This document shows positions 1 through 64,000 of a DNA stretch of 64,000 bases, piece by piece. A program made the position numbers and the translations under genes. Every line of letters starts with the position of its first letter. The first letter of the stretch is position 1. The notes below the pieces were generated by a model. That model had not been told where the DNA came from. It did no database searches and was given only the letters and a program-made list of their open reading frames with translations. The stretch lies in the sequence record KJ019146.1; one strand, given 5' to 3'.

Positions 1-930
1 ATGAGCTTCGCAAACCTAAAGAAACAGTCCTCCCTTGGTTCTCTCACTGAGAAACTTGTGAAGGAAGTCGAGAAGATGAATAATACACAGTCCGGTGGTG
101 AAGACGACCGTTACTGGAAACTCACATGTGATAAGTCACAGAACGGATATGCAGTTATCCGTTTCCTCCCTGCACCAGACAGTGAGGATATGCCTTTCGT
201 GAAACTATACTCCCACGCCTTCCAATCAAAGGGTGGTTGGTTTATCGAAAACAGTCTAACTACACTCAATCAGAAAGATCCTGTATCTGAGTATAACTCT
301 GAACTCTGGAACAACGGAACTGAAGCAGGTAAAGAACAGGCACGTAAGCAGAAGCGTAAGCTCACCTATATCGCTAACATCTACGTAGTGAAGGATCCAG
401 CTAACCCTGAGAATGAAGGTGGAGTATTCCTCTACAAGTTCGGTAAGAAGATCTTTGACAAACTCATGAGTGCAATGCAACCTGAGTTTGAAGATGAAGA
501 AGCCATCAACCCCTTTGATTTCTGGGAAGGTGCAAACTTCAACCTCAAGGCTAAGAGCGTTGCAGGTTATCGTAACTACGACTCCTCTGGATTCGGTAAG
601 GTTACTCCTCTCAATGGAGATGATGAGGTTCTAGAAGGTGTCTGGAAGAAAGAACACTCCCTCGCTGAACTCGTAGCACCTGATCAGTTCAAGGACTATG
701 AGACACTCAAGAAGCGTATGAATCAAGTTCTAGGACTTGGTGGTACTTCACGTCCAGCTCCACAAGAAGATAGTGGTGATGAGGACATCGAATCACAACT
801 TCGTTCCTCTCGTCCTGCATTTGCTAAGGAAGAGAGTTCATACTCTGAACCTGAACTACCTTCTATGAGTTCTAGTGATGATGGAGAGACTGATGATGCA
901 ATGAGTTACTTCCAATCACTAGCTGATTAA
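1..930 (+). CDS. gp32: T4-like single-stranded DNA-binding protein
   Basis: N-terminal MSFANLKKQSSLGSL, IRFLPAP, KQKRKLTYIANIYVVKDP, YKFGKKIFDK, acidic C-terminal tail. Confidence 0.95.
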   Translation: MSFANLKKQSSLGSLTEKLVKEVEKMNNTQSGGEDDRYWKLTCDKSQNGYAVIRFLPAPDSEDMPFVKLYSHAFQSKGGWFIENSLTTLNQKDPVSEYNSELWNNGTEAGKEQARKQKRKLTYIANIYVVKDPANPENEGGVFLYKFGKKIFDKLMSAMQPEFEDEEAINPFDFWEGANFNLKAKSVAGYRNYDSSGFGKVTPLNGDDEVLEGVWKKEHSLAELVAPDQFKDYETLKKRMNQVLGLGGTSRPAPQEDSGDEDIESQLRSSRPAFAKEESSYSEPELPSMSSSDDGETDDAMSYFQSLAD

Positions 931-952
931 TATACCAGGAGAATATTTTACT

Positions 953-1276
953 ATGAAAATTGTATTAGCTATTGTAGCTGCCTTCTTTCTTGCACTTCCT
1001 GCTTATGCTGCTGATGTTCAAATGGGTTTCAACGGAAACCTGGTATTTGAACCTAATGAACTCACAATCTCCGCAGGAGATACAGTCCACTTTCTGAATG
1101 ATATGCTTCCTCCACATAATATTATTGTGGAGGCTAGACCTGACCTTTCACGAGAGTCACTTATGTTTAACCCCGGTGAGTCACAAGATATTGTGTTCGC
1201 TGACGCAGGTGACTACGAGTTCTTCTGTGGTCCCCATCAGGGAGCCGGAATGACCGGAGTGATTCACGTTGAGTGA
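953..1276 (+). CDS. petE: plastocyanin (auxiliary metabolic gene)
   Basis: Signal peptide ending PAYA, PHN and C-x2-H-x4-M (FCGPHQGAGM) type-1 copper ligands. Confidence 0.93.
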   Translation: MKIVLAIVAAFFLALPAYAADVQMGFNGNLVFEPNELTISAGDTVHFLNDMLPPHNIIVEARPDLSRESLMFNPGESQDIVFADAGDYEFFCGPHQGAGMTGVIHVE

Positions 1277-1657
1277 TTAGTTCTGAACAAGATACTTTAG
1301 AGGTAGAGTCAATGCTGTCTTTACCTCTATAGTTTTTAACTCATAATACGAAGTTGCACTCTGGTTCCAGTCATACTGACGAACCTTATTTAAGTGCATA
1401 TTATATCCAACAAACCCCCAGTTATACACTGCGTTCACCGATGTAATCGGATACTGATCGTAGAGTAGATTGGGGGTTTTTGCGTAGTAATTGTAAATAT
1501 ATACCTTTCCTGGTAGGGGGGCGTTGACTTCAGAGTCCTTGAGTCTAGCCATCACCAAGTCCATAATATCATCAGACTTTTCTGTTCCAACTAGATTATC
1601 TAGAATAGGTTTCAGTCTATTAGAACTCTTCTGTTGAGATATCTTCTTTCTAGCCAT
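1277..1657 (-). CDS. conserved T4-like protein, possibly a short gp2 (DNA end protector)-like protein
   Basis: GKVYIYNYYAKT..YDQYP...GFVGYNMH resembles gp2-family motifs as recalled; adjacent to gp4 as in T4. Confidence 0.5.
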   Translation of the reverse strand: MARKKISQQKSSNRLKPILDNLVGTEKSDDIMDLVMARLKDSEVNAPLPGKVYIYNYYAKTPNLLYDQYPITSVNAVYNWGFVGYNMHLNKVRQYDWNQSATSYYELKTIEVKTALTLPLKYLVQN

Positions 1658-2090
1658 TCTTAAATAGATCCTTTTCTGTTAGTATTCTGAACTCTAACCC
1701 ATTATCAAGACAGAACTCCTCACAGGCTCGCCACTTAGCAGTGTTCTGTGCGTATAAACTTTCAGCGATCATCACATTCCTAGTGCGTTTAGTATATTTC
1801 GGTGGGCTACATTCCCGAAGGGGTTTGATTTCTATTAGACATTTCTTAACACCACCCCCCTGTTTTTTGTATTCCACATAGAAATCTGGGAAGTAACGAG
1901 CCACCTTTTTCTTCATAGGGTTGTAATATGGGACGCTGATTTCCTCCGAAGCCCATCGAATGACACTCTCTCTATCATCCAAATATTTCATAAACTTCCT
2001 TTCCCATCCGGATCTATAGACAATATTGCTAGGATCTCCGATATACTTTTTGGGATTAGAGGGTTTGTAAACACCCTTCATGCTTGCCAT
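1650..2090 (-). CDS. gp4: head completion protein (TnsA-like endonuclease fold)
   Basis: GVYKPSNPKKYIGDP..IVYRSGWE, RYFPDF, IEIKP, FRILTEKDL. Confidence 0.9.
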   Translation of the reverse strand: MASMKGVYKPSNPKKYIGDPSNIVYRSGWERKFMKYLDDRESVIRWASEEISVPYYNPMKKKVARYFPDFYVEYKKQGGGVKKCLIEIKPLRECSPPKYTKRTRNVMIAESLYAQNTAKWRACEEFCLDNGLEFRILTEKDLFKNG

Positions 2091-2120
2091 ATAAATAATA
2101 ATAGTCCCTAGTAGTATTTA
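2090..2120. promoter_or_regulatory. divergent T4-type late promoters
   Basis: TATAAATA on + at 2090-2097 and TAAATA on - at 2115-2120 between divergent gp4 and gp54-like genes. Confidence 0.75.
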
Positions 2121-2125
2121 GTAGA

Positions 2126-2872
2126 GTGAGAAGAGATCTAACCCTACAGGATGTTCGTCCTCTAATAGGGAACCTATCACGGACAAATATCTACCAAGTG
2201 CAATTTGGTGGATTGAGTCCTGGTCTTATTGGATATCTAGCTTCTAGGAGTGTTGGTTCCCAGTTTATCGCAGATGGTGCTGGTTTGATGTGCTATGAAG
2301 CTTCCCTACCAGGATCATCACTATCACAAGTTCAGAGTTCTAACTTCCACGGAGTGGTAGAGAACTTTGCACACACAAGAGTATTCACACCCATTACCTT
2401 ATCATTCTATTGTGACAGTGGTTATCAAACACTGAGAATGTTGGAACACTGGATGGAGTATGTTGTCAGTGGAAATGGAACATCAGGAATGGCATATGGT
2501 GGAAATAACTATAACTATCGTCTAAAGTATCCCAATGACCCATCAGATGGGTATAAGTGTGACTCTACTAGTGTATATAAGTTTGAAGGTGACAGGGAAA
2601 ATGGAAGTGTGATGGAGTATTCCTTCATTGGACTATATCCTTCCAACCTATCCTCAGTCCCTGTTAGATACGGACCCAATAATGAGATTACTAGAGTAAC
2701 TTGTAGTTTCTCCTATGATAGGTATGTTGCTGGATCTAAAAGAAGTTTTGATTGGGTTCTTGGTAACTCCAACAATAGAGATCAATCTAACGGTAACTTT
2801 ATTAATCAAACAGTTAGGGATCTTTTGGATGTTGGTGTTGACTTTGTTGGTAACATCCTAAACAGGAGATAA
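2126..2872 (+). CDS. gp54: baseplate tail-tube initiator (gp54/gp19-like)
   Basis: SRTNIYQV, CYEASLPG, ITLSFYCD, LEHWMEY, FSYDRY tube-protein-like motifs; position next to gp4/gp48. Confidence 0.65.
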   Translation: MRRDLTLQDVRPLIGNLSRTNIYQVQFGGLSPGLIGYLASRSVGSQFIADGAGLMCYEASLPGSSLSQVQSSNFHGVVENFAHTRVFTPITLSFYCDSGYQTLRMLEHWMEYVVSGNGTSGMAYGGNNYNYRLKYPNDPSDGYKCDSTSVYKFEGDRENGSVMEYSFIGLYPSNLSSVPVRYGPNNEITRVTCSFSYDRYVAGSKRSFDWVLGNSNNRDQSNGNFINQTVRDLLDVGVDFVGNILNRR

Positions 2873-2880
2873 ATAGTAAT

Positions 2881-3840
2881 ATGGCAAAATCTAAGAAACA
2901 ACTAAGATACCCACTTACTAGGATTGAGTCCAACTCCGACTATCTAGCTATTAATGTGTGTAAATATAATCCACCAGGTTTTGCTGGGGGTAACACTTCT
3001 GATACTATGTTCGATATCCCATCCAGCACTAGTATAGGTGGTGGTGGTAACTGCTCAAAGAAATCTATTGAGGGTAATATTTTATTGCCCATGCCTGATT
3101 CAATCGTAGACTCAAATATAACTAACTGGGAGAGTAATGAGATTAATAGTGTAGCTGCTTCTGCTATTGGCAGTATCAAACAGGGATTGGAGGAATTTAC
3201 ACTAGATAGTATGATAAACAGCCCAGGAGAAACACTCAAAAGTGCCTTGGCATCTGCACAAACTACAGCAAGTAACGCTTTAGACGCCGCAAAGGATCCA
3301 GCTGTTTCTGCTGCTTTGGAAAACTACTTTATTGGTAATGCTGTTAATCTATTTGGTGCAAACGTAGACGCAACATCACTCCTATCCAGAGAAAAGGGTT
3401 TAGTTCTTAACCCAAACATGGAGTTTCTATTCAAAGGTGTTCAACTTCGATCTTTCGACTTCACCTTTGTCATGAACCCCAGAAGTAGACAGGAGTCTAT
3501 CGAGGTTAAATCTATCATCAATACTTTCAAGAAGAGAATGGCAGCTAAGAGTAGTGCTGAGGGATCAGGACCTAGAGGGTTATTTGTCAAAGCGCCTGAT
3601 GTATTTGAACTCCAATTTAAGAGGGGTTCTTCCAAACATCCTTTCTTATATACTATGAAGACTTGCGCACTCACAAAGATGACTGTAGATTATATGAGAA
3701 CTGGTAACTATATCACATATGAGGATAGTACTCCAGTTCAATTAGCAATGGCTTTGAGTTTCACTGAACTCAACCCAATATACGCAGAGGATTATGATAT
3801 GAATAACCTACCTGGTGCAGATGAAGGAGTTGGATTCTAA
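2881..3840 (+). CDS. gp48: baseplate tail-tube cap
   Basis: ILLPMP, NPNMEFLFKGVQLRSFDFTF.M.PRS, PDVFEL, TCALTKMTVDY; TAAATA at 2870-2875. Confidence 0.88.
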   Translation: MAKSKKQLRYPLTRIESNSDYLAINVCKYNPPGFAGGNTSDTMFDIPSSTSIGGGGNCSKKSIEGNILLPMPDSIVDSNITNWESNEINSVAASAIGSIKQGLEEFTLDSMINSPGETLKSALASAQTTASNALDAAKDPAVSAALENYFIGNAVNLFGANVDATSLLSREKGLVLNPNMEFLFKGVQLRSFDFTFVMNPRSRQESIEVKSIINTFKKRMAAKSSAEGSGPRGLFVKAPDVFELQFKRGSSKHPFLYTMKTCALTKMTVDYMRTGNYITYEDSTPVQLAMALSFTELNPIYAEDYDMNNLPGADEGVGF

Positions 3841-4499
3841 TGACTTATTTTAGAGAGCTACCAAACTTAGAGTACGAAAACTTTCTATCAGATTCTACTG
3901 GATCTGGTGATTATATCCTAATGAAGAATATCTTCGTTAGGGGAAAACTTCGTGATGACTTACAAAATGTATTAACTCTATTCAATAAGTATATTATTGA
4001 AGAGGATGAGAGGCCAGATCAGATTGCTCTGAAACTATATGGTGATCCAGGTTTAGATTGGGTTATTCGTATGGTGGGTGAAATTACTAACATGCCCAAC
4101 GATTGGCCAATATCTTCACAACAACTCTATGAGTTCTGTGTGGAAAAGTATGATGGTGAGAAGGGTATGAATGGTGTTAAGTATTATCAAACTACTGAAG
4201 TTAAAGACTCACAGGGTAGAATATTACTAGCAGCTGGTCTCACAGTTGATAAGAACTTCACAATCCCTGATCCCGATCCAGATCACCAGGGTAATATTAT
4301 TAATCCAACTGAACCAGTTACTAACTACGCATACGAAACCAATCTTAACGATAGTAAGAGGGAACTATATGTATTGAAGAAGTCGTTCATTGGTCAGTTT
4401 GTGAGTGATATGAGAGATATTAATACATATGGATTCAACTCTGAGTTTGTGAATTCTAAAACTCTTCGTGTGGCAAACACTAGGGTAACCAATCCCTGA
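3840..4499 (+). CDS. gp53: baseplate wedge subunit
   Basis: MTYFRELPNLEY, ERPDQIALKLYGD..LDWVI, NDWP. Confidence 0.88.
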   Translation: MTYFRELPNLEYENFLSDSTGSGDYILMKNIFVRGKLRDDLQNVLTLFNKYIIEEDERPDQIALKLYGDPGLDWVIRMVGEITNMPNDWPISSQQLYEFCVEKYDGEKGMNGVKYYQTTEVKDSQGRILLAAGLTVDKNFTIPDPDPDHQGNIINPTEPVTNYAYETNLNDSKRELYVLKKSFIGQFVSDMRDINTYGFNSEFVNSKTLRVANTRVTNP

Positions 4500-4535
4500 T
4501 AAATACAGCATACCTTTCTATATTATTCTTACATC

Positions 4536-5246
4536 ATGGCGTTACCTAAGATTGCCAAGATAACCTATGAACTGGTTATTCCTTCCACTGGCAAAAAGAT
4601 TAAGTATAGACCTTTTCTAGTTAAAGAAGAGAAAGTTCTTATTCTTGCACAAGAATCTGGTTCCCAAACGGAAATGACCAGAGCTATTAAAGATGTTATC
4701 TCTGCTTGTGTTCAAACTCGTGGATTTAAGGTCGATCAGATGGCAACCTTTGATATTGAGTATGTCTTCTTAAACATTAGGGGGAGATCTGTCGGTGAAT
4801 CTGTGGATGTTATCGTCACCTGTCCAGATGATGAAAAGACTACAGTTCCCGTTACTATTTATCTAGATGAAATTGAGGTTATCTTTGATGAAAACCACGA
4901 GGCAAACATCAAGTTAGATGATACTTACTCTGTACAGATGAAGTATCCCACTATGGAACAGGTCATGGAAGCAGATGCTGACAACATCTCCATCCAAGAA
5001 AGTCTAGAACTGATTGCCAAGTGTATTGATCAGATTTATAGTGAAGAGGAATCTTTCGCCGCTTCTGATTCCTCACTGAAGGAACTTGTATCATGGGTAG
5101 AGGATCTGGAACCTAAACAGTTTACTAAACTAGAGAACTTCTTCACCACCATGCCTAAGTTATCACATACTATTAATGTGATGAACCCAGAAACAGATGT
5201 TGAAAGTTCTGTCGTATTGGAGGGACTGGGTAGTTTTTTCGCGTAA
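4536..5246 (+). CDS. gp26: baseplate hub subunit
   Basis: MALPKI, YRPFLVKEEKVL, DIEYVFLNIRGRSVGE, FFTTMPKL; TAAATA at 4500-4505. Confidence 0.88.
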   Translation: MALPKIAKITYELVIPSTGKKIKYRPFLVKEEKVLILAQESGSQTEMTRAIKDVISACVQTRGFKVDQMATFDIEYVFLNIRGRSVGESVDVIVTCPDDEKTTVPVTIYLDEIEVIFDENHEANIKLDDTYSVQMKYPTMEQVMEADADNISIQESLELIAKCIDQIYSEEESFAASDSSLKELVSWVEDLEPKQFTKLENFFTTMPKLSHTINVMNPETDVESSVVLEGLGSFFA

Positions 5247-5248
5247 GT

Positions 5249-5428
5249 ATGGCTCACATGGATCTAGAGTCATACTATAAGACCAACTTTGCACTGATGC
5301 AACACCACAAGTACAACCTCTCCGATATTGAAGATATGATCCCATGGGAGAGGGACATCTATGTTACTCTACTCAAGAACTGGATTGAGGAAGAGGAACA
5401 ACGAATCGCACAACAGCAGAAAGGATGA
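5249..5428 (+). CDS. gp51: baseplate hub assembly catalyst (59 aa, not in ORF track)
   Basis: Hand translation MAHMDLESYYKTNFALMQHHKYNLSDIEDMIPWERDIYVTLL; directly follows gp26. Confidence 0.88.
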   Translation: MAHMDLESYYKTNFALMQHHKYNLSDIEDMIPWERDIYVTLLKNWIEEEEQRIAQQQKG

Positions 5429-7359
5429 GTTTATTCACCTCCGCTACTTCAGGTGTAGATCCCCAAACAGGATCTTACCTCTCTAAGGAACAAAGAGTTG
5501 CGATGTTCCAATCCTCCCGTGGTCGTGGAGGTGGTGGAAGCGCTACGCCTGAAGGTAAAAGAGGTAAAGTTGCACCACAGAATGCCATTGTTGTAGCAAA
5601 CAAGATGGCACAGGTGGTTCAGACACTCCAGACAAATACACAGGAGACTGTTCAAGCTGTTAATGTAAAGGTTCAAGAGAACGCACAGAATATTGAAAAC
5701 CTCTACAAATCTGTTCAGAATAACAGATCAGCAGAGGCTAAGGAAGAAAAAGCAGAGACAAAAGATTTAAGAGCAGACAGAGAGAATGCACTAAGGGCAG
5801 GTAAAGAGAAACTTATTGAGGGCATGTCATCAGCTGTTGCTGGTCTTGTCAGTGTAGGTAAGAGGGCAGCTGATGCTGCACTTAAACCCGTTATGGGTTT
5901 CTGGGAAAAGATTAAAGGATTCTTGCTTAATATAGCAGCAGCTTGGGCTATTAAGAATCTCCCAGTTATCATGGGTTATGTTGAAGATTTTGTTAGTTGG
6001 TTAGGTGACTTTAAGAGTTGGTTGCCTAAGTCTCTTACAGGTCTTCGTGGTGTATGGTCTATTGCGGATAATATTATCCGAGCAATGTGGCGCGGTTTCA
6101 GTCGTATTGGTGGCACAATATACCGTATCTCTACATGGTTAACTAGAAAGTTATTTTCACTACTCAAGAGAATATTTGCACCTATTGGTAGATTTGTTTC
6201 AAGAATAGTAGGTGGTATTGTTGACTTCCTGAGACCAATAGTATCTAGAGCACTGAGAGGTTTGGGTGATGCACTTGGTGGAATGGGGAACTCCATCAAT
6301 CGAGCTTTTGGTGGTGGTGGTAGTTCCAGTAGTCTAGGTGGAGTTAAAGGTGGTGCTGGTGTTGATCCTGGTCAGAAGGCAATAGCTGGAGCTGCCGAAG
6401 AAGGTGGCGGTCTTTTTGCAAGGTTCAACAGATTCCTCAAAGGGCTGACGCAGAAAGGCAAGGCTGCTTTTTCTAAAGGTCAAGAGTTATTTGCGAGTGG
6501 TGGTAAAAAGATTCAGCAGGGTATAGGTGCAATACAGGAAACCACCACTGGAATTAAACCGCAACCCGAAAAACATGCGGGGTGGCTTAAAAAAGCACTA
6601 ACTCCTATTGGTGACCTTCTTCCCGGTATGAAGGGAGCACTTAGTGGTATAGGTAAACTAGTCAATGGTGTTCTTAAAGTTGTTCCTGGTATTGGTTTTG
6701 CTATTGATTTGGCTCTAAACAAGGGAATCAATGGTGATGACTGGACTACTGCTATTGTAGCCGCTCTTGGTTCCTCTGTCGCTGGTGGTATTGGTATTGC
6801 TGGTGGTGCTAAGATTGGTGGTGGAGTTGGTTTTGCTCTTGGTACTGCTATTCCTGGTATAGGTAACATTGTTGGTGCCGCTATTGGTGCCGGTCTTGGT
6901 GGTATTATCGGTGGTATTGCTGGTGGTGCTCTTGGTGATACTGCAGCCAGAATGGGTCTGGATGCATTAAATATAGGAGAAAGTGCTCAGTCTGAAAACA
7001 AACCAGCTGATATAGGTTCTCCTGGCGGTGCGATGGATCTTGAGGGTGGTGCTCACGAAACAGTACCTGCTAGTTCTGTGGGAGCTACAACTAACAATAA
7101 CTCAACATCAGGTATGGTTAGTAGTGCAACCAGTGGTAGTAGCACACCAGAAGGTATGTCAGAACCAAACGGTGGTAATACTACTTCTGTTGAAACCATT
7201 AATCTAGCTCCTAATGTTGTAGATAGTGGTAAGGAGGATAGTTCTGGAAAACTTGAAGTGCCGTCTATGATTGATGATAACCCCTTCTGGCAGACAGCAG
7301 ATCCAGCTTCTGATATGTACAGGAGTTTCGCTTCAACTGAATACGAGTTGGTACACTAA
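5425..7359 (+). CDS. tape-measure/baseplate-hub-like protein
   Basis: Coiled-coil N-terminus, amphipathic helical middle, Gly/Ala-rich region; baseplate gene context. Confidence 0.5.
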   Translation: MSLFTSATSGVDPQTGSYLSKEQRVAMFQSSRGRGGGGSATPEGKRGKVAPQNAIVVANKMAQVVQTLQTNTQETVQAVNVKVQENAQNIENLYKSVQNNRSAEAKEEKAETKDLRADRENALRAGKEKLIEGMSSAVAGLVSVGKRAADAALKPVMGFWEKIKGFLLNIAAAWAIKNLPVIMGYVEDFVSWLGDFKSWLPKSLTGLRGVWSIADNIIRAMWRGFSRIGGTIYRISTWLTRKLFSLLKRIFAPIGRFVSRIVGGIVDFLRPIVSRALRGLGDALGGMGNSINRAFGGGGSSSSLGGVKGGAGVDPGQKAIAGAAEEGGGLFARFNRFLKGLTQKGKAAFSKGQELFASGGKKIQQGIGAIQETTTGIKPQPEKHAGWLKKALTPIGDLLPGMKGALSGIGKLVNGVLKVVPGIGFAIDLALNKGINGDDWTTAIVAALGSSVAGGIGIAGGAKIGGGVGFALGTAIPGIGNIVGAAIGAGLGGIIGGIAGGALGDTAARMGLDALNIGESAQSENKPADIGSPGGAMDLEGGAHETVPASSVGATTNNNSTSGMVSSATSGSSTPEGMSEPNGGNTTSVETINLAPNVVDSGKEDSSGKLEVPSMIDDNPFWQTADPASDMYRSFASTEYELVH

Positions 7360-9320
7360 TGGCACAACCACAAATTGCTGCAAACAAAACTAAAGCTCTG
7401 AGGATTGGTCAGAGGTTGATGGTTGGTGCCAAGAGTTTTGGTAAAGGTGTCAGGAATAGTGTTGACACTTCACAACAGGTTATCACTCAGAGTGCTCGTA
7501 AGATCAAATCAGATCAGAAAAGAATCAACGCAGAGAATAAGAAACAAGAAAGGTTTGAAGATGCAGTACGGGAAGAAACAGAGAGAAGACAGAAATCCCT
7601 AACAAAGGGTGCATATGGTGTTGGTAGTGCTGCCAAGAAGCTAACCGAGAAGGTTATGGTGGATCCAATGAAAGCTATTTGGAACATTATTGCTGCTTGG
7701 GCTATTAAGAATCTCCCAATTATTGTTGATGAAGTTAGAAAATTTGTAAAGAAAGTGAGGATTGTAATAGCTGCTATTAATAACGCGTTTAGAGCAACTG
7801 GTAACCTATTTAAGGGGTGGTTATCATATGGACAGGCTTGGCTGACAAATATGGTTACCTTTGACTGGGGTGACTCCACAGGTAGGTTGGAAGAAGCACA
7901 GGCTGAAATAGATAATAGTTATGATGAATTAGATGCAAGTTGGAATACTATCTACAATGTATGGGGTAAGGAGGAAGAAGAGTTAGACAAAATGCTAACT
8001 TGGTTGGATAGTGGTAAGACTATTAAACAGGCTACTGATGCTATTACACAAGGTATTCCATTGCCACAGACACCTGCTTTTGGTGATGGTAGTAGGGAAG
8101 GTGGCGGAGGTTATGGTGGATCAGGCATCCAAATGAGTGCTGATGAGCAACAACTTACAGAGTCATTGATTGCTGGTGAGGAGGGGGTAAGAACCAAAGC
8201 ATATCAGGATACTGAAGGTATTTGGACGATTGGTTACGGACAAACTAGAATTAATGGTCGTGCAGTAAGACCAGGTGATACAATAACAAAAGCACAAGCA
8301 TTGGGTGGTTTTAGAGGTGCTCTTGCAGAACACCAACAAAGGGCAATCAATCAACTTGGTGAGGAGAGATGGTCACAACTGGACGCAAGATCTAGAGCAG
8401 TTCTCACCTCTATAACATACAACTATGGTAGTATTCCTGGTAGAGTTCTACCTGCTGCTAAAACTGGTAATGCTGAAGACATTGCTGTAGCGATGAATAG
8501 TTTGTATGGAGATAATAGAGGAGTTCTAAAAGGTAGAAGACAGAGAGAGCAATCTATTCTCAGAGGCGGTACTTCTTCCTACTTAGATAAAGACTTTATG
8601 GCTGGTGGTCAATTTGCAGGATCTGGTACTGGTCCTCTAGTCATGGGTGGTGGAAATGAATCTAGTTCAGGTTCAATATCTTCATCTGGAGGCACAACCA
8701 ACACGACTGCAATGAAGAAAGGTGATATGGTTGGTGGTTTTAGTGTTAGTTCTGCATTTGGACGTAGAGCTGCACCTACTGCTGGTGCTAGTTCTAATCA
8801 TGGGGGTCTTGATATTGCTACTCCACAAGGAACATACTTAGCTTTTGATGTTGATGTTGAGATTATGTTCGCTGGTTCAGCTGGTGGATATGGATATGTC
8901 ATTGATGCTTGGTCGGCATCATTAGGAATTCAGTTCCGCTGTGCTCACATGTCAGTATTAATGTGTAACCCAGGACAGAAAGTTCGTGCTGGAACTGCTG
9001 TTGGTAGAACTGGTGGTGCAGTGGGAAGTCGTGGGGCTGGTACATCCACTGGACCTCATCTTCACTTTGAAGTGAGTAATCAGAAGGGTTCTGCTAACTA
9101 TGGTGGTTCAAATAGTGCTAGTATGTTAGCCAGATACGCAAAACACTTAATCCTTAGCTCATCTAAACCACAACCACAGTCACTCAGACCAGCTACAGTG
9201 AGTTCTTCCTCACAGCAAACCGCTAATCAACTTAACTCTTCTGCTTCCTCCAGAAGAACTAATGGTAGGAGAACTGATCAGAAAATAATACTAATCAAGG
9301 AAAATACTATTATTAAATAA
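7359..9320 (+). CDS. tail-associated protein with phage lysozyme (GH24-like) and M23 peptidase domains
   Basis: EEGVRTKAYQDTEGIWTIGYG lysozyme catalytic motif; HGGLD and GPHLHFE M23 zinc motifs. Confidence 0.8.
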   Translation: MAQPQIAANKTKALRIGQRLMVGAKSFGKGVRNSVDTSQQVITQSARKIKSDQKRINAENKKQERFEDAVREETERRQKSLTKGAYGVGSAAKKLTEKVMVDPMKAIWNIIAAWAIKNLPIIVDEVRKFVKKVRIVIAAINNAFRATGNLFKGWLSYGQAWLTNMVTFDWGDSTGRLEEAQAEIDNSYDELDASWNTIYNVWGKEEEELDKMLTWLDSGKTIKQATDAITQGIPLPQTPAFGDGSREGGGGYGGSGIQMSADEQQLTESLIAGEEGVRTKAYQDTEGIWTIGYGQTRINGRAVRPGDTITKAQALGGFRGALAEHQQRAINQLGEERWSQLDARSRAVLTSITYNYGSIPGRVLPAAKTGNAEDIAVAMNSLYGDNRGVLKGRRQREQSILRGGTSSYLDKDFMAGGQFAGSGTGPLVMGGGNESSSGSISSSGGTTNTTAMKKGDMVGGFSVSSAFGRRAAPTAGASSNHGGLDIATPQGTYLAFDVDVEIMFAGSAGGYGYVIDAWSASLGIQFRCAHMSVLMCNPGQKVRAGTAVGRTGGAVGSRGAGTSTGPHLHFEVSNQKGSANYGGSNSASMLARYAKHLILSSSKPQPQSLRPATVSSSSQQTANQLNSSASSRRTNGRRTDQKIILIKENTIIK

Positions 9321-9322
9321 CC

Positions 9323-9330
9323 TATAAATA
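9323..9330 (+). promoter_or_regulatory. T4-type late promoter
   Basis: TATAAATA upstream of 9355 ORF. Confidence 0.75.
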
Positions 9331-9354
9331 CCTAATATAGGTGTGTAAGGTGTA

Positions 9355-10704
9355 ATGTCTAAGAGACCAGCAATATATAGAAAAGTCTCAGTAGTTACTA
9401 AAGATGGTTTTAGGGCAGATATTCGTCTTGCTTGCGTGTCAATTGACTTCTTTCAGGATATAATGTCACCTGCACTAACGGCAAAGATTATTATTGCCAA
9501 TACTATGACTAATATTGAGGATGATCAGGGTGCCACCGTATCTCTCTATGAAGGATTGAAGTTGCGCGGTGGTGAGGCAGTTGAGATTGAAATAGAAGCA
9601 AATAGTGAAGATAACTTACCTATTGAATTTAATAATCCTGCGTTGTATGTCAGTGGTGTATCTGAAATGAGTAGGAAGTCACTCAAACAGTTCTTCACTA
9701 TCAACTTATACACCAAGGAGGCATATGATAATGAGACTAAGTTCCTAGAGAAAGCATATCCAAAAGAATCTAGAGTGAGTGATCATGTTAGTACTATAGT
9801 TTCTGAGTCTTTTCCTACAACTACTCTCAATAAGGTAGATACTACCTCAAATACTTATGGTTTTTTGGGTAATCAACTCAAGCCATTCTATGCTCTTATC
9901 AGGTTAGCAAGTAAAGCAGTTCCTGAAGGTGCTGGTAGTGGTGGAAATAGTGCGACAGCTGGTTTCTTCTTCTACCAATCTATGAGTGGATTTAACTTTA
10001 GATCCATTGATAAAATGATGGGGGAAGAACCAAAGGCACAATATACTTACACTGAAGTTAGTTCATCTGAAGAGACTGGAGATTTTGAAGCTACCCCAGA
10101 ACTACCTTCTAATAGGTTTAAGATTGAGAAGTTTCACGTCACTAAAAACCAGAACCTCTTGAAGAACCTTAGTCAAGGTGTATACGCCTCTGCTAAGAAG
10201 TTCTTTAACCCTGTAGATTTTACAGTCACCCCACCACAAGAGTTCTTCAGTGGTGATAAGTACATCAGGGGTGTTAGTAACTTGGGTCAGGCTTTTGATC
10301 CACAAGACATCAGCTTAGTGGGTGATTCTTTGAGTTTCACTAATGTACCATCTAGGATTCTTAATGAGGTATATGATATTGGAACTGTTGAGAAAGAAGT
10401 GAATCAGGAACCCACACAAAACCCTGATGAGTTTCTAGCACAGAGAAAGATGAGGTATAATACATTATTCACTCAAGATGTTTATATTCAAGTTAGTGTT
10501 AATACTAATCTTGAGGCTGGTGATCTTGTTAAATGTCTATTCCCTAAAACTCAAGAGTGTCCTACTGATGATATAGATCAGGATCAGTTAAGTGGTCTAT
10601 ATATGATTAAGGAAATTAGACATCACTTTGATACTAGGGGTTCTTATTCATCTATGAGACTACTTCGTGACACCTTTGGTTTATATGGAGTGAATAACAA
10701 ATGA
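9355..10704 (+). CDS. baseplate hub/tail protein (gp27/GpD-like)
   Basis: FFFYQS..GFNFRSIDK, LEAGDLV, LSGLYMIKEIRHHF; immediately upstream of gp5-like gene. Confidence 0.55.
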   Translation: MSKRPAIYRKVSVVTKDGFRADIRLACVSIDFFQDIMSPALTAKIIIANTMTNIEDDQGATVSLYEGLKLRGGEAVEIEIEANSEDNLPIEFNNPALYVSGVSEMSRKSLKQFFTINLYTKEAYDNETKFLEKAYPKESRVSDHVSTIVSESFPTTTLNKVDTTSNTYGFLGNQLKPFYALIRLASKAVPEGAGSGGNSATAGFFFYQSMSGFNFRSIDKMMGEEPKAQYTYTEVSSSEETGDFEATPELPSNRFKIEKFHVTKNQNLLKNLSQGVYASAKKFFNPVDFTVTPPQEFFSGDKYIRGVSNLGQAFDPQDISLVGDSLSFTNVPSRILNEVYDIGTVEKEVNQEPTQNPDEFLAQRKMRYNTLFTQDVYIQVSVNTNLEAGDLVKCLFPKTQECPTDDIDQDQLSGLYMIKEIRHHFDTRGSYSSMRLLRDTFGLYGVNNK

Positions 10705-12758
10705 CAATTAAACTTGGTAGAATCGCTGACATTGAACCACAAAAGGAACAGGTCGATGGTGGTGGATGGGCGTGGAGATATAAAGTACGCATCATGGACA
10801 AACACTCACAGGATAAGAATGTTCTTCCTGATGAGGATCTACCGTGGGCACAGGTTATTATGCCTGTCACGGCAGGTTCTGGTGCTGCTAACTATGCAGT
10901 ATCGCCTATGATTAACCAGGGTGACACTGTAAGAATTGAGTATTATGATCTAGACGAACAACAACCAGTTATTACAGGTATCCTCCCTAGAACTAAAAAG
11001 GTTTCTACAGGTCCAGTGGGTGAGAATAACGGATATCTACCACACACTGGTTATACAGAGAGGAGAGAGCCAAACTCCAAACAGGTAAAGGATGAGTCAC
11101 ATGAATCTAATAAGGAGAGTCAAGTATCCACAAGGTCAGATAGGTTCTCCAGTGTTTTTGGTGATACAACAGTTCTAGCAGATAGTTGTGATCCTAATGC
11201 TTATAAGATTAACGCAGTAACTTCTGCTATCACTAATCTATTCAACCAGATTAATAACTTTGCTAATCAAGCGTCATACATTGAGACTATCACACAAGCA
11301 ACTATTGATAGAATTCATGCCATTGTAAATCCATATGTGGGACAAATCTTCAATGGATTGTTTGAGGGATTGGTTCCTATTCTCAACCAGGGTTTGGCTG
11401 CATTATACAAGAAAATATTCGCTCAAGTATTGGCTGCCACTAATGGTAATGTAATTGCTGCCACTGCTGCCGCAGAAGCAGCACTCATCGCACTTATGCC
11501 AGCTATTATGGCACTACAGGAAGCCATTCAGATGTTGGCATCTCTAACAGTTGAGCAAATGTTAGACGAGATTGATTCCCTAGTTAGGGATGCAGTTGAT
11601 AATAATGATGACTTCTCCCGTTGTGCGGCAGAAGACTTCGCTTCTGCTATGATCAACGATATTGTTGATAAGACTGATAATGGTATGCAACCACTACTAA
11701 ACGCAGTCACTATTATTCTAGCACTCGCAAGTGTTGGTAGTGGATTCACCGCTGGTACTGCTATTCGTAGTACTTTGGATGTCCTAAAAGATCTCACATC
11801 TGCTCTACTTGCACCAGGTCAAAGTGGTGGTGGTAATTGTGGTGGAATCACAAAGGAATATGCATTTGGTATAGGTCCTGTGAAGGATGTGGGTGATGTT
11901 ATGGATGCTCTTCTAGAGTCAGCAAACACAGCAAAGTCACTAGTAGATGAGGCAAAGAAAACACAACAGGAAGTTGATAGTCTCCTAGACACATTTGGTG
12001 ACTTCCCATTTATGAGTTCCACTACAAATATTATATCTAATCTAGACAAGTGTTCCACACTAGAACCTACTACTTGTTTTGGTCCTGAAGTTGTATTATT
12101 TGGTGGTAGAGGTGATGGTGCTAAAGCTCGTGCTATTATTGGTAACACGAAATCAAGAACAGATGATAGGATTGCTGGTAATGCGCAGGGTGGCATTGTT
12201 GCTATTGAAGTTCTGGATGGTGGTTCAGGTTATGAGTACCCACCATATGTGGATATCAGAGACAATTGTGGTCTAGGTATTGGTGGTGTTGGTAGAGCAG
12301 TCCTAAAGGGTGATAAGGTAGATAAAATCTATATGGTGAATATTGGTGAAGACTATCCTGGAGATGCACCTGGGGACTTTATTGTTGATACTATTATCAT
12401 CGTTGATGGTGGCATAGGATATGAACCAGGTATTACTCCTGGAGGTGAATATGAAGTTATTACTGACCCAGATGGAACAGTAATTGATATTATTCCTACC
12501 AACCCAGTACCAATTCCTGGTCCTCCAACTATAAATATACCAGATGTATCTCCACCTATTCCACCAGGAGGTAATATCATTGATGGTAATGTTGTAGATG
12601 AGAATGGTAAAGTAATAGCACCCGCTAAGATTGGTACTGGTTTAGTATTCTATCCAGTTATCAAACAGATACCCCCACTTAAGGACCTCCTTGAGGGTAA
12701 TGTTCCTGGATTTACACCGGAAGAAGTTGTATTCATTATTGATTGTATTCAGAGTTAG
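10701..12758 (+). CDS. gp5: gp5-like baseplate hub/spike protein, N-terminal OB-fold, no lysozyme domain seen
   Basis: RYKVRIM..H, LPDEDLPWAQV, QQPVITGIL; later GGSGY-type virion repeats. Confidence 0.7.
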   Translation: MTIKLGRIADIEPQKEQVDGGGWAWRYKVRIMDKHSQDKNVLPDEDLPWAQVIMPVTAGSGAANYAVSPMINQGDTVRIEYYDLDEQQPVITGILPRTKKVSTGPVGENNGYLPHTGYTERREPNSKQVKDESHESNKESQVSTRSDRFSSVFGDTTVLADSCDPNAYKINAVTSAITNLFNQINNFANQASYIETITQATIDRIHAIVNPYVGQIFNGLFEGLVPILNQGLAALYKKIFAQVLAATNGNVIAATAAAEAALIALMPAIMALQEAIQMLASLTVEQMLDEIDSLVRDAVDNNDDFSRCAAEDFASAMINDIVDKTDNGMQPLLNAVTIILALASVGSGFTAGTAIRSTLDVLKDLTSALLAPGQSGGGNCGGITKEYAFGIGPVKDVGDVMDALLESANTAKSLVDEAKKTQQEVDSLLDTFGDFPFMSSTTNIISNLDKCSTLEPTTCFGPEVVLFGGRGDGAKARAIIGNTKSRTDDRIAGNAQGGIVAIEVLDGGSGYEYPPYVDIRDNCGLGIGGVGRAVLKGDKVDKIYMVNIGEDYPGDAPGDFIVDTIIIVDGGIGYEPGITPGGEYEVITDPDGTVIDIIPTNPVPIPGPPTINIPDVSPPIPPGGNIIDGNVVDENGKVIAPAKIGTGLVFYPVIKQIPPLKDLLEGNVPGFTPEEVVFIIDCIQS

Positions 12759-13462
12759 ACATGGCAGAACAAAATTGGGAAAGAAGAATACTCCAGAGTT
12801 TTGGTGCTAACTTTCGACTAGATGTTAGTAACCCACAGAAGACTGTTGGTGGTGAAGATGTATATAACTTCTACTCTGTTACAGATGAGGAGAAAGTATG
12901 TCTAATGGGACAACAACAGGATGGTCTCTGGCGCCTCTACAATGATGATAAGGTAGAGATTGTAGGTGGTGCCAAAGTTGTTGAGGATGGTGTATGTGTA
13001 ACTATTGTTGGTAAGAACGGTGATGTAGTTATTAACGCTGACAACAATGGGAGGGTTAGAATCCGTGGGCAGAATATCAACCTCCAGGCAGATGAGGATG
13101 TTAATATCACTGCGGGTAGGAATGTTAATATCAAATCTGGTTCTGGTAGAACTCTCCTTGCGGGCAATACCCTGGAGAAAGACGCACTCAAAGGTAATCT
13201 ATTAGACCCAGAGAAACAATGGGCATGGAGAGTATTTGAAGGAACTGGACTACCTGCTGGTATGTTCCCACAACTCATGTCACCCTTCAGTGGTATTACA
13301 GACCTAGCGGGATCTATTGTTGGTGGAGTTGGGTTCGGTGATGCAATCAGTGGGGCTGTGAGTAGTGCAGTCAGTGGGGCAGTCAGTGGTGCTGTTGGTG
13401 GTGTCGCCGGTGGTGTCGCCGGTGATATTGCTGGTGACGCAATTGGTGGTATTATACCCTGA
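12743..13462 (+). CDS. gp5 C-terminal beta-helix-like spike protein
   Basis: Repeating beta-strand pattern VVINADNNGRVRIRGQNINLQADEDVNITAGRNVNIKSG; Gly/Ala tail. Confidence 0.55.
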   Translation: MYSELDMAEQNWERRILQSFGANFRLDVSNPQKTVGGEDVYNFYSVTDEEKVCLMGQQQDGLWRLYNDDKVEIVGGAKVVEDGVCVTIVGKNGDVVINADNNGRVRIRGQNINLQADEDVNITAGRNVNIKSGSGRTLLAGNTLEKDALKGNLLDPEKQWAWRVFEGTGLPAGMFPQLMSPFSGITDLAGSIVGGVGFGDAISGAVSSAVSGAVSGAVGGVAGGVAGDIAGDAIGGIIP

Positions 13463-13500
13463 TAAATATAAGAAGCACCTATAACTAGCACCTATTAGTA

Positions 13501-16290
13501 ATGGCAAGCATTCAATTCCCAGCAAATCCGAAAGTTGGTGATACTTACTACGATGTAGATACAAATATAACTTACACCTGGGAGGGTGAATACTGGTTTG
13601 CAACAGGACCAGGCACAGGTATTGGTGCCACTGGAGCAACTGGAGCACAAGGAAATCAAGGTTCTAGTGGTGAAAAGGGTGAGCCAGGAACTCGCGGAAT
13701 TAAAGGAGATACTGGATCTACTGGTTCTACCGGTCCCACAGGTCCTGGTGGTTTTATTGGATTAACAGGTGCAACTGGTCCTCAAGGTTCTCCCGGTGGT
13801 GCTACCGGTGCTACAGGTAATATTGGTCCTTTAGGAACTACTGGTGCAACTGGTCCTGATGGTGCTAGTGGTGCTACAGGTATTCAGGGTCCTATTGGTA
13901 CTCCAGGTGGTGCAACTGGCGCTACTGGTTTAGCTGGTCCTCCAGGAAATGTTGGTGCTACTGGTCCTCTCGGTCCTAATGGTACTCCAGGTGGTGCTAC
14001 TGGTCCTCTTGGTCCTGTTGGTTCTACTGGAGCCACTGGTGCTGGTGCTACTGGCTCTGATGGTGCTACTGGTTCTACAGGTATTCAGGGACTACAAGGT
14101 TCCCCAGGTGGTGCAACTGGTGCTACTGGTATTGATGGTTTACTAGGTCCTATTGGTGCCACAGGTACTACAGGAGCTACCGGTGTTGATGGTCCTATTG
14201 GTGCCACAGGTACTACAGGAGCCACAGGTGAGACAGGTGATACAGGTTCAACCGGTGCTGCTGGTCCTACGGGTATTCCTGGAGCCACTGGTTTCACAGG
14301 TCCTGAAGGTGCTACGGGTTCCAAAGGTGATGAAGGTTCTACAGGTAGTACAGGTCCTCAAGGTTCTCCAGGTGGTGCCACTGGTGCTACTGGTGTTGAT
14401 GGTCCTGTAGGTTCTACAGGTGCCACAGCTGCTACTGGTGCCACTGGTCCTGACGGTCCTACCGGTCCCGCAGGTCCTACAGGTTTATTAGGTGCCACTG
14501 GTGCTACTGGTGATGATGGTTCTACCGGAGCCACTGGTGCTACTGGTTTTGGTGCTACAGGTGCTGATGGTGCTACTGGTTCTACAGGTTCTACAGGTCC
14601 TGATGGTCCTCTTGGTTCTACTGGTGCCACTGGTATTGCAGGTGGTGTGAGTCATGTATGGTCACCAGATGTTTCTATCCTAACTGCCAACAACTCTTTC
14701 CTATTCACCCACGATGTAGACGAAGATATTAAGATCCTAAAGATCTCCAAGTTTAGTTCAACATTCACCAATGAGGAGGCACTACTTAATAGTTTTGCAA
14801 TCGGTGATTCACTTAGACTAACATCAGGTCCAGCAACATTCCAATATACTGTTAGAGCCAATGGTGGACTCACAGTATCATCTGGTGTTGACGTGTTTAT
14901 GTTACTCGTCAGTGATGGTTTCTTAGCATCTGGTAGTGGAACACTCAATGGTTCAACAGTTGTTCTTCAACGTCCCACATCATCCACCTTCGCTACATTT
15001 AACTTCGGTGTATCCACTATCAACTGGCCTACTACTGATGGTGATGTAACTATTGACTATCCATTCCTAGTAAACAATGGTCCTAGGTATGTTGCATTCA
15101 ATCAGAAGGATCTACTAGGTAGGGATGATGAGCAGTTCTTCTTTGAACCTTTAGTATCTACAGACCTAAACTCATTCCAGTTCCAGGTTAAGACTACTAA
15201 CTTCTTCAAATCAGAAATTGAAGGTGGTTACTACTATAGTGATATTGATGCCTATGTGTATCTAACTGATATCACCGAACTATATTCAGATCCAAGTAAT
15301 CCAGTAACCAGTGTGGGTTCACCTTGGAATGTTCAGGTTGTAGGTATTGCCTCCGCCATTCCTGGTGTTGCTGGTTCTCCAGGTGGTGCAACCGGTGCTA
15401 CTGGTCCTGCAGGTCCTCCAAGTGGTGCAACTGGTGCTACAGGTGATCTTGGTCCTATTGGTCCCGGTGGTCCTACTGGTCCCGTTGGTGTTAACGGATC
15501 CCCAGGTTCACCCGGTGGTGCAACTGGTGCCACTGGCGCTGATGGTGCTAGTGGTGCTACAGGTTCTACAGGTGCCACAGGTGCATTCGTCACTGGTAGT
15601 AATCTTGTAGCTGGTATTATCACAGCCACCACATTCGATGGTGATGCTACATCATCTGATAAGATTAAGACTAATCGGTCCAGCAGTGCGGCTGTTAACT
15701 ATCTAACTTTCGTTTCTGATGATAACACTGGTGGTGCCGTTAGTGAAACTCTCAAGACAAACTTGAATGTAAGTTTCATTCCTTCTTCTGGTGATTTTAT
15801 CGCTAGTAGGATTACAGCAAGTAACAACTTCTACCTGGGTGGTACTGAGGTCAATTCTTCAGCATCTGAACTAAATGTGTTGGTTGGTGTTACTGACTTC
15901 TTAGATGAAGATAATATGGCATCCGATAGTCCTACGGCTATCCCATCACAACAATCAGTTAAGAGGTATGTTGACGCTAACGCTTTCTCTGGTATTACTA
16001 CAGTTAGTACTCTAGTGGGCGCTGGTTCTAGTGATGTATACTTCGCAAGTTCTATTGTTCCAACTACTAATGAGTCCATTGACTTGGGTAGTATTGACTA
16101 TAAGTTCAGAGACCTCTACCTATCAGACACAACCATATATACTAACACTGGTGAACTTAGTGTAGGTTTGAATACCACAGCACCAACCGCAAAGGTTGTT
16201 CTTGGTCCAGCACTACAAACAATTGTTCAACAGTCCACTGATTTTGATGACTTTAAGATCAGAATCGCAGCACAAAGTTGGGGTGGTTAA
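13501..16290 (+). CDS. collagen-like tail fibre/whisker protein
   Basis: Two long G-X-Y tracts dominated by GAT/GST/GPT; N-terminal FPANP..GDTY..TYTW; C-terminal [13 protein letters not shown]; TAAATA at 13463-13468. Confidence 0.8.
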
Positions 16291-16293
16291 TTA

Positions 16294-16716
16294 ATGGGTT
16301 ATCGTAATGAGAAAGCTCCCCACACTGGGAGCTTATTGGTAGGAACTGGAGGTAAAGTTACATTTACCGGTAGATCCTCTGGTGATATGAATAAGATTGC
16401 CACTTGGGGTGAAGAAGGGGGGCAGATAGAATCTACCAACTTTTCTGATCTTCTGGCACTATACGAGGAGTCTTTCGCGGTATCTATTGTCAGTGAAGAT
16501 GAACCTTCGCTAAGACCTTTGGGTGAAGACCTAAAACTAGGAGATCTGTGGTATAGTACGTCAGAACGGAGACAGTATGTTTTTACAAATGGAATTGATG
16601 ACCTTCCAGTCACCTTTAGAGGCTGGACACCTATTATTTCAGGACTTAGTACGATTGCTAACGGATTTGTTGTATCCAATGGTATCATTGTTGGTGTGGC
16701 AGCAACAACTCCATAA
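16294..16716 (+). CDS. hypothetical virion-associated protein
   Basis: GDLWY motif typical of phage fibre modules; co-oriented after fibre gene. Confidence 0.5.
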   Translation: MGYRNEKAPHTGSLLVGTGGKVTFTGRSSGDMNKIATWGEEGGQIESTNFSDLLALYEESFAVSIVSEDEPSLRPLGEDLKLGDLWYSTSERRQYVFTNGIDDLPVTFRGWTPIISGLSTIANGFVVSNGIIVGVAATTP

Positions 16717-16751
16717 TATGGTATAATGGTGGGTAAGTATCTTATACCCAC

Positions 16752-17315
16752 ATGAGCCACGAGCACGAAGATTACGAATTTGAAAAAGATTATTGGGGTG
16801 ATTGTTGTAATACCTTCGATGAGGATCAGAAACACTATGTGTATGCCCGTCTAATGGGATTAGAACAGGCACACTATAGTTTTCGTTTGCCTGGTATTTC
16901 TGTAATTGATATTGGTGGCGGTCCTTCTTCGATGTTATTGAAGACTGAAGGACTTACTAGAGGTTTGGTTGTAGATCCTATTTCATATCCTCAATGGACT
17001 AAAGATAGGTATTCAGTAAAGAATATTGAAGTCCATGTAGATGTTGGTGAGAATGTAACAGAGACAGGATATGATGAGGTGTGGATATACAATTGTATGC
17101 AACACGCTATTGATCCAGAGAAGATTATTGCTAACGCAAGGGAAGCAGCACCAGTCCTAAGATTGTTTGAGTGGATTGATATTCCAGCACACGATGGTCA
17201 CCCCCACGAACTAACAGAGCAATCACTAAATAAGTGGATTGGTCAAACCGGTAGTGTCACATCTCTAGCAGAGAGTGGTTGCTATGGTAAAGCATATTAT
17301 GGAGTATTTGAGTGA
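16752..17315 (+). CDS. class I SAM-dependent methyltransferase
   Basis: VIDIGGGP motif I; YDEVWIYNCMQH. Confidence 0.75.
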   Translation: MSHEHEDYEFEKDYWGDCCNTFDEDQKHYVYARLMGLEQAHYSFRLPGISVIDIGGGPSSMLLKTEGLTRGLVVDPISYPQWTKDRYSVKNIEVHVDVGENVTETGYDEVWIYNCMQHAIDPEKIIANAREAAPVLRLFEWIDIPAHDGHPHELTEQSLNKWIGQTGSVTSLAESGCYGKAYYGVFE

Positions 17316-18391
17316 GATTTCATCTATTAGGTTTGCCCCATACAGTAACCCACCCAGACTATACTGCTTGTGCATACACCATGAAGGTGTTGAAGTTTGG
17401 TAAGATGATGAAGGCGCGTGGTCATACAATTATTCACTATGGTCACGAAGATAGTAAGTTGGTATGTGATGAGCATGTTTCAGTAACTACCAATGCAGAC
17501 CTAGAGAAAGCATACGGCAGTTATGATTGGAGAAAGAACTTCTTCAAGTTCAATACATCGGACCACGCATATCAGACATTCTACAAGAATGCTATTGAAG
17601 AAGTAGGTAAGCGTAAACAGAAGAATGATTTCATCCTACCTTTCTGGGGTAGTGGTACTCGTCCTGTATGTGATGCTCACCCAGAAATGATTTGTGTGGA
17701 ACCCGGTATTGGTTATGCTGGTGGTCACTGGTCTCAGTGGAAAGTGTTTGAGAGTTACGCTATTCTCCATGCATACTGTAATCTAACATCAGTAGGAACC
17801 TGCAAACAGAGTTGGTATGATGTTGTTATCCCTAATTACTTTGACTTAGATGATTTCACCTACGCCCCAGAAACTAAGGAAGACTATTTTCTATTCTTGG
17901 GGCGCGTATATAGTGGTAAGGGCATTGATATTGCTGTACAGGTTACTGAACACATAGGTGCTAAACTAAAAGTAGCAGGACAGAACCCAGAGAACAGAAC
18001 TTTCCCACCACATGTGGAGTTTGTTGGATACGCTGATATTGAGATGAGGCGGGAGTTGATGTCTAAAGCAAAGGCATCTTTCGTTGCATCACAATACCTA
18101 GAACCTTTCGGTGGTGTTCAGGTGGAGAACTTATTATCAGGAACTCCTACTATCACTACAGACTGGGGTGCTTTCGTTGAGAACAACCCAGACGGACTAA
18201 CTGGTTTCCGTTGTCGTACATTCGGTGACTTTGTTGATGCCGCTAATAACATTGACCAGATATCTCCTGCGGTATGTCGCACTTTCGGTGAGCAGTTTGC
18301 ACTGGAGAATATTGCTCCCAAGTACGAGAAGTATTTCCAGGATGTTCTCAATGTATATACTGGAAAGGGATGGTATGAACTAAATGAATGA
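17312..18391 (+). CDS. GT-B glycosyltransferase (GT4-like)
   Basis: FLGRVYSGKG; EPFGGVQVE (E-x7-E) followed by GTPTITTDWG. Confidence 0.88.
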   Translation: MRFHLLGLPHTVTHPDYTACAYTMKVLKFGKMMKARGHTIIHYGHEDSKLVCDEHVSVTTNADLEKAYGSYDWRKNFFKFNTSDHAYQTFYKNAIEEVGKRKQKNDFILPFWGSGTRPVCDAHPEMICVEPGIGYAGGHWSQWKVFESYAILHAYCNLTSVGTCKQSWYDVVIPNYFDLDDFTYAPETKEDYFLFLGRVYSGKGIDIAVQVTEHIGAKLKVAGQNPENRTFPPHVEFVGYADIEMRRELMSKAKASFVASQYLEPFGGVQVENLLSGTPTITTDWGAFVENNPDGLTGFRCRTFGDFVDAANNIDQISPAVCRTFGEQFALENIAPKYEKYFQDVLNVYTGKGWYELNE

Positions 18392-18977
18392 ACTAATACA
18401 AACGATTGATTGTATTACTCAAACTGAAATCAATACAATCAAAGAATATGTCCAAGATGATTGGTGGCAACCTACTACTATCTTTGGAATGTCTGGTTGT
18501 GAAATTAATACAGATGTTAGATCCAATGATAGAATATCTCTCCATGATGATAGTATTGCCGCTCAGATTATTCATACGGGTATGAATAAGGCACTCCTTG
18601 AGTATAGAACACAACTCTATAATGTTGATCCATACTTCAACAATTACCCAGTTCCAGGATCATATAGGACTAATTGTCATAGGGAAGGTATTCAACTCCT
18701 TAGATATAAAGAAGGACAACACTACAACTGGCATCACGATACTGCAGCAGATCGTGCAGTAAATGAGTATCACAGAACGATCTCTATTGTGTTATACTTA
18801 TCAGATGACTTTGAGGGTGGTAGAACAGTCTTCCCCCACAGAGCATACAAACCAAAAGCAGGTCAGGCACTAATTTTTCCCTCTAACTGGTGTTTCCCAC
18901 ATAAGTGTGAACCAATCACAAAGGGTGTGAAGTTAGCATCTGTTTCCTGGTACTATTCACATTATAACTATGACTGA
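18384..18977 (+). CDS. 2OG-Fe(II) oxygenase (prolyl 4-hydroxylase-like)
   Basis: WHHD (HxD), ISIVLYLSDDFEGG, FPH. Confidence 0.88.
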   Translation: MNELIQTIDCITQTEINTIKEYVQDDWWQPTTIFGMSGCEINTDVRSNDRISLHDDSIAAQIIHTGMNKALLEYRTQLYNVDPYFNNYPVPGSYRTNCHREGIQLLRYKEGQHYNWHHDTAADRAVNEYHRTISIVLYLSDDFEGGRTVFPHRAYKPKAGQALIFPSNWCFPHKCEPITKGVKLASVSWYYSHYNYD

Positions 18978-19146
18978 AAATAAGACTACACCACAAACAG
19001 TAGAAGAAGCAACTCATGCTGCTTTCACTGGAAAGATGAACATGATCAAGTGTGCAGAACACTGTGGGATGACATTTAAACAGTTCAAACTCACTTTCCG
19101 TGAGTATCTAAAGTATCACCCAATAGACGAAAATTATCCTATCTAA
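18970..19146 (+). CDS. small hypothetical protein, HTH-like (58 aa, not in ORF track)
   Basis: Hand translation MTENKTTPQTVEEATHAAFTGKMNMIKCAEHCGMTFKQFKLTFREYLKYHP; ATG overlaps upstream ORF end. Confidence 0.6.
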   Translation: MTENKTTPQTVEEATHAAFTGKMNMIKCAEHCGMTFKQFKLTFREYLKYHPIDENYPI

Positions 19147-19180
19147 ATATATGTAAGCAAGTATATGATGGTACGGAACA

Positions 19181-22100
19181 TTGCCCCTTAATAAGTTAGA
19201 GAATTTCATTAAGAATACGGATGGACGTACTCTGTATGTTAATCCAAACGATCTTAATGCTACCGATAGTATTACTAACCAAGGCACTTCCCTTACAGAA
19301 CCCTTCAGAACTATTCAGAGGGCGTTAATTGAGAGTGCGCGTTTCTCATATGTGCGTGGTGATGATAATGATCTCATCGAGAGAACCACCATCATGGTGT
19401 ATCCCGGTGAGCATCCTATCGATAACCGTCCTGGTTTCGGTATTAAGACAGTAGGTAATAGTCCGGTAGCGGTAACTCCTTCAGGTGAGTTGATTGATCC
19501 GTTCCAAGCATTTAACCTGACTGATGCTAGTAACTTTGATATTGAGTCTAGTAATAACGTTCTCTATAGATTTAACAGTATCCACGGTGGTGTGATTGTT
19601 CCCCGTGGTACTTCTATCGTAGGTATGGATCTACGTAAGACAAAGATTCGTCCGATATATGTTCCCAACCCCACTGATGATTCAGTAGATTACTCAGCGA
19701 TCTTCCGTATCACAGGTACTTGCTACTTCTGGCAGTTCACCATCTTCGATGGTAATGAGAATGGTGTAGTATTCACTGATCCAAGAGATTTCTCTGAGAA
19801 TAACCAGTCCAGACCCACTTTCTCACACCACAAACTAACAGCATTTGAATACGCTGATGGTGTTAACCCAGCGGTAGAATCAGGGTTTGAACTTACTGAC
19901 CTTGCTATGTATTATAGTAAGTTGTCTAACGCATATAATGAAGCATCTGGTCGTCCTATTGATGAGAAGTATCCATCAGATCCTGGTGGTTTTTCACCAC
20001 AACGTCCTGAGTTTGAGATTGTTGGTGCATTCGCAACTGACCCAATCAATATCACTCGTTTAATCTCTGGTGATGGTTTTGTCCCTGATGCTGTCATCAC
20101 AGTAGATACACAGGTCCCACATGAACTAAACACTGGAACACCAATTAAGATTCGTGGTGTTGCCATCAGTGACTATAATATCTCTACAAAAGTATCTGCA
20201 GTTCTTAGTCCTACTAGGTTTACGTATAACCTATCATTCGTAAGACCTAACCTACCAGCAGAACCTTCAGTATCCTCTGCAACTGTAACCGTTGAGACTG
20301 ATACTGTAACAGGTGCTTCACCATACATCTTTAACTGTTCGATGAGATCAGTTTGGGGTATCAATGGAATGCACGCCGATGGTGCCAAAGCAACTGGATT
20401 CCGTTCCATGGTTGTTGCTCAGTTCACCGCGATCTCCCTTCAAAAAGATGATAGATCCTTCGTTACTTATAACAAACAGGCACGTAGATACGATGGTATC
20501 AATGTCAATAAGACTGTAAGGGGTGCTGAACTATCTGCACAGTCATCTTCTACCAACTCGGCAACTGTATACCACCTAGATCCTGACGCTATCTATCGTC
20601 CTGACTGGGGTACAACTCACATCAAGATGAGTAATGATGCAGTCATTCAGATTGTGTCTGTATTCGCTATTGGTTTCAATCAACACTTTGCCTCTATCGG
20701 TGGAGCTGATGCATCAATCACGAACTCTAACTCCAACTTTGGTCAGTTTGCACTGAAAGCTGATGGATTTAAGAATGATGCTTTCCTCAAAGATGATAAA
20801 GGTTTCCTAACATCATTTGTTTCTCCTAAGAGTGCATATAACCCAGAAACTGATGATGTTGAGATCATTGACTGGATTAACATTGACTTTGATCTAACTC
20901 GTAGTATTGCCTTTGCTAATCAACTCTATCTAACTGGTTATACTAACGCGGAAGATAAACCACCAGTAGTTAATCAGGGTTTCCGAATTGGTGCCAACTA
21001 CAAAGAGAGTCTCATTCAGAGAACAACAGTTGGTGCTGGTGCAGATGTAACCTCATCAGTAAGAATGTGTGATAATATTCTCGGTCCTGGTAACAATCAA
21101 GCAACTGGTAGTAGTGTCGCTAGAAAGGTATATCAAGTTCTAGCTGGACCTATCAACAATACCCTTTCATTGGGTGTTCATGGACTACTTAATGGTGAGA
21201 GTGTAAGAGTATTCTCATCAACAGGTGACCTACCTGAGAACCTAGAAAGAGGTGCCCTATACTACGCAAATGTGGTTGATGGTGAGAATATTCGTATTGC
21301 TACTTCCGAGTCTAATGCACTCAACAACATCTTCCTCAACATCTATGGTGGTGTTGAACTTCGTGTTGAGTCTAGAGTTAATGATAAGGAAGCAGGTGAA
21401 AGAGGTCATCCCGTTCAGTATGACTACACTAACCAGAACTGGTTTGTTCATACTGATGCCAATAGTGATATCTATCAGTATATTGTAGCCAACCCAACCT
21501 CTACAGATGGTATTGACTTTGTATCCATATTCAAGAGATTTGGTGATAACAGGGCACTAGAAGACAAACTATATCGCCTCAGGTATGTTATTCCTAAGGA
21601 GTCAAGGAACGCAAAACCACCTACCCCTGGTTATGTTCTACAAGCATCAGCAACAACAGGTGCTAGGAATAACGATGACTTTATCCTACAGGATATTGGT
21701 ATCAATGACTATGAATATAACAGAAACCCACGTTATGTTGTAAGTTGTACTGTTATTGCTAATGAAGTTGAGGTTCGTAGTGAGATTCCACACAACTTGA
21801 ATGTTGGTGATAAGATTAAAATAGTGAATGTTGCCAGTACAAATAACACTGGCGCATCACAAATCAAAGGTTTCAATGGTGAGTTCCTAGTTACTAGAGT
21901 TATCAACTCTCGTGAGTTTAGGTATGATATTACTGATGTAAATGGTTTTAGTAGAAATCCTGGTACCTTCACCAACAACATCAATGAAAGAAACATTCTT
22001 CTACCTCGTTTTGAGAGAAAGGATCTACAGAGTAATGTATTCGTATATCGTATTGAAACTATCACTGATTTCCTAGAAGGTGAGAGAGATGGTATCTACC

Positions 22101-25048
22101 ACTTATTCCTTCTTAATGGTTCTAACCCAGTAACAGAGACATTCACTGATATCCAATACAATCAACCTGTGGAAGATTTATATCCACAGATGGATCCTGA
22201 TAACCTTATTCAGAACCCCCCTGCAACCACAACGTTTGCTAAGAGGGCACCCCTAGGTGATGTTACTATTGATGAACAACAGAACTCCATTACTAAAGAG
22301 TCTGTTGATAAAATATACAAGACACTTAATGTTGGTATCATTGAGACTGCTACTGATGGCACTGTTGGTGCTGGTGGAACACGTACAACCACACTAACAT
22401 TCCAAAGAGAGCACGAGTTCAACTCTGTGTATAGTTACACCACACTAGTTGGTGGTGGTGGATATACTGATGGTACTTTCTATGATGTTAAACTACTCAG
22501 TGAGTTTGGCACAGTATGGGGAGGTGCTTCTGCTGTTGTTACTGTTACTGCTGGTACAGTTACCGAAGTTACTATCATGGATCCTGGTTCAGGTTATTCT
22601 GCAGGTCAGACACTATTCATCGATGGAACTACAATTGGTGGTGGTACTAACGCTACTATTAGTATTACTCAGGCAGACTTAGAGGATAACAAGCATAGTA
22701 TCCTACAGATTTCTGGTGGTGCTTTGTATAACCCAGATTCATATGTAGTGATGACCAGTGTTGAGGATCAGTCTTCAGTTGGTGTTGCTAGAACTTCTGG
22801 AAGTCCTGCTATTATTCCTGGTATGTACGCATATCCAGCAGATAGTGGAACAGGTATTTCTTCAACTACATATAACTCCGATACAGGTTTAACAACACTA
22901 GTATCTACAGGTAGTGCTGGTTTTGGTCTTCAGAGGGGTAACACTTTCGTTGTATTCAGTAGTAACTATAGCTATCTCGGTAAGTTCTTTGTATCTAATG
23001 TTCCAACTCCAGATACATTGGAGTTCTACTCATACCGAGATCTAGGAACTGTATCTATTGTAGGTAAGACAGGTTTAGATGTAAATGATGCTAACACTGG
23101 TTCCTTAGGTGAGAACGTGGGTGTTAGAGCTACACCACTATATGATAACGGTGTATTCTATCTTGAACAGTCTTCAGGTACTGGAACACAACTAACAGTT
23201 AGGGCTGAAGATGGTGGTGTGGCTGGTAATGTAGACTCTAAGATGTACCTAGGAAGATACTTCCAAATGGGTTCTGAGATTATCAGAGTTGCTAGTAAGA
23301 ACTTTGATGGAGCCAATAACAATATCGTAACTGTTATCCGTGGTGCTCTTGGTACCGTTGTTAGCAACCTTCCCATTAATACTAAGGTGAAGGCAATCAG
23401 ACCTTCCGCACTAGAACTTAGAAGACCTTCTATTCTACGTGCCTCAGGTCACACCTTTGAATATCTTGGTTATGGTCCTGGTAACTATTCCACTTCATTA
23501 CCACAACTACAGGTTAAGCAACTCCCAGATGATGAAATTTACCTAGTACAGGCTCAGGAACTATCCTGTGGTCAGGTTGTTTATACTGGTATGAGTGATA
23601 ATGGTGACTTCTATATCGGTAATACCAAGTATTCCGCAACCTCAGGAACACAATCAACCTTTGATGTTCCCATCCCAACTGTTGCTGGTCAACCAGGTAG
23701 TTCTAATAATGTTGTGTTTGATGAAGTTATCATCAACCGTCGTCTATTCGTATCTGGTGGTGAAACTAATGAGGTTCAGTCACAGTTTGATGGTCCTGTT
23801 AAGTTTACCCAGTCTGTTACTATTCAGAACAATCTTTTCGTAACTGGTACAACTCAACTCAATAGAATTGAGATCACCAGTACAGAGAACGCAACCAGTT
23901 CTGCTAATGGTGGAGCACTAACTATCAGAGGTGGTGCTGCTATTGGTAAAGACTTCTATGTTGGTGGTGAAATGTACACCAACGCATATCAAATAGAAGA
24001 TACAAGTGCAGTTCTTGAAATTGGTACTAACCAGTCATCTAAGGATATCTCTGTTGGTGGTTCAACTGATACAGATAGAGTTGTTTTTAATACAACTAAA
24101 CTAGCAACAGGTGAAGGTGCTGAAGAGGTAGTTAACGCAGACGCTGGTGTTGTTGTTGAGGGTGGATTAGTTGTTCGTGATGTTATTATCGCGAAAGAGT
24201 TTAGAGGTGCTGGAACTGGTGGTGGTCCTGGTACTATCCTACTCTGGGGTGGTTCTACTAGTGCTCTCCCTGACAGATATCTACTCTGCAACGGAGCTAC
24301 TCTCAATAAAAACACATATAACAAACTATTCGAAGCCATTGGTTATATCCATGGTGGTAGTGGTAATAGTTTTAAGTTACCAGATTTGAGAAATAGGTTT
24401 ATCCCTGGTGCTGGTAGTTCTTATGCGGTAGCTGCAAAAGGTGGGGATGATTCAGTTGTACTAACTGAAACGCAGATGCCACGCCACACGCACTCAACTT
24501 CAGCAGTCAACGCACCACATACTCACCCAGTATCGTTTACTAGTGGAGCGGCAAATGCACCACATAAACACCCAGCTGGCACAGGTGGCGGTGGAAATCA
24601 TAACCACCCATCAGGTGGCACAGGTGGTGGTGGTAATCACAATCACCCATCAGGTGGCTCTAACAATACAGGCAACCATGGACACCCGTATAGTGCTCCG
24701 GGGCAATCCAAAACTGATGTTGCTAATTCTAACGAGAAGAATGTAACTAGCAACGTCAATGCCTCAGGTGCAGGAACCGGTGGTGGTGGAGCACACTCCC
24801 ACTCTGTTTCAGTTAACAGTACATCCTCAGCTCATAATCACCCAGTAAGTGTCAACTCTGGATCTTCAGCTCATAATCACCCTGTTAGTGTTAATTCAGC
24901 TAATGCACCACATTCCCACCCAATTAGTGGTAATGCAGGTTCTGCAAACGCACCTCACGTTCACCCAATTGGTAATACTGGTGGTACTGCTTCCTTTGAC
25001 AATAGACCCAAATACTACGCTCTCTGCTATATTATCCAATCAGAGTGA
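19181..25048 (+). CDS. large tail fibre/virion protein with C-terminal tail-collar domain and His-rich tip
   Basis: 1955 aa; LLCNGATL..TYNKLFEAIG..FKLPDLRNRF collar motif; HxH repeats; FDNRPKYYALCYI terminus; TAAATA at 19144-19149. Confidence 0.8.
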   Translation: MPLNKLENFIKNTDGRTLYVNPNDLNATDSITNQGTSLTEPFRTIQRALIESARFSYVRGDDNDLIERTTIMVYPGEHPIDNRPGFGIKTVGNSPVAVTPSGELIDPFQAFNLTDASNFDIESSNNVLYRFNSIHGGVIVPRGTSIVGMDLRKTKIRPIYVPNPTDDSVDYSAIFRITGTCYFWQFTIFDGNENGVVFTDPRDFSENNQSRPTFSHHKLTAFEYADGVNPAVESGFELTDLAMYYSKLSNAYNEASGRPIDEKYPSDPGGFSPQRPEFEIVGAFATDPINITRLISGDGFVPDAVITVDTQVPHELNTGTPIKIRGVAISDYNISTKVSAVLSPTRFTYNLSFVRPNLPAEPSVSSATVTVETDTVTGASPYIFNCSMRSVWGINGMHADGAKATGFRSMVVAQFTAISLQKDDRSFVTYNKQARRYDGINVNKTVRGAELSAQSSSTNSATVYHLDPDAIYRPDWGTTHIKMSNDAVIQIVSVFAIGFNQHFASIGGADASITNSNSNFGQFALKADGFKNDAFLKDDKGFLTSFVSPKSAYNPETDDVEIIDWINIDFDLTRSIAFANQLYLTGYTNAEDKPPVVNQGFRIGANYKESLIQRTTVGAGADVTSSVRMCDNILGPGNNQATGSSVARKVYQVLAGPINNTLSLGVHGLLNGESVRVFSSTGDLPENLERGALYYANVVDGENIRIATSESNALNNIFLNIYGGVELRVESRVNDKEAGERGHPVQYDYTNQNWFVHTDANSDIYQYIVANPTSTDGIDFVSIFKRFGDNRALEDKLYRLRYVIPKESRNAKPPTPGYVLQASATTGARNNDDFILQDIGINDYEYNRNPRYVVSCTVIANEVEVRSEIPHNLNVGDKIKIVNVASTNNTGASQIKGFNGEFLVTRVINSREFRYDITDVNGFSRNPGTFTNNINERNILLPRFERKDLQSNVFVYRIETITDFLEGERDGIYHLFLLNGSNPVTETFTDIQYNQPVEDLYPQMDPDNLIQNPPATTTFAKRAPLGDVTIDEQQNSITKESVDKIYKTLNVGIIETATDGTVGAGGTRTTTLTFQREHEFNSVYSYTTLVGGGGYTDGTFYDVKLLSEFGTVWGGASAVVTVTAGTVTEVTIMDPGSGYSAGQTLFIDGTTIGGGTNATISITQADLEDNKHSILQISGGALYNPDSYVVMTSVEDQSSVGVARTSGSPAIIPGMYAYPADSGTGISSTTYNSDTGLTTLVSTGSAGFGLQRGNTFVVFSSNYSYLGKFFVSNVPTPDTLEFYSYRDLGTVSIVGKTGLDVNDANTGSLGENVGVRATPLYDNGVFYLEQSSGTGTQLTVRAEDGGVAGNVDSKMYLGRYFQMGSEIIRVASKNFDGANNNIVTVIRGALGTVVSNLPINTKVKAIRPSALELRRPSILRASGHTFEYLGYGPGNYSTSLPQLQVKQLPDDEIYLVQAQELSCGQVVYTGMSDNGDFYIGNTKYSATSGTQSTFDVPIPTVAGQPGSSNNVVFDEVIINRRLFVSGGETNEVQSQFDGPVKFTQSVTIQNNLFVTGTTQLNRIEITSTENATSSANGGALTIRGGAAIGKDFYVGGEMYTNAYQIEDTSAVLEIGTNQSSKDISVGGSTDTDRVVFNTTKLATGEGAEEVVNADAGVVVEGGLVVRDVIIAKEFRGAGTGGGPGTILLWGGSTSALPDRYLLCNGATLNKNTYNKLFEAIGYIHGGSGNSFKLPDLRNRFIPGAGSSYAVAAKGGDDSVVLTETQMPRHTHSTSAVNAPHTHPVSFTSGAANAPHKHPAGTGGGGNHNHPSGGTGGGGNHNHPSGGSNNTGNHGHPYSAPGQSKTDVANSNEKNVTSNVNASGAGTGGGGAHSHSVSVNSTSSAHNHPVSVNSGSSAHNHPVSVNSANAPHSHPISGNAGSANAPHVHPIGNTGGTASFDNRPKYYALCYIIQSE
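24505..24965 (+). repeat. His-x-His coding repeats including two pairs of 39-bp tandem units
   Basis: GTGGGGNHNHPSG x2 (starts 24578, 24617); SAHNHPVSVNS.S x2 (starts 24827, 24866). Confidence 0.85.
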
Positions 25049-25090
25049 TGGTATAAATATCTATAAGGTACTCTAACCATTTTATAGATA

Positions 25091-27199
25091 ATGGCGAATT
25101 TTAATAAGGCGTTTAACTTTAGAGGTGGCTTCCAAGTTGATGAAGACACCTTTTTGGTGCGCGGTTCTAACGTTGGTATTGGATCTTCTGTTCCATCAGA
25201 ACGACTAGATGTTGACGGTGTTATTAAAGCTCGCGGTTTAATTATTGACTCCACTGATGTTGTTGCCATTACTACCGCATATGTTGGTGTTGTAAGTGCA
25301 ACTGAGGTTCAATCCGGTATATTCACTGGAACTCCAAAAAATGGTGGTATTGCTACTTACTATGGTGATGGATCACAACTAATCAATCTCCCCACATCTC
25401 AGTGGGTTGATATTGATGTAGGATTAGGCTTCACTAGTATCTACGCAGCTGGAAATGTTGGTGTTGATACTGTAGATCCTAGGTATAAGTTTCAGGTTGG
25501 TGGAGTTCCTTTCAAAACCAAAACTGGTCCCCTCTTACAAGCACAAGATGGTGTAGGTGTTGAGGATGGTAACATTTATTTCTCTGGTATTGCCTCTGCC
25601 AGATTCAAACCCGGTCTAGAAAAGCAGGGTTTTGTGGGTTATGGTTCATATATTAATACATTAAATGCAGCTGAACTCACCACTGGTGATATTCCTTCAT
25701 ATGCATATGGTGATCTTATTATCACCGAAGAAATTATAGCACCTAAACTAACAGGTATTGCATCAACTGCTATCGGTGTTACAACTGATGCTCAGTTATC
25801 ATTTGATACTGCAGTAGCAAACGAACTTAGGGCAAAGAATAGATTTATCAGTACAGAAGGTTATCTTCAGATTGGTACTGATGAAGATGTTGCTGGTGTA
25901 GGTGATATTGAAGTAGTAAAAGATACAGATAACTCTAACATCTATTCAATATCTAATACTCGAGCACAAATTCTGGTGGGTAATGAGAGACCCGGTGGAT
26001 CTAATCGTGGTATTGGTGGAATAAGGAAGGGCACATTTACTAGTGATCCACTCACATCAGCCACTGATGTAGATTTGGTTAACTATGATGTCGGTAACCT
26101 AAACTTCTATCTTCATAACGGATCTGGTGGTCAGGGTGCAACAACTGGTAAGTTCCGTTGGATATATGGCCAGAGAGATATTTCAGTTATGGAGCTGGAT
26201 AAAGATGGTCAATTAGTTCTACCTGATAATGTAGTGGTTGCAGGTCCACTCCTAAGTGTTGGTGGAAGTGCATATCTCAAGAATGGTGCTCAGTTAGATG
26301 GTGATCTAAATGTTACATCAGGTATTGGTTCTTTCGCTAATGATGTTAATATCTTTGGAGAACTCAGTGTAGGTAGTATCTCAATAACTGGTGTTGTTAC
26401 ATTTAGTGGTATTGACACAGATATCCTAACTGTAGGATCAGACACAGTTATTCAATCTGGCATTGCAACCATTGCAAGAATTATGGTTGTTAGTGATACA
26501 ACCAATTCAGTAGATATCGATGGTTCTCTTGAGTCATCAACATTAGTAACAACTAACGCTAGTTCTTCCACATTAGTATTCTCACAGAGTTTAACAGGAC
26601 CGAATGGTTTCACAGTATCATCTGATGGTAGTGTAACAGCCTCTAGTGTGGATGTAGCAGGTAATATAGGTGCTGGTGGGACTTTTGAAGGTGTTGATAT
26701 TGTTACAAACACCGGAAGCATCAACGACCTCACTGTTAGTGAATTAATCGGATCTAAAGTCGATGTTAGTGAGGTCGAAACTGATAGTCTCAATGTAGCA
26801 AACTCATCCACAGTTAATGACCTAAGTGCTACTAGTATTGAGACCACATCCATTCAGGCAGACACCACTGATTTCAATGCCATGGAAGCAACTGCCGCAA
26901 GTGTGGATAGTTTAGGTTCTAAGAGTGGATCAAAAGTAGATATATCTGATGATCTAGACTTACAGAACAACGATATCGATGGAGTTAATGAGATAAACGT
27001 TGAGAACCTCAACGCAAACGATAGGGTTTCTAGCTCCTTTGGGCGCTATGGTATTACTAACAACAACTACGTTTCTATTGATTATGGGGACAGAGGTTTC
27101 GGTAGTCAAGATCTTCCAGCTATTACTTTCGAGGTGTTTGATGATAACAACGTTTCCCTAGGACAGACATACTTCAAACTATATACCCCTGTCCCCTGA
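25091..27199 (+). CDS. short tail fibre-like virion protein
   Basis: MANFNKAFNFRGGFQVD, NVGIGS..P..RLDV, YYGDGSQL.NLP fibre motifs; TATAAATA at 25052-25059. Confidence 0.7.
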   Translation: MANFNKAFNFRGGFQVDEDTFLVRGSNVGIGSSVPSERLDVDGVIKARGLIIDSTDVVAITTAYVGVVSATEVQSGIFTGTPKNGGIATYYGDGSQLINLPTSQWVDIDVGLGFTSIYAAGNVGVDTVDPRYKFQVGGVPFKTKTGPLLQAQDGVGVEDGNIYFSGIASARFKPGLEKQGFVGYGSYINTLNAAELTTGDIPSYAYGDLIITEEIIAPKLTGIASTAIGVTTDAQLSFDTAVANELRAKNRFISTEGYLQIGTDEDVAGVGDIEVVKDTDNSNIYSISNTRAQILVGNERPGGSNRGIGGIRKGTFTSDPLTSATDVDLVNYDVGNLNFYLHNGSGGQGATTGKFRWIYGQRDISVMELDKDGQLVLPDNVVVAGPLLSVGGSAYLKNGAQLDGDLNVTSGIGSFANDVNIFGELSVGSISITGVVTFSGIDTDILTVGSDTVIQSGIATIARIMVVSDTTNSVDIDGSLESSTLVTTNASSSTLVFSQSLTGPNGFTVSSDGSVTASSVDVAGNIGAGGTFEGVDIVTNTGSINDLTVSELIGSKVDVSEVETDSLNVANSSTVNDLSATSIETTSIQADTTDFNAMEATAASVDSLGSKSGSKVDISDDLDLQNNDIDGVNEINVENLNANDRVSSSFGRYGITNNNYVSIDYGDRGFGSQDLPAITFEVFDDNNVSLGQTYFKLYTPVP

Positions 27200-27206
27200 A
27201 GAATAA

Positions 27207-27265
27207 TGTGACAGTCGACAAACTGGCACAGGGGGGTTGGCAAACCCCCTTTTTTGTGCTATAAT
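27207..27265 (+). promoter_or_regulatory. first cassette element: palindrome + terminator-like hairpin + sigma70-type promoter
   Basis: TGTGACAGT-CGACAA-ACTGGCACA; GGGGGGTTGGCAAACCCCC-TTTTTT; TG-C-TATAAT at 27260. Confidence 0.85.
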
Positions 27266-27298
27266 AACAGGGTAGTCAAACAGAGAGGTTAGGTTCTA

Positions 27299-27649
27299 GT
27301 GGGTTTCCTGAAAGCTCTGTTTGCTACTGCCTTGGTGGGTATTGTTGGTGTGGTGTCTCCCGCCGAGGCAAGTGTAGGTGGCAATATGTCTCCAGTCGTA
27401 GAGGGTATGTGTATAAAGTACACACCCTTTGGTGATTTGCCCTGTAAGATTAGAGTATACGATAGTGAAGAACTAGTGTATATTACAGATGGTCATAATA
27501 CTATGACATATACCAAGCACCCATTCATACCATATGCGTGGACAATGTATGTGAATGAACAACGGATATCTAATATGTTATGCTCCCTAGATAAGTATAA
27601 CTTCTCTTGTTTCACCTCAATCCAATTTGTTCCTGATTATGAAAACTAA
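27299..27649 (+). CDS. hypothetical secreted-type protein
   Basis: GTG start after cassette promoter; signal peptide ending PAEA. Confidence 0.6.
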   Translation: MGFLKALFATALVGIVGVVSPAEASVGGNMSPVVEGMCIKYTPFGDLPCKIRVYDSEELVYITDGHNTMTYTKHPFIPYAWTMYVNEQRISNMLCSLDKYNFSCFTSIQFVPDYEN

Positions 27650-27971
27650 ATCATTGATGCTCACCAGTTTGATGGTGGCAACGATAACCGCAACACCTGC
27701 TATGGCATACGGATATCGTCAACCATACTATCAACAACCCCCAGTTGTTATTCAACAGCCAGCACCTGTTATCATTCAACAACCAAGACCCAGTACCCTA
27801 GAAACTGTTTTGGGTATTGCAGTTATTGGTGCAGGTTTATACTGGAATAGTCCAGCATATCAGAACGATCATGGATATTATAATGGAAATAGAAACCATC
27901 ATCACAACCAATACCAAGGTGGCAAAACATATGTAATTTGTAATGATTACGGACGGAGGTATTACTGCTGA
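27639..27971 (+). CDS. hypothetical secreted-type protein
   Basis: MKTKSLMLTSLMVATITATPAMA signal peptide; Q/P/Y-rich. Confidence 0.65.
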   Translation: MKTKSLMLTSLMVATITATPAMAYGYRQPYYQQPPVVIQQPAPVIIQQPRPSTLETVLGIAVIGAGLYWNSPAYQNDHGYYNGNRNHHHNQYQGGKTYVICNDYGRRYYC

Positions 27972-28180
27972 TGGATTTTGTGGCATTTATGATTGATAAG
28001 GAAAACGCCTTATCACTGATACAATCACTTCACGAATCTGCCGATAAGTGTAGTAAAGATGGAAGACGAATTATGGAAGCAAACTATACCAAACTAGCAG
28101 ACATGATGATGGAACAATACCTAGTATCAGAGAGTATCCACAGGAAGAGAAAAAGAAATAACGGAGATTATATCGGCTAA
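27971..28180 (+). CDS. hypothetical protein
   Basis: Stop/start coupled within operon. Confidence 0.55.
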   Translation: MDFVAFMIDKENALSLIQSLHESADKCSKDGRRIMEANYTKLADMMMEQYLVSESIHRKRKRNNGDYIG

Positions 28181-28752
28181 TGATTGACTATCTTACCATC
28201 CCTAATAGCTTATCAGACAAACTTTGTGACGACATCATTCACAAGTTTGACAGTGATGATAGAGTTGATTATGGTAAAATTAATATGGGAGATGTTGATA
28301 CTGAGGTCAAAAGATGTAAAGAGTTGTTCATATCAATCCTAGATAACTGGCGAGATCTTGACAATCAGGTATTCAATGCGTCGGTGAAGGGGTTAAGTCA
28401 ATACCGTGAGTACATTAATGAGTTATACGATGCCGATTATCTTCTAGGATCAGATAATTCTGATCAAGGTTACCGGGTAAAGAGATACGATATTGGTGAA
28501 GATTACTTTCATTGGCATCATGATCTACGCATAGATGAAAACCGTAGGATGAGATCAGTTGCCTTCATATGGTATCTAAATGATGTGGAAGAGGGTGGTG
28601 AAACAGAATTTAGTAATGGTCTAAAGATACGTCCAGAGAAAGGTAAACTACTTCTATTTCCATCTACATGGAACAACGTACACAGAGGGAATACACCAAT
28701 AAGTAATACGAAGTATGCTATTACTAGTTTCCTCTATTCCTCCTACGATTAG
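28180..28752 (+). CDS. 2OG-Fe(II) oxygenase
   Basis: WHHD, AFIWYLNDVEEGGETEF, VHRG. Confidence 0.9.
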   Translation: MIDYLTIPNSLSDKLCDDIIHKFDSDDRVDYGKINMGDVDTEVKRCKELFISILDNWRDLDNQVFNASVKGLSQYREYINELYDADYLLGSDNSDQGYRVKRYDIGEDYFHWHHDLRIDENRRMRSVAFIWYLNDVEEGGETEFSNGLKIRPEKGKLLLFPSTWNNVHRGNTPISNTKYAITSFLYSSYD

Positions 28753-28781
28753 GTGATATATACTAAGTATGGGATACTTCA

Positions 28782-29336
28782 GTGGCAAAGGGTTATCGAA
28801 TCAGGGGAGACTTTATTGCAAGTCTCATTAAACAACACGACTGTAAGATTGGTTATGAAATTGGGGTATCCAATGGTGCAACTTTTGGTAAGATCTTAAA
28901 GAAATGTGATAATATTGAGTGGCATGGTGTAGATCCATGGGTTGTATGTTCCGAGTATGATAAACGCCCCAATGGTAAGGGTAAGTGGAATCATGATGGT
29001 AACTATGAGAAAGTTCAGGAGATTGTTAGTAAGTATCCAAAGCGTGCATATACCCACCGCATGACCTCTGTAGAGGCTGCAAAGGAGGTAGAGGATAGAA
29101 GTATTGATATTATCTTTATAGACGGTCTGCACACCTACGAGGGGGTGAAGGAAGATCTAGAGGCTTGGGTGCCAAAGATCAAAATAGGTGGTATAATCTC
29201 TGGACATGACTATAAAGGTATGAAGAGACATGAGGGCGTGACTATACGAGTGAATGAAGTATTTGGTGAAGAAAACATTACTACTGGTCCAGATGTGACC
29301 TGGTGGTTATACAAAACGGAGGAACACGATGACTGA
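28782..29336 (+). CDS. class I SAM-dependent methyltransferase (Methyltransf_24-like)
   Basis: YEIGV..G, GVDPW, IFIDGLHTYEGV, GGIISGHDY. Confidence 0.85.
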   Translation: MAKGYRIRGDFIASLIKQHDCKIGYEIGVSNGATFGKILKKCDNIEWHGVDPWVVCSEYDKRPNGKGKWNHDGNYEKVQEIVSKYPKRAYTHRMTSVEAAKEVEDRSIDIIFIDGLHTYEGVKEDLEAWVPKIKIGGIISGHDYKGMKRHEGVTIRVNEVFGEENITTGPDVTWWLYKTEEHDD

Positions 29337-30090
29337 GGGTTATGTTGTTATTGCACTTGGCGATAAGTATGTTCAACTCGCCAAGAACTTTGAAGATACA
29401 CTAAGACAAAACGGTGACAATCGTCCTGTTCATGTTGTCACTGAAGACATGATTGATAAGGATAATGATAAGTATAGGGACTGTGATGTTCCCAACGAAA
29501 GGTATAACTGCTACCCCAAACTTCACTTCAATGAGTATGCGATATTTGATCATAGTATCCTAATCGATGCCGATGTTCTGTGCGTAGGTGATACCCAACA
29601 CGTTTGGGATATGTGTAAAGAACAGGAACAGTTCATTCTTCACCGTGGGTGGGGACAAGTTACTAAATGGAATAGAGAACTACAGAAGAAAGTGTGGGAC
29701 GTTCATGGGTTCGTACCTCCTCGCATTCACGGAGCTTTCTGTTATCTAAGGAAGGCAGATATCAATGAAGACTTCTTTGAATTTATCCAAAATAATGTGT
29801 GGTTTCAGTATACTGAATGGTGTACGGAAGATGTCAAAGCAAGACATCACAGGTTAAGTAGATCAGACCAGGTGATATATGCTATTGGTTATGGTAAGTT
29901 TGATCTCATGCCCTGTCAGTTAATGGAAGTCCCTATTATGACTCATATATTGACAGCGGCACACTCTAATCCTCCATACGATAGAATCACTTTTAAGGAT
30001 CAAATTGGACCCGATTTACAACATCCAGTGGCATTTGCCCATATCGAACAGCTATTTCAGGAGAGCACCCCAGAAAGTTTTCTAAGGTGA
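29329..30090 (+). CDS. GT-A glycosyltransferase (GT8-like)
   Basis: YPKLH, ILIDADVL (DxD), SDQ; stop TGA lies in the left arm of the 30086 palindrome. Confidence 0.7.
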   Translation: MTEGYVVIALGDKYVQLAKNFEDTLRQNGDNRPVHVVTEDMIDKDNDKYRDCDVPNERYNCYPKLHFNEYAIFDHSILIDADVLCVGDTQHVWDMCKEQEQFILHRGWGQVTKWNRELQKKVWDVHGFVPPRIHGAFCYLRKADINEDFFEFIQNNVWFQYTEWCTEDVKARHHRLSRSDQVIYAIGYGKFDLMPCQLMEVPIMTHILTAAHSNPPYDRITFKDQIGPDLQHPVAFAHIEQLFQESTPESFLR

Positions 30091-30170
30091 CAGTTTACGA
30101 ACTGGCACACAGGGCTTGGCAACCCTCCAAAAAGGTGCTATACTATCTAAGTAACCAAAGGAAATGATTT

Positions 30171-30392
30171 ATGAAACCAGCAGAAATTCTCTACGAAATG
30201 CAATCCATTCGTAAAGTCTGGCATAATAATAATTTCGTTATCAGTCCCGAACTAAACCGTCGCTATTGTGAACTTCTTAAACTCCGCCGTGAACGAGTTT
30301 CTCAATTCTATAAAGAGGGAAGGGTCGCTACAGGATCACAGACCCCCGACCTCAAAGCCCGAGAAGCCGCAAGACAAGCCGAGGTTGGTTGA
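30171..30392 (+). CDS. hypothetical protein
   Basis: First ORF after cassette promoter; ELLKLRRERV..FY. Confidence 0.65.
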   Translation: MKPAEILYEMQSIRKVWHNNNFVISPELNRRYCELLKLRRERVSQFYKEGRVATGSQTPDLKAREAARQAEVG

Positions 30393-30396
30393 GCCT

Positions 30397-30636
30397 ATGC
30401 AGGAACTTCTAGATACTTTCTATACAACTCCCTATGGTGATTTTGCCATTAGAAAGACTCGTTTCGGTGTTCATACCTCATATGATCGAGAGGGAACCGA
30501 TTTGGTGACAGGTTTAGAGTGGATTGACGTATTCACCACCACACCTTGTCACCTACAATGGGAGAAGGAGGGTTATAAACCCCCCGAAGGTACAGTTCAA
30601 GCAACCTATGATAGTGTAGTCTCTGGAAAACTCTAA
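30397..30636 (+). CDS. hypothetical protein
   Basis: ATG shortly after upstream stop preferred over track start 30268. Confidence 0.6.
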   Translation: MQELLDTFYTTPYGDFAIRKTRFGVHTSYDREGTDLVTGLEWIDVFTTTPCHLQWEKEGYKPPEGTVQATYDSVVSGKL

Positions 30637-30983
30637 TGGAAGATCGAAAATCACAACTATACAGTATCATGTATGATGCCATCAGTGAATTAACTGAGCA
30701 TGAGAGTGCTGAGGATATCTTTGACAATATTGTAGAGTATTTTGCTCTACGTGTTGAAGAAGCTCGTACTGAGGTTGATACCTACACGGATATGTTAAAT
30801 GTATTCCGTAAAGACAACCCAGTGAGAGACGTTCCTAGTGCAGATCCATACAAGAGAACTGAATGGGAACACGCATTTGGTGATATGGATGACATCAATC
30901 AAACATACATGCCATCAAACCAACACATCTGGAACGAGTTTCTTAAGAATATCAAATTCACGGACAATCAAGATACTAAATAA
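30636..30983 (+). CDS. hypothetical protein
   Basis: Coupled ORF, acidic. Confidence 0.6.
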   Translation: MEDRKSQLYSIMYDAISELTEHESAEDIFDNIVEYFALRVEEARTEVDTYTDMLNVFRKDNPVRDVPSADPYKRTEWEHAFGDMDDINQTYMPSNQHIWNEFLKNIKFTDNQDTK

Positions 30984-31003
30984 ACACTATCAGGAGAAAA
31001 GAG

Positions 31004-31201
31004 ATGACTACTGACCCAAACGATAAGTACGCTAAGTTCAAAGTACCATTTGGCACTAATGAACATCACGAAGATGATGAATGGGATCCCACAACTGAGG
31101 GTAAAATCTCTGATTGGCACAACCGACATCAAGATAAACTCTTAGATGAGTTTTGTGACACTCACCCAGGCGCACCCCAATGTAAGGTGTTTGACGATTA
31201 A
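31004..31201 (+). CDS. cp12: CP12-like protein (C-terminal C-x8-C motif)
   Basis: LDEFCDTHPGAPQCKVFDD matches the CP12 C-terminal motif; AGGAG RBS; TAAATA at 30977-30982. Confidence 0.65.
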   Translation: MTTDPNDKYAKFKVPFGTNEHHEDDEWDPTTEGKISDWHNRHQDKLLDEFCDTHPGAPQCKVFDD

Positions 31202-31253
31202 CAAAGTGGCACAAGACCACTTGACAGTACCACATTATTAGGTTACAGTACAT

Positions 31254-31442
31254 TTGTTCAAGAGGTTTCTCATGACTACCGTTGTTGATTCAGAGGTTAT
31301 CTTTGCTGACGCTTTCAGTGAAGATGGTATAGACTACGGAACTGGTTATTATGTAACTAAGTTCTATAGCAATGGTATGACCGACCTATTTGGACCATAC
31401 AATTTTGAGGAAGACGCCCTCAATCTTGCCACTGTTTATTGA
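31254..31442 (+). CDS. hypothetical protein
   Basis: Follows half-site plus TTGACA-17-TACAGT promoter; ATG at 31272 possible. Confidence 0.5.
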   Translation: MFKRFLMTTVVDSEVIFADAFSEDGIDYGTGYYVTKFYSNGMTDLFGPYNFEEDALNLATVY

Positions 31443-31617
31443 TTCCTTCCTTTTTATTATGACTTTTGACACCTACGAAGACGAAAGTATCTTCACTATT
31501 CTCGGTATTGCCGAAGAAGGCGAAGATGAAACAGAAAACCCTTATGTTACTGAGGATACTAAAACACTAAAAGAATATGGCTATTGATTTCTCGTTCATT
31601 CTAGGTTTAGTTTTCAT

Positions 31618-31947
31618 TTGGTTGGGACTAAATATCCGTATAGTGAGAGAGGTGGAATAGTGGATTTTAGGGTCACAGTAAGAACCTACACCGGGGCAGT
31701 TAGAGTTGTCGAGGTGAGCAACATGCCGGACGAGGAGGCTGCCAGAGCGGAAGCTGTTGGTATGACTTTCGGTAAAGTTCTGCAGGTTGAGTGTTTAGAT
31801 GAGATCCCAGAACAATCCAAACCTAAAAAGAAAAGAGGACCAGTTCAAGAGATTGAACGAGAACTTAGACCAGGTGAAACAGAAACAATCGTAACAGGTT
31901 ACAATAGCAACCCGTTGGCAGTGTTTTTCACTTTAGATGTTTTTTAG
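31618..31947 (+). CDS. hypothetical protein
   Basis: ORF track; true start probably downstream; TAAATA at 31629. Confidence 0.5.
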   Translation: MVGTKYPYSERGGIVDFRVTVRTYTGAVRVVEVSNMPDEEAARAEAVGMTFGKVLQVECLDEIPEQSKPKKKRGPVQEIERELRPGETETIVTGYNSNPLAVFFTLDVF

Positions 31948-31980
31948 GGGTTGACACACCCCTTTTTTTGTGCTATACTT
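31947..31980 (+). promoter_or_regulatory. sigma70-type promoter inside terminator-like hairpin (cassette element without palindrome)
   Basis: GGGG-TTGACA-CACCCC-TTTTTT-GTGC-TATACT. Confidence 0.75.
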
Positions 31981-32000
31981 ATACCAATCGCAGGAGATCA

Positions 32001-32267
32001 ATGGAAGAAAACATGTCGATTTCGACAGAACTTCTAACCAGCATAAACGACGCTATGTATGTTGCTACTAACAACGCAGCTACTTACATGCACAGTGATA
32101 GAGGTGCTGACGCTATGTGTCTCCTAAACGAGTGGACTACAGAGGATGGTGAATGTTTACTCACACAATATGCAAAGGGTGAAGTATGTGAGCACATGGG
32201 AACTTTCATGTTTATCAACCTAGAAGAAGAAACATGGGGTGAGTTTATTATATCCGATGATGAGTAA
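32001..32267 (+). CDS. hypothetical acidic protein
   Basis: AGGAG RBS then ATG at 32001. Confidence 0.65.
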   Translation: MEENMSISTELLTSINDAMYVATNNAATYMHSDRGADAMCLLNEWTTEDGECLLTQYAKGEVCEHMGTFMFINLEEETWGEFIISDDE

Positions 32268-32514
32268 ACTATATACTACAGACAATTATTCAGGTAAAAT
32301 GAACCTAACTGAACATCAAAAGATTCAACTCTCACAATTTATTCATGAGTCATTCTCTACATTCTATGAGGAGGAACTTAAGTTTCAAGTAGAAACTCTA
32401 AAAGATGATGATAAGTTGGATTGGACTTATACAATCACACCAAGAGACTCAGGGGAGATTTATGATAAGGTTCAGGAATTATTCACACTGGAAAGGCGTG
32501 TGACAGTCGAATAA
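32260..32514 (+). CDS. hypothetical protein
   Basis: Ends VTVE* within the 32499 palindrome. Confidence 0.55.
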   Translation: MSKLYTTDNYSGKMNLTEHQKIQLSQFIHESFSTFYEEELKFQVETLKDDDKLDWTYTITPRDSGEIYDKVQELFTLERRVTVE

Positions 32515-32580
32515 GTGGCACAAGGGGGGTTGGCAAACCCCCTTTTTGCTGCCATAATATACTCATACACACAAAGACCA

Positions 32581-32709
32581 ATGAACGTCCCCAACTGGCA
32601 GAAACACTCCAAGAAAGACCAGAAGGGTCGCGGAGTGAGCAAGGGTCAGATGAGAGCCCGCAAACAGGCTCTACGTGCCCTGAAGGCAAAGCTCCTTGTG
32701 ACAGTCTAG
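32581..32709 (+). CDS. small basic hypothetical protein
   Basis: MNVPNWQKHSKKDQK; ends VTV* within the 32697 palindrome. Confidence 0.65.
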   Translation: MNVPNWQKHSKKDQKGRGVSKGQMRARKQALRALKAKLLVTV

Positions 32710-32779
32710 GAAGTGGCACAAGCCCCCTAGGCAAGACCCTCAAACCCTGCTATACTAAACACATACAAAGGAAACCACC

Positions 32780-33190
32780 ATGGCTCGTCACTCTGAAGTT
32801 CTCATCCAAGGCACCGAGGTTCCCGGTCTTCGTATGATCGTAACCGTTCCAGTCGATCACACCTGGGCATCAGAAACCGCCGAGAGCATCTATGGATTTG
32901 GTGGCAACACCCAATATATCTGGCGGAAGTCTTGGGAGACTAACCAACCCGCCCCCCGTGGTGGTGGTGGTTCCTCCTCCTCTGGCATGGGTCCTGGAGC
33001 CATCCTGATGGGGATGATTGGTCTTATCCTGGTTGCTGGTATTGGTTCCGCCTTCGAGGGTAACGACACCCCCTCACAACCCTCCGTAACCCCCACACCG
33101 GTTGAGAGGACATATGTTCCCCAGGCACCAGCAGCAACACCCTCCTACGACAACGGTCCTTGTCTCACAGCTAACTTCGAACCTTGTTAA
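32780..33190 (+). CDS. hypothetical single-pass membrane protein
   Basis: Cassette leader/RBS; hydrophobic AILMGMIGLILVAGIG. Confidence 0.7.
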   Translation: MARHSEVLIQGTEVPGLRMIVTVPVDHTWASETAESIYGFGGNTQYIWRKSWETNQPAPRGGGGSSSSGMGPGAILMGMIGLILVAGIGSAFEGNDTPSQPSVTPTPVERTYVPQAPAATPSYDNGPCLTANFEPC

Positions 33191-33191
33191 T

Positions 33192-33365
33192 ATGAATGAA
33201 TTTCGTCCCCCACACCATACCACTACTAAAGAAGAGTGGGAGTTTATTTTCCAAACACAAATGCAAAACTGTGCCCAACTAAAGAACACAGAACTCCAAC
33301 GTTTTGTGTGTGTAGATAGTACGGGCAACAAAACTACCAAATACGTTATAGAATACAATGACTGA
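33192..33365 (+). CDS. hypothetical protein
   Basis: ATG right after upstream stop. Confidence 0.55.
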   Translation: MNEFRPPHHTTTKEEWEFIFQTQMQNCAQLKNTELQRFVCVDSTGNKTTKYVIEYND

Positions 33366-33648
33366 AAAAGAAGTAGAGCTACACTTTGGGAGTGAGTATG
33401 AGGCTGGCATTGACTATGGGGATAGTGATGATTCAGACATTTTAGACTACACCAAAGAAGTAAGTGTCACACTAACCCGTTCAGATTGGAATTGGTTTGT
33501 TACACTGATGTCAGACTCCGTTAATAAGATGGAGGCTGCAGTTTCTGCACAAGGTATGGATGCTGAGTCCTTCCTTTCTATTGATGTTCTTCGCACTATT
33601 CGTAATGAAATCGCAACTCAGAGTGGACTCACTCAATATATTGATTGA
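33358..33648 (+). CDS. hypothetical protein
   Basis: Overlap-coupled ORF. Confidence 0.6.
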   Translation: MTEKEVELHFGSEYEAGIDYGDSDDSDILDYTKEVSVTLTRSDWNWFVTLMSDSVNKMEAAVSAQGMDAESFLSIDVLRTIRNEIATQSGLTQYID

Positions 33649-33649
33649 G

Positions 33650-33922
33650 ATGCCAGTGGTGGCACCTAAAGGGTATCACTATGAGGCAGTAGAACACAAA
33701 CAAAATGTAGTGTCTATTTGGTTATGTGGGGGTCCAACATACCTCTACAAGATGGGAGAAACTGCTAGAACTATCCACTCCTTCTATAATATCAAGAAGA
33801 AAACCTGGTATGCACCTATCAACTGCAAGAAGCCAGGTAAGGAGGTATCAGTGGATAAGATACGACCTTACACATCAATGCAACTGAACTACAACCCTCT
33901 GGAGATGCTACTATATGGCTAA
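33650..33922 (+). CDS. conserved cyanophage-type hypothetical protein
   Basis: APKGYHYE..IWL..APIN.KKPGKEV..RPYTSMQLN; ATG 33650 preferred. Confidence 0.65.
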   Translation: MPVVAPKGYHYEAVEHKQNVVSIWLCGGPTYLYKMGETARTIHSFYNIKKKTWYAPINCKKPGKEVSVDKIRPYTSMQLNYNPLEMLLYG

Positions 33923-33957
33923 ATATATGTTATAATATCATAACATATATCACGAAT

Positions 33958-34179
33958 ATGAAGTCCAAAGACCAATACAAGAAAGAGTTTCAATTCACAC
34001 TGAATACATCCGATGATAAGATCGCGGAAGAGAATATTCTTCACGATTTCGCCAGAGAGGTTTCAGTTATTGATGCTTTCCTACAGGGTGGGAAGGTATC
34101 ACTAAAGGAGGCAAAACAGCGTATCAAAGATGTATACAAAGTGTGGAAGAACTCACTGAAAAACAACAACCAAATGTAA
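33958..34179 (+). CDS. hypothetical protein
   Basis: FAREVSVI..GGKVS; TAAATA at 33920. Confidence 0.6.
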   Translation: MKSKDQYKKEFQFTLNTSDDKIAEENILHDFAREVSVIDAFLQGGKVSLKEAKQRIKDVYKVWKNSLKNNNQM

Positions 34180-34566
34180 ATGGAACCTTTCCTGCGAATG
34201 GCTGTTGATGTAGCTGAGTCTTCACCTTCTAGAAAGAAGGTTGGAGCTGTTCTAATGAATAAGAACAAAGTTATAGCAACAGCCACAAATCATGATTGTA
34301 AATCACACCCTCTACAAGCAAAGTGGGCAGATCGTGTGGGACTATCTGAAAAGATCTACCTACACGCTGAGATATCAGCAATGATCAAAGCTCGTGATGA
34401 CTCAGACAAAATCGTTGTAGTTAGGCTAGGAGGACATTCTGGTCATGAACTACGACAATCTCGTCCTTGTCCTATATGTGAATCATACCTGAAACATTCA
34501 GGCATTGAACATGTATATTATTCCACTGGGAATAACAAATTTACCTATGAATACTGGGGGAAATGA
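34180..34566 (+). CDS. cytidine/dCMP deaminase-family zinc protein
   Basis: KVGAVL, HAE, RPCPIC. Confidence 0.85.
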   Translation: MEPFLRMAVDVAESSPSRKKVGAVLMNKNKVIATATNHDCKSHPLQAKWADRVGLSEKIYLHAEISAMIKARDDSDKIVVVRLGGHSGHELRQSRPCPICESYLKHSGIEHVYYSTGNNKFTYEYWGK

Positions 34567-34763
34567 TGGAAACGTTCACAGCAACTTGCACCAAAGACTA
34601 TGACAGGCATCACTATTCAGTTGTCAACAAAGACGGCACGAATAGGATGTTTAGTAGTTGGGAACTCGCACAGAGTTACTGGTGGCATACCAACAAACTT
34701 GGCACACTATCACACATCGATGTGATAGACTATAAAGAACAATCAAGAGGTTTTGGAGCATGA
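34563..34763 (+). CDS. hypothetical protein
   Basis: KDYDRHHY..SWE.AQSYWW; ATGA coupling. Confidence 0.6.
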   Translation: MMETFTATCTKDYDRHHYSVVNKDGTNRMFSSWELAQSYWWHTNKLGTLSHIDVIDYKEQSRGFGA

Positions 34764-34978
34764 ACATGTTGGGTAAACAATCAGAGACTGGGATGAAAGT
34801 AACCTTTCTTGGTTATATCCCAGAACAAGTGAAGTTCGCAGGATCTGACACACCAGACAAACTGAATACCACTACAACATATACCATTGAACAGGTAAAA
34901 CGATTCAACTCGTATACCAAGATCAAACTAGTTGGTGATGATCTGTGGTATAATTCAGTTCACTTCAGGATCACATAA
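34760..34978 (+). CDS. hypothetical protein
   Basis: ATGA coupling; YNSVHF. Confidence 0.55.
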   Translation: MNMLGKQSETGMKVTFLGYIPEQVKFAGSDTPDKLNTTTTYTIEQVKRFNSYTKIKLVGDDLWYNSVHFRIT

Positions 34979-35178
34979 TGGGGAACATTTATGAGCGTGA
35001 CTCTCACCGAGAGGCTATTGATTATGCTTTGATGATAAGTGAGTTAGAGGGAACTTATACTCACCTGAAGAGAATGTCTTATTTTGAGGATGCTGCTATC
35101 CTTGAAGAAATGAAGAAACGTTATTACAAACTCTATTTCCGTGCTCTACGTGAAGAGAGAGAAAAAGCAGAAAACTAA
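34978..35178 (+). CDS. hypothetical protein
   Basis: Coupled; ISELEG. Confidence 0.6.
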   Translation: MGNIYERDSHREAIDYALMISELEGTYTHLKRMSYFEDAAILEEMKKRYYKLYFRALREEREKAEN

Positions 35179-35196
35179 CCTAATTGAGGCATTTGA

Positions 35197-35505
35197 ATGG
35201 TGTTAACCTGGACAGACGAAGAGAAAGTAAACCTAACCCGTGCAGAGGTTAGTATTCATGGAGAGAATATCACTCCAGATAAACTAGACAACAAAACCCT
35301 ACCAACAGATATTCATGTCATTGAATATGAGATGGAAGGTGTAACTTACTACGACGCGGTTCGTGCATACAAAATGGTTAGCATCTTTGATGTATATCAC
35401 GATAAGCTAAAAGGTGGTGGTAAAGTTGTTAGAATCACCAACGGGTATGGTAGCATTAGACCTAACCTGTGGAACAACAATAAGAGTGAGAAAGGTGATG
35501 AGTGA
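35197..35505 (+). CDS. hypothetical protein
   Basis: KMVSIFD.YHD, YGSIRPNLW. Confidence 0.65.
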   Translation: MVLTWTDEEKVNLTRAEVSIHGENITPDKLDNKTLPTDIHVIEYEMEGVTYYDAVRAYKMVSIFDVYHDKLKGGGKVVRITNGYGSIRPNLWNNNKSEKGDE

Positions 35506-35677
35506 GAGGAAGGCAGAGGACTGGATTAGTGAGTGGAAAGGAATGAATGATGAGTTCATTGAAGAAGACACTATGTTCAGACTTGACATTCCTTCCAAGG
35601 AAAAGACACAAGAATGGATGAATCAGGAGAAACCACTGTTAAAAGTAAATCACTCAAAGTATTATTTTGATGACTGA
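35498..35677 (+). CDS. hypothetical protein
   Basis: ATG 35498 overlapping upstream ORF end. Confidence 0.5.
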   Translation: MSERKAEDWISEWKGMNDEFIEEDTMFRLDIPSKEKTQEWMNQEKPLLKVNHSKYYFDD

Positions 35678-35873
35678 AGAAGACCCAATGATCAACTGGA
35701 AACAGAAGATGATGAAACATTGCACCCACGATTGGGAAAAGCAACTATTACGTGAAGGTGCCACGTCATCTGTGACAGCAATGGGTATAATGTCACTAAA
35801 GAAACGATACAAAAGAATTATGGGTATCGATGATGATCCAAAGCCACCTGTAGTTCAGCACGCCTCCTATTGA
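35667..35873 (+). CDS. hypothetical protein
   Basis: Overlap-coupled ORF. Confidence 0.55.
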   Translation: MMTEEDPMINWKQKMMKHCTHDWEKQLLREGATSSVTAMGIMSLKKRYKRIMGIDDDPKPPVVQHASY

Positions 35874-35879
35874 CACTTT

Positions 35880-36284
35880 ATGAATAAGAACAAGCACAAT
35901 GAGACTGTAGGATCTACAGTAGAAAGATCAGACGAGAGGATCAAAGACACTGGGGAGGTATTCACTCCCCTAGAACTGTGTCGTGAGATGGTTAGTGAGA
36001 TCCCCTTATCTACCCTACAAGATCCCAACTCCACCTTTTTAGATAATTCTGCTGGCTGTGGCAACTTCCTCATCGCCCTCAGGGACCGGCTATTGGAATA
36101 TCATGAGTTATCACATATCGTAGACAATATGATCTACTGTGTGGAACTTATGGAGGACAACCATAGGGAAATATGTAAGACAATGGGTGTATCTACCGAT
36201 CATCCACACTATGTAAGGGCAAATGCACTGGAATACGATTATAGCTTCGGCAACCCCGTTGGGTTGGAAGGTTTCTTCGTGTGA
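35880..36284 (+). CDS. N6-adenine DNA methyltransferase N-terminal (SAM-binding) half
   Basis: GEVFTP (motif X), FLDNSAGCGNF (motif I), IYCVEL; ends DYSFGNPVG without NPPY; stop within the 36280 palindrome. Confidence 0.8.
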   Translation: MNKNKHNETVGSTVERSDERIKDTGEVFTPLELCREMVSEIPLSTLQDPNSTFLDNSAGCGNFLIALRDRLLEYHELSHIVDNMIYCVELMEDNHREICKTMGVSTDHPHYVRANALEYDYSFGNPVGLEGFFV

Positions 36285-36363
36285 CACCTGAATAACTGTC
36301 ACAGGGGGGCTAGACGCCCCCCTTTTTTTGTGCTATACTATTCTCATACCTAACAGAAATCTA

Positions 36364-38439
36364 ATGAACATCTACATGGTAACTACAACTGAGGGCAAAG
36401 TCTTCGGGGTGGGGCAAACTAAACGTTCATATGATGAACGACATAGGGATGGTGACTGGGCGAAGTTCCACAACTATCTGAAAGCAACCGGTGGTGAGAT
36501 GGTTCTAGTTCACTGGTGGGAAGATGTGCCAGTGGTTGATACTGACATCCACAAGTTCCTGAAGAAACAGGCTGGTATTCGCAAATATGCAGAGTGGTTC
36601 TCATATAAAGGTAACCTGGATATTATTGAAAACCTCATTCAGAATGAGTTCTTCAGTGACTACCAGGATCAAAGGATTGCCCTGAACCTAAAACCCTACC
36701 AGAGAGAGTTCGTAGCTAAAGCTCAGGCAGAATACCTAGAGTTTCTGTTAGCTGCCAAGTGTAGAGCTGGTAAGAGTGTCATGGTTCTATCTCACATTGT
36801 AGACAAAGGTCATAAGGTTAGCCTGATTGTTTCTAGATTTACTTCACCATCTCAGTCATGGGTTACTGATACTAAAACCTTTGATAGGTTTGAAGGTTTA
36901 GTAACCATCAACCTGAAAGATAAGGACTGGGAAGATCAACTCAACCACTGGTTAGATACTGATAAGCAGATCGTTCTGTGGTCTACTGTTCAGGGTGTAA
37001 TTCGTAAGATCAGTAAACTTCCCTCTGTGGATCTTCTGGTGTTTGATGAAGCCCACATTGGTGATAAGGCTAAACAGTTCACCACCCTACGTGAATCGAT
37101 GGGTGATACTCCCTGCCTGAAAGTATCAGGAACTGCCTATGATCAACTGTGGGATACTACAGAGGAGAATCGTTTTGTTTATGACTACTGGCAGGAACAG
37201 ATTGACGTTCAGAAAGGTATCATTGAACGTCCCAGGATGAGTGTGGTTCTCGCCAAGTATGAGTCAGATAAGTATTCTGAACTATATGGTTCTGACCCTG
37301 ACGCTATGAAGAACCTGTTCCTAGTGGATGGTGATGAGTTCGTGGATGAGTATTTGGTTAAGGAGTTTATCTCTAAGTATTTTGATAATAACCGTTCTAT
37401 TAAACCTAAAGATCGTCTCTTATATAACTCTAATCATATCTACATGACATTACCTTCAGTGAAGGCGTGTCACCTCTTCAAAGAACTCCTAGATTCTATT
37501 ATTCCCACTAAGGTTGTAACTGGAGATACAGGATCTGATTCTGATGATATCGATAAGTTTGTTAAAGAACATAACCGTTCTGTATGTCTAACCTATTCAG
37601 CTAACGTATTAGGAACTACCCAATCTCTCTGGGATACTGTTATCAACTGCCGTGAAGGTAAGTCAGTTCAGTTCTGGACTCAGTTCGCATTCCGTGCTGG
37701 TTCTGGTGATCATAACTGGCGGGTGATTGATTTCGTCCCCTCACGAGCATTAGAATCACTTCGTGAGACTTTCTGTCTCGCTAATGATCTAGACCCCACA
37801 CTTTCAGAGTATGAGTTCACTGACTTTGTTCCTATCCATGAGTGGAATGAGAAGTTTGAAACCCTCAGTGTAGACCAGGTAAATGATATCCTGGCTGCCA
37901 ACATTGGTTCTATTTCTTCTCTTATGAGTGGTGGAACTGAGAGTATTGATGTTCAATCTCTTTCATCGGTAGAGTTTGGTTTCTTTCAGGAATACAACAA
38001 AGAGTATACCAAATCCACCACTATCAATGAACACGATAACAATGGGGGAAGTGCTAAACAGTTAGTGAGTGAGAAGAAGAAGGGTGAGAAAACAGAGATC
38101 CAGCAGAAGATTAATACCATTAAGTTTATTCTTTCTCTCATCCCTGAAGTTATTGTAAGAGAACGATCTAATGGTAATAATGTTAATACCATTCAGGATG
38201 TTATTGACGCTGAAACCTATCAGTTAATCACTGGTGATGATACTCTGTTATCTGACCTGATTGAATCTGGTATTCTATCCTCAGCATCACTAACTCGTAG
38301 GGTGAATATGACTCGTATCAGTGTAGATTCTAGCCTAAAACAACAAGAACTCACTCAAGTTCTCTCTACGTTACAAGTTGCTACAGGTGTGCAACAATCC
38401 GTCCCAGTGGGGGTCTTTGATGATATGATTCTGGCATGA
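36364..38439 (+). CDS. GIY-YIG-like nuclease fused to SF2 helicase (restriction-type)
   Basis: NIY..GVGQT.R..ERH; AKCRAGKS Walker A variant; VFDEAH; VSGT; QFAFRAGS; ATG 36364 after cassette leader. Confidence 0.75.
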   Translation: MNIYMVTTTEGKVFGVGQTKRSYDERHRDGDWAKFHNYLKATGGEMVLVHWWEDVPVVDTDIHKFLKKQAGIRKYAEWFSYKGNLDIIENLIQNEFFSDYQDQRIALNLKPYQREFVAKAQAEYLEFLLAAKCRAGKSVMVLSHIVDKGHKVSLIVSRFTSPSQSWVTDTKTFDRFEGLVTINLKDKDWEDQLNHWLDTDKQIVLWSTVQGVIRKISKLPSVDLLVFDEAHIGDKAKQFTTLRESMGDTPCLKVSGTAYDQLWDTTEENRFVYDYWQEQIDVQKGIIERPRMSVVLAKYESDKYSELYGSDPDAMKNLFLVDGDEFVDEYLVKEFISKYFDNNRSIKPKDRLLYNSNHIYMTLPSVKACHLFKELLDSIIPTKVVTGDTGSDSDDIDKFVKEHNRSVCLTYSANVLGTTQSLWDTVINCREGKSVQFWTQFAFRAGSGDHNWRVIDFVPSRALESLRETFCLANDLDPTLSEYEFTDFVPIHEWNEKFETLSVDQVNDILAANIGSISSLMSGGTESIDVQSLSSVEFGFFQEYNKEYTKSTTINEHDNNGGSAKQLVSEKKKGEKTEIQQKINTIKFILSLIPEVIVRERSNGNNVNTIQDVIDAETYQLITGDDTLLSDLIESGILSSASLTRRVNMTRISVDSSLKQQELTQVLSTLQVATGVQQSVPVGVFDDMILA

Positions 38440-39449
38440 ACAAACCCCAAACCTTCCTAATTATCGGCGACCCTTCGGGTATCCATACACTTAGACTCAT
38501 TGAACGTGGTATTAGTCCAGACAATATCACTGTCTGGGAAGATACTACAAAGGGGATGAACTGTGTTAAAATGTCTAATGTGTCAGTAACTAACGATCTA
38601 GAGGAACTAACCGGTATGAAATTTGACGTTATTGTTGGTAACCCACCCTATGGTTCTGGTGGTAATGATGCCATTAAGTTTTTGAATAAGTGTGGTGATC
38701 TATCTGATGATGTTCGTCTAGTTCTTCCACTCTCTGTTCGTAAAGTTTCATCGGTCAATAAGATCAGACTTGATATGATTTGTGTTGAAGATAATAAACT
38801 ACCTGATGATACTTTCCCTGGTGGTATCAGAACTGTTCTCCAAAGATGGGTCAAGACTGATACATTGAGAGATAAGATTGAGACCTTTACTACACACCCA
38901 GACTTTGAGTTTGTGAGTCGAGACGAGGCAGATATTTGTCTTGGTCGTATTGGTGGTGGACCTGCTGGTAAGTTACATCGTGAGTGGTCAGAACGTGCTG
39001 ATGAGAGTCACTACTTCATCAAATATCTTGGTAAAGATGTAGAACGTAACCTCACACAGATTCAACCTGAACTCAGACAGATCGCAACCACAACGTGTAA
39101 CGGTATTCCAACATTAGCGAAGAATGATGTTGTAACCACCTACATCAAACACTTTGGTAGAGGTAAGATTGCCACACAGACAACACACCCAGACTTTGAA
39201 TTCGTGAAGAAAGGTGACCCTAACACCAACGTATTTGTGATGAGATCTGGTCACGCAGGTAAGGTATTGACAGAGGGTTATGATGATTATGAGTGGTCAC
39301 ATTACTTCATCCACGCCAAGACACCTGAGGTGATTGAGTCACTCAAACAGTGTGAGACTAAGTTCCGTGAGTTGGCTAAGATGACAAACGGTATGGATAA
39401 ACTATCTAAGCATGAGTTAGTAACAACTTATATGGAGTGTGACACTTGA
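38436..39449 (+). CDS. adenine methyltransferase catalytic half (NPPY) with duplicated target-recognition-like domain
   Basis: FDVIVGNPPY, RLVLP; TTHPDFEFV...SHYFI...VTTY twice; ends CDT* in the 39438 palindrome. Confidence 0.75.
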   Translation: MNKPQTFLIIGDPSGIHTLRLIERGISPDNITVWEDTTKGMNCVKMSNVSVTNDLEELTGMKFDVIVGNPPYGSGGNDAIKFLNKCGDLSDDVRLVLPLSVRKVSSVNKIRLDMICVEDNKLPDDTFPGGIRTVLQRWVKTDTLRDKIETFTTHPDFEFVSRDEADICLGRIGGGPAGKLHREWSERADESHYFIKYLGKDVERNLTQIQPELRQIATTTCNGIPTLAKNDVVTTYIKHFGRGKIATQTTHPDFEFVKKGDPNTNVFVMRSGHAGKVLTEGYDDYEWSHYFIHAKTPEVIESLKQCETKFRELAKMTNGMDKLSKHELVTTYMECDT

Positions 39450-39519
39450 ATAACTGGCACAAGGGGGGTAGGCACCCCCCTTTTTTTGTGCCATAATAGG
39501 TCTATACCAAACCAATACT

Positions 39520-39696
39520 ATGTTTGAATTGATGTTACTGGCGGGGGTGGCGTTCACACCTCTCCAAGGATCAGAAACTATCAACCAGTTTTGTGCTGAA
39601 GTTGTTGGTATCCCATACGCCAGTGATAACTTCACTGATGAAGAATGGGAACGTTTTACTTATTGTCGTGAATCTATCAAGGTACCTCAAAAATGA
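39520..39696 (+). CDS. small hypothetical protein (58 aa, not in ORF track)
   Basis: Hand translation MFELMLLAGVAF..CAEVVGIPYASDNFTDEEWERFTYC. Confidence 0.6.
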   Translation: MFELMLLAGVAFTPLQGSETINQFCAEVVGIPYASDNFTDEEWERFTYCRESIKVPQK

Positions 39697-39980
39697 AAGA
39701 ATCAATTATCTCTGGCATCAAAGGTGGTTTAATAGGCACAGGTTCTGCACTCGTTGTGTTTGCTGGAATTGAGTTCTTCTTCCCCACTCCAGATACATAC
39801 ACAATCGATCTCAACAAAAGAGAAACTATCTCCCTAAAGATGTCTGTTATTCGCACACCCTGTGGATATGATTATTGTTTCATTCCTGCTATCAAGGAAG
39901 GAGAAGCAATTGAGATTGAAACACATAACCCAAACCCTGAGCCCGGTTTCCTTCGCCCTGTAGAATCTACTGATTACTGA
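39693..39980 (+). CDS. hypothetical membrane-anchored protein
   Basis: Hydrophobic N-terminal segment. Confidence 0.55.
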   Translation: MKESIISGIKGGLIGTGSALVVFAGIEFFFPTPDTYTIDLNKRETISLKMSVIRTPCGYDYCFIPAIKEGEAIEIETHNPNPEPGFLRPVESTDY

Positions 39981-39981
39981 T

Positions 39982-40191
39982 ATGGATTATCAACCCCCAA
40001 CTCTCTGTATTCGGAGTATTGAACCCGCTGCAACTCCCGGTAGGTTCTTGTTAGATATGCCTTCACTTTGGAGAGAACCAGGAGCATTAGAGGTGGATCA
40101 ATATACCATCGATTATGTTACTGGTGGGAAATATGAGGTTCCTAAATGTCCCCCAGGTTATCCAAATCCACCAACCCCCGATACACAATGA
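39982..40191 (+). CDS. hypothetical protein
   Basis: YQPPTLCIRSIEP. Confidence 0.55.
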   Translation: MDYQPPTLCIRSIEPAATPGRFLLDMPSLWREPGALEVDQYTIDYVTGGKYEVPKCPPGYPNPPTPDTQ

Positions 40192-40377
40192 CACCCGAAG
40201 AATTTGAAGAGAACGCAAGAATTATCACGGGTGACCCAACATGGTCCCTAGATGATGATGTGACAGTTGAGGAAGTGGCACACACTTCCCCGCAAACACC
40301 CTGAAACCTGTTATCTTATAGGAGTGGGAGAGATACACCCCCCACACCAAACAAACCCCCTACAACCCCTTCTAAGT

Positions 40378-40728
40378 ATGAATCTCAAGGCACTGGCACT
40401 CACTTCCGTTCTCGCCGTTGGTGGCATCTTTGGATCAGTAGCACCAGCATCAGCTGGCACCTGTTGGTTTGAAAACTACAGTGGTAGTTTGTCTCCAACA
40501 TATTGTTCCACATATGTTAGGACTAACGCTAACGGACACAGGGTTGTGGATGTTGTTGACTACGAAGGAACCGCAATGACGTTGGTATTCTGGACTGATA
40601 GTTCAGTTGAGATTCTTTACACCAACGGACAATACAATGGTAACCGAGTTGTGGCAACTTGGTACTTCGATGATGATGGTGACCGTCGCATCTACGTTGG
40701 TGACTTTGAAATGAGTCTCCGAGTTTGA
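40378..40728 (+). CDS. hypothetical secreted-type protein
   Basis: MNLKALALTSVLAVGGIFGSVAPASA signal peptide. Confidence 0.7.
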   Translation: MNLKALALTSVLAVGGIFGSVAPASAGTCWFENYSGSLSPTYCSTYVRTNANGHRVVDVVDYEGTAMTLVFWTDSSVEILYTNGQYNGNRVVATWYFDDDGDRRIYVGDFEMSLRV

Positions 40729-40735
40729 TAACACT

Positions 40736-40760
40736 GGAGGGTTTAATACCCTCCTTTTTT
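40736..40760 (+). terminator. intrinsic terminator
   Basis: GGAGGGT-TTAAT-ACCCTCC-TTTTTT. Confidence 0.85.
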
Positions 40761-40768
40761 ATGCCATG

Positions 40769-40797
40769 TTGCCATTGTAGTTGATATGTGTTATAAT
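40769..40797 (+). promoter_or_regulatory. sigma70-type promoter without palindrome
   Basis: TTGCCA-17 nt-TATAAT. Confidence 0.65.
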
Positions 40798-40822
40798 ACC
40801 TTTGTCAGGATCAGTAGGGATT

Positions 40823-41089
40823 ATGAAGCGCAAAGCAACCAGGAACTTTGATCTTAGGATCAGGTTAGATAAGAACAAATGGAAAGTAGTTCAGTTAGAA
40901 GAGGGTAAGATAGTTACCCCAGCTAAGTTGAAAGAACTGAACTCTAGACAGATAAGAGATTATACAGAAGAAGTTAAAGAGGTTGACTTGAGTTTTCTAT
41001 CACCAGAAGATAAGCGTTACTACCGTAAACATAAGTCTAATCCAGATATGGATTGGGCTCTAGATATTCTCTCCTACCCCCCCAACTAA
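40823..41089 (+). CDS. basic hypothetical protein
   Basis: ATG after AGGGA; downstream of 40769 promoter. Confidence 0.55.
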   Translation: MKRKATRNFDLRIRLDKNKWKVVQLEEGKIVTPAKLKELNSRQIRDYTEEVKEVDLSFLSPEDKRYYRKHKSNPDMDWALDILSYPPN

Positions 41090-41254
41090 ATGAAAAGCAA
41101 GTATGTAGAGCTTATGTCCTTATGGAAAAGAGCTATGTCAATGAACAACAAAGAGGAAGCATTCCGTCTAAAGAGTGAGGCTAACCAACTCATTATAGAG
41201 GGGGAGGTAACAGATAGGGAGATAACAGCAGGTAAGTTTATTGGTTGGCGTTGA
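41090..41254 (+). CDS. small hypothetical protein (54 aa, not in ORF track)
   Basis: ATG immediately after upstream TAA; MKSKYVELMSLWKRAM. Confidence 0.5.
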   Translation: MKSKYVELMSLWKRAMSMNNKEEAFRLKSEANQLIIEGEVTDREITAGKFIGWR

Positions 41255-41318
41255 TTGATATAAACTGATTTTCTCATATCCAGGGAGGCAGGGGTGACCT
41301 GTTCTCCCTTTCTTTATG

Positions 41319-41450
41319 CCGATATGGATTTTTACGAGTTTGGGTCTAGTGCCTGACTGGGTTCTCAGGGGCATCAAACCCCCATATCACTCCGATACCA
41401 CCCCCCTATGCCAAACCACAAACCATTGTGACAGTTGGACTAGTGGCACA
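41319..41450 (+). repeat. second non-coding repeat, copy A
   Basis: First 60 nt match 50711-50770 at 48/60 ungapped; ends in palindrome with spacer TGGACT. Confidence 0.85.
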
Positions 41451-41532
41451 ACCCCCCTAGACAAACCCACAGCAGTCGTGTATTGTATAGAAGTGGAGGG
41501 GAGACCCACCACACAAACCACTAACTAACCAA

Positions 41533-41715
41533 ATGAACCGTATCCAAATCAACAAAGAACTCACACAACTTCGCGAAGAACGTGAAAAAGCACAGCGTGA
41601 AGTTGATAACATCCAAGGATGTATGAATGAGTTAATGAGGAAGCGAAATGAGTTGGATATGGAACAAGAAGAGCGTTCAGGTCAGATGTTATTCGACCAG
41701 ATGTTCGGAGGTTGA
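41533..41715 (+). CDS. coiled-coil hypothetical protein
   Basis: Cassette-driven; heptad-like; ends LFDQMFGG. Confidence 0.65.
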   Translation: MNRIQINKELTQLREEREKAQREVDNIQGCMNELMRKRNELDMEQEERSGQMLFDQMFGG

Positions 41716-41744
41716 GTTAGTAACACAAACTATTCACTAAAACA

Positions 41745-41990
41745 ATGAACACAACAACAATCAACATTCTCAAATCACTGGACATTCTTTCCACTTTGAT
41801 TCAAGCATTCTATGAGATTGGATATGAACTTGGCACCTTCTATCGCAACCATCTCCATTCACATGTAAAGTTTGCTATTGAATACTCTGGTCTCGTTATT
41901 CGTGAGACCTATAGTAACCGCCAAGAGTATTTCACAAAACTGAATAACCTTCGCAACCAAGCTGGTTCATACTTTGTTTATAGCGTGTGA
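41745..41990 (+). CDS. hypothetical protein
   Basis: Stop is the TGA in the 41986 palindrome. Confidence 0.6.
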   Translation: MNTTTINILKSLDILSTLIQAFYEIGYELGTFYRNHLHSHVKFAIEYSGLVIRETYSNRQEYFTKLNNLRNQAGSYFVYSV

Positions 41991-42070
41991 CAGTTGAGGA
42001 AGTGGCACAAGCCCCCTAGGCAAACCCCTCAGGGGGTGCTATACTATATTCATACCAAAGGGAACCACCC

Positions 42071-42313
42071 ATGACTCACCTTTCTTTCACTCAAACCACA
42101 CAAAACGCACTCCGTGAGTTAGATCGTTTAGAGGGAATTAAAGTTAGACTCGCTGGTCTGATTGTTGATCTTAAAGAGACACCATCAGCTAACTCTGAGA
42201 CTTGGGTCAGGATGTATACTGATCGCCTCGTTTCTAATGTTATCCCAGCCATCAAGGAAGTTAAAGAATATCTCACTAGTCAGGATGCACTAGTTACCAA
42301 AGCATCCAACTGA
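42071..42313 (+). CDS. hypothetical protein
   Basis: Single-gene cassette. Confidence 0.65.
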   Translation: MTHLSFTQTTQNALRELDRLEGIKVRLAGLIVDLKETPSANSETWVRMYTDRLVSNVIPAIKEVKEYLTSQDALVTKASN

Positions 42314-42390
42314 GATACTGGCACAAGGGGGGTTGGCAAGACCCCTCAAAACCCCTATACTAAACACATACCAAACAAAGGGAACAACCC

Positions 42391-42642
42391 ATGGCTCAAC
42401 AAATCAAAATGAGAACACGAGTTTATTCTGATGTGACAGTAAGAGATCCACAGAGATATTATGATAGTGTGTTTCAGGGTTATAATGAGTATTGGACACT
42501 ATTAGAATCAGATGATCCAAAGTGTATCTTAGTTGAGACTACAGCACAATATGATCTAAACCCAGAGGGTTTGGATAACTTATATGACTTGATTACACCT
42601 GAAATGTATCAGTCAACATACAGAACCTATATTGAAGTCTAA
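42391..42642 (+). CDS. hypothetical protein
   Basis: Single-gene cassette. Confidence 0.65.
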   Translation: MAQQIKMRTRVYSDVTVRDPQRYYDSVFQGYNEYWTLLESDDPKCILVETTAQYDLNPEGLDNLYDLITPEMYQSTYRTYIEV

Positions 42643-42727
42643 GATGTGACAGTTGGGGAAGTGGCACACGCTTCCCCACAAACCACTCCATACCTGCTAT
42701 ACTAAACACATACCAAAGGAACCCAAC

Positions 42728-42925
42728 ATGGTTATCGACTACAACAACTTCTTCACCAACAACGACGATCTCCTCCAGGAAGTATCACAATTCATTCTCT
42801 CACTGAATAATAAATTGATCAGTCAGAATGTGAACTTTATGGAGTCTATTGGCGTTGATACTTTGACTGACTTCAACCAACAACTCATCCTTGAATGTGA
42901 AGAATACAAGTGTTATGATGTATAA
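42728..42925 (+). CDS. hypothetical acidic protein
   Basis: ATG after leader AAGGAACCCAAC. Confidence 0.6.
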   Translation: MVIDYNNFFTNNDDLLQEVSQFILSLNNKLISQNVNFMESIGVDTLTDFNQQLILECEEYKCYDV

Positions 42926-43150
42926 TGAGATTACTTATTCTCTTCTTGTTTGTCACTGGGTTTCTAGTCCTTAGATTCGGAGTTGTCCCCCATGACAACT
43001 ACGTATTCGATTGTGACAACATCCCACAAACAACAATCAACACCATCGCCTGTGGTGGCTGATACTCCGACCTCCTCAGTTTATACTGACGACTAAACCA
43101 ACTGAGAGCGCTGGTCCCCTCTCACAACTCACCTTATCTAACTATCTACT

Positions 43151-43687
43151 ATGGCTATTTTCTCCGAAGAGTTCACCAACAGCATCAAGTCTAAAGTTGA
43201 TTCAGTGAAGGATAAATTCACAGGTATCAACATCGGGAAACAGAGTGTTGTTGCTATTGTGGGAGGTACTTTGGTATTCTCTACCCTCGCAGTTGGTGCA
43301 GTTGGTGCTACAGTTCGTCAGGTTGTTGGTTCTAACATGGCAAAACAATGTAGTGTGGCTGTTGGTAACTATGTGGAGTTGGCTGAAGTTCAAGAGAAGC
43401 AACTACTCAAGGCTAATGGATACATTGAACAGGTTCTAGATAATCCCTGGAGTGCCCTAATCCTTGGTGGTAAGATGTCTGATATGGCAGACGAGATGGG
43501 TGATCGTTGGGATGAGATTGGTGAAGCTGATGATAACTATTTGGAGGCATGTGTTCCTGATAGTGACTTCAAACAATGGGTGTTTGGTGGATATGTTGAA
43601 GCCGATCGTGAATCTAAGTGGGAAGCAGAATCTACCCTAGAAGATACTCGCCAAATCACAATCAAACTCTCTGAACAACTCGGATGA
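43151..43687 (+). CDS. hypothetical membrane-anchored protein
   Basis: Hydrophobic VVAIVGGTLVFSTLAVGAVGA, helical acidic C-terminus. Confidence 0.65.
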   Translation: MAIFSEEFTNSIKSKVDSVKDKFTGINIGKQSVVAIVGGTLVFSTLAVGAVGATVRQVVGSNMAKQCSVAVGNYVELAEVQEKQLLKANGYIEQVLDNPWSALILGGKMSDMADEMGDRWDEIGEADDNYLEACVPDSDFKQWVFGGYVEADRESKWEAESTLEDTRQITIKLSEQLG

Positions 43688-43935
43688 ACAACCCTTTCGA
43701 CTCACTAACTACCGAAGAGTTTATCTCTCTATATGATGCATGTGCTCTCTCTGAACAAATGTGGAGGGAGCGCTCCCGTTCTATAAAAGCAGGGGAGTCA
43801 CGTTGGTTTTTAGATGGCGAACCTATGTTTACTGAGGAGGAATGTCGCTCAGAAATGAAACGATACCGTGAGTTACAGAAGCGAGTTTCCTGGTTCTCCC
43901 TCACACCAGAAGAGATGGCGCGTGTGACAGTCTAG
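43684..43935 (+). CDS. hypothetical protein
   Basis: Ends VTV* in the 43923 palindrome. Confidence 0.6.
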   Translation: MNNPFDSLTTEEFISLYDACALSEQMWRERSRSIKAGESRWFLDGEPMFTEEECRSEMKRYRELQKRVSWFSLTPEEMARVTV

Positions 43936-44004
43936 AAACTGGCACAACCCCCCTAGGCAAACCCCTCCTTTTCTGCTATACTATTCACATACAGACAAAA
44001 CACT

Positions 44005-44910
44005 ATGGCTAAGAATCTCCACCTAGAACACCCAGAAGACCAGCTCCTCACTGGTGACGATAGTGTCATCAGTTGGTTCTACGCAACCTCTAGTTCCTCT
44101 GTGAAGATGGATGGTAGTCCTGCAATAGTTTGGGGAACTAACCCAGAAAATGGTGAGTTCTTTGTGGGAACTAAGTCAGTGTTCAATAAGAAGAAGATCA
44201 AGATATGTTATACCCAGAAAGATATTACAACCTTATATGGTCATCAACCTAATGTGGTTGCTATCCTTACCGCCTGTTTGGCATACCTACCTCGCACTGA
44301 TGTAGTGTATCAGGGTGACTTTATTGGGTTTGGTGGTGATGATACCTATACCCCCAATACCGTCACCTATGTGTTCCCTGAGGTTATTCAGGAACGTGTT
44401 ATCATGGCACCCCATACTTTCTATGTGGGTGAGAAGATGACTGAGATGGATGCCTTCCCTATCTTATCTACTCTAGATGAATCACGTCACGTTCACTTTG
44501 TTCAACCTACCGTGGACATCTACAACAATAAGGCAAACTGGGAAGAGTTTCAGCGTTGTTATGATGAAGTGAAGGAGGTAGATGGTTTCCTGGGTATCAA
44601 GAGAGCCACAGAGGCAAAGATTATCATCAACCAGTTACTTCGTAATAACAAGTATCTCAGTATCCCACTATTAACTGAGATCTTTGGTACTAAAGAGATG
44701 GCTATTCTCTACACCTTCGCATTACATGAGAAGTTCAGAATCCTTGAGGATGCTATCTATTACGATGGTCCTCAGTGTTTGTTAGATGGTGATGATGTAG
44801 AGTCTGAGGGTATTGTTAGAACCAACCAGTTTGGTTCTATGAAACTCGTCAATCGTTACATCTTCAGTGTAGCAAACTTCAACAACAGTAAGTTCAGAGA
44901 GGTGAAGTAA
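44005..44910 (+). CDS. KxDG-motif ligase/nucleotidyltransferase-like hypothetical protein
   Basis: HLEHPED, VKMDGSPAIVWG, FFVGTKSVFNK, VYQGDF, EGIV, MKLVNR. Confidence 0.55.
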   Translation: MAKNLHLEHPEDQLLTGDDSVISWFYATSSSSVKMDGSPAIVWGTNPENGEFFVGTKSVFNKKKIKICYTQKDITTLYGHQPNVVAILTACLAYLPRTDVVYQGDFIGFGGDDTYTPNTVTYVFPEVIQERVIMAPHTFYVGEKMTEMDAFPILSTLDESRHVHFVQPTVDIYNNKANWEEFQRCYDEVKEVDGFLGIKRATEAKIIINQLLRNNKYLSIPLLTEIFGTKEMAILYTFALHEKFRILEDAIYYDGPQCLLDGDDVESEGIVRTNQFGSMKLVNRYIFSVANFNNSKFREVK

Positions 44911-45104
44911 TGGTTGACTTCGATACTCTAACTCACGAAGAACTAGAGAGACTATCTGATGACTGTGAAGACTTTCTTCTTCATAGAAATATACCTCTAA
45001 GGTCACATTCTTATGAGAATATCATCAGACATGCTATCTCGGAGGGATACCAACTCTCTCGGTATCCTGGTGTGACACCTGGGAAACTGGCACAAGACCC
45101 CTAG
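44910..45104 (+). CDS. hypothetical protein
   Basis: DCEDFLL; reads through the 45071 palindrome. Confidence 0.55.
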   Translation: MVDFDTLTHEELERLSDDCEDFLLHRNIPLRSHSYENIIRHAISEGYQLSRYPGVTPGKLAQDP

Positions 45105-45154
45105 GCAACCCCATCCTCACCTGTTATACTATATTCATACCAAACAAACAACCC

Positions 45155-45412
45155 ATGCAACTCACAGCCCAACACGCAGACATCGTTGTTGATTTCTACC
45201 CTGTCAAGTATTCTGATGGTACTATCAGTGAGCGTCTAATGTATAAAACAGTGAAGTTCGTTGGTTCACCTGCATCCAAGTCATATATCAACAAAGAATC
45301 CTTTGAAAAGGAAGTTGATTCTCGTGTGTATGGTTTTGGTTATGAGGTAACTGATCTACATACAGAGCCACAACTCTTCAACTCTGCACTTGTTCAAACT
45401 CGCTGGTCATAA
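45155..45412 (+). CDS. hypothetical protein
   Basis: First ORF after cassette promoter. Confidence 0.65.
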   Translation: MQLTAQHADIVVDFYPVKYSDGTISERLMYKTVKFVGSPASKSYINKESFEKEVDSRVYGFGYEVTDLHTEPQLFNSALVQTRWS

Positions 45413-45414
45413 GT

Positions 45415-45606
45415 ATGAATTACACACAACGGTTGTATGAGGCTGAACAACTCTCCACTATGTGTTACCTTTGTAATATTGACCTAACGGAATGTATTAC
45501 AGAGGTTTCTGATTACCTAGAGTTGGGTTATAATGACAGTAAAGATATTGCCTCAGGTACCTATAAAGTTCTCTCAACAATGAATCCCCATGAGCCTATC
45601 AAATGA
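45415..45606 (+). CDS. hypothetical protein
   Basis: Operon position. Confidence 0.5.
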   Translation: MNYTQRLYEAEQLSTMCYLCNIDLTECITEVSDYLELGYNDSKDIASGTYKVLSTMNPHEPIK

Positions 45607-45949
45607 ATCAATGAGCAAGCTTGTCGATAACATTGCCTCTGATGTTTTCCATCTTATTGCTTCTGACCCATACTATACTGAGACCTTTATGAATCTATTA
45701 CCCGGTGCAATCACTGAGGTTATTGGTGATACTTCCCCTGAACTTATTGGTGAGTTGGGTGGTAGAATCATGGACAGAGTTGGGGTTGATGGATGTGATG
45801 TCAATTCCGATAAAGTATGGGAGGAGAGATATAGATCTCTGTTTCGTTATGTCAAAAACACATACGCATCAGAGTATGTTGATGGGGCAGAATATGGTCA
45901 GATGGGTACAATGTATGGAGATTTTACTAGTACCTCGGAGTTAGACTGA
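45590..45949 (+). CDS. hypothetical protein
   Basis: Operon position, acidic. Confidence 0.55.
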   Translation: MSLSNESMSKLVDNIASDVFHLIASDPYYTETFMNLLPGAITEVIGDTSPELIGELGGRIMDRVGVDGCDVNSDKVWEERYRSLFRYVKNTYASEYVDGAEYGQMGTMYGDFTSTSELD

Positions 45950-46152
45950 TGCCATCATTTACACCCTATGGTAGATACCAACTAACATCAGTTCAGGTAG
46001 ATTTGATCCTACACTGCATGAGTGAGTATAAAGGACTCACCACACAGGAAGATAACGAGAGGAGAAAGATTGTAGAAGAACTTAGCAACTCTTTTGCTGA
46101 TACTGACCCATCAGATCCTTACCTAGATCATTACTATACTTGTGACTATTGA
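45949..46152 (+). CDS. hypothetical protein
   Basis: Stop/start coupling. Confidence 0.5.
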   Translation: MPSFTPYGRYQLTSVQVDLILHCMSEYKGLTTQEDNERRKIVEELSNSFADTDPSDPYLDHYYTCDY

Positions 46153-46526
46153 TGAATGAACTCTTTCCTTTTCCTGGTTTCCAGTATAGGCTAGACTATA
46201 CAGATAACGGAACTCCAAAGTTATGTTGGTTTGAATGTGAGGATCATTTATCCAAACATATATCTAGATACAAACTAACAAAGAAAACTCACAGGGCAAA
46301 GATCCAAACCCCTCGCGGTGTGAAGTTGGCGAAAGACCCGCTAGCCACCAAACCAGCCAGGAAACGGAAAACCACCCCACCAAACCCCAGTGATACCAAG
46401 GGTTCTAAAGTATCAAAAACACAAAAATCCATAACGAAGGGCAAGAAGGTAGAAACACCCACCCCCTCCCGTAGGAAAGCGAAGAAATCAGTTTTTAGTA
46501 CCGTGGAGGACTTCTTTACCAAATGA
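46152..46526 (+). CDS. hypothetical protein with basic tail
   Basis: CWFECEDHLSKHI.RYKL; K-rich C-terminus. Confidence 0.6.
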   Translation: MNELFPFPGFQYRLDYTDNGTPKLCWFECEDHLSKHISRYKLTKKTHRAKIQTPRGVKLAKDPLATKPARKRKTTPPNPSDTKGSKVSKTQKSITKGKKVETPTPSRRKAKKSVFSTVEDFFTK

Positions 46527-46714
46527 TTGTACCTAACGAATCAGAATTGCTTCACCTAAAGATACAAGCAGCAATGAGGGAGAATGCTTTTCCTCACAAT
46601 CAGTTGATGTATCTGGGTGAGAGAGAAGATCAACACTGGTATCTAATAGCAGGAAAACATGAAGTGCCAGTAACAATGTTAGAAGGATTTGAGAGGATTG
46701 ATGATGAAGAATGA
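46523..46714 (+). CDS. hypothetical protein
   Basis: HLKIQAAMRE..HWYLIAG.HEVP. Confidence 0.6.
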   Translation: MIVPNESELLHLKIQAAMRENAFPHNQLMYLGEREDQHWYLIAGKHEVPVTMLEGFERIDDEE

Positions 46715-46852
46715 TAAACTAAAGACATATCACCTAAAGGTAAAGTTTATGGATGAACTAACCTATGGTCAGTTTATTACAGCACCCAGTGAAGAGGAAG
46801 CTATGAGACTTTTCATTGAGGAATATATCTACATCGCGTCTGAGAGAGAAAC

Positions 46853-47044
46853 ATGAACTATAATAAGGTGGCTGAGGCTCTTCATGAAGAAGTAACTGAT
46901 TATATCTTTAAGAACCATTATCACCATATCAAATCAGTTTATACTGATGTTGTTGAGGAATACATAGAGAGGGAAGTGGGTCCTCTAACTGAGAAGAACC
47001 ACAAACAACTAGTTAAACAACTCGTTAAATTCTACATCTCCTGA
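46853..47044 (+). CDS. hypothetical protein
   Basis: ORF track; RBS-like GAGAG. Confidence 0.5.
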   Translation: MNYNKVAEALHEEVTDYIFKNHYHHIKSVYTDVVEEYIEREVGPLTEKNHKQLVKQLVKFYIS

Positions 47045-47058
47045 TTGAGCTTTTCGTT

Positions 47059-47268
47059 ATGTCTTCACCATCAGCATTCACACCAGCATTAGGTCTAGAA
47101 GTTGAATACAGGGGATTTGTGGGTTATATCAAGTTTATAGATGAAGAATATTTAACAGTGTGTGTGAAGAAGAAAGAGCACCAAATGTTTGGTGATGTTT
47201 GTATGGTTGTGTATCCAAGTCAGTGGGAACACATTAAACTAATGGGCGGACCTCACAGAGACCGATAG
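47059..47268 (+). CDS. hypothetical protein
   Basis: GYIKFIDEEYLTVC; TAG stop is in the left arm of the 47266 site. Confidence 0.6.
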   Translation: MSSPSAFTPALGLEVEYRGFVGYIKFIDEEYLTVCVKKKEHQMFGDVCMVVYPSQWEHIKLMGGPHRDR

Positions 47269-47349
47269 GACAGCTGAGGAAGTGGCACAAGGGGGCTAGG
47301 CAAGCCCCCTTTTCTGTGCTATACTATATTCATACCAAAGGAAACCACC

Positions 47350-47955
47350 ATGGCAGAAGTTCAACTCCACGGCAATATCTATGAGGAGACTGTTATTCGG
47401 GATATAACTGGACTAGACAAGTCTGCTTATGATAAGACTAAAAAGAATGGTTATACTAGCGTTTGGGATATAGAAAAAGGTGAGTATAGTGACAACAATA
47501 TTAGCATAAAGACTACCGGTAGTAATACAGTTTGTATGGGTGACGCTGTTCGTATGGCTTCACATACCAGTTATAACTTGGTTGTTGGTGTATATGATCA
47601 GAGGGGAAACACCAAAGTTTTCACCACTGAGTATACTTTTTATATCACTGACGCTGACACCAAAAAGATATGGGGCACCATGGAGGTTGGCGAGGTCACT
47701 GCTTTTGTGGACTTTGTAAAGTCTATTCCACACGGAAAAGAGGGGCAAACCTCCACCAAAGAATATAGGAATGAGTTTTTATCACAAATACAAGACAAAT
47801 CAGCACTTATGGTTATAAACCCCAAAGTAGACAGCAAAAAGCAACGTAGGGTTCAGTGCTCTATGAGGCTCAGCCAGTTGTTAGAATCTGGGGTAAAATA
47901 TACTAAGAAAGATATGAACCTCCAAGTCTCTTCTTCCCGCCGTAAGTTCAATTAG
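47350..47955 (+). CDS. putative PD-(D/E)XK nuclease (type II restriction-like)
   Basis: HG..YE, WDI, ISIKTTG..VCMGD; single-gene cassette flanked by terminator-type elements. Confidence 0.5.
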   Translation: MAEVQLHGNIYEETVIRDITGLDKSAYDKTKKNGYTSVWDIEKGEYSDNNISIKTTGSNTVCMGDAVRMASHTSYNLVVGVYDQRGNTKVFTTEYTFYITDADTKKIWGTMEVGEVTAFVDFVKSIPHGKEGQTSTKEYRNEFLSQIQDKSALMVINPKVDSKKQRRVQCSMRLSQLLESGVKYTKKDMNLQVSSSRRKFN

Positions 47956-48054
47956 TATATGGTGACATGTGACACCTGAATAACTGGCACAAGGGGGGTT
48001 CGCAACCCTCCTTTTTTATGCTATACTATATTCATACCAAAGGGAACCACCCCC

Positions 48055-48201
48055 ATGACTATCAACTTTAAAAGTCTATTCATCACCACTTGTGTGGGTC
48101 TCACCCTAATACTAGGGAGCTTCGCTTTTACCAGTGATTATGGTACTGAGACCGGGCGTGGCGAACAGACTGAGAGCCCCTACTACGGACCCGCTTTCTA
48201 A
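48055..48201 (+). CDS. small membrane/secreted peptide (48 aa, not in ORF track)
   Basis: MTINFKSLFITTCVGLTLILGSFAF; single-gene cassette. Confidence 0.6.
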   Translation: MTINFKSLFITTCVGLTLILGSFAFTSDYGTETGRGEQTESPYYGPAF

Positions 48202-48269
48202 AGTGGCACAAGGGGGGTTGGCAATACCCTCTACACCTGCTATACTAAACACATACCAAACAAAGAACC

Positions 48270-48425
48270 ATGTTCAAACTTCAACTCCAGTGGCAGAAAG
48301 AAGGTGAGTGGATTGATACAGTATACGCTCCTACAGAATACGCAACCGCATCTGTTCGTCTGAAGAAGTATCAGAAACTCTGGGGTGATACTCACACCTA
48401 TCGCCTCCTCGATGTGACAGTCTGA
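48270..48425 (+). CDS. small hypothetical protein (51 aa, not in ORF track)
   Basis: MFKLQLQWQKEGEWIDTVY; ends VTV* in the 48413 palindrome. Confidence 0.65.
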   Translation: MFKLQLQWQKEGEWIDTVYAPTEYATASVRLKKYQKLWGDTHTYRLLDVTV

Positions 48426-48495
48426 GAACTGGCACAAGGGGGGTAGACAAGACCCCCCACACCTGCTATACTAAACACATACCAAACAAAGAACC

Positions 48496-48777
48496 ATGAA
48501 TTTCAAGTCCTTCCTTCTTTCCTCACTCATCGTCACCACCGGGCTAGTAGCCTCAGCACCAGGAGCCAAAGCCGCTGAATGTTTCAATGGTGATGGATAT
48601 CGGGTTTGTATGGAGAGCTTAGGCATGAATCGTTGGGAAGTATCCTTCGAGAACAACCATGGCTCAGAGTTTATGGAGGTTCAGTGTATTGGCAAGAGTG
48701 TGAGTGATTGGACATCACGAGGTGATTTGAGTCAGTCTGAAGCACAGTATCTCGCAGAGGAATTCTGTTCCTGGTAA
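48496..48777 (+). CDS. hypothetical secreted-type protein
   Basis: Signal peptide ending AKA; four Cys. Confidence 0.7.
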   Translation: MNFKSFLLSSLIVTTGLVASAPGAKAAECFNGDGYRVCMESLGMNRWEVSFENNHGSEFMEVQCIGKSVSDWTSRGDLSQSEAQYLAEEFCSW

Positions 48778-48810
48778 GATACACCAACTAACCAACTCTA
48801 CACTATTATC

Positions 48811-48966
48811 ATGTTTGTATCCTTCACTGAAATCCAAGACTACATTCGCGAAGATCAATACACATATAGTGAGCGCCAGTTCCGCTCACGCAAGTATAAA
48901 AAGAACGAACGTCGTTACCAACGTCGCCAGAAACAACAACAAAGAGACCGCACCTACGACGTGTGA
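48811..48966 (+). CDS. small basic protein (51 aa, not in ORF track)
   Basis: R/K/Q-rich; stop in the 48962 palindrome. Confidence 0.55.
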   Translation: MFVSFTEIQDYIREDQYTYSERQFRSRKYKKNERRYQRRQKQQQRDRTYDV

Positions 48967-49045
48967 CAGTTGGAGAAGTGGCACACGCTTCTCCACAAAC
49001 CCCTAAGGGGGTGCTATACTATATTCATACCAAAGGGAACCACCC

Positions 49046-49270
49046 ATGACCACCACCACTCCAAACCTCTACAACGAAGCTATCCGTCGTTTGGCTGATG
49101 GTTTCTCTTCAGAGTTCGCTGAGTTCTGTGCAGGAGACGAGAGGGTTCACGAGATCATGATGGACCTCGCTAGTGAGTTCGTAGAAACCAATATCCCTGT
49201 AGTGAGTGAGGATAGCCAGCACGACGTGGCTTCTGAGCTCCTCATGAGTATCACAGTCACCAAGGTGTGA
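49046..49270 (+). CDS. acidic hypothetical protein
   Basis: Single-gene cassette; stop in the 49266 palindrome. Confidence 0.65.
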   Translation: MTTTTPNLYNEAIRRLADGFSSEFAEFCAGDERVHEIMMDLASEFVETNIPVVSEDSQHDVASELLMSITVTKV

Positions 49271-49350
49271 CAGTCTAGGAACTGGCACAAGGGGGGTTGG
49301 CACCACCCCCCAAACCCCTTATAATAAACACATACCAAACAACCCAGACC

Positions 49351-49899
49351 ATGAACTTCAAGAAACTCCTTCTCTCCACTCTCGCACTTGGTTCAGTTGT
49401 AGCCCCTTCAGCAAACGCTGGTTATACCTATGAGGGTTATCACCTGATGGATGGTTCTGACTTTCCTGGTTATGAGAGAGTGGCAACCCCAATGATTCAG
49501 GCTCTCAATGAAATGGGTGTTCCTGTTGTTGATGGTGGTAAGAATAACGTAGAAATGTGTATCCCTGAAGAGGAAAAGATGACTCTTGGTTTCTACGTTC
49601 CAGCATCCAATGTGATGGTTATCTGTACCAAGTCTATCCCAGGTTGGCTTCAGATGGAGACACTTACCCACGAAACAGTTCACGTTATCCAAGACGCAAG
49701 AGCTGGTATTGATAACGGAGATTTGGGAGAGGCACCAACTGATCACCTTATCACCCTCGCTAATGAGATGGATCCCGATAAGATGAATATCATCTACAGC
49801 CTCTACGATGAGTCTGATTACGCAGTAGAGATTGAAGCTTTCTACTTTGAAACAGAACCCCAGGTGGTTATGAATGAGATCCAACGTTGGGCATTCTGA
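49351..49899 (+). CDS. secreted-type zincin-like metalloprotease
   Basis: Signal peptide; LTHETVHVIQD (HExxH); EIEAF. Confidence 0.7.
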   Translation: MNFKKLLLSTLALGSVVAPSANAGYTYEGYHLMDGSDFPGYERVATPMIQALNEMGVPVVDGGKNNVEMCIPEEEKMTLGFYVPASNVMVICTKSIPGWLQMETLTHETVHVIQDARAGIDNGDLGEAPTDHLITLANEMDPDKMNIIYSLYDESDYAVEIEAFYFETEPQVVMNEIQRWAF

Positions 49900-49941
49900 T
49901 ACACTAAGTAACACTCACCAAACACACTAACCAACAACATC

Positions 49942-50328
49942 ATGGGCACACGTTCACGCATCGGTTATCAACTTCCCACTGGCAATATTGTCTCTGTCTA
50001 TCACCATTGGGATTCATATCCTACGTGGTTGGGTAAGAGACTCACCAAAAACTACATCACTGATAAAACCATCACCGAACTGATTGATGGTGGTGATATG
50101 TCATCTATCGAGAGTAATCGCGACTGGGATCTTAATGAAGTTGCCCCACATGTTCAGTATTATTCACAACGTGGTGACACTGGATGCGAACCTCTCCTTC
50201 ACAAAAACCAAAGAGAGTTTATCAAAACCACTGTAGATTGTTGGGGTGAGTATTCCTACTTATACAGGAATGGGCGTTGGTTCTGTTATGATGAGAAGGG
50301 TAAGTCTGTTTCACTGAAGAACTTATGA
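49942..50328 (+). CDS. conserved phage hypothetical protein
   Basis: MGTRSRIG..VYHHWDSYP.WLG..EYSYLY. Confidence 0.7.
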   Translation: MGTRSRIGYQLPTGNIVSVYHHWDSYPTWLGKRLTKNYITDKTITELIDGGDMSSIESNRDWDLNEVAPHVQYYSQRGDTGCEPLLHKNQREFIKTTVDCWGEYSYLYRNGRWFCYDEKGKSVSLKNL

Positions 50329-50660
50329 TTAGCAAACTGTTCTCACTATCTCTTGTTCTTGCGGGTTCTATCTTACCCGCACAGGCATACCCCAATATCG
50401 TATATTGGGAACGCATTGATTGTAACCTCATCACCGAAACTATCCAGAAGTGTGATAGGTACAATGGGCAGAATGGAGTTTTCATCGAATCATACTACCT
50501 GGACATATACACAAACGAACATAGCTTTGTAGATCCACGAGGACCTGAAATAGTTGTACCTGATGTGATAGAAGAAGAGACACTAGATGATATCCAACCT
50601 GATGTAGAATACAACGAACCGATAACAACAACAGACCCACTCCTGAATGATAGTTACTGA
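50325..50660 (+). CDS. hypothetical secreted-type protein
   Basis: Signal peptide ending AQA. Confidence 0.55.
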   Translation: MISKLFSLSLVLAGSILPAQAYPNIVYWERIDCNLITETIQKCDRYNGQNGVFIESYYLDIYTNEHSFVDPRGPEIVVPDVIEEETLDDIQPDVEYNEPITTTDPLLNDSY

Positions 50661-50710
50661 TTTTTCCATATTCCTGTCGGCAACCACCTCCTACCATACC
50701 CCCTGCCAAA

Positions 50711-50841
50711 CCGATATGGATTTTTCACCCTTTCCGTCTAGTGGCTCACTGGGTTCTCAGTGGGACCAAAATGAGAATCCACCCCCATACCCCCAGACGG
50801 AACAAAACTCATAACCATGTGACAGTTGGACTAGTGGCACA
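50711..50841 (+). repeat. second non-coding repeat, copy B
   Basis: CCGATATGGATTTTT..GTCTAGTG..ACTGGGTTCTCAG; palindrome with spacer TGGACT 107 nt after start. Confidence 0.85.
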
Positions 50842-50898
50842 CGCTTTCCCGCAAACCCCTCAGGGGCTGCTATACTAAACCCATACACAACAAAACCA

Positions 50899-51255
50899 AT
50901 GATCTACTCTATCACCCATCAGGAGACTGGCATTACGTATTCAGTTAGCACTGAAGATATTCGTAAAGTTGCTAACATCCTCCCAATGAACTCTGAGGAG
51001 TTGGCTGACATGATGACAGGTCTGAATTGTGACTCATATGCAGATATGGCAGAAGAGTATATTGAAGAAGTTGCGGATATGTATGATGATGTGGCACTGG
51101 CAACTGATAAGTTTATGAGTAGCACTGATGAAAGGGCACAAACAACGTTCGCCTACTATCGTATCATGAACTGTGATAACTCTGATGAAGTATGTGAGCA
51201 GTATTGGCGTGATGACGCTATGGCTATGATCACTGACTACAATGATCGCAAATGA
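50899..51255 (+). CDS. acidic hypothetical protein
   Basis: Cassette-driven, D/E-rich. Confidence 0.65.
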   Translation: MIYSITHQETGITYSVSTEDIRKVANILPMNSEELADMMTGLNCDSYADMAEEYIEEVADMYDDVALATDKFMSSTDERAQTTFAYYRIMNCDNSDEVCEQYWRDDAMAMITDYNDRK

Positions 51256-51563
51256 AACGCTACGGACTTTATTGGCTGAGAGCTATCACCCTAGGTGCTG
51301 GTCTAAACTTTGTTCTGACTGGTTATCTCATGGGTCACCAAAAGTGGAAGTTTCAACATGCAGCTCCACTCTCAGCGTTTATCTGTGTGAATCTATCGTA
51401 TGTGGCGGATCGTCTTATCTTTGGTGATAAGAAGGAACCTGAAGATTTAGATCCAGATACTATTGTTATATCAACCCCACATTGTTGCCCCGTATGTTCA
51501 GAGTATCCTTGCACTTGTGACAGTTGGGAAAGTGGCACAAGCCCCCTAGGCAACACCCTCTGA
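51252..51563 (+). CDS. hypothetical two-helix membrane protein
   Basis: Two hydrophobic segments; reads through the 51516 palindrome. Confidence 0.55.
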   Translation: MKRYGLYWLRAITLGAGLNFVLTGYLMGHQKWKFQHAAPLSAFICVNLSYVADRLIFGDKKEPEDLDPDTIVISTPHCCPVCSEYPCTCDSWESGTSPLGNTL

Positions 51564-51599
51564 ACCTGCTATACTAAACACATACCAAAGGAACCAACC

Positions 51600-51797
51600 A
51601 TGAAAGTCTCTCAGGAAGTTTTCAAGAGTTACATTCAGATACTGGATGAAAACACACAAACATCATGGGATATCCTAAATGTTTTGAATGATATTGTTAG
51701 AGGCGACTGGGATAACTCAGTCCAGTATTGTTTGGAAAATCCATCAGGCGACCCTATGGATGATTTCAACTACGCAGGCAGTCGCCACCACTATTGA
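51600..51797 (+). CDS. hypothetical protein
   Basis: Ends DDFNYAGSRHHY. Confidence 0.65.
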   Translation: MKVSQEVFKSYIQILDENTQTSWDILNVLNDIVRGDWDNSVQYCLENPSGDPMDDFNYAGSRHHY

Positions 51798-51826
51798 TCA
51801 CTAACTCACCACACTAACTAACAACT

Positions 51827-52108
51827 ATGACACGCACTCCAATGACAGTCACCCTCAAGCGTAGCGACTGGGAATGTTACACAGACACCCCCGATACTAT
51901 CATCGAAACTATCAACTCATACTTCTCTTATGTGTTATCAACTAAAGATAACGCGTTTGATGCACAGTCTGAGATATTCAAGTTTCTGAATATGTTTAGT
52001 GAGTTTGGGTTTATGGATAGTGAGTGCCTAGAATGTGCAACTAGAGTTATCAATCGTTACTTTGATTCATATCTCTCCCGATGGAGCCAGACAGGTGTGA
52101 CAGTCTAA
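51827..52108 (+). CDS. hypothetical protein
   Basis: EFGFMDSEC; ends VTV* in the 52096 palindrome. Confidence 0.65.
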   Translation: MTRTPMTVTLKRSDWECYTDTPDTIIETINSYFSYVLSTKDNAFDAQSEIFKFLNMFSEFGFMDSECLECATRVINRYFDSYLSRWSQTGVTV

Positions 52109-52180
52109 GAAGTGGCACACGCTTCTCCGCAAACCCCTCTGGGTCTGCTATACTATATTCATACCAAAGGGATACGACCC

Positions 52181-52660
52181 ATGACCACCACAACCCCAAC
52201 TTCAGTCACCGTGGGTAAAGGATACTTCTCAACCGCTGAAGCCTACGTCTGGCAGGGTGATGTGGATGATATGGGTAACGAAGTAAACTATGATAATCTT
52301 AGAGAGGATTATGGTGATGTAGTTCATGACATCCTGAACACTGAAGAGTGTGGTGAGTATGTTCAACCCCATGATGAGTTCCCTTATGAGACCCGCACAT
52401 TTGAAGAGTGGGTTATTGAAGAGTTTGGTCCTATGAGCCAAACTAAACCCATCCTGATTAAGAGCTGGGTTCGGAGATACGCAACTCTGATCACTGATGA
52501 TAACTGGGAAACCTACTATTCTGATGATTATGGCAGTGGTGATTGGGGCGCCGATGAAACCCTCATCTACAAAGGTGTGATCATCCCACAGAGCAAGCGT
52601 GAAGAGTTGGCTAACAAGGTAGAATTTCCTCACCCATATGTTGGTGAGTGTGACAGCTGA
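52181..52660 (+). CDS. acidic hypothetical protein
   Basis: Single-gene cassette; ends CDS* in the 52649 palindrome. Confidence 0.65.
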   Translation: MTTTTPTSVTVGKGYFSTAEAYVWQGDVDDMGNEVNYDNLREDYGDVVHDILNTEECGEYVQPHDEFPYETRTFEEWVIEEFGPMSQTKPILIKSWVRRYATLITDDNWETYYSDDYGSGDWGADETLIYKGVIIPQSKREELANKVEFPHPYVGECDS

Positions 52661-52733
52661 AGAAGTGGCACAAGCCCCCTAGGCAAGAGCCCTCGGGTCT
52701 GCTATACTATATTCATACCAAAGGGAACCACCC

Positions 52734-52967
52734 ATGTTGATCTTCAATCAGGAAACCGCATACGAAAACCTACGATCCTATCTTGTTGAACAGTGGGAAT
52801 TGTTAGATGAGGATGAGCGTCCTGAGGGGGATGTGAATGATTATGTTATTGATAGGTTGGATGATGTAGCAGAAGAACTTTGGAATGAAAGGGGAGAGGA
52901 TGTTCCTTCTATAGATGATTTGACATATTCGTGTGGTGTATTGTTAGGTCATATTGATGAAGTGTGA
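52734..52967 (+). CDS. very acidic small protein
   Basis: About 23 D/E vs 4 R and no K in 77 aa (hand count); stop in the 52963 palindrome. Confidence 0.65.
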   Translation: MLIFNQETAYENLRSYLVEQWELLDEDERPEGDVNDYVIDRLDDVAEELWNERGEDVPSIDDLTYSCGVLLGHIDEV

Positions 52968-53045
52968 CAGTTGAGGAAGTGGCACACGCTTCCCCCAAAA
53001 CCCCTCAGGGGGTGCTATACTATATTCATACCAAACAAAGAAACC

Positions 53046-53312
53046 ATGTTTCCACACCTCCACATCTCTGAATCCAACCTCGGACCTCACACCTCCACGT
53101 TTTTCAAAGTATCATCACAACCACAAGATGAGTGGCAGAATGGCATTTTCCATAACTCACCTTATGGTATCTTTCACCTTCATTCTGAGAAAGGTGTTTA
53201 TAAGTTGGAACTATCTTCCTCAGGTTTGAATACACCTAAGTTCAGAAAGTGTAAGTGTGAAGATGAACTTACCGCACTCACTAAGATTCGTCAGTGGATG
53301 GATAAGTTCTGA
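53046..53312 (+). CDS. conserved phage hypothetical protein
   Basis: STFFKVS..W.NGIFHNSPY.IF. Confidence 0.65.
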   Translation: MFPHLHISESNLGPHTSTFFKVSSQPQDEWQNGIFHNSPYGIFHLHSEKGVYKLELSSSGLNTPKFRKCKCEDELTALTKIRQWMDKF

Positions 53313-53347
53313 TATTATCTAACACAAACCACTCACAACAAACTATC

Positions 53348-53521
53348 ATGAACCGACTAGAACTACTGACCCAACGTGAACAACTGATGGAGAGGATTGA
53401 CTCTATCTGTGATGAATTCTTTTATAAGAACTATAATGGAGACACATCAGAAGCAGATGAATTAGTTCGTATTCTATGTGATGCTGTTTGTGAAACCATA
53501 GACCCAGCGGGCATGGTGTGA
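53348..53521 (+). CDS. small hypothetical protein (57 aa, not in ORF track)
   Basis: EQLMERID..LVRILCDAVC; stop in the 53517 palindrome. Confidence 0.6.
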   Translation: MNRLELLTQREQLMERIDSICDEFFYKNYNGDTSEADELVRILCDAVCETIDPAGMV

Positions 53522-53601
53522 CAGTTGGAGAAGTGGCACAAGCCCCCTAGGCAAACCCCTCTATACCTGCTATACTATATTCATACCAAAGGAAACCGAC
53601 C

Positions 53602-53865
53602 ATGTTCCAAGTCTGTACCGAAGACGCTCTAGATCACCGTTATACAATTGATGAGTTTGAGACTCTGGAAGAAGCCCAAGCTTGTTATAACGAGTGTGTG
53701 AAGGTTGGAGCTGAGGGTTATGAACTCTCGGTTGAGTTAGAGGAAATCATTGGCGATCATGATGATTACGTTTCCATCGAGTTCACCGAGTGGTTTACAC
53801 AAGAGAGTTGGGAGGAAGCTCATCCCTGGAATGAGAAGGAAGGAGTATGGGAAAACATAGACTGA
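53602..53865 (+). CDS. very acidic small protein
   Basis: About 26 D/E vs 3 K/R in 87 aa (hand count); single-gene cassette. Confidence 0.65.
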   Translation: MFQVCTEDALDHRYTIDEFETLEEAQACYNECVKVGAEGYELSVELEEIIGDHDDYVSIEFTEWFTQESWEEAHPWNEKEGVWENID

Positions 53866-53954
53866 TGTGACAGTTGGAGAAGTGGCACAAGCCCCCTAGG
53901 CAAGAGCCCCCATACCTGCTATACTAAACACATACCAAACAAAGGGAACAACCC

Positions 53955-54179
53955 ATGACCACCTACAACTACTTCGTCACTACTGATACTGATGACTTCA
54001 CCGATGATAATGGTGACTTCCAAGTATCACTGATGACCCAGAAGGTCTCTTCTACCACCCCTCTCACTGATGAGGACGCCTATGATGTCGCTTGTGACTC
54101 TGGTGACTGGAAGGTATATTATGGCGAAGGCGAAGAAGCGAAGGTTGGTACCTATGAGGTAGAAACCATCGCCAGTTGA
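53955..54179 (+). CDS. acidic small protein
   Basis: About 17 D/E vs 3 K in 74 aa (hand count); stop in the 54168 site. Confidence 0.65.
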   Translation: MTTYNYFVTTDTDDFTDDNGDFQVSLMTQKVSSTTPLTDEDAYDVACDSGDWKVYYGEGEEAKVGTYEVETIAS

Positions 54180-54254
54180 ACAACCGGCACACTAGGGGGC
54201 GACAACGCCCTCTAAACCTGTTATACTACATTCATACCAAACAAAGGAAACCAC

Positions 54255-54596
54255 ATGACCACCACCCAAACCAAAACCGAGTTCCTCACCGAGGCAATGA
54301 TCGAACAGGTGAACAACCTCTGGAAGGTTTATAACGTGGAGTCAGGTCACACCATCACCCCACTTCTTAAGTATGAAGTGGCTAAGAAGTACATCAAGGT
54401 CTATCGTTTAGACGTTGTGAATGGTGAGATTCGTGACGGTCGTTCAGTGTTTATGTTTATCGATAAGGAGACTGGGGCGGTATACAAGCCAGCCAGTTGG
54501 AGAGCACCCGCTAAGGGCATCCGGTTCTGGGTCGAGCAACTGGCTCAGTATCCTGGGCTCGTGGATCAGTATGGTAGTTTCCTCTACCGTCGCTGA
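54255..54596 (+). CDS. conserved phage hypothetical protein
   Basis: KKYIKV..SVFMFIDKETGAVYKPASWRAPAKGIR. Confidence 0.7.
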   Translation: MTTTQTKTEFLTEAMIEQVNNLWKVYNVESGHTITPLLKYEVAKKYIKVYRLDVVNGEIRDGRSVFMFIDKETGAVYKPASWRAPAKGIRFWVEQLAQYPGLVDQYGSFLYRR

Positions 54597-54678
54597 TGTG
54601 ACAGTCACCAAAGTGGCACAGGGGGGCTAGGCAGCTCCCCTTCTTTATGCTATACTATATTCATACCAAAGGAACCAG

Positions 54679-55932
54679 ATGGCTCTCACTCTCCGCCCCC
54701 ACCAACTAGAAGCACTTCAGGTGATGGCTGAGACTCGTCTTGGCCAGATATTAGTTCCGACTGGTGGCGGCAAGACTCTTATCGCTATCATGGACGTTGT
54801 GAGGACTCTAGAGAACGCAGGAACCCCTCAGACTATCGTTGTGGTGGCACCTAGGATATTGTTAGCCCAGCAACTCTGTAGTGAGTATATGGAGGTTCTG
54901 AGTGATAGGTTCGCCAACGTTATCCCCGCCCATATTCACTCAGGTCACACACCTCACTTCTCTACCACTAACATTCAGAAGATCCATCTTTTCGAGAAGA
55001 TGATGGATAACGCCAACCTCCACCGCATATATTTCACCACATACAACTCACTTCCACGTTTAGCAGAAGCAGGTGTGAGTGTAGATACTATTATGTTTGA
55101 TGAGGCACATAACTCTACTCGTAATGACTTCTATCCCGCTACCAAGTATTTCTCACAGACCGCTAGTCGTTGTTACTATTTCACCGCTACCCCAAAGCAC
55201 TCTCTAACATCCAAGAGACACGGAATGAACGAGTCTGATGTATATGGACAGGTTATCTACAATGTTCCTGCCCCTACACTTGTTCAGGGTGGGTTTATCA
55301 TCCCCCCACAGGTTCGTGTTAAAGAGATGGAGTTCGTAGCTAAACATGAGCTCATCTCACAACGTGATACAAACCACCTCATCTCTTGTATTGATGGCAA
55401 CCACACGAGCAAAGTTCTAGTTTGTGCTAAGTCAGTTAAACAGATCATGCGTATGTTTAGTGAGACCGATATCAGCCAACAACTTGATGATCGTGGTTTC
55501 TCCTATATGTACATCTCAGCTAAGACTGGTGGTGTTATCAATGGTAAGAAAGTATCACGCACTATGTTCTTCGATACTCTAAACCAGTGGGGTAAGGATA
55601 ACAACAAGAAGTTCATTGTTCTTCATCATTCTATTCTCTCTGAGGGTATCAATGTGAGTGGTTTAGAGTCAGCTATCTTTCTTCGTACTATGGATCATAT
55701 CACTATCTCCCAAACGATTGGACGTGTGATTCGACTTCACAAAGATGACGCCCAAGGTATGAGAGATGGTTCGATTCGCCCTGGTGATCTTAACTCCTAT
55801 ACTAAGTCCTTTGGTTTGTGTATTGTACCAGTTTATTCGAAGACACAACAAACAGTTGCTAAGTCTCTTCAGGCAGTTGTTAATACCGTCTTTGTTGAAG
55901 GTGAAGCAGCAACCACAGTTGTGAGGCGTTAG
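54679..55932 (+). CDS. stand-alone SF2 (DEAH, ResIII-like) helicase
   Basis: LRPHQ, PTGGGKT, FDEAH, TATP, LSEGINV, QTIGRVIR. Confidence 0.9.
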   Translation: MALTLRPHQLEALQVMAETRLGQILVPTGGGKTLIAIMDVVRTLENAGTPQTIVVVAPRILLAQQLCSEYMEVLSDRFANVIPAHIHSGHTPHFSTTNIQKIHLFEKMMDNANLHRIYFTTYNSLPRLAEAGVSVDTIMFDEAHNSTRNDFYPATKYFSQTASRCYYFTATPKHSLTSKRHGMNESDVYGQVIYNVPAPTLVQGGFIIPPQVRVKEMEFVAKHELISQRDTNHLISCIDGNHTSKVLVCAKSVKQIMRMFSETDISQQLDDRGFSYMYISAKTGGVINGKKVSRTMFFDTLNQWGKDNNKKFIVLHHSILSEGINVSGLESAIFLRTMDHITISQTIGRVIRLHKDDAQGMRDGSIRPGDLNSYTKSFGLCIVPVYSKTQQTVAKSLQAVVNTVFVEGEAATTVVRR

Positions 55933-55933
55933 T

Positions 55934-56062
55934 ATGAATTATCAAAACCAAGCTCTTGTGATACTTCTAGGTCTAATGATTATAGCTGGTATTAACGTAC
56001 TTCACTATGAACAACAATGGCAATGTAGGATGCATCAAACCTATTGTTTTGTTTCTGAATAA
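55934..56062 (+). CDS. possible small membrane peptide (42 aa)
   Basis: ALVILLGLMIIAGINVL; overlaps the convergent endonuclease 3' end. Confidence 0.35.
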   Translation: MNYQNQALVILLGLMIIAGINVLHYEQQWQCRMHQTYCFVSE

Positions 56063-56751
56063 TACCATAGGTAACCTTTCCAACGCGAACCCCATTTGAT
56101 AGAAGTACATATACCCTTGCCACGATCCTCTTCATTAAAGGATCTCATCGCATCACTAATAGAGTCAAAGACGGGAGTAACATGACCAGTCTTATGAACT
56201 CCATAGACTTGTTTCTTATTCTTAGCGTGTTTATGAATCCACCATTTGTAACCATATGCCGAACCCTCTCTTGTGATACTTCTCCTGATATTTGATGGCC
56301 TACCATTCACAAACTCAGCGGCAGCAACCCAACCATGAAAGGTCTTTATCTTACCCGTTTCCAAGCACCTACATTTGATCACGTTCTTATCATGTTTCTT
56401 AGGTTTCTTCTTTCGTTGATAACCCCAACGCCTATCCCCTTTATGATATGACTCTTTATTATTCAGCTTCCTACCAGTATGTTCTAACACCAAATTGTTA
56501 TACTCAGGGTTATACTTATTCATCCAATATTCCACTCTCTCTTTAACCTTATTCTCATTCACTTCTTCTAGTATACGTATAGTGAAGTCATCGGAGTTAT
56601 AGTAAGATAAGGCATTACTCAGTGGAGTATTTTCCTCCTTATGATTTTCCAATATACGAGCCCAAACTTTATTCAGGGGAAGCGTATCATAACCGATGTA
56701 TTTGTGAGAGGTTTGTCTATTCAAGATGATGTAGATGTTTGTGATGCTCAC
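56041..56751 (-). mobile_element. free-standing GIY-YIG homing endonuclease with NUMOD1-like HTH repeats
   Basis: NIYIILN..HKYIG.., P.YN; two modules TFHGWVAAAEFV and VFDSISDAMRSF each followed by GY.W. Confidence 0.75.
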
Positions 56752-57217
56752 GGAAGATACTCTCTATTCTGATTGTATATATAAACATTATCATTTTTTA
56801 TCACATATCGTTGTTCATCTCCCTATTGGATGTTATAATAGAAAGGAAGAGATAAACGTATATAACCAATGGAATCACCTAGGTAAGGATGAATAGAATA
56901 ACCAATAGATTAACCTAGTAAGAAGTTATCTAATAGAAGGTAATCGTATAGGGGAAGGTGAATAGAAAGCCCTATAGAAAGCCCCCTATAATAGTATCAT
57001 ATAACGAGGTCTTTACAGCTCACTAAGCTTCTCCTAAACTCCACTGCCCGTTGCTACCTAAGCCCACCCTACCACGGGATTCCATTTTTGCCAAGGGATC
57101 TCCGAAAAACTTAATATTTCCCCTCCCCATGTGCCAATACCCAAACTGGCACACAAAAGCCCGCAAACCCCCCGAAATGGCATATACTATATTCATACCA
57201 AACAAAGGGAACAACCC

Positions 57218-57451
57218 ATGGAATTCATCCAAACTGACTACCCCGCTAACATGGCCCCCAACGTTATGGAAAGGAACTATGGTCGGGGTATCATCCTGAC
57301 TCAGGTCGATGAGGATGGTGTCATCCCATTCTCAGTATTCAATTTCAAAAAAGAGGATTGGAACTGGGGAGCTGACTACTACATGACCGAGCATAACTTC
57401 TATACACTAGAAGAGGCAGAGGCGGTAGTGACTCAGCTCGTAGCCAGCTGA
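57218..57451 (+). CDS. hypothetical protein
   Basis: ATG after cassette leader; stop in the 57440 site. Confidence 0.65.
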   Translation: MEFIQTDYPANMAPNVMERNYGRGIILTQVDEDGVIPFSVFNFKKEDWNWGADYYMTEHNFYTLEEAEAVVTQLVAS

Positions 57452-57524
57452 ACCACTGGCACATGGGGGCTAGGCACAGCCCCCTCTATACCCTATACTA
57501 TATTCATACACAAGGGAACACCCC

Positions 57525-57680
57525 ATGACCAAAGCAACTCAGAGACCTTCCACCCAGAGCCGTTACACCAGTCAGGTAGCCATGGATCGTAAGGCAGCTG
57601 CAGCCCAGAGGGCAGAGGAGCGTCGCCTCACTGGTCGGACCACAGAGGAGAGGATCAATGACCTCTATGTGACACTCTGA
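57525..57680 (+). CDS. small hypothetical protein (51 aa, not in ORF track)
   Basis: Single-gene cassette ending VTL* in the 57668 palindrome. Confidence 0.6.
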   Translation: MTKATQRPSTQSRYTSQVAMDRKAAAAQRAEERRLTGRTTEERINDLYVTL

Positions 57681-57753
57681 GAACTGGCACAAACCCCCTT
57701 GACCGGGGACCAGTTTTACCCTATACTATATTCATACCAAACAAACCAAGACC

Positions 57754-57969
57754 ATGACCAACCTTCAGAACTTAGACCAGATTCTCTCTACACTCCCCGC
57801 TGGTGTTACCCCCTCCATCAAAGTTCTTAAGACCCGCGGACCCCGTAAGGGTGAGTTGGTTTGTGAGCGTGTGGGTGGAGCTAAAACAGCCTGGAGACCC
57901 TCTGTAAAGGCAGGTCACGCTAGCCGCCGTCAGATCAAAGGGAACACCCCACAGGCTGTGACACTCTGA
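57754..57969 (+). CDS. small basic hypothetical protein
   Basis: IKVLKTRGPRK; ends VTL* in the 57957 palindrome. Confidence 0.65.
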   Translation: MTNLQNLDQILSTLPAGVTPSIKVLKTRGPRKGELVCERVGGAKTAWRPSVKAGHASRRQIKGNTPQAVTL

Positions 57970-58073
57970 TAACTGGCACAACCCCCCTAGGCACCACCCC
58001 CTCTATACCCTATAATATAGAGGTAGGGGGGGAAACCACTCTACACTCACTCTAAACACTCTACTCTAAAACC

Positions 58074-58496
58074 ATGGCTATTATCTGTTTGACCACCTGT
58101 TACGTAGCTGATAAAAAAGGCGAGGTTATCGTATACACCCCCGGACCTGTACCTGGTAAAACCTCTAAATGGCTCTTGACCCTCAAGCCTACCCAGCGGG
58201 TCAAGTTTGAGTATGTTCGTAAACAGCGGGTATCTAAACCCATGGTTGAGTATACGGACTCTGAGTACATTGAGATTATCAGCCGATACCTCAATGGCGA
58301 TAACCGCTCAGATATCGCTAACACCTCAGAGGCCACATCAGCCCACGATTCTGTAGGCTCGGTTGACGCGGTTGTATCCATGTTACAAAAACTTGACCGC
58401 CATATGGGCGAGAGTAGGACTATGGGTATCAGCCCTCGACTGATCCAGCTGGCCCACGCGATGGACCCAGATACATTCCCTATCCCCGCCGCCTGA
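58074..58496 (+). CDS. hypothetical protein, possible HTH
   Basis: YTDSEY.EIISRYLNG.NRSDIA; follows the last palindrome. Confidence 0.6.
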   Translation: MAIICLTTCYVADKKGEVIVYTPGPVPGKTSKWLLTLKPTQRVKFEYVRKQRVSKPMVEYTDSEYIEIISRYLNGDNRSDIANTSEATSAHDSVGSVDAVVSMLQKLDRHMGESRTMGISPRLIQLAHAMDPDTFPIPAA

Positions 58497-58503
58497 TAAA
58501 ACA

Positions 58504-58526
58504 GAGGGGCTCTCAGTAGCCCCCTC
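58504..58526. terminator. GC-rich hairpin
   Basis: GAGGGGCT-CTCAGT-AGCCCCCTC; no U-tract. Confidence 0.45.
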
Positions 58527-58554
58527 TATACAACCCCCCTTATACAGAACCCCA

Positions 58555-58716
58555 ATGAACAGTCAACAGCACCTAGACTCACTCGTGAGACAACTGGCTA
58601 ACGATGGTTGCCAAGAGATCGCCGTTATCAAGCTACCCTCTATGGCTAAGAGAAATCAAAAGACCCTGTTCAGCCCACCAAACCGTAAAGGACCTAGAGC
58701 CAAGGTTTCAGCCTGA
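58555..58716 (+). CDS. small hypothetical protein (53 aa, not in ORF track)
   Basis: MNSQQHLDSLVRQL..IAVIKLPSMAKR; weak resemblance to 57754 ORF. Confidence 0.5.
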   Translation: MNSQQHLDSLVRQLANDGCQEIAVIKLPSMAKRNQKTLFSPPNRKGPRAKVSA

Positions 58717-58753
58717 TCACCCTACTCACTCATCCCCCTACACTCTGAGAACT

Positions 58754-58945
58754 ATGAACAACATCGATAACCTGGCAATGGACCGTTTGGATCAGTTGGC
58801 TTCTATGGTCAACCAGCACATGGAGAACGGAAACGAATCACTCGCTGAACTCTGTGATCAGGAGGCACGGGACCTACTGAACGAACTGGAATCCGAGGAC
58901 TACACGTTTTGGACTATGGAGGACCTCAGCGGGCTGGAAGCCTAG
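58754..58945 (+). CDS. acidic hypothetical protein
   Basis: ATG 58754 preferred over track start. Confidence 0.55.
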   Translation: MNNIDNLAMDRLDQLASMVNQHMENGNESLAELCDQEARDLLNELESEDYTFWTMEDLSGLEA

Positions 58946-59395
58946 GAACAGGTTAGGGGGCTAACCGACAGTCCCCCGTTTCGACAGTTGTTGGTGGCGG
59001 TCCCCCGATACCCCCGGATCGCGATACCAAAAGCAATAGGGGACCCAACTCGCAACCTACAAAAGTAAATATCGACTTCTATATCTCCCTCTTCCAATTT
59101 ATTTTTCCCAGGGTCACCGAGCCCACAGAGTCCACATATAATTCCCCTCCCAGTTTCCCAGGGTTCCCAAAATTTCCCCCAGTAAAAATATTCCCCATAA
59201 GGTTATGCAATAAACACGAAGTGTTTCTCGTAGGGAACCGTAGAGGAACAATCTGTTTCTCTTCACTACCCATTATAACATATAACACACTATATTACAC
59301 ACTGATGCTCTGAGGGCTTCCCGTAGGGTTACAAACACAGAGATATGGTGTAAAATGTAGAAGTTCTATATACAACAGTTGTTACCCCTATATGA

Positions 59396-59560
59396 ATGAA
59401 AAAGGAAAACACGTTTATCACTGAGTTACAAGAGAATGTCTCCACGGGAGATCTAATGGCTTCTATTCCCCCACAGATCCTCTCAGAGATGGGATGGTAT
59501 GAGGGCACAGAGGTACGTTGGGTCGTCGATGGAAACGAGTTAGTTCTTATGGAGTCTTAG
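59396..59560 (+). CDS. AbrB/MazE-like swapped-hairpin DNA-binding protein (54 aa, not in ORF track)
   Basis: Hand translation TGDLMASIPPQILSEMGWYEGTEVRWVVDGNELVL. Confidence 0.7.
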   Translation: MKKENTFITELQENVSTGDLMASIPPQILSEMGWYEGTEVRWVVDGNELVLMES

Positions 59561-59571
59561 AGACTAAAAAA

Positions 59572-59763
59572 ATGGCACAAAAAACATCCCTGTATCATAT
59601 CTACGTCAACAAAGAGCCCATCTATGTCAATCTAGATGAGGAAGAGTTTAGTAAGCAGTATAGTTACCTAAAGGGGTTTTTGGAGTTGACTAATCTAAAG
59701 AAAGATGCTACAATAGAGTATGAGGAGTGTGAGACGATACTCGGTTTAGAGTCGTCTTACTAA
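59572..59763 (+). CDS. hypothetical protein
   Basis: LYHIY..IY.NLDEEEF; ATG 59572 preferred. Confidence 0.55.
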   Translation: MAQKTSLYHIYVNKEPIYVNLDEEEFSKQYSYLKGFLELTNLKKDATIEYEECETILGLESSY

Positions 59764-59802
59764 TCCTACATACTAGTATGAACACATTAATGGAGTATTG
59801 AA

Positions 59803-60570
59803 ATGGCAAAGGGTTTCACCGTGAAGGCGAAGACACCCCCTAAAGGAACCGAAGCTAAAAAGGCATCGGAATGGGATTATGATAAGGCTAAGGAGATGAT
59901 GCGTGGTAAGAGCGTAGTATTCTGTCTCCCTGGTCGTGGCGTTAGTTATACGTATCTAAAGAACTTCGTTCAACTTTGTTTTGATTTAGTTCAAATGGGA
60001 GCTTCGATTCAGATCTCTCAAGACTATAGTTCAATGGTTAACTTTGCACGTTGTAAGTGCTTGGGTGCCAACGTCCTACGGGGTCCTGATCAGATTCCAT
60101 GGGATGGTCGCCTTAAGTATGACTACCAACTCTGGATTGATAGTGATATCGTATTCAACACTGAGAAGTTCCTACAACTTGTTCTAATGGACAAGGACAT
60201 CGCTTCTGGTTGGTATTGTACTGAAGATGGACGTACCTCCTCTGTAGCCCACTGGTTAGAGGAAGATGACTTTGCCAAGAATGGTGGTGTCATGAACCAT
60301 GAGAACCTAGAAACAATGGCTAAGCGTAAGAAGCCTTTCACGGTTGACTACACTGGCTTTGGTTGGGTCCTTATCAAGAATGGTGTCTTTGAGCACCCTG
60401 AGATGAAGTATCCATGGTTCGCACCTAAGATGCAGATCTTTGAATCTGGTGATGTACAGGATATGTGTGGTGAAGATGTTAGCTTCTGTTTAGATGCTAT
60501 CGAAGCTGGATTTGAGATCTGGTGCGACCCTCGTATCCGTGTTGGACATGAGAAGTCACGAGTGATCTAA
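59803..60570 (+). CDS. GT-A (GT2-like) glycosyltransferase-fold conserved protein
   Basis: VVFCLPG, LWIDSDIVF (DxD), YTGFGWVLIK, GEDVSFC, RVGHEK. Confidence 0.7.
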   Translation: MAKGFTVKAKTPPKGTEAKKASEWDYDKAKEMMRGKSVVFCLPGRGVSYTYLKNFVQLCFDLVQMGASIQISQDYSSMVNFARCKCLGANVLRGPDQIPWDGRLKYDYQLWIDSDIVFNTEKFLQLVLMDKDIASGWYCTEDGRTSSVAHWLEEDDFAKNGGVMNHENLETMAKRKKPFTVDYTGFGWVLIKNGVFEHPEMKYPWFAPKMQIFESGDVQDMCGEDVSFCLDAIEAGFEIWCDPRIRVGHEKSRVI

Positions 60571-60734
60571 TGGACCACTTGTATGATATAATCATAGAAG
60601 GTCAGGTTATTCATAAGGGAGTATGTGAAGAGGAGTTTCTAGATCTTATGGAGATCTTCTCTTCCAACTATTATGAATGTGGGTTCCCCCATCCTGACAC
60701 CATCTCTCACACAATGTATACTAAGGAGAACTAA
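60570..60734 (+). CDS. small hypothetical protein (54 aa, not in ORF track)
   Basis: LYDIII..IHKGVCEEEF; similar pattern to 59572 ORF. Confidence 0.55.
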   Translation: MDHLYDIIIEGQVIHKGVCEEEFLDLMEIFSSNYYECGFPHPDTISHTMYTKEN

Positions 60735-60865
60735 TGTACGGAAACACTAAGACTCAGGATGCGGCAAGACCTAAGAGAACCTCTCAAGGTCGTTCAGCAA
60801 ACACTAAGATGAGTGCTACCTCACGAAACTCTCGTAAGAAGAGATACAAAGGTCAGGGTAGATAA
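60734..60865 (+). CDS. small basic protein (43 aa, not in ORF track)
   Basis: KRTSQGRS..SRNSRKKRYKGQGR; AAGGAG RBS. Confidence 0.6.
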   Translation: MYGNTKTQDAARPKRTSQGRSANTKMSATSRNSRKKRYKGQGR

Positions 60866-60872
60866 TATATCC

Positions 60873-60903
60873 AACCACCTCTAAATACTAGGGGTGGTTT
60901 TTT
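60873..60903 (+). terminator. intrinsic terminator containing a late promoter
   Basis: AACCACCTCTA-AATAC-TAGGGGTGGTT-TTTT; TAAATA at 60882-60887. Confidence 0.75.
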
Positions 60904-60917
60904 AGTGCTATTTCTTT

Positions 60918-61526
60918 ATGGAAGTGTTGCATGAGTTTTTGAATGTACATCCAGATGACATGTGGGTGTATAATAAACTACAACTTTGTCGTAAGTTGGA
61001 GTATATTTGTGGACCTCTAGGGGCACCAGTACCCTTTCCTGGTTGGTATATTCTCAAACCTGCTATAAACTTCCTTGGTATGGGTAGGAACTCAAGAAAG
61101 ATATGGTTAACTCCTGAAGATAAGACAGAAAACTTTGGAATACCGGGTGAGTTTTGGTCTGAGTTCTTTGTAGGGGAACATATTAGTATAGATTATCACA
61201 AAAGACATCAGATATTAACTGTCAAGGGATACCCAGAGGATAAGAAACACATCTCTGAGTGCTCTAGATGGAAGAAGTGGACTAAAGTTGATAGAGAAGT
61301 ACCATTCCCAGAAGTATTAGGGGATGTATGGAGGAACTATGCTACTATTAACATTGAATGCATTGGTGGAAATATGATTGAAGCCCATGTTAGGGGTAAC
61401 CCTGACTTTGTTTGGGGTAATGAGGAGGCTATTCCAGTGTGGAAAGGTGATAGAATAGATCCACCGGATGGTTATACATATGTCAAGAGTCCAGATTACG
61501 AAAGAGTTGGGTTCTACATCAAGTAA
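60918..61526 (+). CDS. ATP-grasp-like conserved hypothetical protein
   Basis: WVYNKL, YILKP..N..GMG, FWSEFFVGEHISIDY, NIECIGG.MIEAHVR.NPDF. Confidence 0.55.
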   Translation: MEVLHEFLNVHPDDMWVYNKLQLCRKLEYICGPLGAPVPFPGWYILKPAINFLGMGRNSRKIWLTPEDKTENFGIPGEFWSEFFVGEHISIDYHKRHQILTVKGYPEDKKHISECSRWKKWTKVDREVPFPEVLGDVWRNYATINIECIGGNMIEAHVRGNPDFVWGNEEAIPVWKGDRIDPPDGYTYVKSPDYERVGFYIK

Positions 61527-61593
61527 ATAAAGTATCAGGGGATAGAAACCCCCTTAAAAGTTCTATAACTGTTGTTTTTAGGACTATAGTACT

Positions 61594-61731
61594 ATGGGAA
61601 GACCAGTAGATCGTTCAGAAGGAGTTCTTTTAGTCACCGATTATGGTGCTCTTGAGTGGGCGTTGAAGAAAAAGAAGGAAATCTCTAAGAGATGTCCGTC
61701 ATGTTCTTGCCAGACAAAGGCAACTTCCTGA
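61594..61731 (+). CDS. possible small protein (45 aa)
   Basis: MGRPVDRSEGVLLVTDY; after TAAATA at 61525. Confidence 0.4.
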   Translation: MGRPVDRSEGVLLVTDYGALEWALKKKKEISKRCPSCSCQTKATS

Positions 61732-61739
61732 TAATACAC

Positions 61740-61755
61740 TAAATACAACTAAATA
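61740..61755 (+). promoter_or_regulatory. tandem late promoters
   Basis: TAAATA at 61740-61745 and 61750-61755 upstream of gp25. Confidence 0.7.
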
Positions 61756-61765
61756 CGCAACAATA

Positions 61766-62170
61766 ATGGCAGAAGTCACACGTATTTCTAGGGCATTTAA
61801 GGACATTAGTCTCTCGTTCAAACCACATCCGGTTACGGGAGATATTTCTGTGCTCAAAAATGAGAGAGCGATCAACAAATCTGTTCAGAATATCGTCGAA
61901 ACCATTCCTGGTGAGAAGTTTTTCAATCCTAACTTTGGTTCTGACGTTAGATCAATGCTTTTTGAGTTAGTTGACTTTGGTAGTTCCGCATTAATTGAGG
62001 ATCAGATCCTAACTTCCATTAATAACTACGAACCAAGAGTTAATAACGTAAAAGTATCGGTAGATCCGAGACCTGATACTAATGAATTCGAGGTTACTGT
62101 TAATTATGAAATCATAGGACAACCATTTCCTTCCCAAACATTCACATTCATCTTAGAGGCAACTAGGTAA
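61766..62170 (+). CDS. gp25: baseplate wedge subunit
   Basis: FKDISLSF..HP, NERAINKSV.NIV.T..GE.FF.P.FGS, NYEPRV. Confidence 0.93.
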   Translation: MAEVTRISRAFKDISLSFKPHPVTGDISVLKNERAINKSVQNIVETIPGEKFFNPNFGSDVRSMLFELVDFGSSALIEDQILTSINNYEPRVNNVKVSVDPRPDTNEFEVTVNYEIIGQPFPSQTFTFILEATR

Positions 62171-64000
62171 TGGCATTTACTAAGTTCACTAACCTAGATT
62201 ACGACCAGATTAAGGCGTCTATTAAGGATTATCTAAGAGCAAACTCAGATTTCACTGGGTTTGACTTTGATGGTTCTAACTTTTCTGTGCTAATTGATAC
62301 TTTAGCATACAACGCCTACATCAACTCAGTAAATGCCAACATGATTGTCAATGAATCCTTTTTGGATTCAGCAGTCGTTAGGAGAAACGTGGTTTCTCTT
62401 GCTGGAAATATCGGATATCTACCAAGATCAAAGAAAGCAGCACAAGCAAAGATTACACTTACTATTGCAACCGCCTCAGATACTCCTACGCTCACCCTGA
62501 AGGCGGGTTTGGTGTGTGTTGGGGCACAAGATAACACAAACTATGTGTTCTCCATTCCAGAGGATATTACGACACTAGTAAATGATGGGGTTGCTCAGTT
62601 TGGAACTACTGAAGATCCCATTACTGTCTACCAAGGAACATATTTACAGAACTCTTTTACCTATGATGGGTCCTTAGATCAGAGATTCATCATTACCAAC
62701 TCCAATATGGACTACAGTACCCTTGTGGTGCGTGTTAAAGATCAAAATGAACAGACTCCTGGTAAAGTCTGGAACAGAGTAGAGAATATTATCAAGATCA
62801 ATAGGGATAGTGAGATATATTTCTTAGCAGAAGTTGAAAAGGAGTACTATGAACTCCTATTTGGTGATGGAATCTTTGGTAAGAAGCTAAAACAGGGACA
62901 ACAACCTGTTGCAAGTTACATTTTGACTGATGGGTCATCAGGAAATGGACCTTCTAAGTTCAGTTATTCGGGTTCTGTGGTTAGTTCGACTGGTGGAGTG
63001 ATAATCCCTACCAATACCATCGTTATAACCACTGTAGAGGGTGCTAGGAATGGTTCAGATATTGAATCTGTTGACTCTGTAAGGTATTATGCACCCAAAC
63101 TCTATGGTGCTCAGTATAGAAGTGTCACTGCTCGTGATTATGAGGGTATTATTAAGGAAATTTACCCAAATACGGAGTCTGTCTCTGTTGTTGGTGGTGA
63201 AGAACTCGATCCACCCCAGTTTGGTAACGTTTTAATCAGTATCAAACCGGTAAATGGTACCGAAGTCTCTGATTTTGACAAAAAGAACATATTGGAGGGG
63301 TTGAAACAGTACACAATCGCTGGAATCAACCAACAACTAGTGGATCTTAAGATTCTATTCGTCGAATTGGACTCTTATGTCTATTATGATGTAACTAAAG
63401 TGGCATCTGCTGACTCTTTGAAGACAGAAGTCATTGGTTCACTCAATACTTACGCAAAATCAGTCGATCTTAACAAGTTTGGCGGTAGATTCAAGTATTC
63501 GAAGGCACAGAAGGTAATTGACGACACCAGTATCGCTGTTACATCCAATATTACTCGTGTTGTTATCCGTAGAAACCTATCTGCAGCGATTGGGCAGTTT
63601 GCACAGTATGAATTGTGCTTTGGTAACGGTTTTCACATCAAAGCATCAGGTGGAAACATCAAAACCACTGGTTTCCGCATTACTGGGTTGAATGATGTTG
63701 TATACTTAACAGATACACCAAATAAAGATGCAAATGGAAATGTAGATAACTCAGGGAAGGGTAAGATTTCCGTAATTACTGGAATTGCCGATGATAATGG
63801 TAGTTTCCGATATACTGTTGTTATTGATAAGGCAGGAACAGTGGATTATACAAAAGGAGAGATAATGTTGAACACTTTACAGATAAGTTCTACTGTTAAA
63901 CCCAATAGAATTGTTGAAGTACAGGCATACCCAACATCTAATGATATTATTGGTTTGAAGGACCTTTATGTGTCACTAGCTGTTCCTGATAGTGAGATAA
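62170..64000 (+). CDS. gp6: baseplate wedge subunit, 3'-truncated by window end (not in ORF track)
   Basis: Hand translation MAFTKFTNLDYDQIKASIKDYLRANSDFTGFDFDGSNFSVLIDTLAYN..NESFLDSA; same frame at the window end. Confidence 0.93.
   Translation, partial: MAFTKFTNLDYDQIKASIKDYLRANSDFTGFDFDGSNFSVLIDTLAYNAYINSVNANMIVNESFLDSAVVRRNVVSLAGNIGYLPRSKKAAQAKITLTIATASDTPTLTLKAGLVCVGAQDNTNYVFSIPEDITTLVNDGVAQFGTTEDPITVYQGTYLQNSFTYDGSLDQRFIITNSNMDYSTLVVRVKDQNEQTPGKVWNRVENIIKINRDSEIYFLAEVEKEYYELLFGDGIFGKKLKQGQQPVASYILTDGSSGNGPSKFSYSGSVVSSTGGVIIPTNTIVITTVEGARNGSDIESVDSVRYYAPKLYGAQYRSVTARDYEGIIKEIYPNTESVSVVGGEELDPPQFGNVLISIKPVNGTEVSDFDKKNILEGLKQYTIAGINQQLVDLKILFVELDSYVYYDVTKVASADSLKTEVIGSLNTYAKSVDLNKFGGRFKYSKAQKVIDDTSIAVTSNITRVVIRRNLSAAIGQFAQYELCFGNGFHIKASGGNIKTTGFRITGLNDVVYLTDTPNKDANGNVDNSGKGKISVITGIADDNGSFRYTVVIDKAGTVDYTKGEIMLNTLQISSTVKPNRIVEVQAYPTSNDIIGLKDLYVSLAVPDSEI

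Follow-up and report, generated by a model that had tools for sequence, protein, structure and literature searches.

A 24-bp palindrome at fixed spacing from putative early promoters bounds gene cassettes in cyanophage ACG-2014f and recurs at host yfr2 promoters

Two described systems lie close to the locus analysed here: the promoter-early stem-loop cassettes (PeSLs) of T4-type phages, and the promoters of yfr2, a stress-induced small-RNA gene of cyanobacteria. PeSLs are found in the phages RB49/phi1, T4/PST and KVP40/nt-1 (Arbiol 2010, PMC2839356; Comeau 2014, PMC4122927). In a study of the cyanophage S-PM2 they were judged too sparse to matter there (PMC4503421). The yfr2 promoters of Prochlorococcus contain a 21-22-nt palindrome (CGRE1) that binds the protein PMM1637 in pull-down, EMSA and reporter assays (Lambrecht et al. 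2018, PMC6191309). PMM1637 is a PlmA-type GntR activator, present in all cyanobacteria and exclusive to them. A mutant of its DNA-binding domain lost both the shift and the activation. CGRE1 is said to be absent elsewhere in the MED4 genome and confined to marine picocyanobacteria; phages go unmentioned in that paper (PMC6191309).

Layout of the array and of the single cassette

The window analysed is bases 1-64000 of the 225-kb genome of Synechococcus phage ACG-2014f, a T4-like cyanomyovirus. An array of 33 co-oriented putative early-promoter cassettes extends over positions 27207-58073 on the + strand, with 1-13 small accessory ORFs between cassettes. It forms a hyperplastic region flanked by tail-fibre genes on one side and by the gp25/gp6 baseplate genes on the other. 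The palindrome, of the form TGTGACAGT-N6-AsTGGCACA, is present between 27.2 and 58.1 kb in 29 full and 4 half-site copies; the latter (42302, 48187, 54168 and 57440) retain the promoter-proximal half-site only. The pattern TGTGMCASTN6ASTGKCACA has 21 exact matches in the window (0 expected) and 30 with up to three mismatches (0.46 expected), all on the + strand, and 29 of the 30 relaxed matches fall within 27207-57980. The other, at 13624, lies inside a repetitive structural gene, appears to be a chance match and was not counted as a cassette; apart from it, the structural blocks scanned (1-27 kb and 58-114 kb) contain no copy. Thirty palindromes and three half-sites had been counted in an earlier note, which also described a single orientation, a distance of 29-30 nt to the -10 box and an absence from structural genes. 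The total of 33 and these three features hold, while the split is 29 and 4. Three further copies are located in the rest of the genome, outside the array, upstream of cobS (115617), ORF 215 (157415) and psbA (171837).

The cassette is about 85 bp long and occupies the entire space between two genes. It consists of the 24-mer, 7 nt, a weak -35 box (variants TAGGCA, TTGGCA and CCGCAA), a 17-nt spacer, an extended -10 box (TGcTATACT) and a short leader of about 25 nt ahead of the ATG. Counted from the first base of the 24-mer, the -10 hexamer begins at +54 or +55 (29-30 nt past the 24-mer) in 27 of the 29 full copies, and an annotated CDS begins at +81 to +92 in 26; in 18 copies the stop codon of the upstream CDS falls within the 24-mer. 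The arms are the best conserved segment, with a mean top-base frequency of 0.93-0.95, compared with 0.35 for the upstream flank and 0.55-0.71 for the remaining cassette; the adjoining 30 nt split into at least three sequence classes. In about a third of the cassettes a G/C hairpin surrounds the -35 box, followed in some by a T-run. With the transcription start assumed to lie 7 nt past the -10 box, the ideal operator, TGTGACAGTT-N4-AACTGTCACA (24 bp), would cover about -66 to -43.

The first cassette (27207-27298) has a G6/C5 hairpin and T-run, terminator-like, with the -35 box in the loop and the -10 box TATAAT at 27260. The next (30086-30170) has one mismatch in the 24-mer, which contains the stop codon of the upstream CDS, and that at 31190-31271 combines a degenerate left arm (three mismatches) with the -35 box TTGACA. 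A G/C hairpin and T-run are present at 32499-32580, while the cassettes at 32697-32779 and 45071-45154 stand at the head of units of 13 and 8 ORFs, respectively. Long leaders are found at 40259-40377 (structured, weak -10, CDS at +119), at 41427-41532 (CDS at +106; relatives have an insertion at 41489-41520) and in the last cassette, 57957-58073 (CDS at +117). The left arm is TAGGACAGC at 47266-47349, where a hairpin is also present, and TGTGCCAAT at 57130-57217; the cassette at 54597-54678 has a hairpin and precedes the helicase gene. Among the partial cassettes, the right half-site stands alone at 42302-42390 (promoter and leader complete), 48187-48269 and 57440-57524, and the palindrome is degenerate, TCGCCAGT-N6-ACCGGCACA, at 54168-54254. 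Further cassettes are located at 41986-42070, 43923-44004, 48413-48495, 48962-49045, 49266-49350, 50818-50898, 51516-51599, 52649-52733 and 53517-53601.

The palindrome in other phages and at host promoters

An exact-pattern scan of IMG/VR matched at least 120 stretches. Among the matches listed, which include Prochlorococcus phage P-SSM7 and S-SSM7-like phages, more than 100 diverged viral contigs preserve the distance between palindrome and promoter. The matches listed include 119 non-redundant copies: TAnnnT is found at +54 to +56 in 80 of them, against a background of 2.4 per offset, TTG stands at precisely +32 in 39, and the ORFs start at a median of +85. These copies were fetched by the palindrome itself, and the independent evidence is the conserved spacing only, not the conservation of the palindrome. 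In Syn9 a variant, TGTGACAsT-N6-AgGTGTCCAC, lies upstream of gp63, gp68, gp73 and gp75. In the Microcystis siphovirus Mic1, an unrelated phage, 45 copies occur within 20.8 kb with the spacing kept, in the gene-strand layout ATGCCAGTTTAGAAAGTGTCACA-7-TGGACA-17-CATAAT-leader-ATG. The motif is not specific to ACG-2014f.

Genomes amounting to 596 Gb contain 71 exact matches, 19 of them cyanobacterial. Nine of these 19 precede a Cyano-1 (RF01701) or yfr2-type RNA by 40 nt and show the same 7 / -35 / 17 / -10 layout, in Nostocales, Cyanothece and Synechococcales. When the phage matrix was applied to an independent metagenome set of yfr2 genes, 7 of 20 upstream regions outscored all 361 control windows, and the matches always start 63-67 nt before GTGTGAGGAG. 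The HL-Prochlorococcus-like copies, TGTGACAGTTGArrAACT, equal the phage consensus over its first 18 nt (R at two variable spacer positions). The asymmetric base is flipped, the distal arm being TGTGACA in phage and TGTGCCA in most host sites. The strict pattern has no site in the marine Synechococcus and Prochlorococcus chromosomes.

The palindrome had been proposed to be either a recombination site or the operator of a dimeric regulator. The spacing kept in cyanophages, in the siphovirus and at yfr2 promoters supports the second proposal much better. Of the three readings, protein operator, recombinase site and RNA hairpin, the first is favoured for the palindrome. The occurrence of the palindrome at host yfr2 promoters with the same spacing suggests that a host regulator is the protein most likely to dock there. 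That the regulator is probably a host protein also follows from the need of early promoters to fire before any phage protein exists. PlmA is the putative binder.

The extended -10 box would be recognised by host RNA polymerase with its housekeeping sigma factor, and a dimeric host transcription factor on the operator would compensate for the poor -35 box, so that 30-odd units could be switched on together at DNA entry. This factor would most likely be the cyanobacteria-specific GntR/PlmA-type activator of the yfr2 small-RNA genes. If so, the onset of infection would be linked to the light, nitrogen and redox state of the host. However, the extended -10 box could make the promoters independent of an activator, and a repressor could just as well use a site at -66 to -43. 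The reading as a whole, immediate-early cassettes with a putative host-factor operator (most likely PlmA-type) that are shuffled by homology between repeats, is held with somewhat better than even confidence.

It is possible, though rather unlikely, that the operator serves a phage-encoded regulator, either an early protein that shuts off the early regulon when early expression gives way to middle expression, or one that arrives with the virion. A co-oriented operator adjoining the -35 box across the regulon would suit such a protein, and the majority of the early ORFs are uncharacterised. T4-like cyanophages also lack MotA and AsiA (PMC5780444) and therefore need another timing device. However, the element at the yfr2/Cyano-1 genes of hosts and in a siphovirus without a shared gene set indicates a host protein. 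A phage protein could compete for the same operator, and the two regulators are not mutually exclusive.

Host RNA polymerase might instead read the element directly, with no separate transcription factor, by means of an alternative sigma factor or, as at UP elements, of the alpha-CTD. Such direct reading would agree with the fixed register to the -35 and -10 boxes and with the presence of the element in strong promoters of abundant sRNAs and phage early genes. We regard it as improbable: a 24-bp dyad containing G and C is unlike the known UP elements, which are A/T-rich, dyad symmetry points to a dimer, and the protein retained on the yfr2 promoter of Prochlorococcus was of the GntR type, with shift and activation abolished by a DNA-binding-domain mutant (PMC6191309).

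Gene shuffling among ACG-2014f isolates

Among seven ACG-2014f isolates, 15 of 27 unique indel breakpoints fall inside cassettes, which make up 9.9% of the region (P about 5e-9). Gain, loss and replacement are bounded by cassettes, and the earlier picture of a standardised plug-in system holds. A swappable 3.1-kb module is delimited by the cassettes at 36280-36363 and 39438-39519, both with hairpin and T-run, and a replaced segment by those at 52096-52180 and 52963-53045. The unit 47266-47967 is limited to the isolate of the window and C24, and the ORF97 unit after the cassette at 53866-53954 is missing in five relatives. At 42645-42727 the isolates US36, C90 and C12 have an extra cassette and ORF (81-nt HSP overlap).

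Three resolved crossovers lie in the 24-mer: at positions 10-19 in C12 (39438 cassette), and in C24 at positions 12-24 (52096 cassette) and 1-13 (57668-57753). Their intervals overlap at positions 12-13, the dyad centre. This overlap, the inverted arms around a short spacer and the units bounded by palindrome copies would suit the core site of a site-specific recombinase, similar to an integron attC, that excises and inserts ORF cassettes. We give this explanation little credence. Crossovers also occur in the -10/leader that the 47.3-kb unit shares with the cassette at 47968-48054, and between the hairpin and the -10 box for the US37 module. Each resolved crossover sits in the longest identical stretch, as expected of homology-driven exchange. 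No integrase or recombinase was found among the annotated genes or in the 20 larger cargo ORFs scanned. A recombinase site also gives no reason for the fixed distance to the -35 and -10 boxes, which is seen in phages and also at host sRNA genes present in a single copy, and cassettes that retain the proximal half-site alone still persist as promoters.

The shuffling is PeSL-like homologous exchange, and a dedicated recombination site is not needed. The near-identical direct-repeat cassettes would be recombined by the homologous-recombination system of the phage itself; a crossover between two of them would delete, insert or exchange the intervening ORFs, as with the PeSLs of other T4-type phages. 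The G/C hairpin around the -35 box would end transcription of the upstream unit.

Recombination and gene conversion have clearly homogenised the cassettes within a phage, and the palindrome might be conserved merely through recent copying of an ordinary repeated early promoter. This is very unlikely, as the arms are far better conserved than the adjoining 30 nt, and element and spacing survive where promoter and leader have wholly diverged, also in host genomes. Least probable of all is a function as RNA, with the palindrome forming a hairpin at the 3' end of the preceding transcript and serving as terminator, stabiliser or RNase site. The palindrome is located at the 3' end of the upstream ORF and some copies fold at -6 to -9 kcal/mol, but many reach only -1 to -3 kcal/mol. 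Positions 8 and 17 form the sole arm pair that varies, and they fail to pair in 94 of 125 non-redundant copies. The palindrome itself is not followed by a U-run, real-looking termination comes from the separate G/C hairpin, and the element precedes the 5' end of the RNA at host yfr2 genes.

Comparison with known systems

Doron et al. reportedly described, in 2016 (ISME J), a novel regulatory element of early genes in Syn9 and other T4-like cyanophages, that is, in the phage group and gene class of the ACG-2014f cassettes. It is presumably the 24-mer. In Syn9 the variant precedes small genes and the helicase gene, at 46-49 kb. For the early element of T4-like cyanophages, the open literature searched reports neither a binding factor nor a link to host yfr2 promoters.

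CGRE1 and the phage 24-mer are palindromes of about equal size, and their positions, both ahead of a weak -35 box, overlap (PMC6191309). As described in the text, with GTTG/GTTA as flanks, GTGA(T)CAC at the centre and a start between -55 and -57, CGRE1 is not obviously the 24-mer and could not be aligned with it letter by letter, and a literal reconstruction from that description gave no match as a search pattern. The yfr2 promoters recovered here carry the 18-nt HL-type sequence or the full dyad, in the phage register. PMM1637 binds CGRE1 (PMC6191309); for the phage 24-mer, PlmA or PMM1637 is a putative binder.

Integron attC cassettes resemble those of ACG-2014f: in both, small ORFs form co-oriented arrays, an imperfect palindrome bounds each ORF, and gain and loss proceed by cassette. 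The ACG-2014f array differs in its lack of an integrase (within the genes and ORFs scanned), in the promoter carried by each unit and in fixed register with the palindrome, and in crossovers that extend outside the palindrome.

The likeness to PeSLs drawn in the earlier note is apt. Both are small repeats of a sigma70-type early promoter and a stem-loop with the start codon at the end, concentrated in hyperplastic regions between ORFans; both bound indels and replacements between close relatives, with crossovers scattered within the unit. The G-run/C-run stem of ACG-2014f resembles the RB49 PeSL stem. However, the best conserved module in ACG-2014f is a 24-bp dyad upstream of the -35 box and not a terminator, the G/C hairpin, limited to about a third of the copies, encloses the -35 box, and the host is a cyanobacterium.

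The cassette array and its setting

The window spans bases 1-64000 of record KJ019146.1, and positions in the two coincide. The record belongs to Synechococcus phage ACG-2014f isolate Syn7803C16, a T4-like cyanomyovirus of 225,418 bp (Kyanoviridae, Atlauavirus). The array region is bordered by tail-fibre genes, which end at 27199, on one side and by the gp25/gp6 baseplate genes (61.8 kb) on the other, and holds about 85 small plus-strand ORFs, nearly all annotated as hypothetical. Among such ORFs, at 27-58 kb, are located 33 of the 36 genome copies of the cassette. The other three are found upstream of cobS, ORF 215 and psbA, and no copy of the 24-bp imperfect palindrome with which the unit begins (the 24-mer) was found in a scan of the structural and replication blocks of the genome. 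Elsewhere in the record, outside the window, a 230-aa protein of the sigma-70 family is annotated as RpoD-like (139556-140248), and the gp43 DNA polymerase is split into two ORFs with two small ORFs between them (122215-125231).

The recurrence of the palindrome, described in an earlier note made from the sequence, is confirmed. The window contains 21 exact matches to the pattern (0 expected) and, with up to three mismatches, 30 matches against 0.46 expected, all on the plus strand and 29 of them at 27207-57980. The thirtieth, GGTGCCACTGGAGCAACTGGAGCA at 13624-13647 with three mismatches, falls within a repetitive part of a structural gene and looks like a chance match. The earlier total of 33 units stands, but its division into 30 full and 3 partial copies becomes 29 and 4; the partial units (42302, 48187, 54168 and 57440, plus strand) have the promoter-proximal arm only, with promoter and leader complete.

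Aligned on the 24-mer, the unit has the consensus TGTGACAGT-N6-A(G/C)TGGCACA, 7 nt, a -35-like hexamer, 17 nt, TGcTATACT, a leader and ATG. The leader consensus is (ATATT/AAACA)CATACCAAAgg. The -35-like hexamers (TAGGCA 12 times, TTGGCA 4 times, and others) are weak, with a mean of 3.9 matches out of 6. The fixed spacing between palindrome and promoter noticed earlier holds in 27 of the 29 full copies, where the -10 hexamer, TATACT or TATAAT, begins at +54 or +55 counted from the first base of the 24-mer. In 26/29 copies an annotated CDS begins between +81 and +92, and in 18/29 the stop codon of the upstream CDS falls within the 24-mer, so that the cassette makes up the whole intergenic linker. 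Conservation within this phage is highest in the arms of the unit (top-base frequency 0.93-0.95), and the 30 nt after the 24-mer fall into at least three sequence classes. In three cassettes, at 40259-40377, 41427-41532 and 57957-58073, the leader exceeds that of the others by 20-35 nt and contains G-rich/C-rich hairpins (for example, GGAGTGGGAGAGATACACCCCCCAC). Comparable long leaders also occur in IMG/VR contigs; a role as regulatory 5' UTRs or as small RNAs is possible.

The possibility that the palindrome acts as an RNA hairpin or a cruciform is rejected on account of its only variable arm pair, positions 8 and 17, and of its folding energy. Of 125 non-redundant viral copies among the matches listed, 94 have G/G or C/C at this pair and 31 a complementary combination. 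Folding of the 24-mer is weak in many copies (-1 to -3 kcal/mol). The two arms tend to differ: a CAGTT arm is combined with a CACTT arm in 94 of the 125 copies among the matches listed, against an expectation of about 61 for independently varying arms. A separate, terminator-like G5-6/C5-6 hairpin of -12 to -17 kcal/mol, located after the 24-mer and with the -35 in its loop, is present in 9-10 of 29 copies, in 5-7 of these with a T-run; the other copies have weak hairpins or none. No known RNA family was found at the cassettes in an Rfam scan of the window. Two look-alikes were set aside: the -24 box of sigma-54 promoters (TGGCAC), since cyanobacteria are not known to have sigma-54, and the CRP site (TGTGA-N6-TCACA), since the spacing here is wrong (TGTGA-N14-CACA).

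Gene exchange at the cassettes

The segment at 24-63 kb of the window was compared with six other ACG-2014f isolates. The expectation of the earlier note that cassettes bound gene gain and loss between close relatives is borne out, in that 15 of 27 unique breakpoints are located in cassettes, which occupy 9.9% of the 27-58 kb region (binomial P ~5e-9). Both ends lie in cassettes for 8 of the 18 events inside 27-58 kb, and the overlap of the flanking alignments (HSPs), 31-89 nt, corresponds to the repeat itself.

In place of the 3.1-kb module at 36364-39449, isolates US37 and C90 have an annotated DNA-methyltransferase-plus-helicase module, US36 and C29 have shorter segments, and in C12 the module is cleanly missing. 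Over 35880-39449 the swappable module gives weak Pfam hits of the N6-methylase and Eco57I-methylase type, and it looks like an exchangeable DNA-modification (anti-restriction) module. The unit at 47266-47967, a cassette with a 201-aa ORF, is found only in the isolate of the window and in C24. At 52170-52959 two units are present here and one different ORF elsewhere, and further units are gained or lost at 42.6, 53.9 and 57.7 kb. Orthologous cassettes are mosaic between isolates.

The junction sequences place the C12 crossover at positions 10-19 of the 24-mer and those of C24 at positions 12-24 (52.1 kb) and 1-13 (57.7 kb). The crossover of the 47.3-kb unit lies in the shared -10/leader, and that of US37 between the hairpin and the -10. 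Every mapped crossover coincides with the longest stretch identical between the two cassettes. The phage has the recombination genes UvsX, UvsY, UvsW and gp46/47; no recombinase or integrase is annotated among its 285 genes or was detected by Pfam in the 20 larger cargo ORFs, which likewise gave no DNA-binding regulator, only weak methylase-like hits. The earlier note had offered two readings of the palindrome, a recombination site or the operator of a dimeric regulator. The three crossover intervals inside the palindrome do have the dyad centre in common, so that a site-specific activity is a remote possibility. The crossovers are not at one fixed point (three events in the 24-mer, one in the -10/leader, one between hairpin and -10), and such an activity is unnecessary.

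Homing endonucleases are a second source of variation in the region. The sole minus-strand gene, at 56041-56751, bears the annotation 'cox1-i7 protein' / HNH endonuclease and matches NUMOD1 weakly. In relatives, additional HNH endonuclease insertions, which the cassettes do not bound, are found at 53.7, 59.4 and 61.4 kb.

The element in other cyanophages and at host yfr2 genes

An exact-pattern scan of IMG/VR gave at least 120 stretches. The matches listed include 119 non-redundant copies, with more than 15 differences in 56 nt of downstream sequence: TAnnnT occurs at +54 to +56 in 80 (background 2.4 per offset) and TTG exactly at +32 in 39, and the median ORF start is +85. These constant positions in such diverged copies indicate that the register of palindrome and promoter has been kept while all else diverged. 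The contigs include Prochlorococcus phage P-SSM7 and S-SSM7-like phages. In phage Syn9 a variant with a different right arm is found upstream of gp63, gp68, gp73 and the helicase gene gp75, in a small-gene region. When the left 18 nt are held fixed, the right arm in viral contigs reads GGCACA, GTCACA, GTCCAC, GGAACA and others, with the promoter position unchanged. The perfect form of the dyad is TGTGACAGTT-N4-AACTGTCACA. Phage-type cassettes (palindrome, promoter, small ORF) also occur in nine contigs filed under bacterial MAGs, which look like mis-binned cyanophage DNA; one of these, JBJBBP010000001.1 ('Synechococcus sp. CUG2217', 193,981 bp), matches a whole T4-like cyanophage genome in size.

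The same element is abundant in a phage of another morphotype and another host. The Microcystis siphovirus Mic1 (MN013189.1, 51292-72106) has 45 copies with up to two mismatches in 20.8 kb, arranged on the gene strand as palindrome, 7 nt, TGGACA, 17 nt, CATAAT, leader and ATG. Many Mic1 copies are paired at a distance of 58 nt, in long runs where annotated genes are few, especially at the locus 1-6200. On the opposite strand, too, a promoter is readable (TTGACA-17-TAGAT), and the small ORFs downstream of the promoters lack annotation. The Mic1 array may be a promoter array or a decoy for a host factor. The asymmetric base differs in placement: TGTGACA is distal in T4-like phages, TGTGCCA in Mic1 and in most host yfr2 genes.

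The host counterpart was located by a strict exact-pattern scan of one genome per prokaryotic species. This gave 71 hits, 19 of them cyanobacterial, where about 69 would be expected at random with equal base frequencies assumed; because the total is close to this expectation, only the cyanobacterial subset at yfr2 genes is meaningful. In nine of the 19, which come from Nostocales, Cyanothece and a Synechococcales MAG, the palindrome precedes by 40 nt the 5' end of a Cyano-1 RNA (RF01701) with the start sequence GUGUGUGAGGAG. The layout there is palindrome, 7 nt, -35-like hexamer, 17 nt, -10 (TATTCT), 6 nt and RNA start. The 5' motif of Cyano-1 is the complement of the Yfr1 motif, from which we infer that Cyano-1 is the Yfr2 family, as PMC6778093 supports. 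The palindrome is also found upstream of an SRPBCC-like ORF in two species of Tumidithrix and of a ribbon-helix-helix-like ORF in Iphinoe; these genes may be further members of a host regulon.

The strict-pattern scan found no site in marine Synechococcus and Prochlorococcus chromosomes. A test unbiased towards the palindrome was made by fetching yfr2 genes from metagenomes by their RNA sequence and scoring the upstream regions with the phage matrix. Seven of 20 distinct upstream regions outscore all 361 control windows, and the matches always start 63-67 nt before GTGTGAGGAG. In the AT-rich, high-light (HL)-Prochlorococcus-like yfr2 copies the sequence TGTGACAGTTGA(A/G)(A/G)AACT equals the phage consensus over 18 nt, with R at two variable spacer positions.

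A proposed early switch and comparison with known systems

The 24-mer was compared with CGRE1, a 21-22-nt palindrome starting 55-57 nt upstream of yfr2 start sites in Prochlorococcus and marine Synechococcus (Lambrecht et al. 2018, PMC6191309). In that work the GntR-family protein PMM1637, a PlmA orthologue, was pulled down with CGRE1, bound it in EMSA unless mutated at R50A, and activated in an E. coli reporter; yfr2 is inducible both by high light and by starvation for nitrogen. PlmA has links to PII-PipX and thioredoxin (PMC7344720). Phages go unmentioned in PMC6191309, as in the other open papers using the term CGRE1. CGRE1 and the 24-mer overlap in position and size, the comparison being with a verbal description of CGRE1 that maps uncleanly onto the 24-mer, and a literal reconstruction from that description (GTTG-N3-GTGWCAC-N3-CAAC upstream of yfr2) gave 0 hits in metagenomes. 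At the level of sequence, the phage-type element at host yfr2 genes agrees with CGRE1 in promoter position and gene family, with overlapping sequence. This leads us to infer that the 24-mer would be the same operator, bound by PlmA.

In the mechanism proposed, early promoters have to function with host proteins alone, and the cassettes have a poor -35 and an extended -10. Bound to the 24-mer, with its centre near -54 on the assumption that transcription starts 7 nt past the -10, a dimeric activator of the host would bring RNAP-SigA to every cassette simultaneously. PlmA-type regulators are universal in cyanobacteria, which would explain the use of the element by unrelated cyanophages, and the copy upstream of psbA fits a regulon linked to light and redox. 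Repression through the 24-mer, or competition for the site by a phage protein, is a possible alternative to this activation by a host protein. A wider scheme, which we put forward tentatively and consider rather doubtful, is that unrelated lineages, the T4-like myoviruses of marine Synechococcus and Prochlorococcus and the Mic1-type siphoviruses of Microcystis, each adopted the host yfr2 operator-promoter architecture as an immediate-early switch. Light, nitrogen and redox state would then decide, through a pan-cyanobacterial PlmA-type regulator, whether infection may start, and the operator copies (36 here, at least 45 in Mic1), multiplied by replication, would titrate this regulator away from the host Yfr2 response.

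Within the literature searched, the sharing of element and register with host yfr2/Cyano-1 promoters across cyanobacteria appears to be new, including lineages where CGRE1 was called absent, as does the sharing with a Microcystis siphovirus. Because of this sharing, a PlmA-type regulator can be put forward, and tested, as a candidate for the factor that sets off cyanophage infection. It addresses how transcription starts in T4-like cyanophages without MotA, AsiA or a standard -35, and the candidate binder is a concrete one, suggested by the position of the element before host yfr2 genes and by the binding of a PlmA-type activator to the Prochlorococcus version. If this is true, the onset of infection in the main primary producers of the ocean would be tied to host light and nitrogen signalling, and the almost unknown PlmA regulon would be enlarged. 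It would also explain why unrelated cyanophages share the motif, and provide a promoter module for cyanobacteria that is both compact and portable.

For early genes a 'novel regulatory element', without a binding factor, was reportedly described by Doron et al. in 2016 in Syn9 and other T4-like cyanophages, and we take the upstream element of the cassettes to be probably the same. In comparison with an integron-like system, the array has no cognate integrase among the annotated genes or the 20 larger cargo ORFs, and its crossovers are not confined to the palindrome. The promoter/stem-loop cassettes of T4-type phages (PeSLs) are closer. As in PeSLs, a sigma70-like promoter (-35, about 17 nt, -10) is followed by a translation start, with early timing predicted; the cassettes are concentrated in a hyperplastic region among small ORFs; and indels and replacements between close relatives are bounded by cassettes, with crossovers inside them. 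A possible counterpart of the stem-loop terminator of PeSLs is the G/C hairpin of 9-10 of the 29 cassettes. PeSLs were judged too sparse to matter in cyanophage S-PM2 (PMC4503421). PeSL-type modular shuffling is clearly exemplified for a cyanophage by the comparison of the seven isolates; it turns over the accessory genes by which wild cyanophage genotypes differ, DNA-methylase-like modules among them. The array is a cyanophage counterpart of PeSLs.

Follow-up and report, generated by a model that had tools for sequence, protein, structure and literature searches.

The locus lies in a window of 64,000 nucleotides of record KJ019146, i.e., the whole stretch of DNA that we analyzed, which comes from Synechococcus phage ACG-2014f isolate Syn7803C16. 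Three consecutive genes are present here; they are deposited as hypothetical proteins, and a literature search found no published description of them. The genes, and the features recognized in and around them, are the following:

35880..36284, plus strand: small ORF of 134 aa; the N-terminal half of a methyltransferase as a separate protein, with motifs X, I, II and III
36279..36354, plus strand: left PeSL-like boundary repeat; contains the small-ORF stop, the GTGACA..TGTCAC palindrome, a terminator (G6-loop-C6, then T7) and the -10-like box TG-TATACT within a promoter-like site at 36311-36339
36364..38439, plus strand: nuclease-helicase, 691 aa; phrog_22930
Residues 1-96 of the nuclease-helicase, plus strand: GIY-YIG-like domain; weak Pfam match, pattern NIY..F..G.T..R..E
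Residues ~110-500 of the nuclease-helicase, plus strand: SF2 motor; Walker A AKCRAGKS, DEAH box, SGTA, QxxxR
Residues 578-691 of the nuclease-helicase, plus strand: helical coupler-like region
38392..38433, plus strand: motif-X-like C-terminal helix of the helicase (QQSVPVGVFDDMIL), conserved in the subfamily
38436-39449, plus strand: NPPY methylase ORF, 337 aa
38436..38615, plus strand: N60, a minimal motif I-III segment (IIGDPSG, ITVWED, TND); predicted strands beta1-beta3
38616..38885, plus strand: catalytic core, motifs IV-VIII (MKFDVIVGNPPY...); strands beta4-beta7
38886..39446, plus strand: two tandem ~95-aa modules (38886-39161 and 39162-39446), presumed to be for target recognition
39437..39512, plus strand: right PeSL-like boundary repeat; covers the end of the NPPY ORF (last codons, stop), with palindrome, terminator and -10-like box

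Of the elements listed in a first-pass annotation of this DNA, we confirmed the three ORFs, motifs X and I, the NPPY motif, the ATGA overlap and the boundaries of the cassette. The nuclease-helicase starts at the ATG at 36364 and not at the TTG at 36328, and its stop codon shares the ATGA at 38436-39 with the start of the methylase; such overlaps of helicase stop and methylase start are frequent in nuclease-helicase loci. Co-occurrence of these genes across phages, which the annotation had proposed as a check, was found: in 47 of 48 nuclease-helicase loci the order is nuclease-helicase, one or two methylase genes, and small ORF, a count that, like the other locus counts given here, overstates the independent observations, since many metagenomic loci are near-duplicates. 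Sequence comparison supports the view that the three genes would act as a functional set, because a small-ORF homologue is located 0.8-1.8 kb downstream of the nuclease-helicase in these 47 of 48 related loci.

The second and third genes make up a discrete cassette, as had been suggested from the palindromes on either side of them. The cassette is exact: its boundaries are a 76-nt direct repeat (36279-36354 and 39437-39512, 82% identical) with the copies 3158 nt apart. In each copy, the GTGACA..TGTCAC palindrome is accompanied by a -10-like box and by a terminator hairpin (G6/C6) with a T-run. Between the small gene and the cassette the window has a terminator and, with the TG-TATACT box of the left repeat, the promoter-like site at 36311-36339; the core element of the repeat occurs seven times in the window (zero expected). 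In a near-identical phage, isolate C7, the site is empty, with a single hybrid copy of the repeat and nothing between. Terminator and promoter repeats at both ends, together with this empty site, place the locus among cassettes bounded by PeSL (promoter-early stem-loop) elements, which are known in T4-type phages (PMC2839356, PMC4122927). As in those cassettes, an indel that distinguishes near-identical phages is flanked by composite repeats of terminator and promoter; unlike in those, the sequence of the element is peculiar to this cyanophage group, with the GTGACA..TGTCAC palindrome in addition and without a clear -35 box.

Our survey of 45 ACG-2014f records demonstrated that 2 contain the cassette and 26 contain the small ORF. 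An alternative cassette, encoding an Mrr-like protein, an Eco57I-like methylase and a helicase, occupies the same site in 14 records. The small ORF is present without a methylase cassette alongside in 10 of the 26 records that carry it, where the site is empty or holds unrelated small ORFs, and no other NPPY gene was found in these 10 genomes. None of the 19 records without the small ORF contains a cassette of either kind.

The small ORF carries motif X (GEVFTP) and motif I (FLDNSAGCGNF), both intact as first described, and matches Pfam N6_Mtase (profile positions 20-90, E 4.9e-4, 20.0 bits with a cut-off of 20.4) and, over its full length, phrog_4376 (E 7e-86). It has 1125 relatives, mostly stand-alone proteins of 120-180 aa, and it has a conserved tail (YDYSFG.PVG..FF), stopping shortly before motif IV. 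The window sequence DYSFGNPVG had been taken for a broken motif IV at which the ORF ends, an assignment that the family does not bear out: the consensus over 80 homologues is YDYSFGEPVG..FF, and in the gamma-order fused relative P0144, with residues 3-126 of which the small ORF is collinear, the equivalent stretch SFDFSVFRPG precedes the true motif (FDVIVGNPPF) and the beta-4 strand. We rejected a decayed motif IV, since this stretch is a natural end found family-wide and lies upstream of motif IV in fused relatives. The family has a dN/dS of 0.127, indicating purifying selection, and motifs X, I, II and III are at least 90% conserved, also in the copies linked to nuclease-helicases. In ACG-2014f the small ORF is intact, and isolates with and without a cassette differ in it mostly by synonymous changes; with a dN/dS of ~0.13, it is not the decaying pseudogene that the annotation had considered.

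The family of the nuclease-helicase comprises at least 394 proteins of ~690 aa each. The motifs of an SF2 ATPase motor (Walker A, DEAH, SGTA and Q..R) show no variation among 30 homologues, and matches to Pfam ResIII/DEAD are weak. A Foldseek search with the AlphaFold model (pLDDT 82) identified Snf2-type motors, SauUSI and LlaBIII (4xqk, E 1.4e-10). Of the original label, GIY-YIG-like/SF2 helicase, motifs and fold thus uphold the second part; for the first, the Pfam match is weak (E 0.048-0.057, below the cut-off, in 2 of 18 members). The N-terminal domain has invariant residues Y4, F14, G17, T19 and E77, with R26 conserved among close relatives, and its predicted secondary structure (beta-beta-alpha-alpha-beta-alpha) is compatible with GIY-YIG; sequence and profile searches of the PDB with this domain gave no match, and it has no match to Mrr. 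At the other end of the protein, the tail reads ...VPVGVFDDMILA, and its likeness to a motif-X helix, remarked on at first reading, is conserved in the subfamily: the proline-to-methionine spacing is 7, as in TPLELCREM of the small ORF, with P in 26 of 30 members, hydrophobic residues at +3/+4, and M, L or I at +7 in all 30. In the phage MA01, where helicase and methylase form one chain of 1074 aa followed by a small ORF, this helix is located ~15 aa upstream of motif I.

The third ORF contains an intact motif IV (FDVIVGNPPY), as reported, and matches to Eco57I-type methylase profiles begin at this motif; the window protein scores 23.8 bits with Pfam PF07669, below the cut-off of 25.3, and relatives score above it (S-CAM7 gp056, 55 bits; MA01, 52 bits; the C22 methylase, 60 bits). 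AlphaFold (pLDDT 91) predicts a complete seven-strand methyltransferase fold in residues 1-140, with beta1-beta7 within residues 7-140, and Foldseek aligns 150-180 columns of the model to complete class I methylases (PH1948, METTL5, M.TaqI, EcoKI M). The predicted structure thus has the Rossmann-like fold of seven strands, with NPPY after beta4, of a class I N6-adenine methylase. The N60 segment supplies three of these strands (7-10, 31-34 and 50-52, pLDDT 91-98) and is conserved at D12 (44 of 52), P13 (45 of 52), G15 (47 of 52) and E35 (acidic in 48 of 52). Its motif I loop, G-D-P-x-G, is two residues shorter than the canonical D/E-x-x-x-G-x-G, and so the description of motif I as degenerate holds for its letters (IIGDPSG) and not for the fold, residues 1-60 being predicted to form beta1-beta3. 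Motif X in the helicase tail, motifs I-III in N60, motifs IV-VIII and the two C-terminal modules follow one another in the gamma order with TRDs, and the model suggests that the NPPY protein would be a complete methyltransferase domain on its own, with motif X contributed by the helicase tail. The two modules are ~38% identical to each other and are present in one, two or three copies in relatives. N60 occupies the exact place that the small ORF would fill, the two being positional equivalents, and it travels with the nuclease-helicase and not with the core; the loci L009 and L143 share 90% DNA identity beginning exactly at the Met codon before beta4.

Relatives show both split and fused arrangements. 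Among 70 small-ORF loci, 59 have a methylase gene that abuts or overlaps the small gene, and 51 of these 59 methylases begin at motif IV, without a SAM-binding half of their own. Two adjacent genes thus jointly cover motifs X and I-VIII and the TRD in 51 of 70 loci of the family; the window pair is not of this kind, the NPPY protein having its own motifs I-III. Sequence evidence supports true complementary halves in such relatives, with P-SSM2 gp36/gp37 as a probable example, gp36 having its own promoter-like sequence and no N-half. The S-CAM7 triad gp055-056-057 has overlaps of 8 and 4 nt, and in this phage a separate small gene is located beside each of two methylases, one of the N60 type and one short. 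In the gamma-order fusions P0144, P0215 and P0229 the core directly adjoins the small family, with no overlap, and the small domain is at the C-terminus in the beta-order fusions P0148, P0267 and P0222. The rule is not without exceptions, in that a small neighbour is missing from some complete gamma-order relatives and present in one; the tree of the small proteins shows at least 16 switches of partner class.

We propose that the three genes probably constitute a Type ISP/IIG-like cyanomyovirus restriction-modification-like module, split among three polypeptides and with its order rotated by cassette exchange, the function of which we infer as follows. The second and third genes, translationally coupled, would be the two-chain equivalent of a nuclease-helicase-methylase-TRD enzyme. 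The second gene would contribute the nuclease (GIY-YIG-like), the SF2 DNA translocase and, ending in a motif-X-like helix, the helical coupler; the third would be a putative N6-adenine methylase in which minimal motifs I-III are followed by motifs IV-VIII (with NPPY) and a tandem pair of recognition modules. The first gene would be a member of the free-standing methylase N-half family (X-I-II-III), whose usual neighbour, a short methylase from motif IV on, is presumably unable to bind SAM alone, and the pair would amount to a naturally split N6-adenine methylase. In nuclease-helicase operons, this small protein is almost always encoded by the third gene. The small gene in ACG-2014f may be a resident next to a recombination hot spot, at which the nuclease-helicase/methylase cassette would have been inserted or exchanged between the PeSL-type terminator/promoter repeats. 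The recognition modules would read specific sites, methylation would mark the phage's own DNA, and unmethylated sites on host or rival-phage DNA would lead to ATP-driven translocation and cleavage. The small subunit would most likely give a canonical SAM-binding half to the same catalytic and recognition core, producing a nuclease-free modification form.

We tentatively consider a more specific version, possible if on the doubtful side, in which one core would serve two enzymes by a swap of the SAM-binding half: N60 and the motif-X tail would give the restriction complex, and the small subunit (X-I-II-III) a modification enzyme with the same specificity and no nuclease. This subunit would either displace N60 or pair with a short isoform starting at the conserved Met just before beta4, and the short-plus-small pairs abundant in other cyanophages would be the stand-alone version. 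If true, the family would be a living record of the circular permutation of methyltransferases via split intermediates.

The first-pass annotation had read the window ORFs as complementary halves, the NPPY protein being unable to bind SAM with a degenerate motif I and the small ORF supplying the pocket in trans. The canonical motif I of the small ORF beside the shortened loop of the NPPY protein, the joint presence of both gene families in 47 of 48 loci, the evident need of motif-IV-first relatives for such a partner, and the separate small genes beside both S-CAM7 methylases are all consistent with this reading. We nevertheless regard it as unlikely. A complete pocket in the NPPY protein alone, an outcome that the annotation itself had set against its proposal, is found at the level of the predicted fold, with N60 as beta1-beta3 and the match to complete class I methylases; N60 also keeps D-P-x-G in motif I and the acidic residues that contact SAM in motifs II and III, and two N-halves cannot fit one C-half. 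By the same token, an NPPY protein with a methylase domain predicted to be complete leaves no evident structural place for the small subunit.

An improbable alternative is that the small ORF is functionally unconnected to the cassette here, being the leftover partner of a lost short methylase, or acting alone at the hot spot, e.g., as a SAM-binding protein. The 10 of 26 cassette-free records, the terminator and promoter that separate the small gene from the cassette, its position outside the bounding repeats, and the frequent switches of partner class are compatible with this. Against it, two unrelated methylase/helicase/nuclease cassettes adjoin the small gene in 16 of 26 records and 0 of 19 records without it, the triad is kept in 47 of 48 loci elsewhere, and the small ORF is undamaged, its differences among isolates being mostly synonymous. 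It is quite unlikely that this is no restriction system at all, the methylase only protecting phage DNA from host restriction enzymes and the nuclease-helicase serving cassette spread (homing-like) or host DNA breakdown independently of methylation: one to three tandem recognition modules recall multispecific protective phage methylases, GIY-YIG is a typical homing endonuclease class, also of T4-type phages, and the cassette is patchily distributed, but helicase and methylase appear to be one enzyme and not two unrelated functions because of their translational coupling, the common motif-X junction and the single MA01 chain, while a 691-aa SF2 translocase is not a homing-endonuclease architecture and recombination between the flanking repeats accounts for the empty site. 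Homing endonucleases as such occur in T4-type phages (PMC2988022).

Should our preferred reading of a split restriction-modification-like module be correct, naturally split N6-adenine methyltransferases would be common in marine T4-like cyanophages, many of which would also encode a compact relative of Type ISP restriction enzymes made of three proteins. Modules in cassettes that vary among near-identical phages are the pattern expected of genes for conflict with hosts or rival phages. The gamma-order, beta-order and split forms in one family would allow the fragment route to circular permutation to be tested directly on a natural example, and an exchangeable small SAM-binding subunit with stackable recognition modules would be useful for methylase engineering.

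Type ISP enzymes act by ATP-driven translocation and collision-dependent cleavage, and methylate one strand of an asymmetric site. The analogy with them drawn in the annotation holds for architecture and fold: nuclease, SF2 helicase-like motor, coupler, gamma-order N6-adenine methylase and recognition domain follow in the same order, MA01 has a single-chain relative, and the motor model matches LlaBIII. Unlike Type ISP enzymes, which are single polypeptides of ~1,500 aa with an Mrr-family PD-(D/E)xK nuclease, the window system has two much smaller chains (691 and 337 aa) broken between motifs X and I, plus a third small protein; the single-chain form is found only in the relative MA01. Its putative nuclease is GIY-YIG-like and not Mrr, its presumed recognition modules are in tandem, and it is located in a mobile cassette of a lytic phage. 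The NPPY core is shared with the PF07669 methylase domain of Eco57I-type (Type IIG) enzymes, and the fused PD-(D/E)xK nuclease of Eco57I is absent. Tandem recognition modules behind one catalytic domain are also found in the multispecific C5 methylases encoded by the Bacillus phages SPR, phi3T and rho11s, whereas the enzyme here is of the N6-adenine type and its module specificities are presumed.

M.AquI and M.EcoHK31I are natural two-subunit DNA methyltransferases (PMC3404938). As in these enzymes, one methyltransferase fold would be encoded here as two polypeptides by adjacent or overlapping genes; those, in contrast, are C5-cytosine enzymes split near motifs VIII/IX, whereas here the split is in the beta3-beta4 loop (motifs III/IV) of a putative N6-adenine enzyme, the gene order is permuted with the C-half first, and the family is abundant in marine phages. 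The alpha, beta and gamma permutation classes of amino-methyltransferases, and a gene-fragment route between them, were reportedly set out by Malone and colleagues in 1995, Jeltsch in 1999 and Bujnicki in 2002. In keeping with these classes, one homologous family contains gamma (P0144), beta (P0148, P0267, P0222) and split beta-order pair forms; unlike the hypothetical permutation intermediate, all three states are present in one closely related family, where the split form outnumbers the others and evolves under purifying selection.

The window is identical, in the same coordinates, to the sequence of Synechococcus phage ACG-2014f isolate Syn7803C16 (KJ019146), a T4-like cyanomyovirus, in which the three genes under study were each deposited as a hypothetical protein:

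35880-36284: small ORF, 134 aa, matching phrog_4376 over its full length
36364-38439: nuclease-helicase, 691 aa, matching phrog_22930 over its full length
38436-39449: NPPY methylase, 337 aa, matching phrog_5172 over its full length

The first-pass annotation read the first and third of these genes as complementary halves of one methylase, an observation that our analysis partly confirms and an interpretation that it partly supports. The ATGA overlap between the helicase and NPPY genes and the helicase C-terminus (...VPVGVFDDMILA) are as described there. Using profile searches, we observe that the small ORF covers positions 20-90 of Pfam N6_Mtase, and that the third ORF and its relatives match the N6_Mtase and Eco57I profiles from approximately position 100 onward; the impression of complementarity is therefore real in profile coordinates.

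An exhaustive search identified 1125 relatives of the small ORF, most of them stand-alone proteins of 120-180 aa. Longer relatives carry the small domain either at the N-terminus, i.e., in gamma order with the N-half before NPPY (for example, P0144), or at the C-terminus behind an N-terminal NPPY part, i.e., in beta order (P0148, P0267, and P0222). In the gamma-order fusions, the small-family alignment reaches residue ~103-126, with a gap of between a few and roughly a dozen residues ahead of the NPPY core, and since the small family stops just before this core, the split falls in the beta3-beta4 loop. The end of the small ORF had been taken for a broken motif IV, a reading that we reject: the family consensus here is YDYSFGEPVG..FF, and in P0144 the true motif IV comes only after this stretch. 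In a comparison of 80 phage loci, the small ORF maintains its length, with conservation of 90% or more at each of motifs X, I, II, and III and a median dN/dS of 0.127; within ACG-2014f the ORF remains intact and its differences are mostly synonymous, both in isolates with a cassette beside it (in the window, the nuclease-helicase and NPPY methylase genes) and in isolates without one. Rather than being a truncated gene, the small ORF is a naturally occurring N-half. Small proteins strongly conserve their FF end and a basic N-terminal KNKHN..GS.IERSDERI block, and in 16 of the 80 homologues (L018-L097) the invariant C-terminal FF is immediately preceded by an insertion of ~28 aa with a high content of P, K, and D. 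Our scan of 185,579 species-representative bacterial and archaeal genomes found no close relatives of the small ORF. T4-like Klebsiella phages contain related arrangements of a GIY-YIG-methylase and a small ORF: in KpV477 (L152, kpv477_030 to _028), a protein listed in UniProt as "GIY-YIG domain-containing" and bearing an NPPY methylase part precedes a 111-aa ORF and a small-ORF-like protein of 153 aa with motifs X and I, and the theme thus reaches beyond cyanophages.

The usual partner of the small ORF was determined in the 70 IMG/VR loci with enough sequence upstream of it. In 59 of these 70 loci, the end of an NPPY methylase ORF overlaps or abuts the start of the small ORF, with an overlap usually of 13 or 19 nt. 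Short forms of 186-207 aa, starting M(K/R)F..GNPPY and so at beta4, account for 51 of the 59 adjoining methylases; seven have a ~60-aa segment ahead of beta4, and one has a longer N-terminal region. The type example is gp36/gp37 of P-SSM2, where a promoter-like sequence immediately precedes gp36, which lacks an N-half. As the short methylases are wholly devoid of motifs X and I-III, a two-chain enzyme with beta gene order is the sole reading that makes them methylases, and their sequences suggest that short methylase and small ORF together would form such an enzyme. A gp38-type protein (P-SSM2 gp38, L005:4406-5794, and its homologues; ~460 aa) separates the small ORF from a 408-aa helicase in 29 loci and often lies inside the short-methylase module; its C-terminus weakly matches the DpnI methyl-DNA-binding winged helix (Pfam DpnI_C, E 0.014), and the protein is a possible methylation reader or nuclease. 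A pair of genes in rV5-like coliphages, both annotated as methylases, was rejected as a split pair, since naam_195 is a complete gamma-order enzyme and naam_194 is unrelated.

The window's own NPPY protein is predicted to be a complete methylase. Its AlphaFold model (pLDDT 91, from a 52-sequence alignment) contains strands at residues 7-10, 31-34, 50-52, 65-68, 92-98, 114-121, and 133-140 with helices between them, and two similar ~95-aa modules behind the methylase fold; Foldseek aligned 150-180 columns to the complete class I methylases PH1948, METTL5, TrmN, M.TaqI, and EcoKI M. Within the first ~60 residues (N60), 85-92% of relatives retain D12, P13, G15, and the acidic position of motif II. 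Because residue 63 aligns with both the short-form start and the end of small-ORF homology in fusions, N60 and the small ORF are positional alternatives and not complements. Only position and predicted fold suggest that the two are equivalent; profile-profile comparison of the small family with N60 using hhalign detected no homology (probability <1%). The ~95-aa C-terminal module (starting ...THPDFEF; two copies in the window, together spanning 38886-39446) occurs in one, two, or three tandem copies among relatives, in short and N60 forms alike (P0003, P0004, P0009, and P0012), an arrangement reminiscent of multispecific Bacillus phage methylases. When these presumed recognition modules were clustered by single linkage, all fell into one cluster and no module types emerged.

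A complete methylase alongside a separate N-half could mean that one core has two alternative N-halves, that a short isoform is made from a conserved internal Met, or that the small protein has an accessory or regulatory role. The Met before beta4 is conserved in every class, complete gamma-order relatives included. Shine-Dalgarno-like motifs precede it in 10% of cases vs 12% in the background, a test of internal starts that is uninformative since the true short genes also have few (3%). Retention of a small partner is not cleanly restricted to methylases with a degenerate N-half: L154-L157, with canonical motif I, have no small gene, L153, also with canonical motif I, has one, and complete gamma-order relatives occur with and without a small neighbor.

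A small-ORF homologue is located 768-1754 nt past the nuclease-helicase stop codon in 47 of the 48 loci with enough downstream DNA, which makes nuclease-helicase, methylase, small the canonical order. Loci with the nuclease-helicase contain one or two methylase genes before the small ORF and often the 408-aa helicase after it; in S-CAM7 all three genes overlap, and this phage has a second small gene adjoining a separate short methylase. The order in the window is rotated, i.e., small ORF, boundary repeat, nuclease-helicase, methylase, boundary repeat. The 408-aa SF2 helicase, which most other phages carry directly after the small ORF, is encoded here at 54685-55929, ~18 kb downstream, and is 55% identical to the copy in the metagenomic contig L009. 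This contig (short methylase and small ORF) is near-identical to a second, L143 (nuclease-helicase, N60-methylase, and small ORF), the difference being the nuclease-helicase and N60 block. Their 90% DNA identity begins precisely with the Met codon that precedes the beta4 NPPY strand (L009:4001/L143:8342), a precise in-frame module junction; thus N60 moves with the nuclease-helicase, and core, modules, and small ORF move together. The small-protein tree shows at least 16 switches of partner class.

The nuclease-helicase family has at least 394 members of ~690 aa, with invariant Walker A, DEAH, SGTA, and Q..R motifs, and its model (pLDDT 82) matches Snf2-type dsDNA translocases, the Type ISP enzyme LlaBIII (E 1.4e-10), and SauUSI. 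In the N-terminal 96 residues, N2, Y4, F14, G17, T19, D31, K34, D59, and E77 are invariant and the order of elements is beta-beta-alpha-alpha-beta-alpha; the match to Pfam GIY-YIG is weak (E ~0.05), so that the earlier "GIY-YIG-like" label stays a lead. A PDB sequence search with the nuclease-domain profile returned nothing meaningful. The resemblance of the helicase tail to motif X is supported by a subfamily consensus, I-P-x-x-L-F-x-x-M (P in 26/30, M/L/I in 30/30), with the proline-to-methionine spacing of motif X in the small ORF, and by phage MA01, where helicase and methylase are a single 1074-aa chain and the tail helix lies ~15 residues ahead of motif I. The break between the helicase and methylase genes therefore falls between motifs X and I.

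The cassette lies between two copies, 82% identical, of a 76-nt direct repeat (36279-36354 and 39437-39512; spacing 3158 nt), each containing the preceding ORF's stop codon, the palindrome GTGACA..TGTCAC, a G6-loop-C6 hairpin followed by a T-run, and a TG-extended -10-like box. Isolate C7 has a single hybrid copy with nothing between. This boundary is of the PeSL type, described for T4-type phages (PMC2839356, PMC4122927). The repeat's core element recurs in the window:

32500, 36281, 39439, 45072, 47969, 52650, 57958; all + strand; palindromic element GTGACACYTGAATAACTGKCACA, seven copies vs 0 expected by chance

These copies are probably boundary or regulatory elements of further exchangeable cassettes in the region. 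Occupancy of the site was counted across related records.

State of the cassette site in 45 related records
Nuclease-helicase and NPPY methylase cassette: 2/45
Alternative cassette (Mrr-like protein, Eco57I-type methylase, helicase): 14/45
Unrelated small ORFs: 6/45
Empty: 4/45
Neither small ORF nor cassette: 19/45

The alternative cassette, for example L004:5865-9233 in isolate C22, occupies the site corresponding to 36355-39436 and has three genes, encoding a 200-aa Mrr-like protein with a D-x-GVDG...VQIKYK pattern (Pfam Mrr_cat at only E 0.12), a 393-aa Eco57I-type methylase, and a 483-aa ResIII/DEAD helicase; phage Bellamy has the same genes in reversed order upstream of its small ORF. The 19 ACG-2014f records without the small ORF have a 125-aa hypothetical ORF at the site (L014:1456-1833, isolate US57; L015:1867-2244), and isolate C25 has both, which argues that the small ORF is itself an exchangeable unit.

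From the architecture and the patchy, allele-like distribution of the cassette, we infer a role in self-marking and attack on unmethylated host or rival-phage DNA, as opposed to mere protection from host restriction. The module is like Type ISP enzymes in plan and motor fold (PMC3553950, PMC4666363), but two defining features of that class, a single chain and an Mrr nuclease, are without counterpart in it. M.AquI and M.EcoHK31I (PMC3404938) are a parallel to the proposed split methylase of the phages, which differs from both in being an N6-adenine enzyme, with another break point and a permuted gene order.
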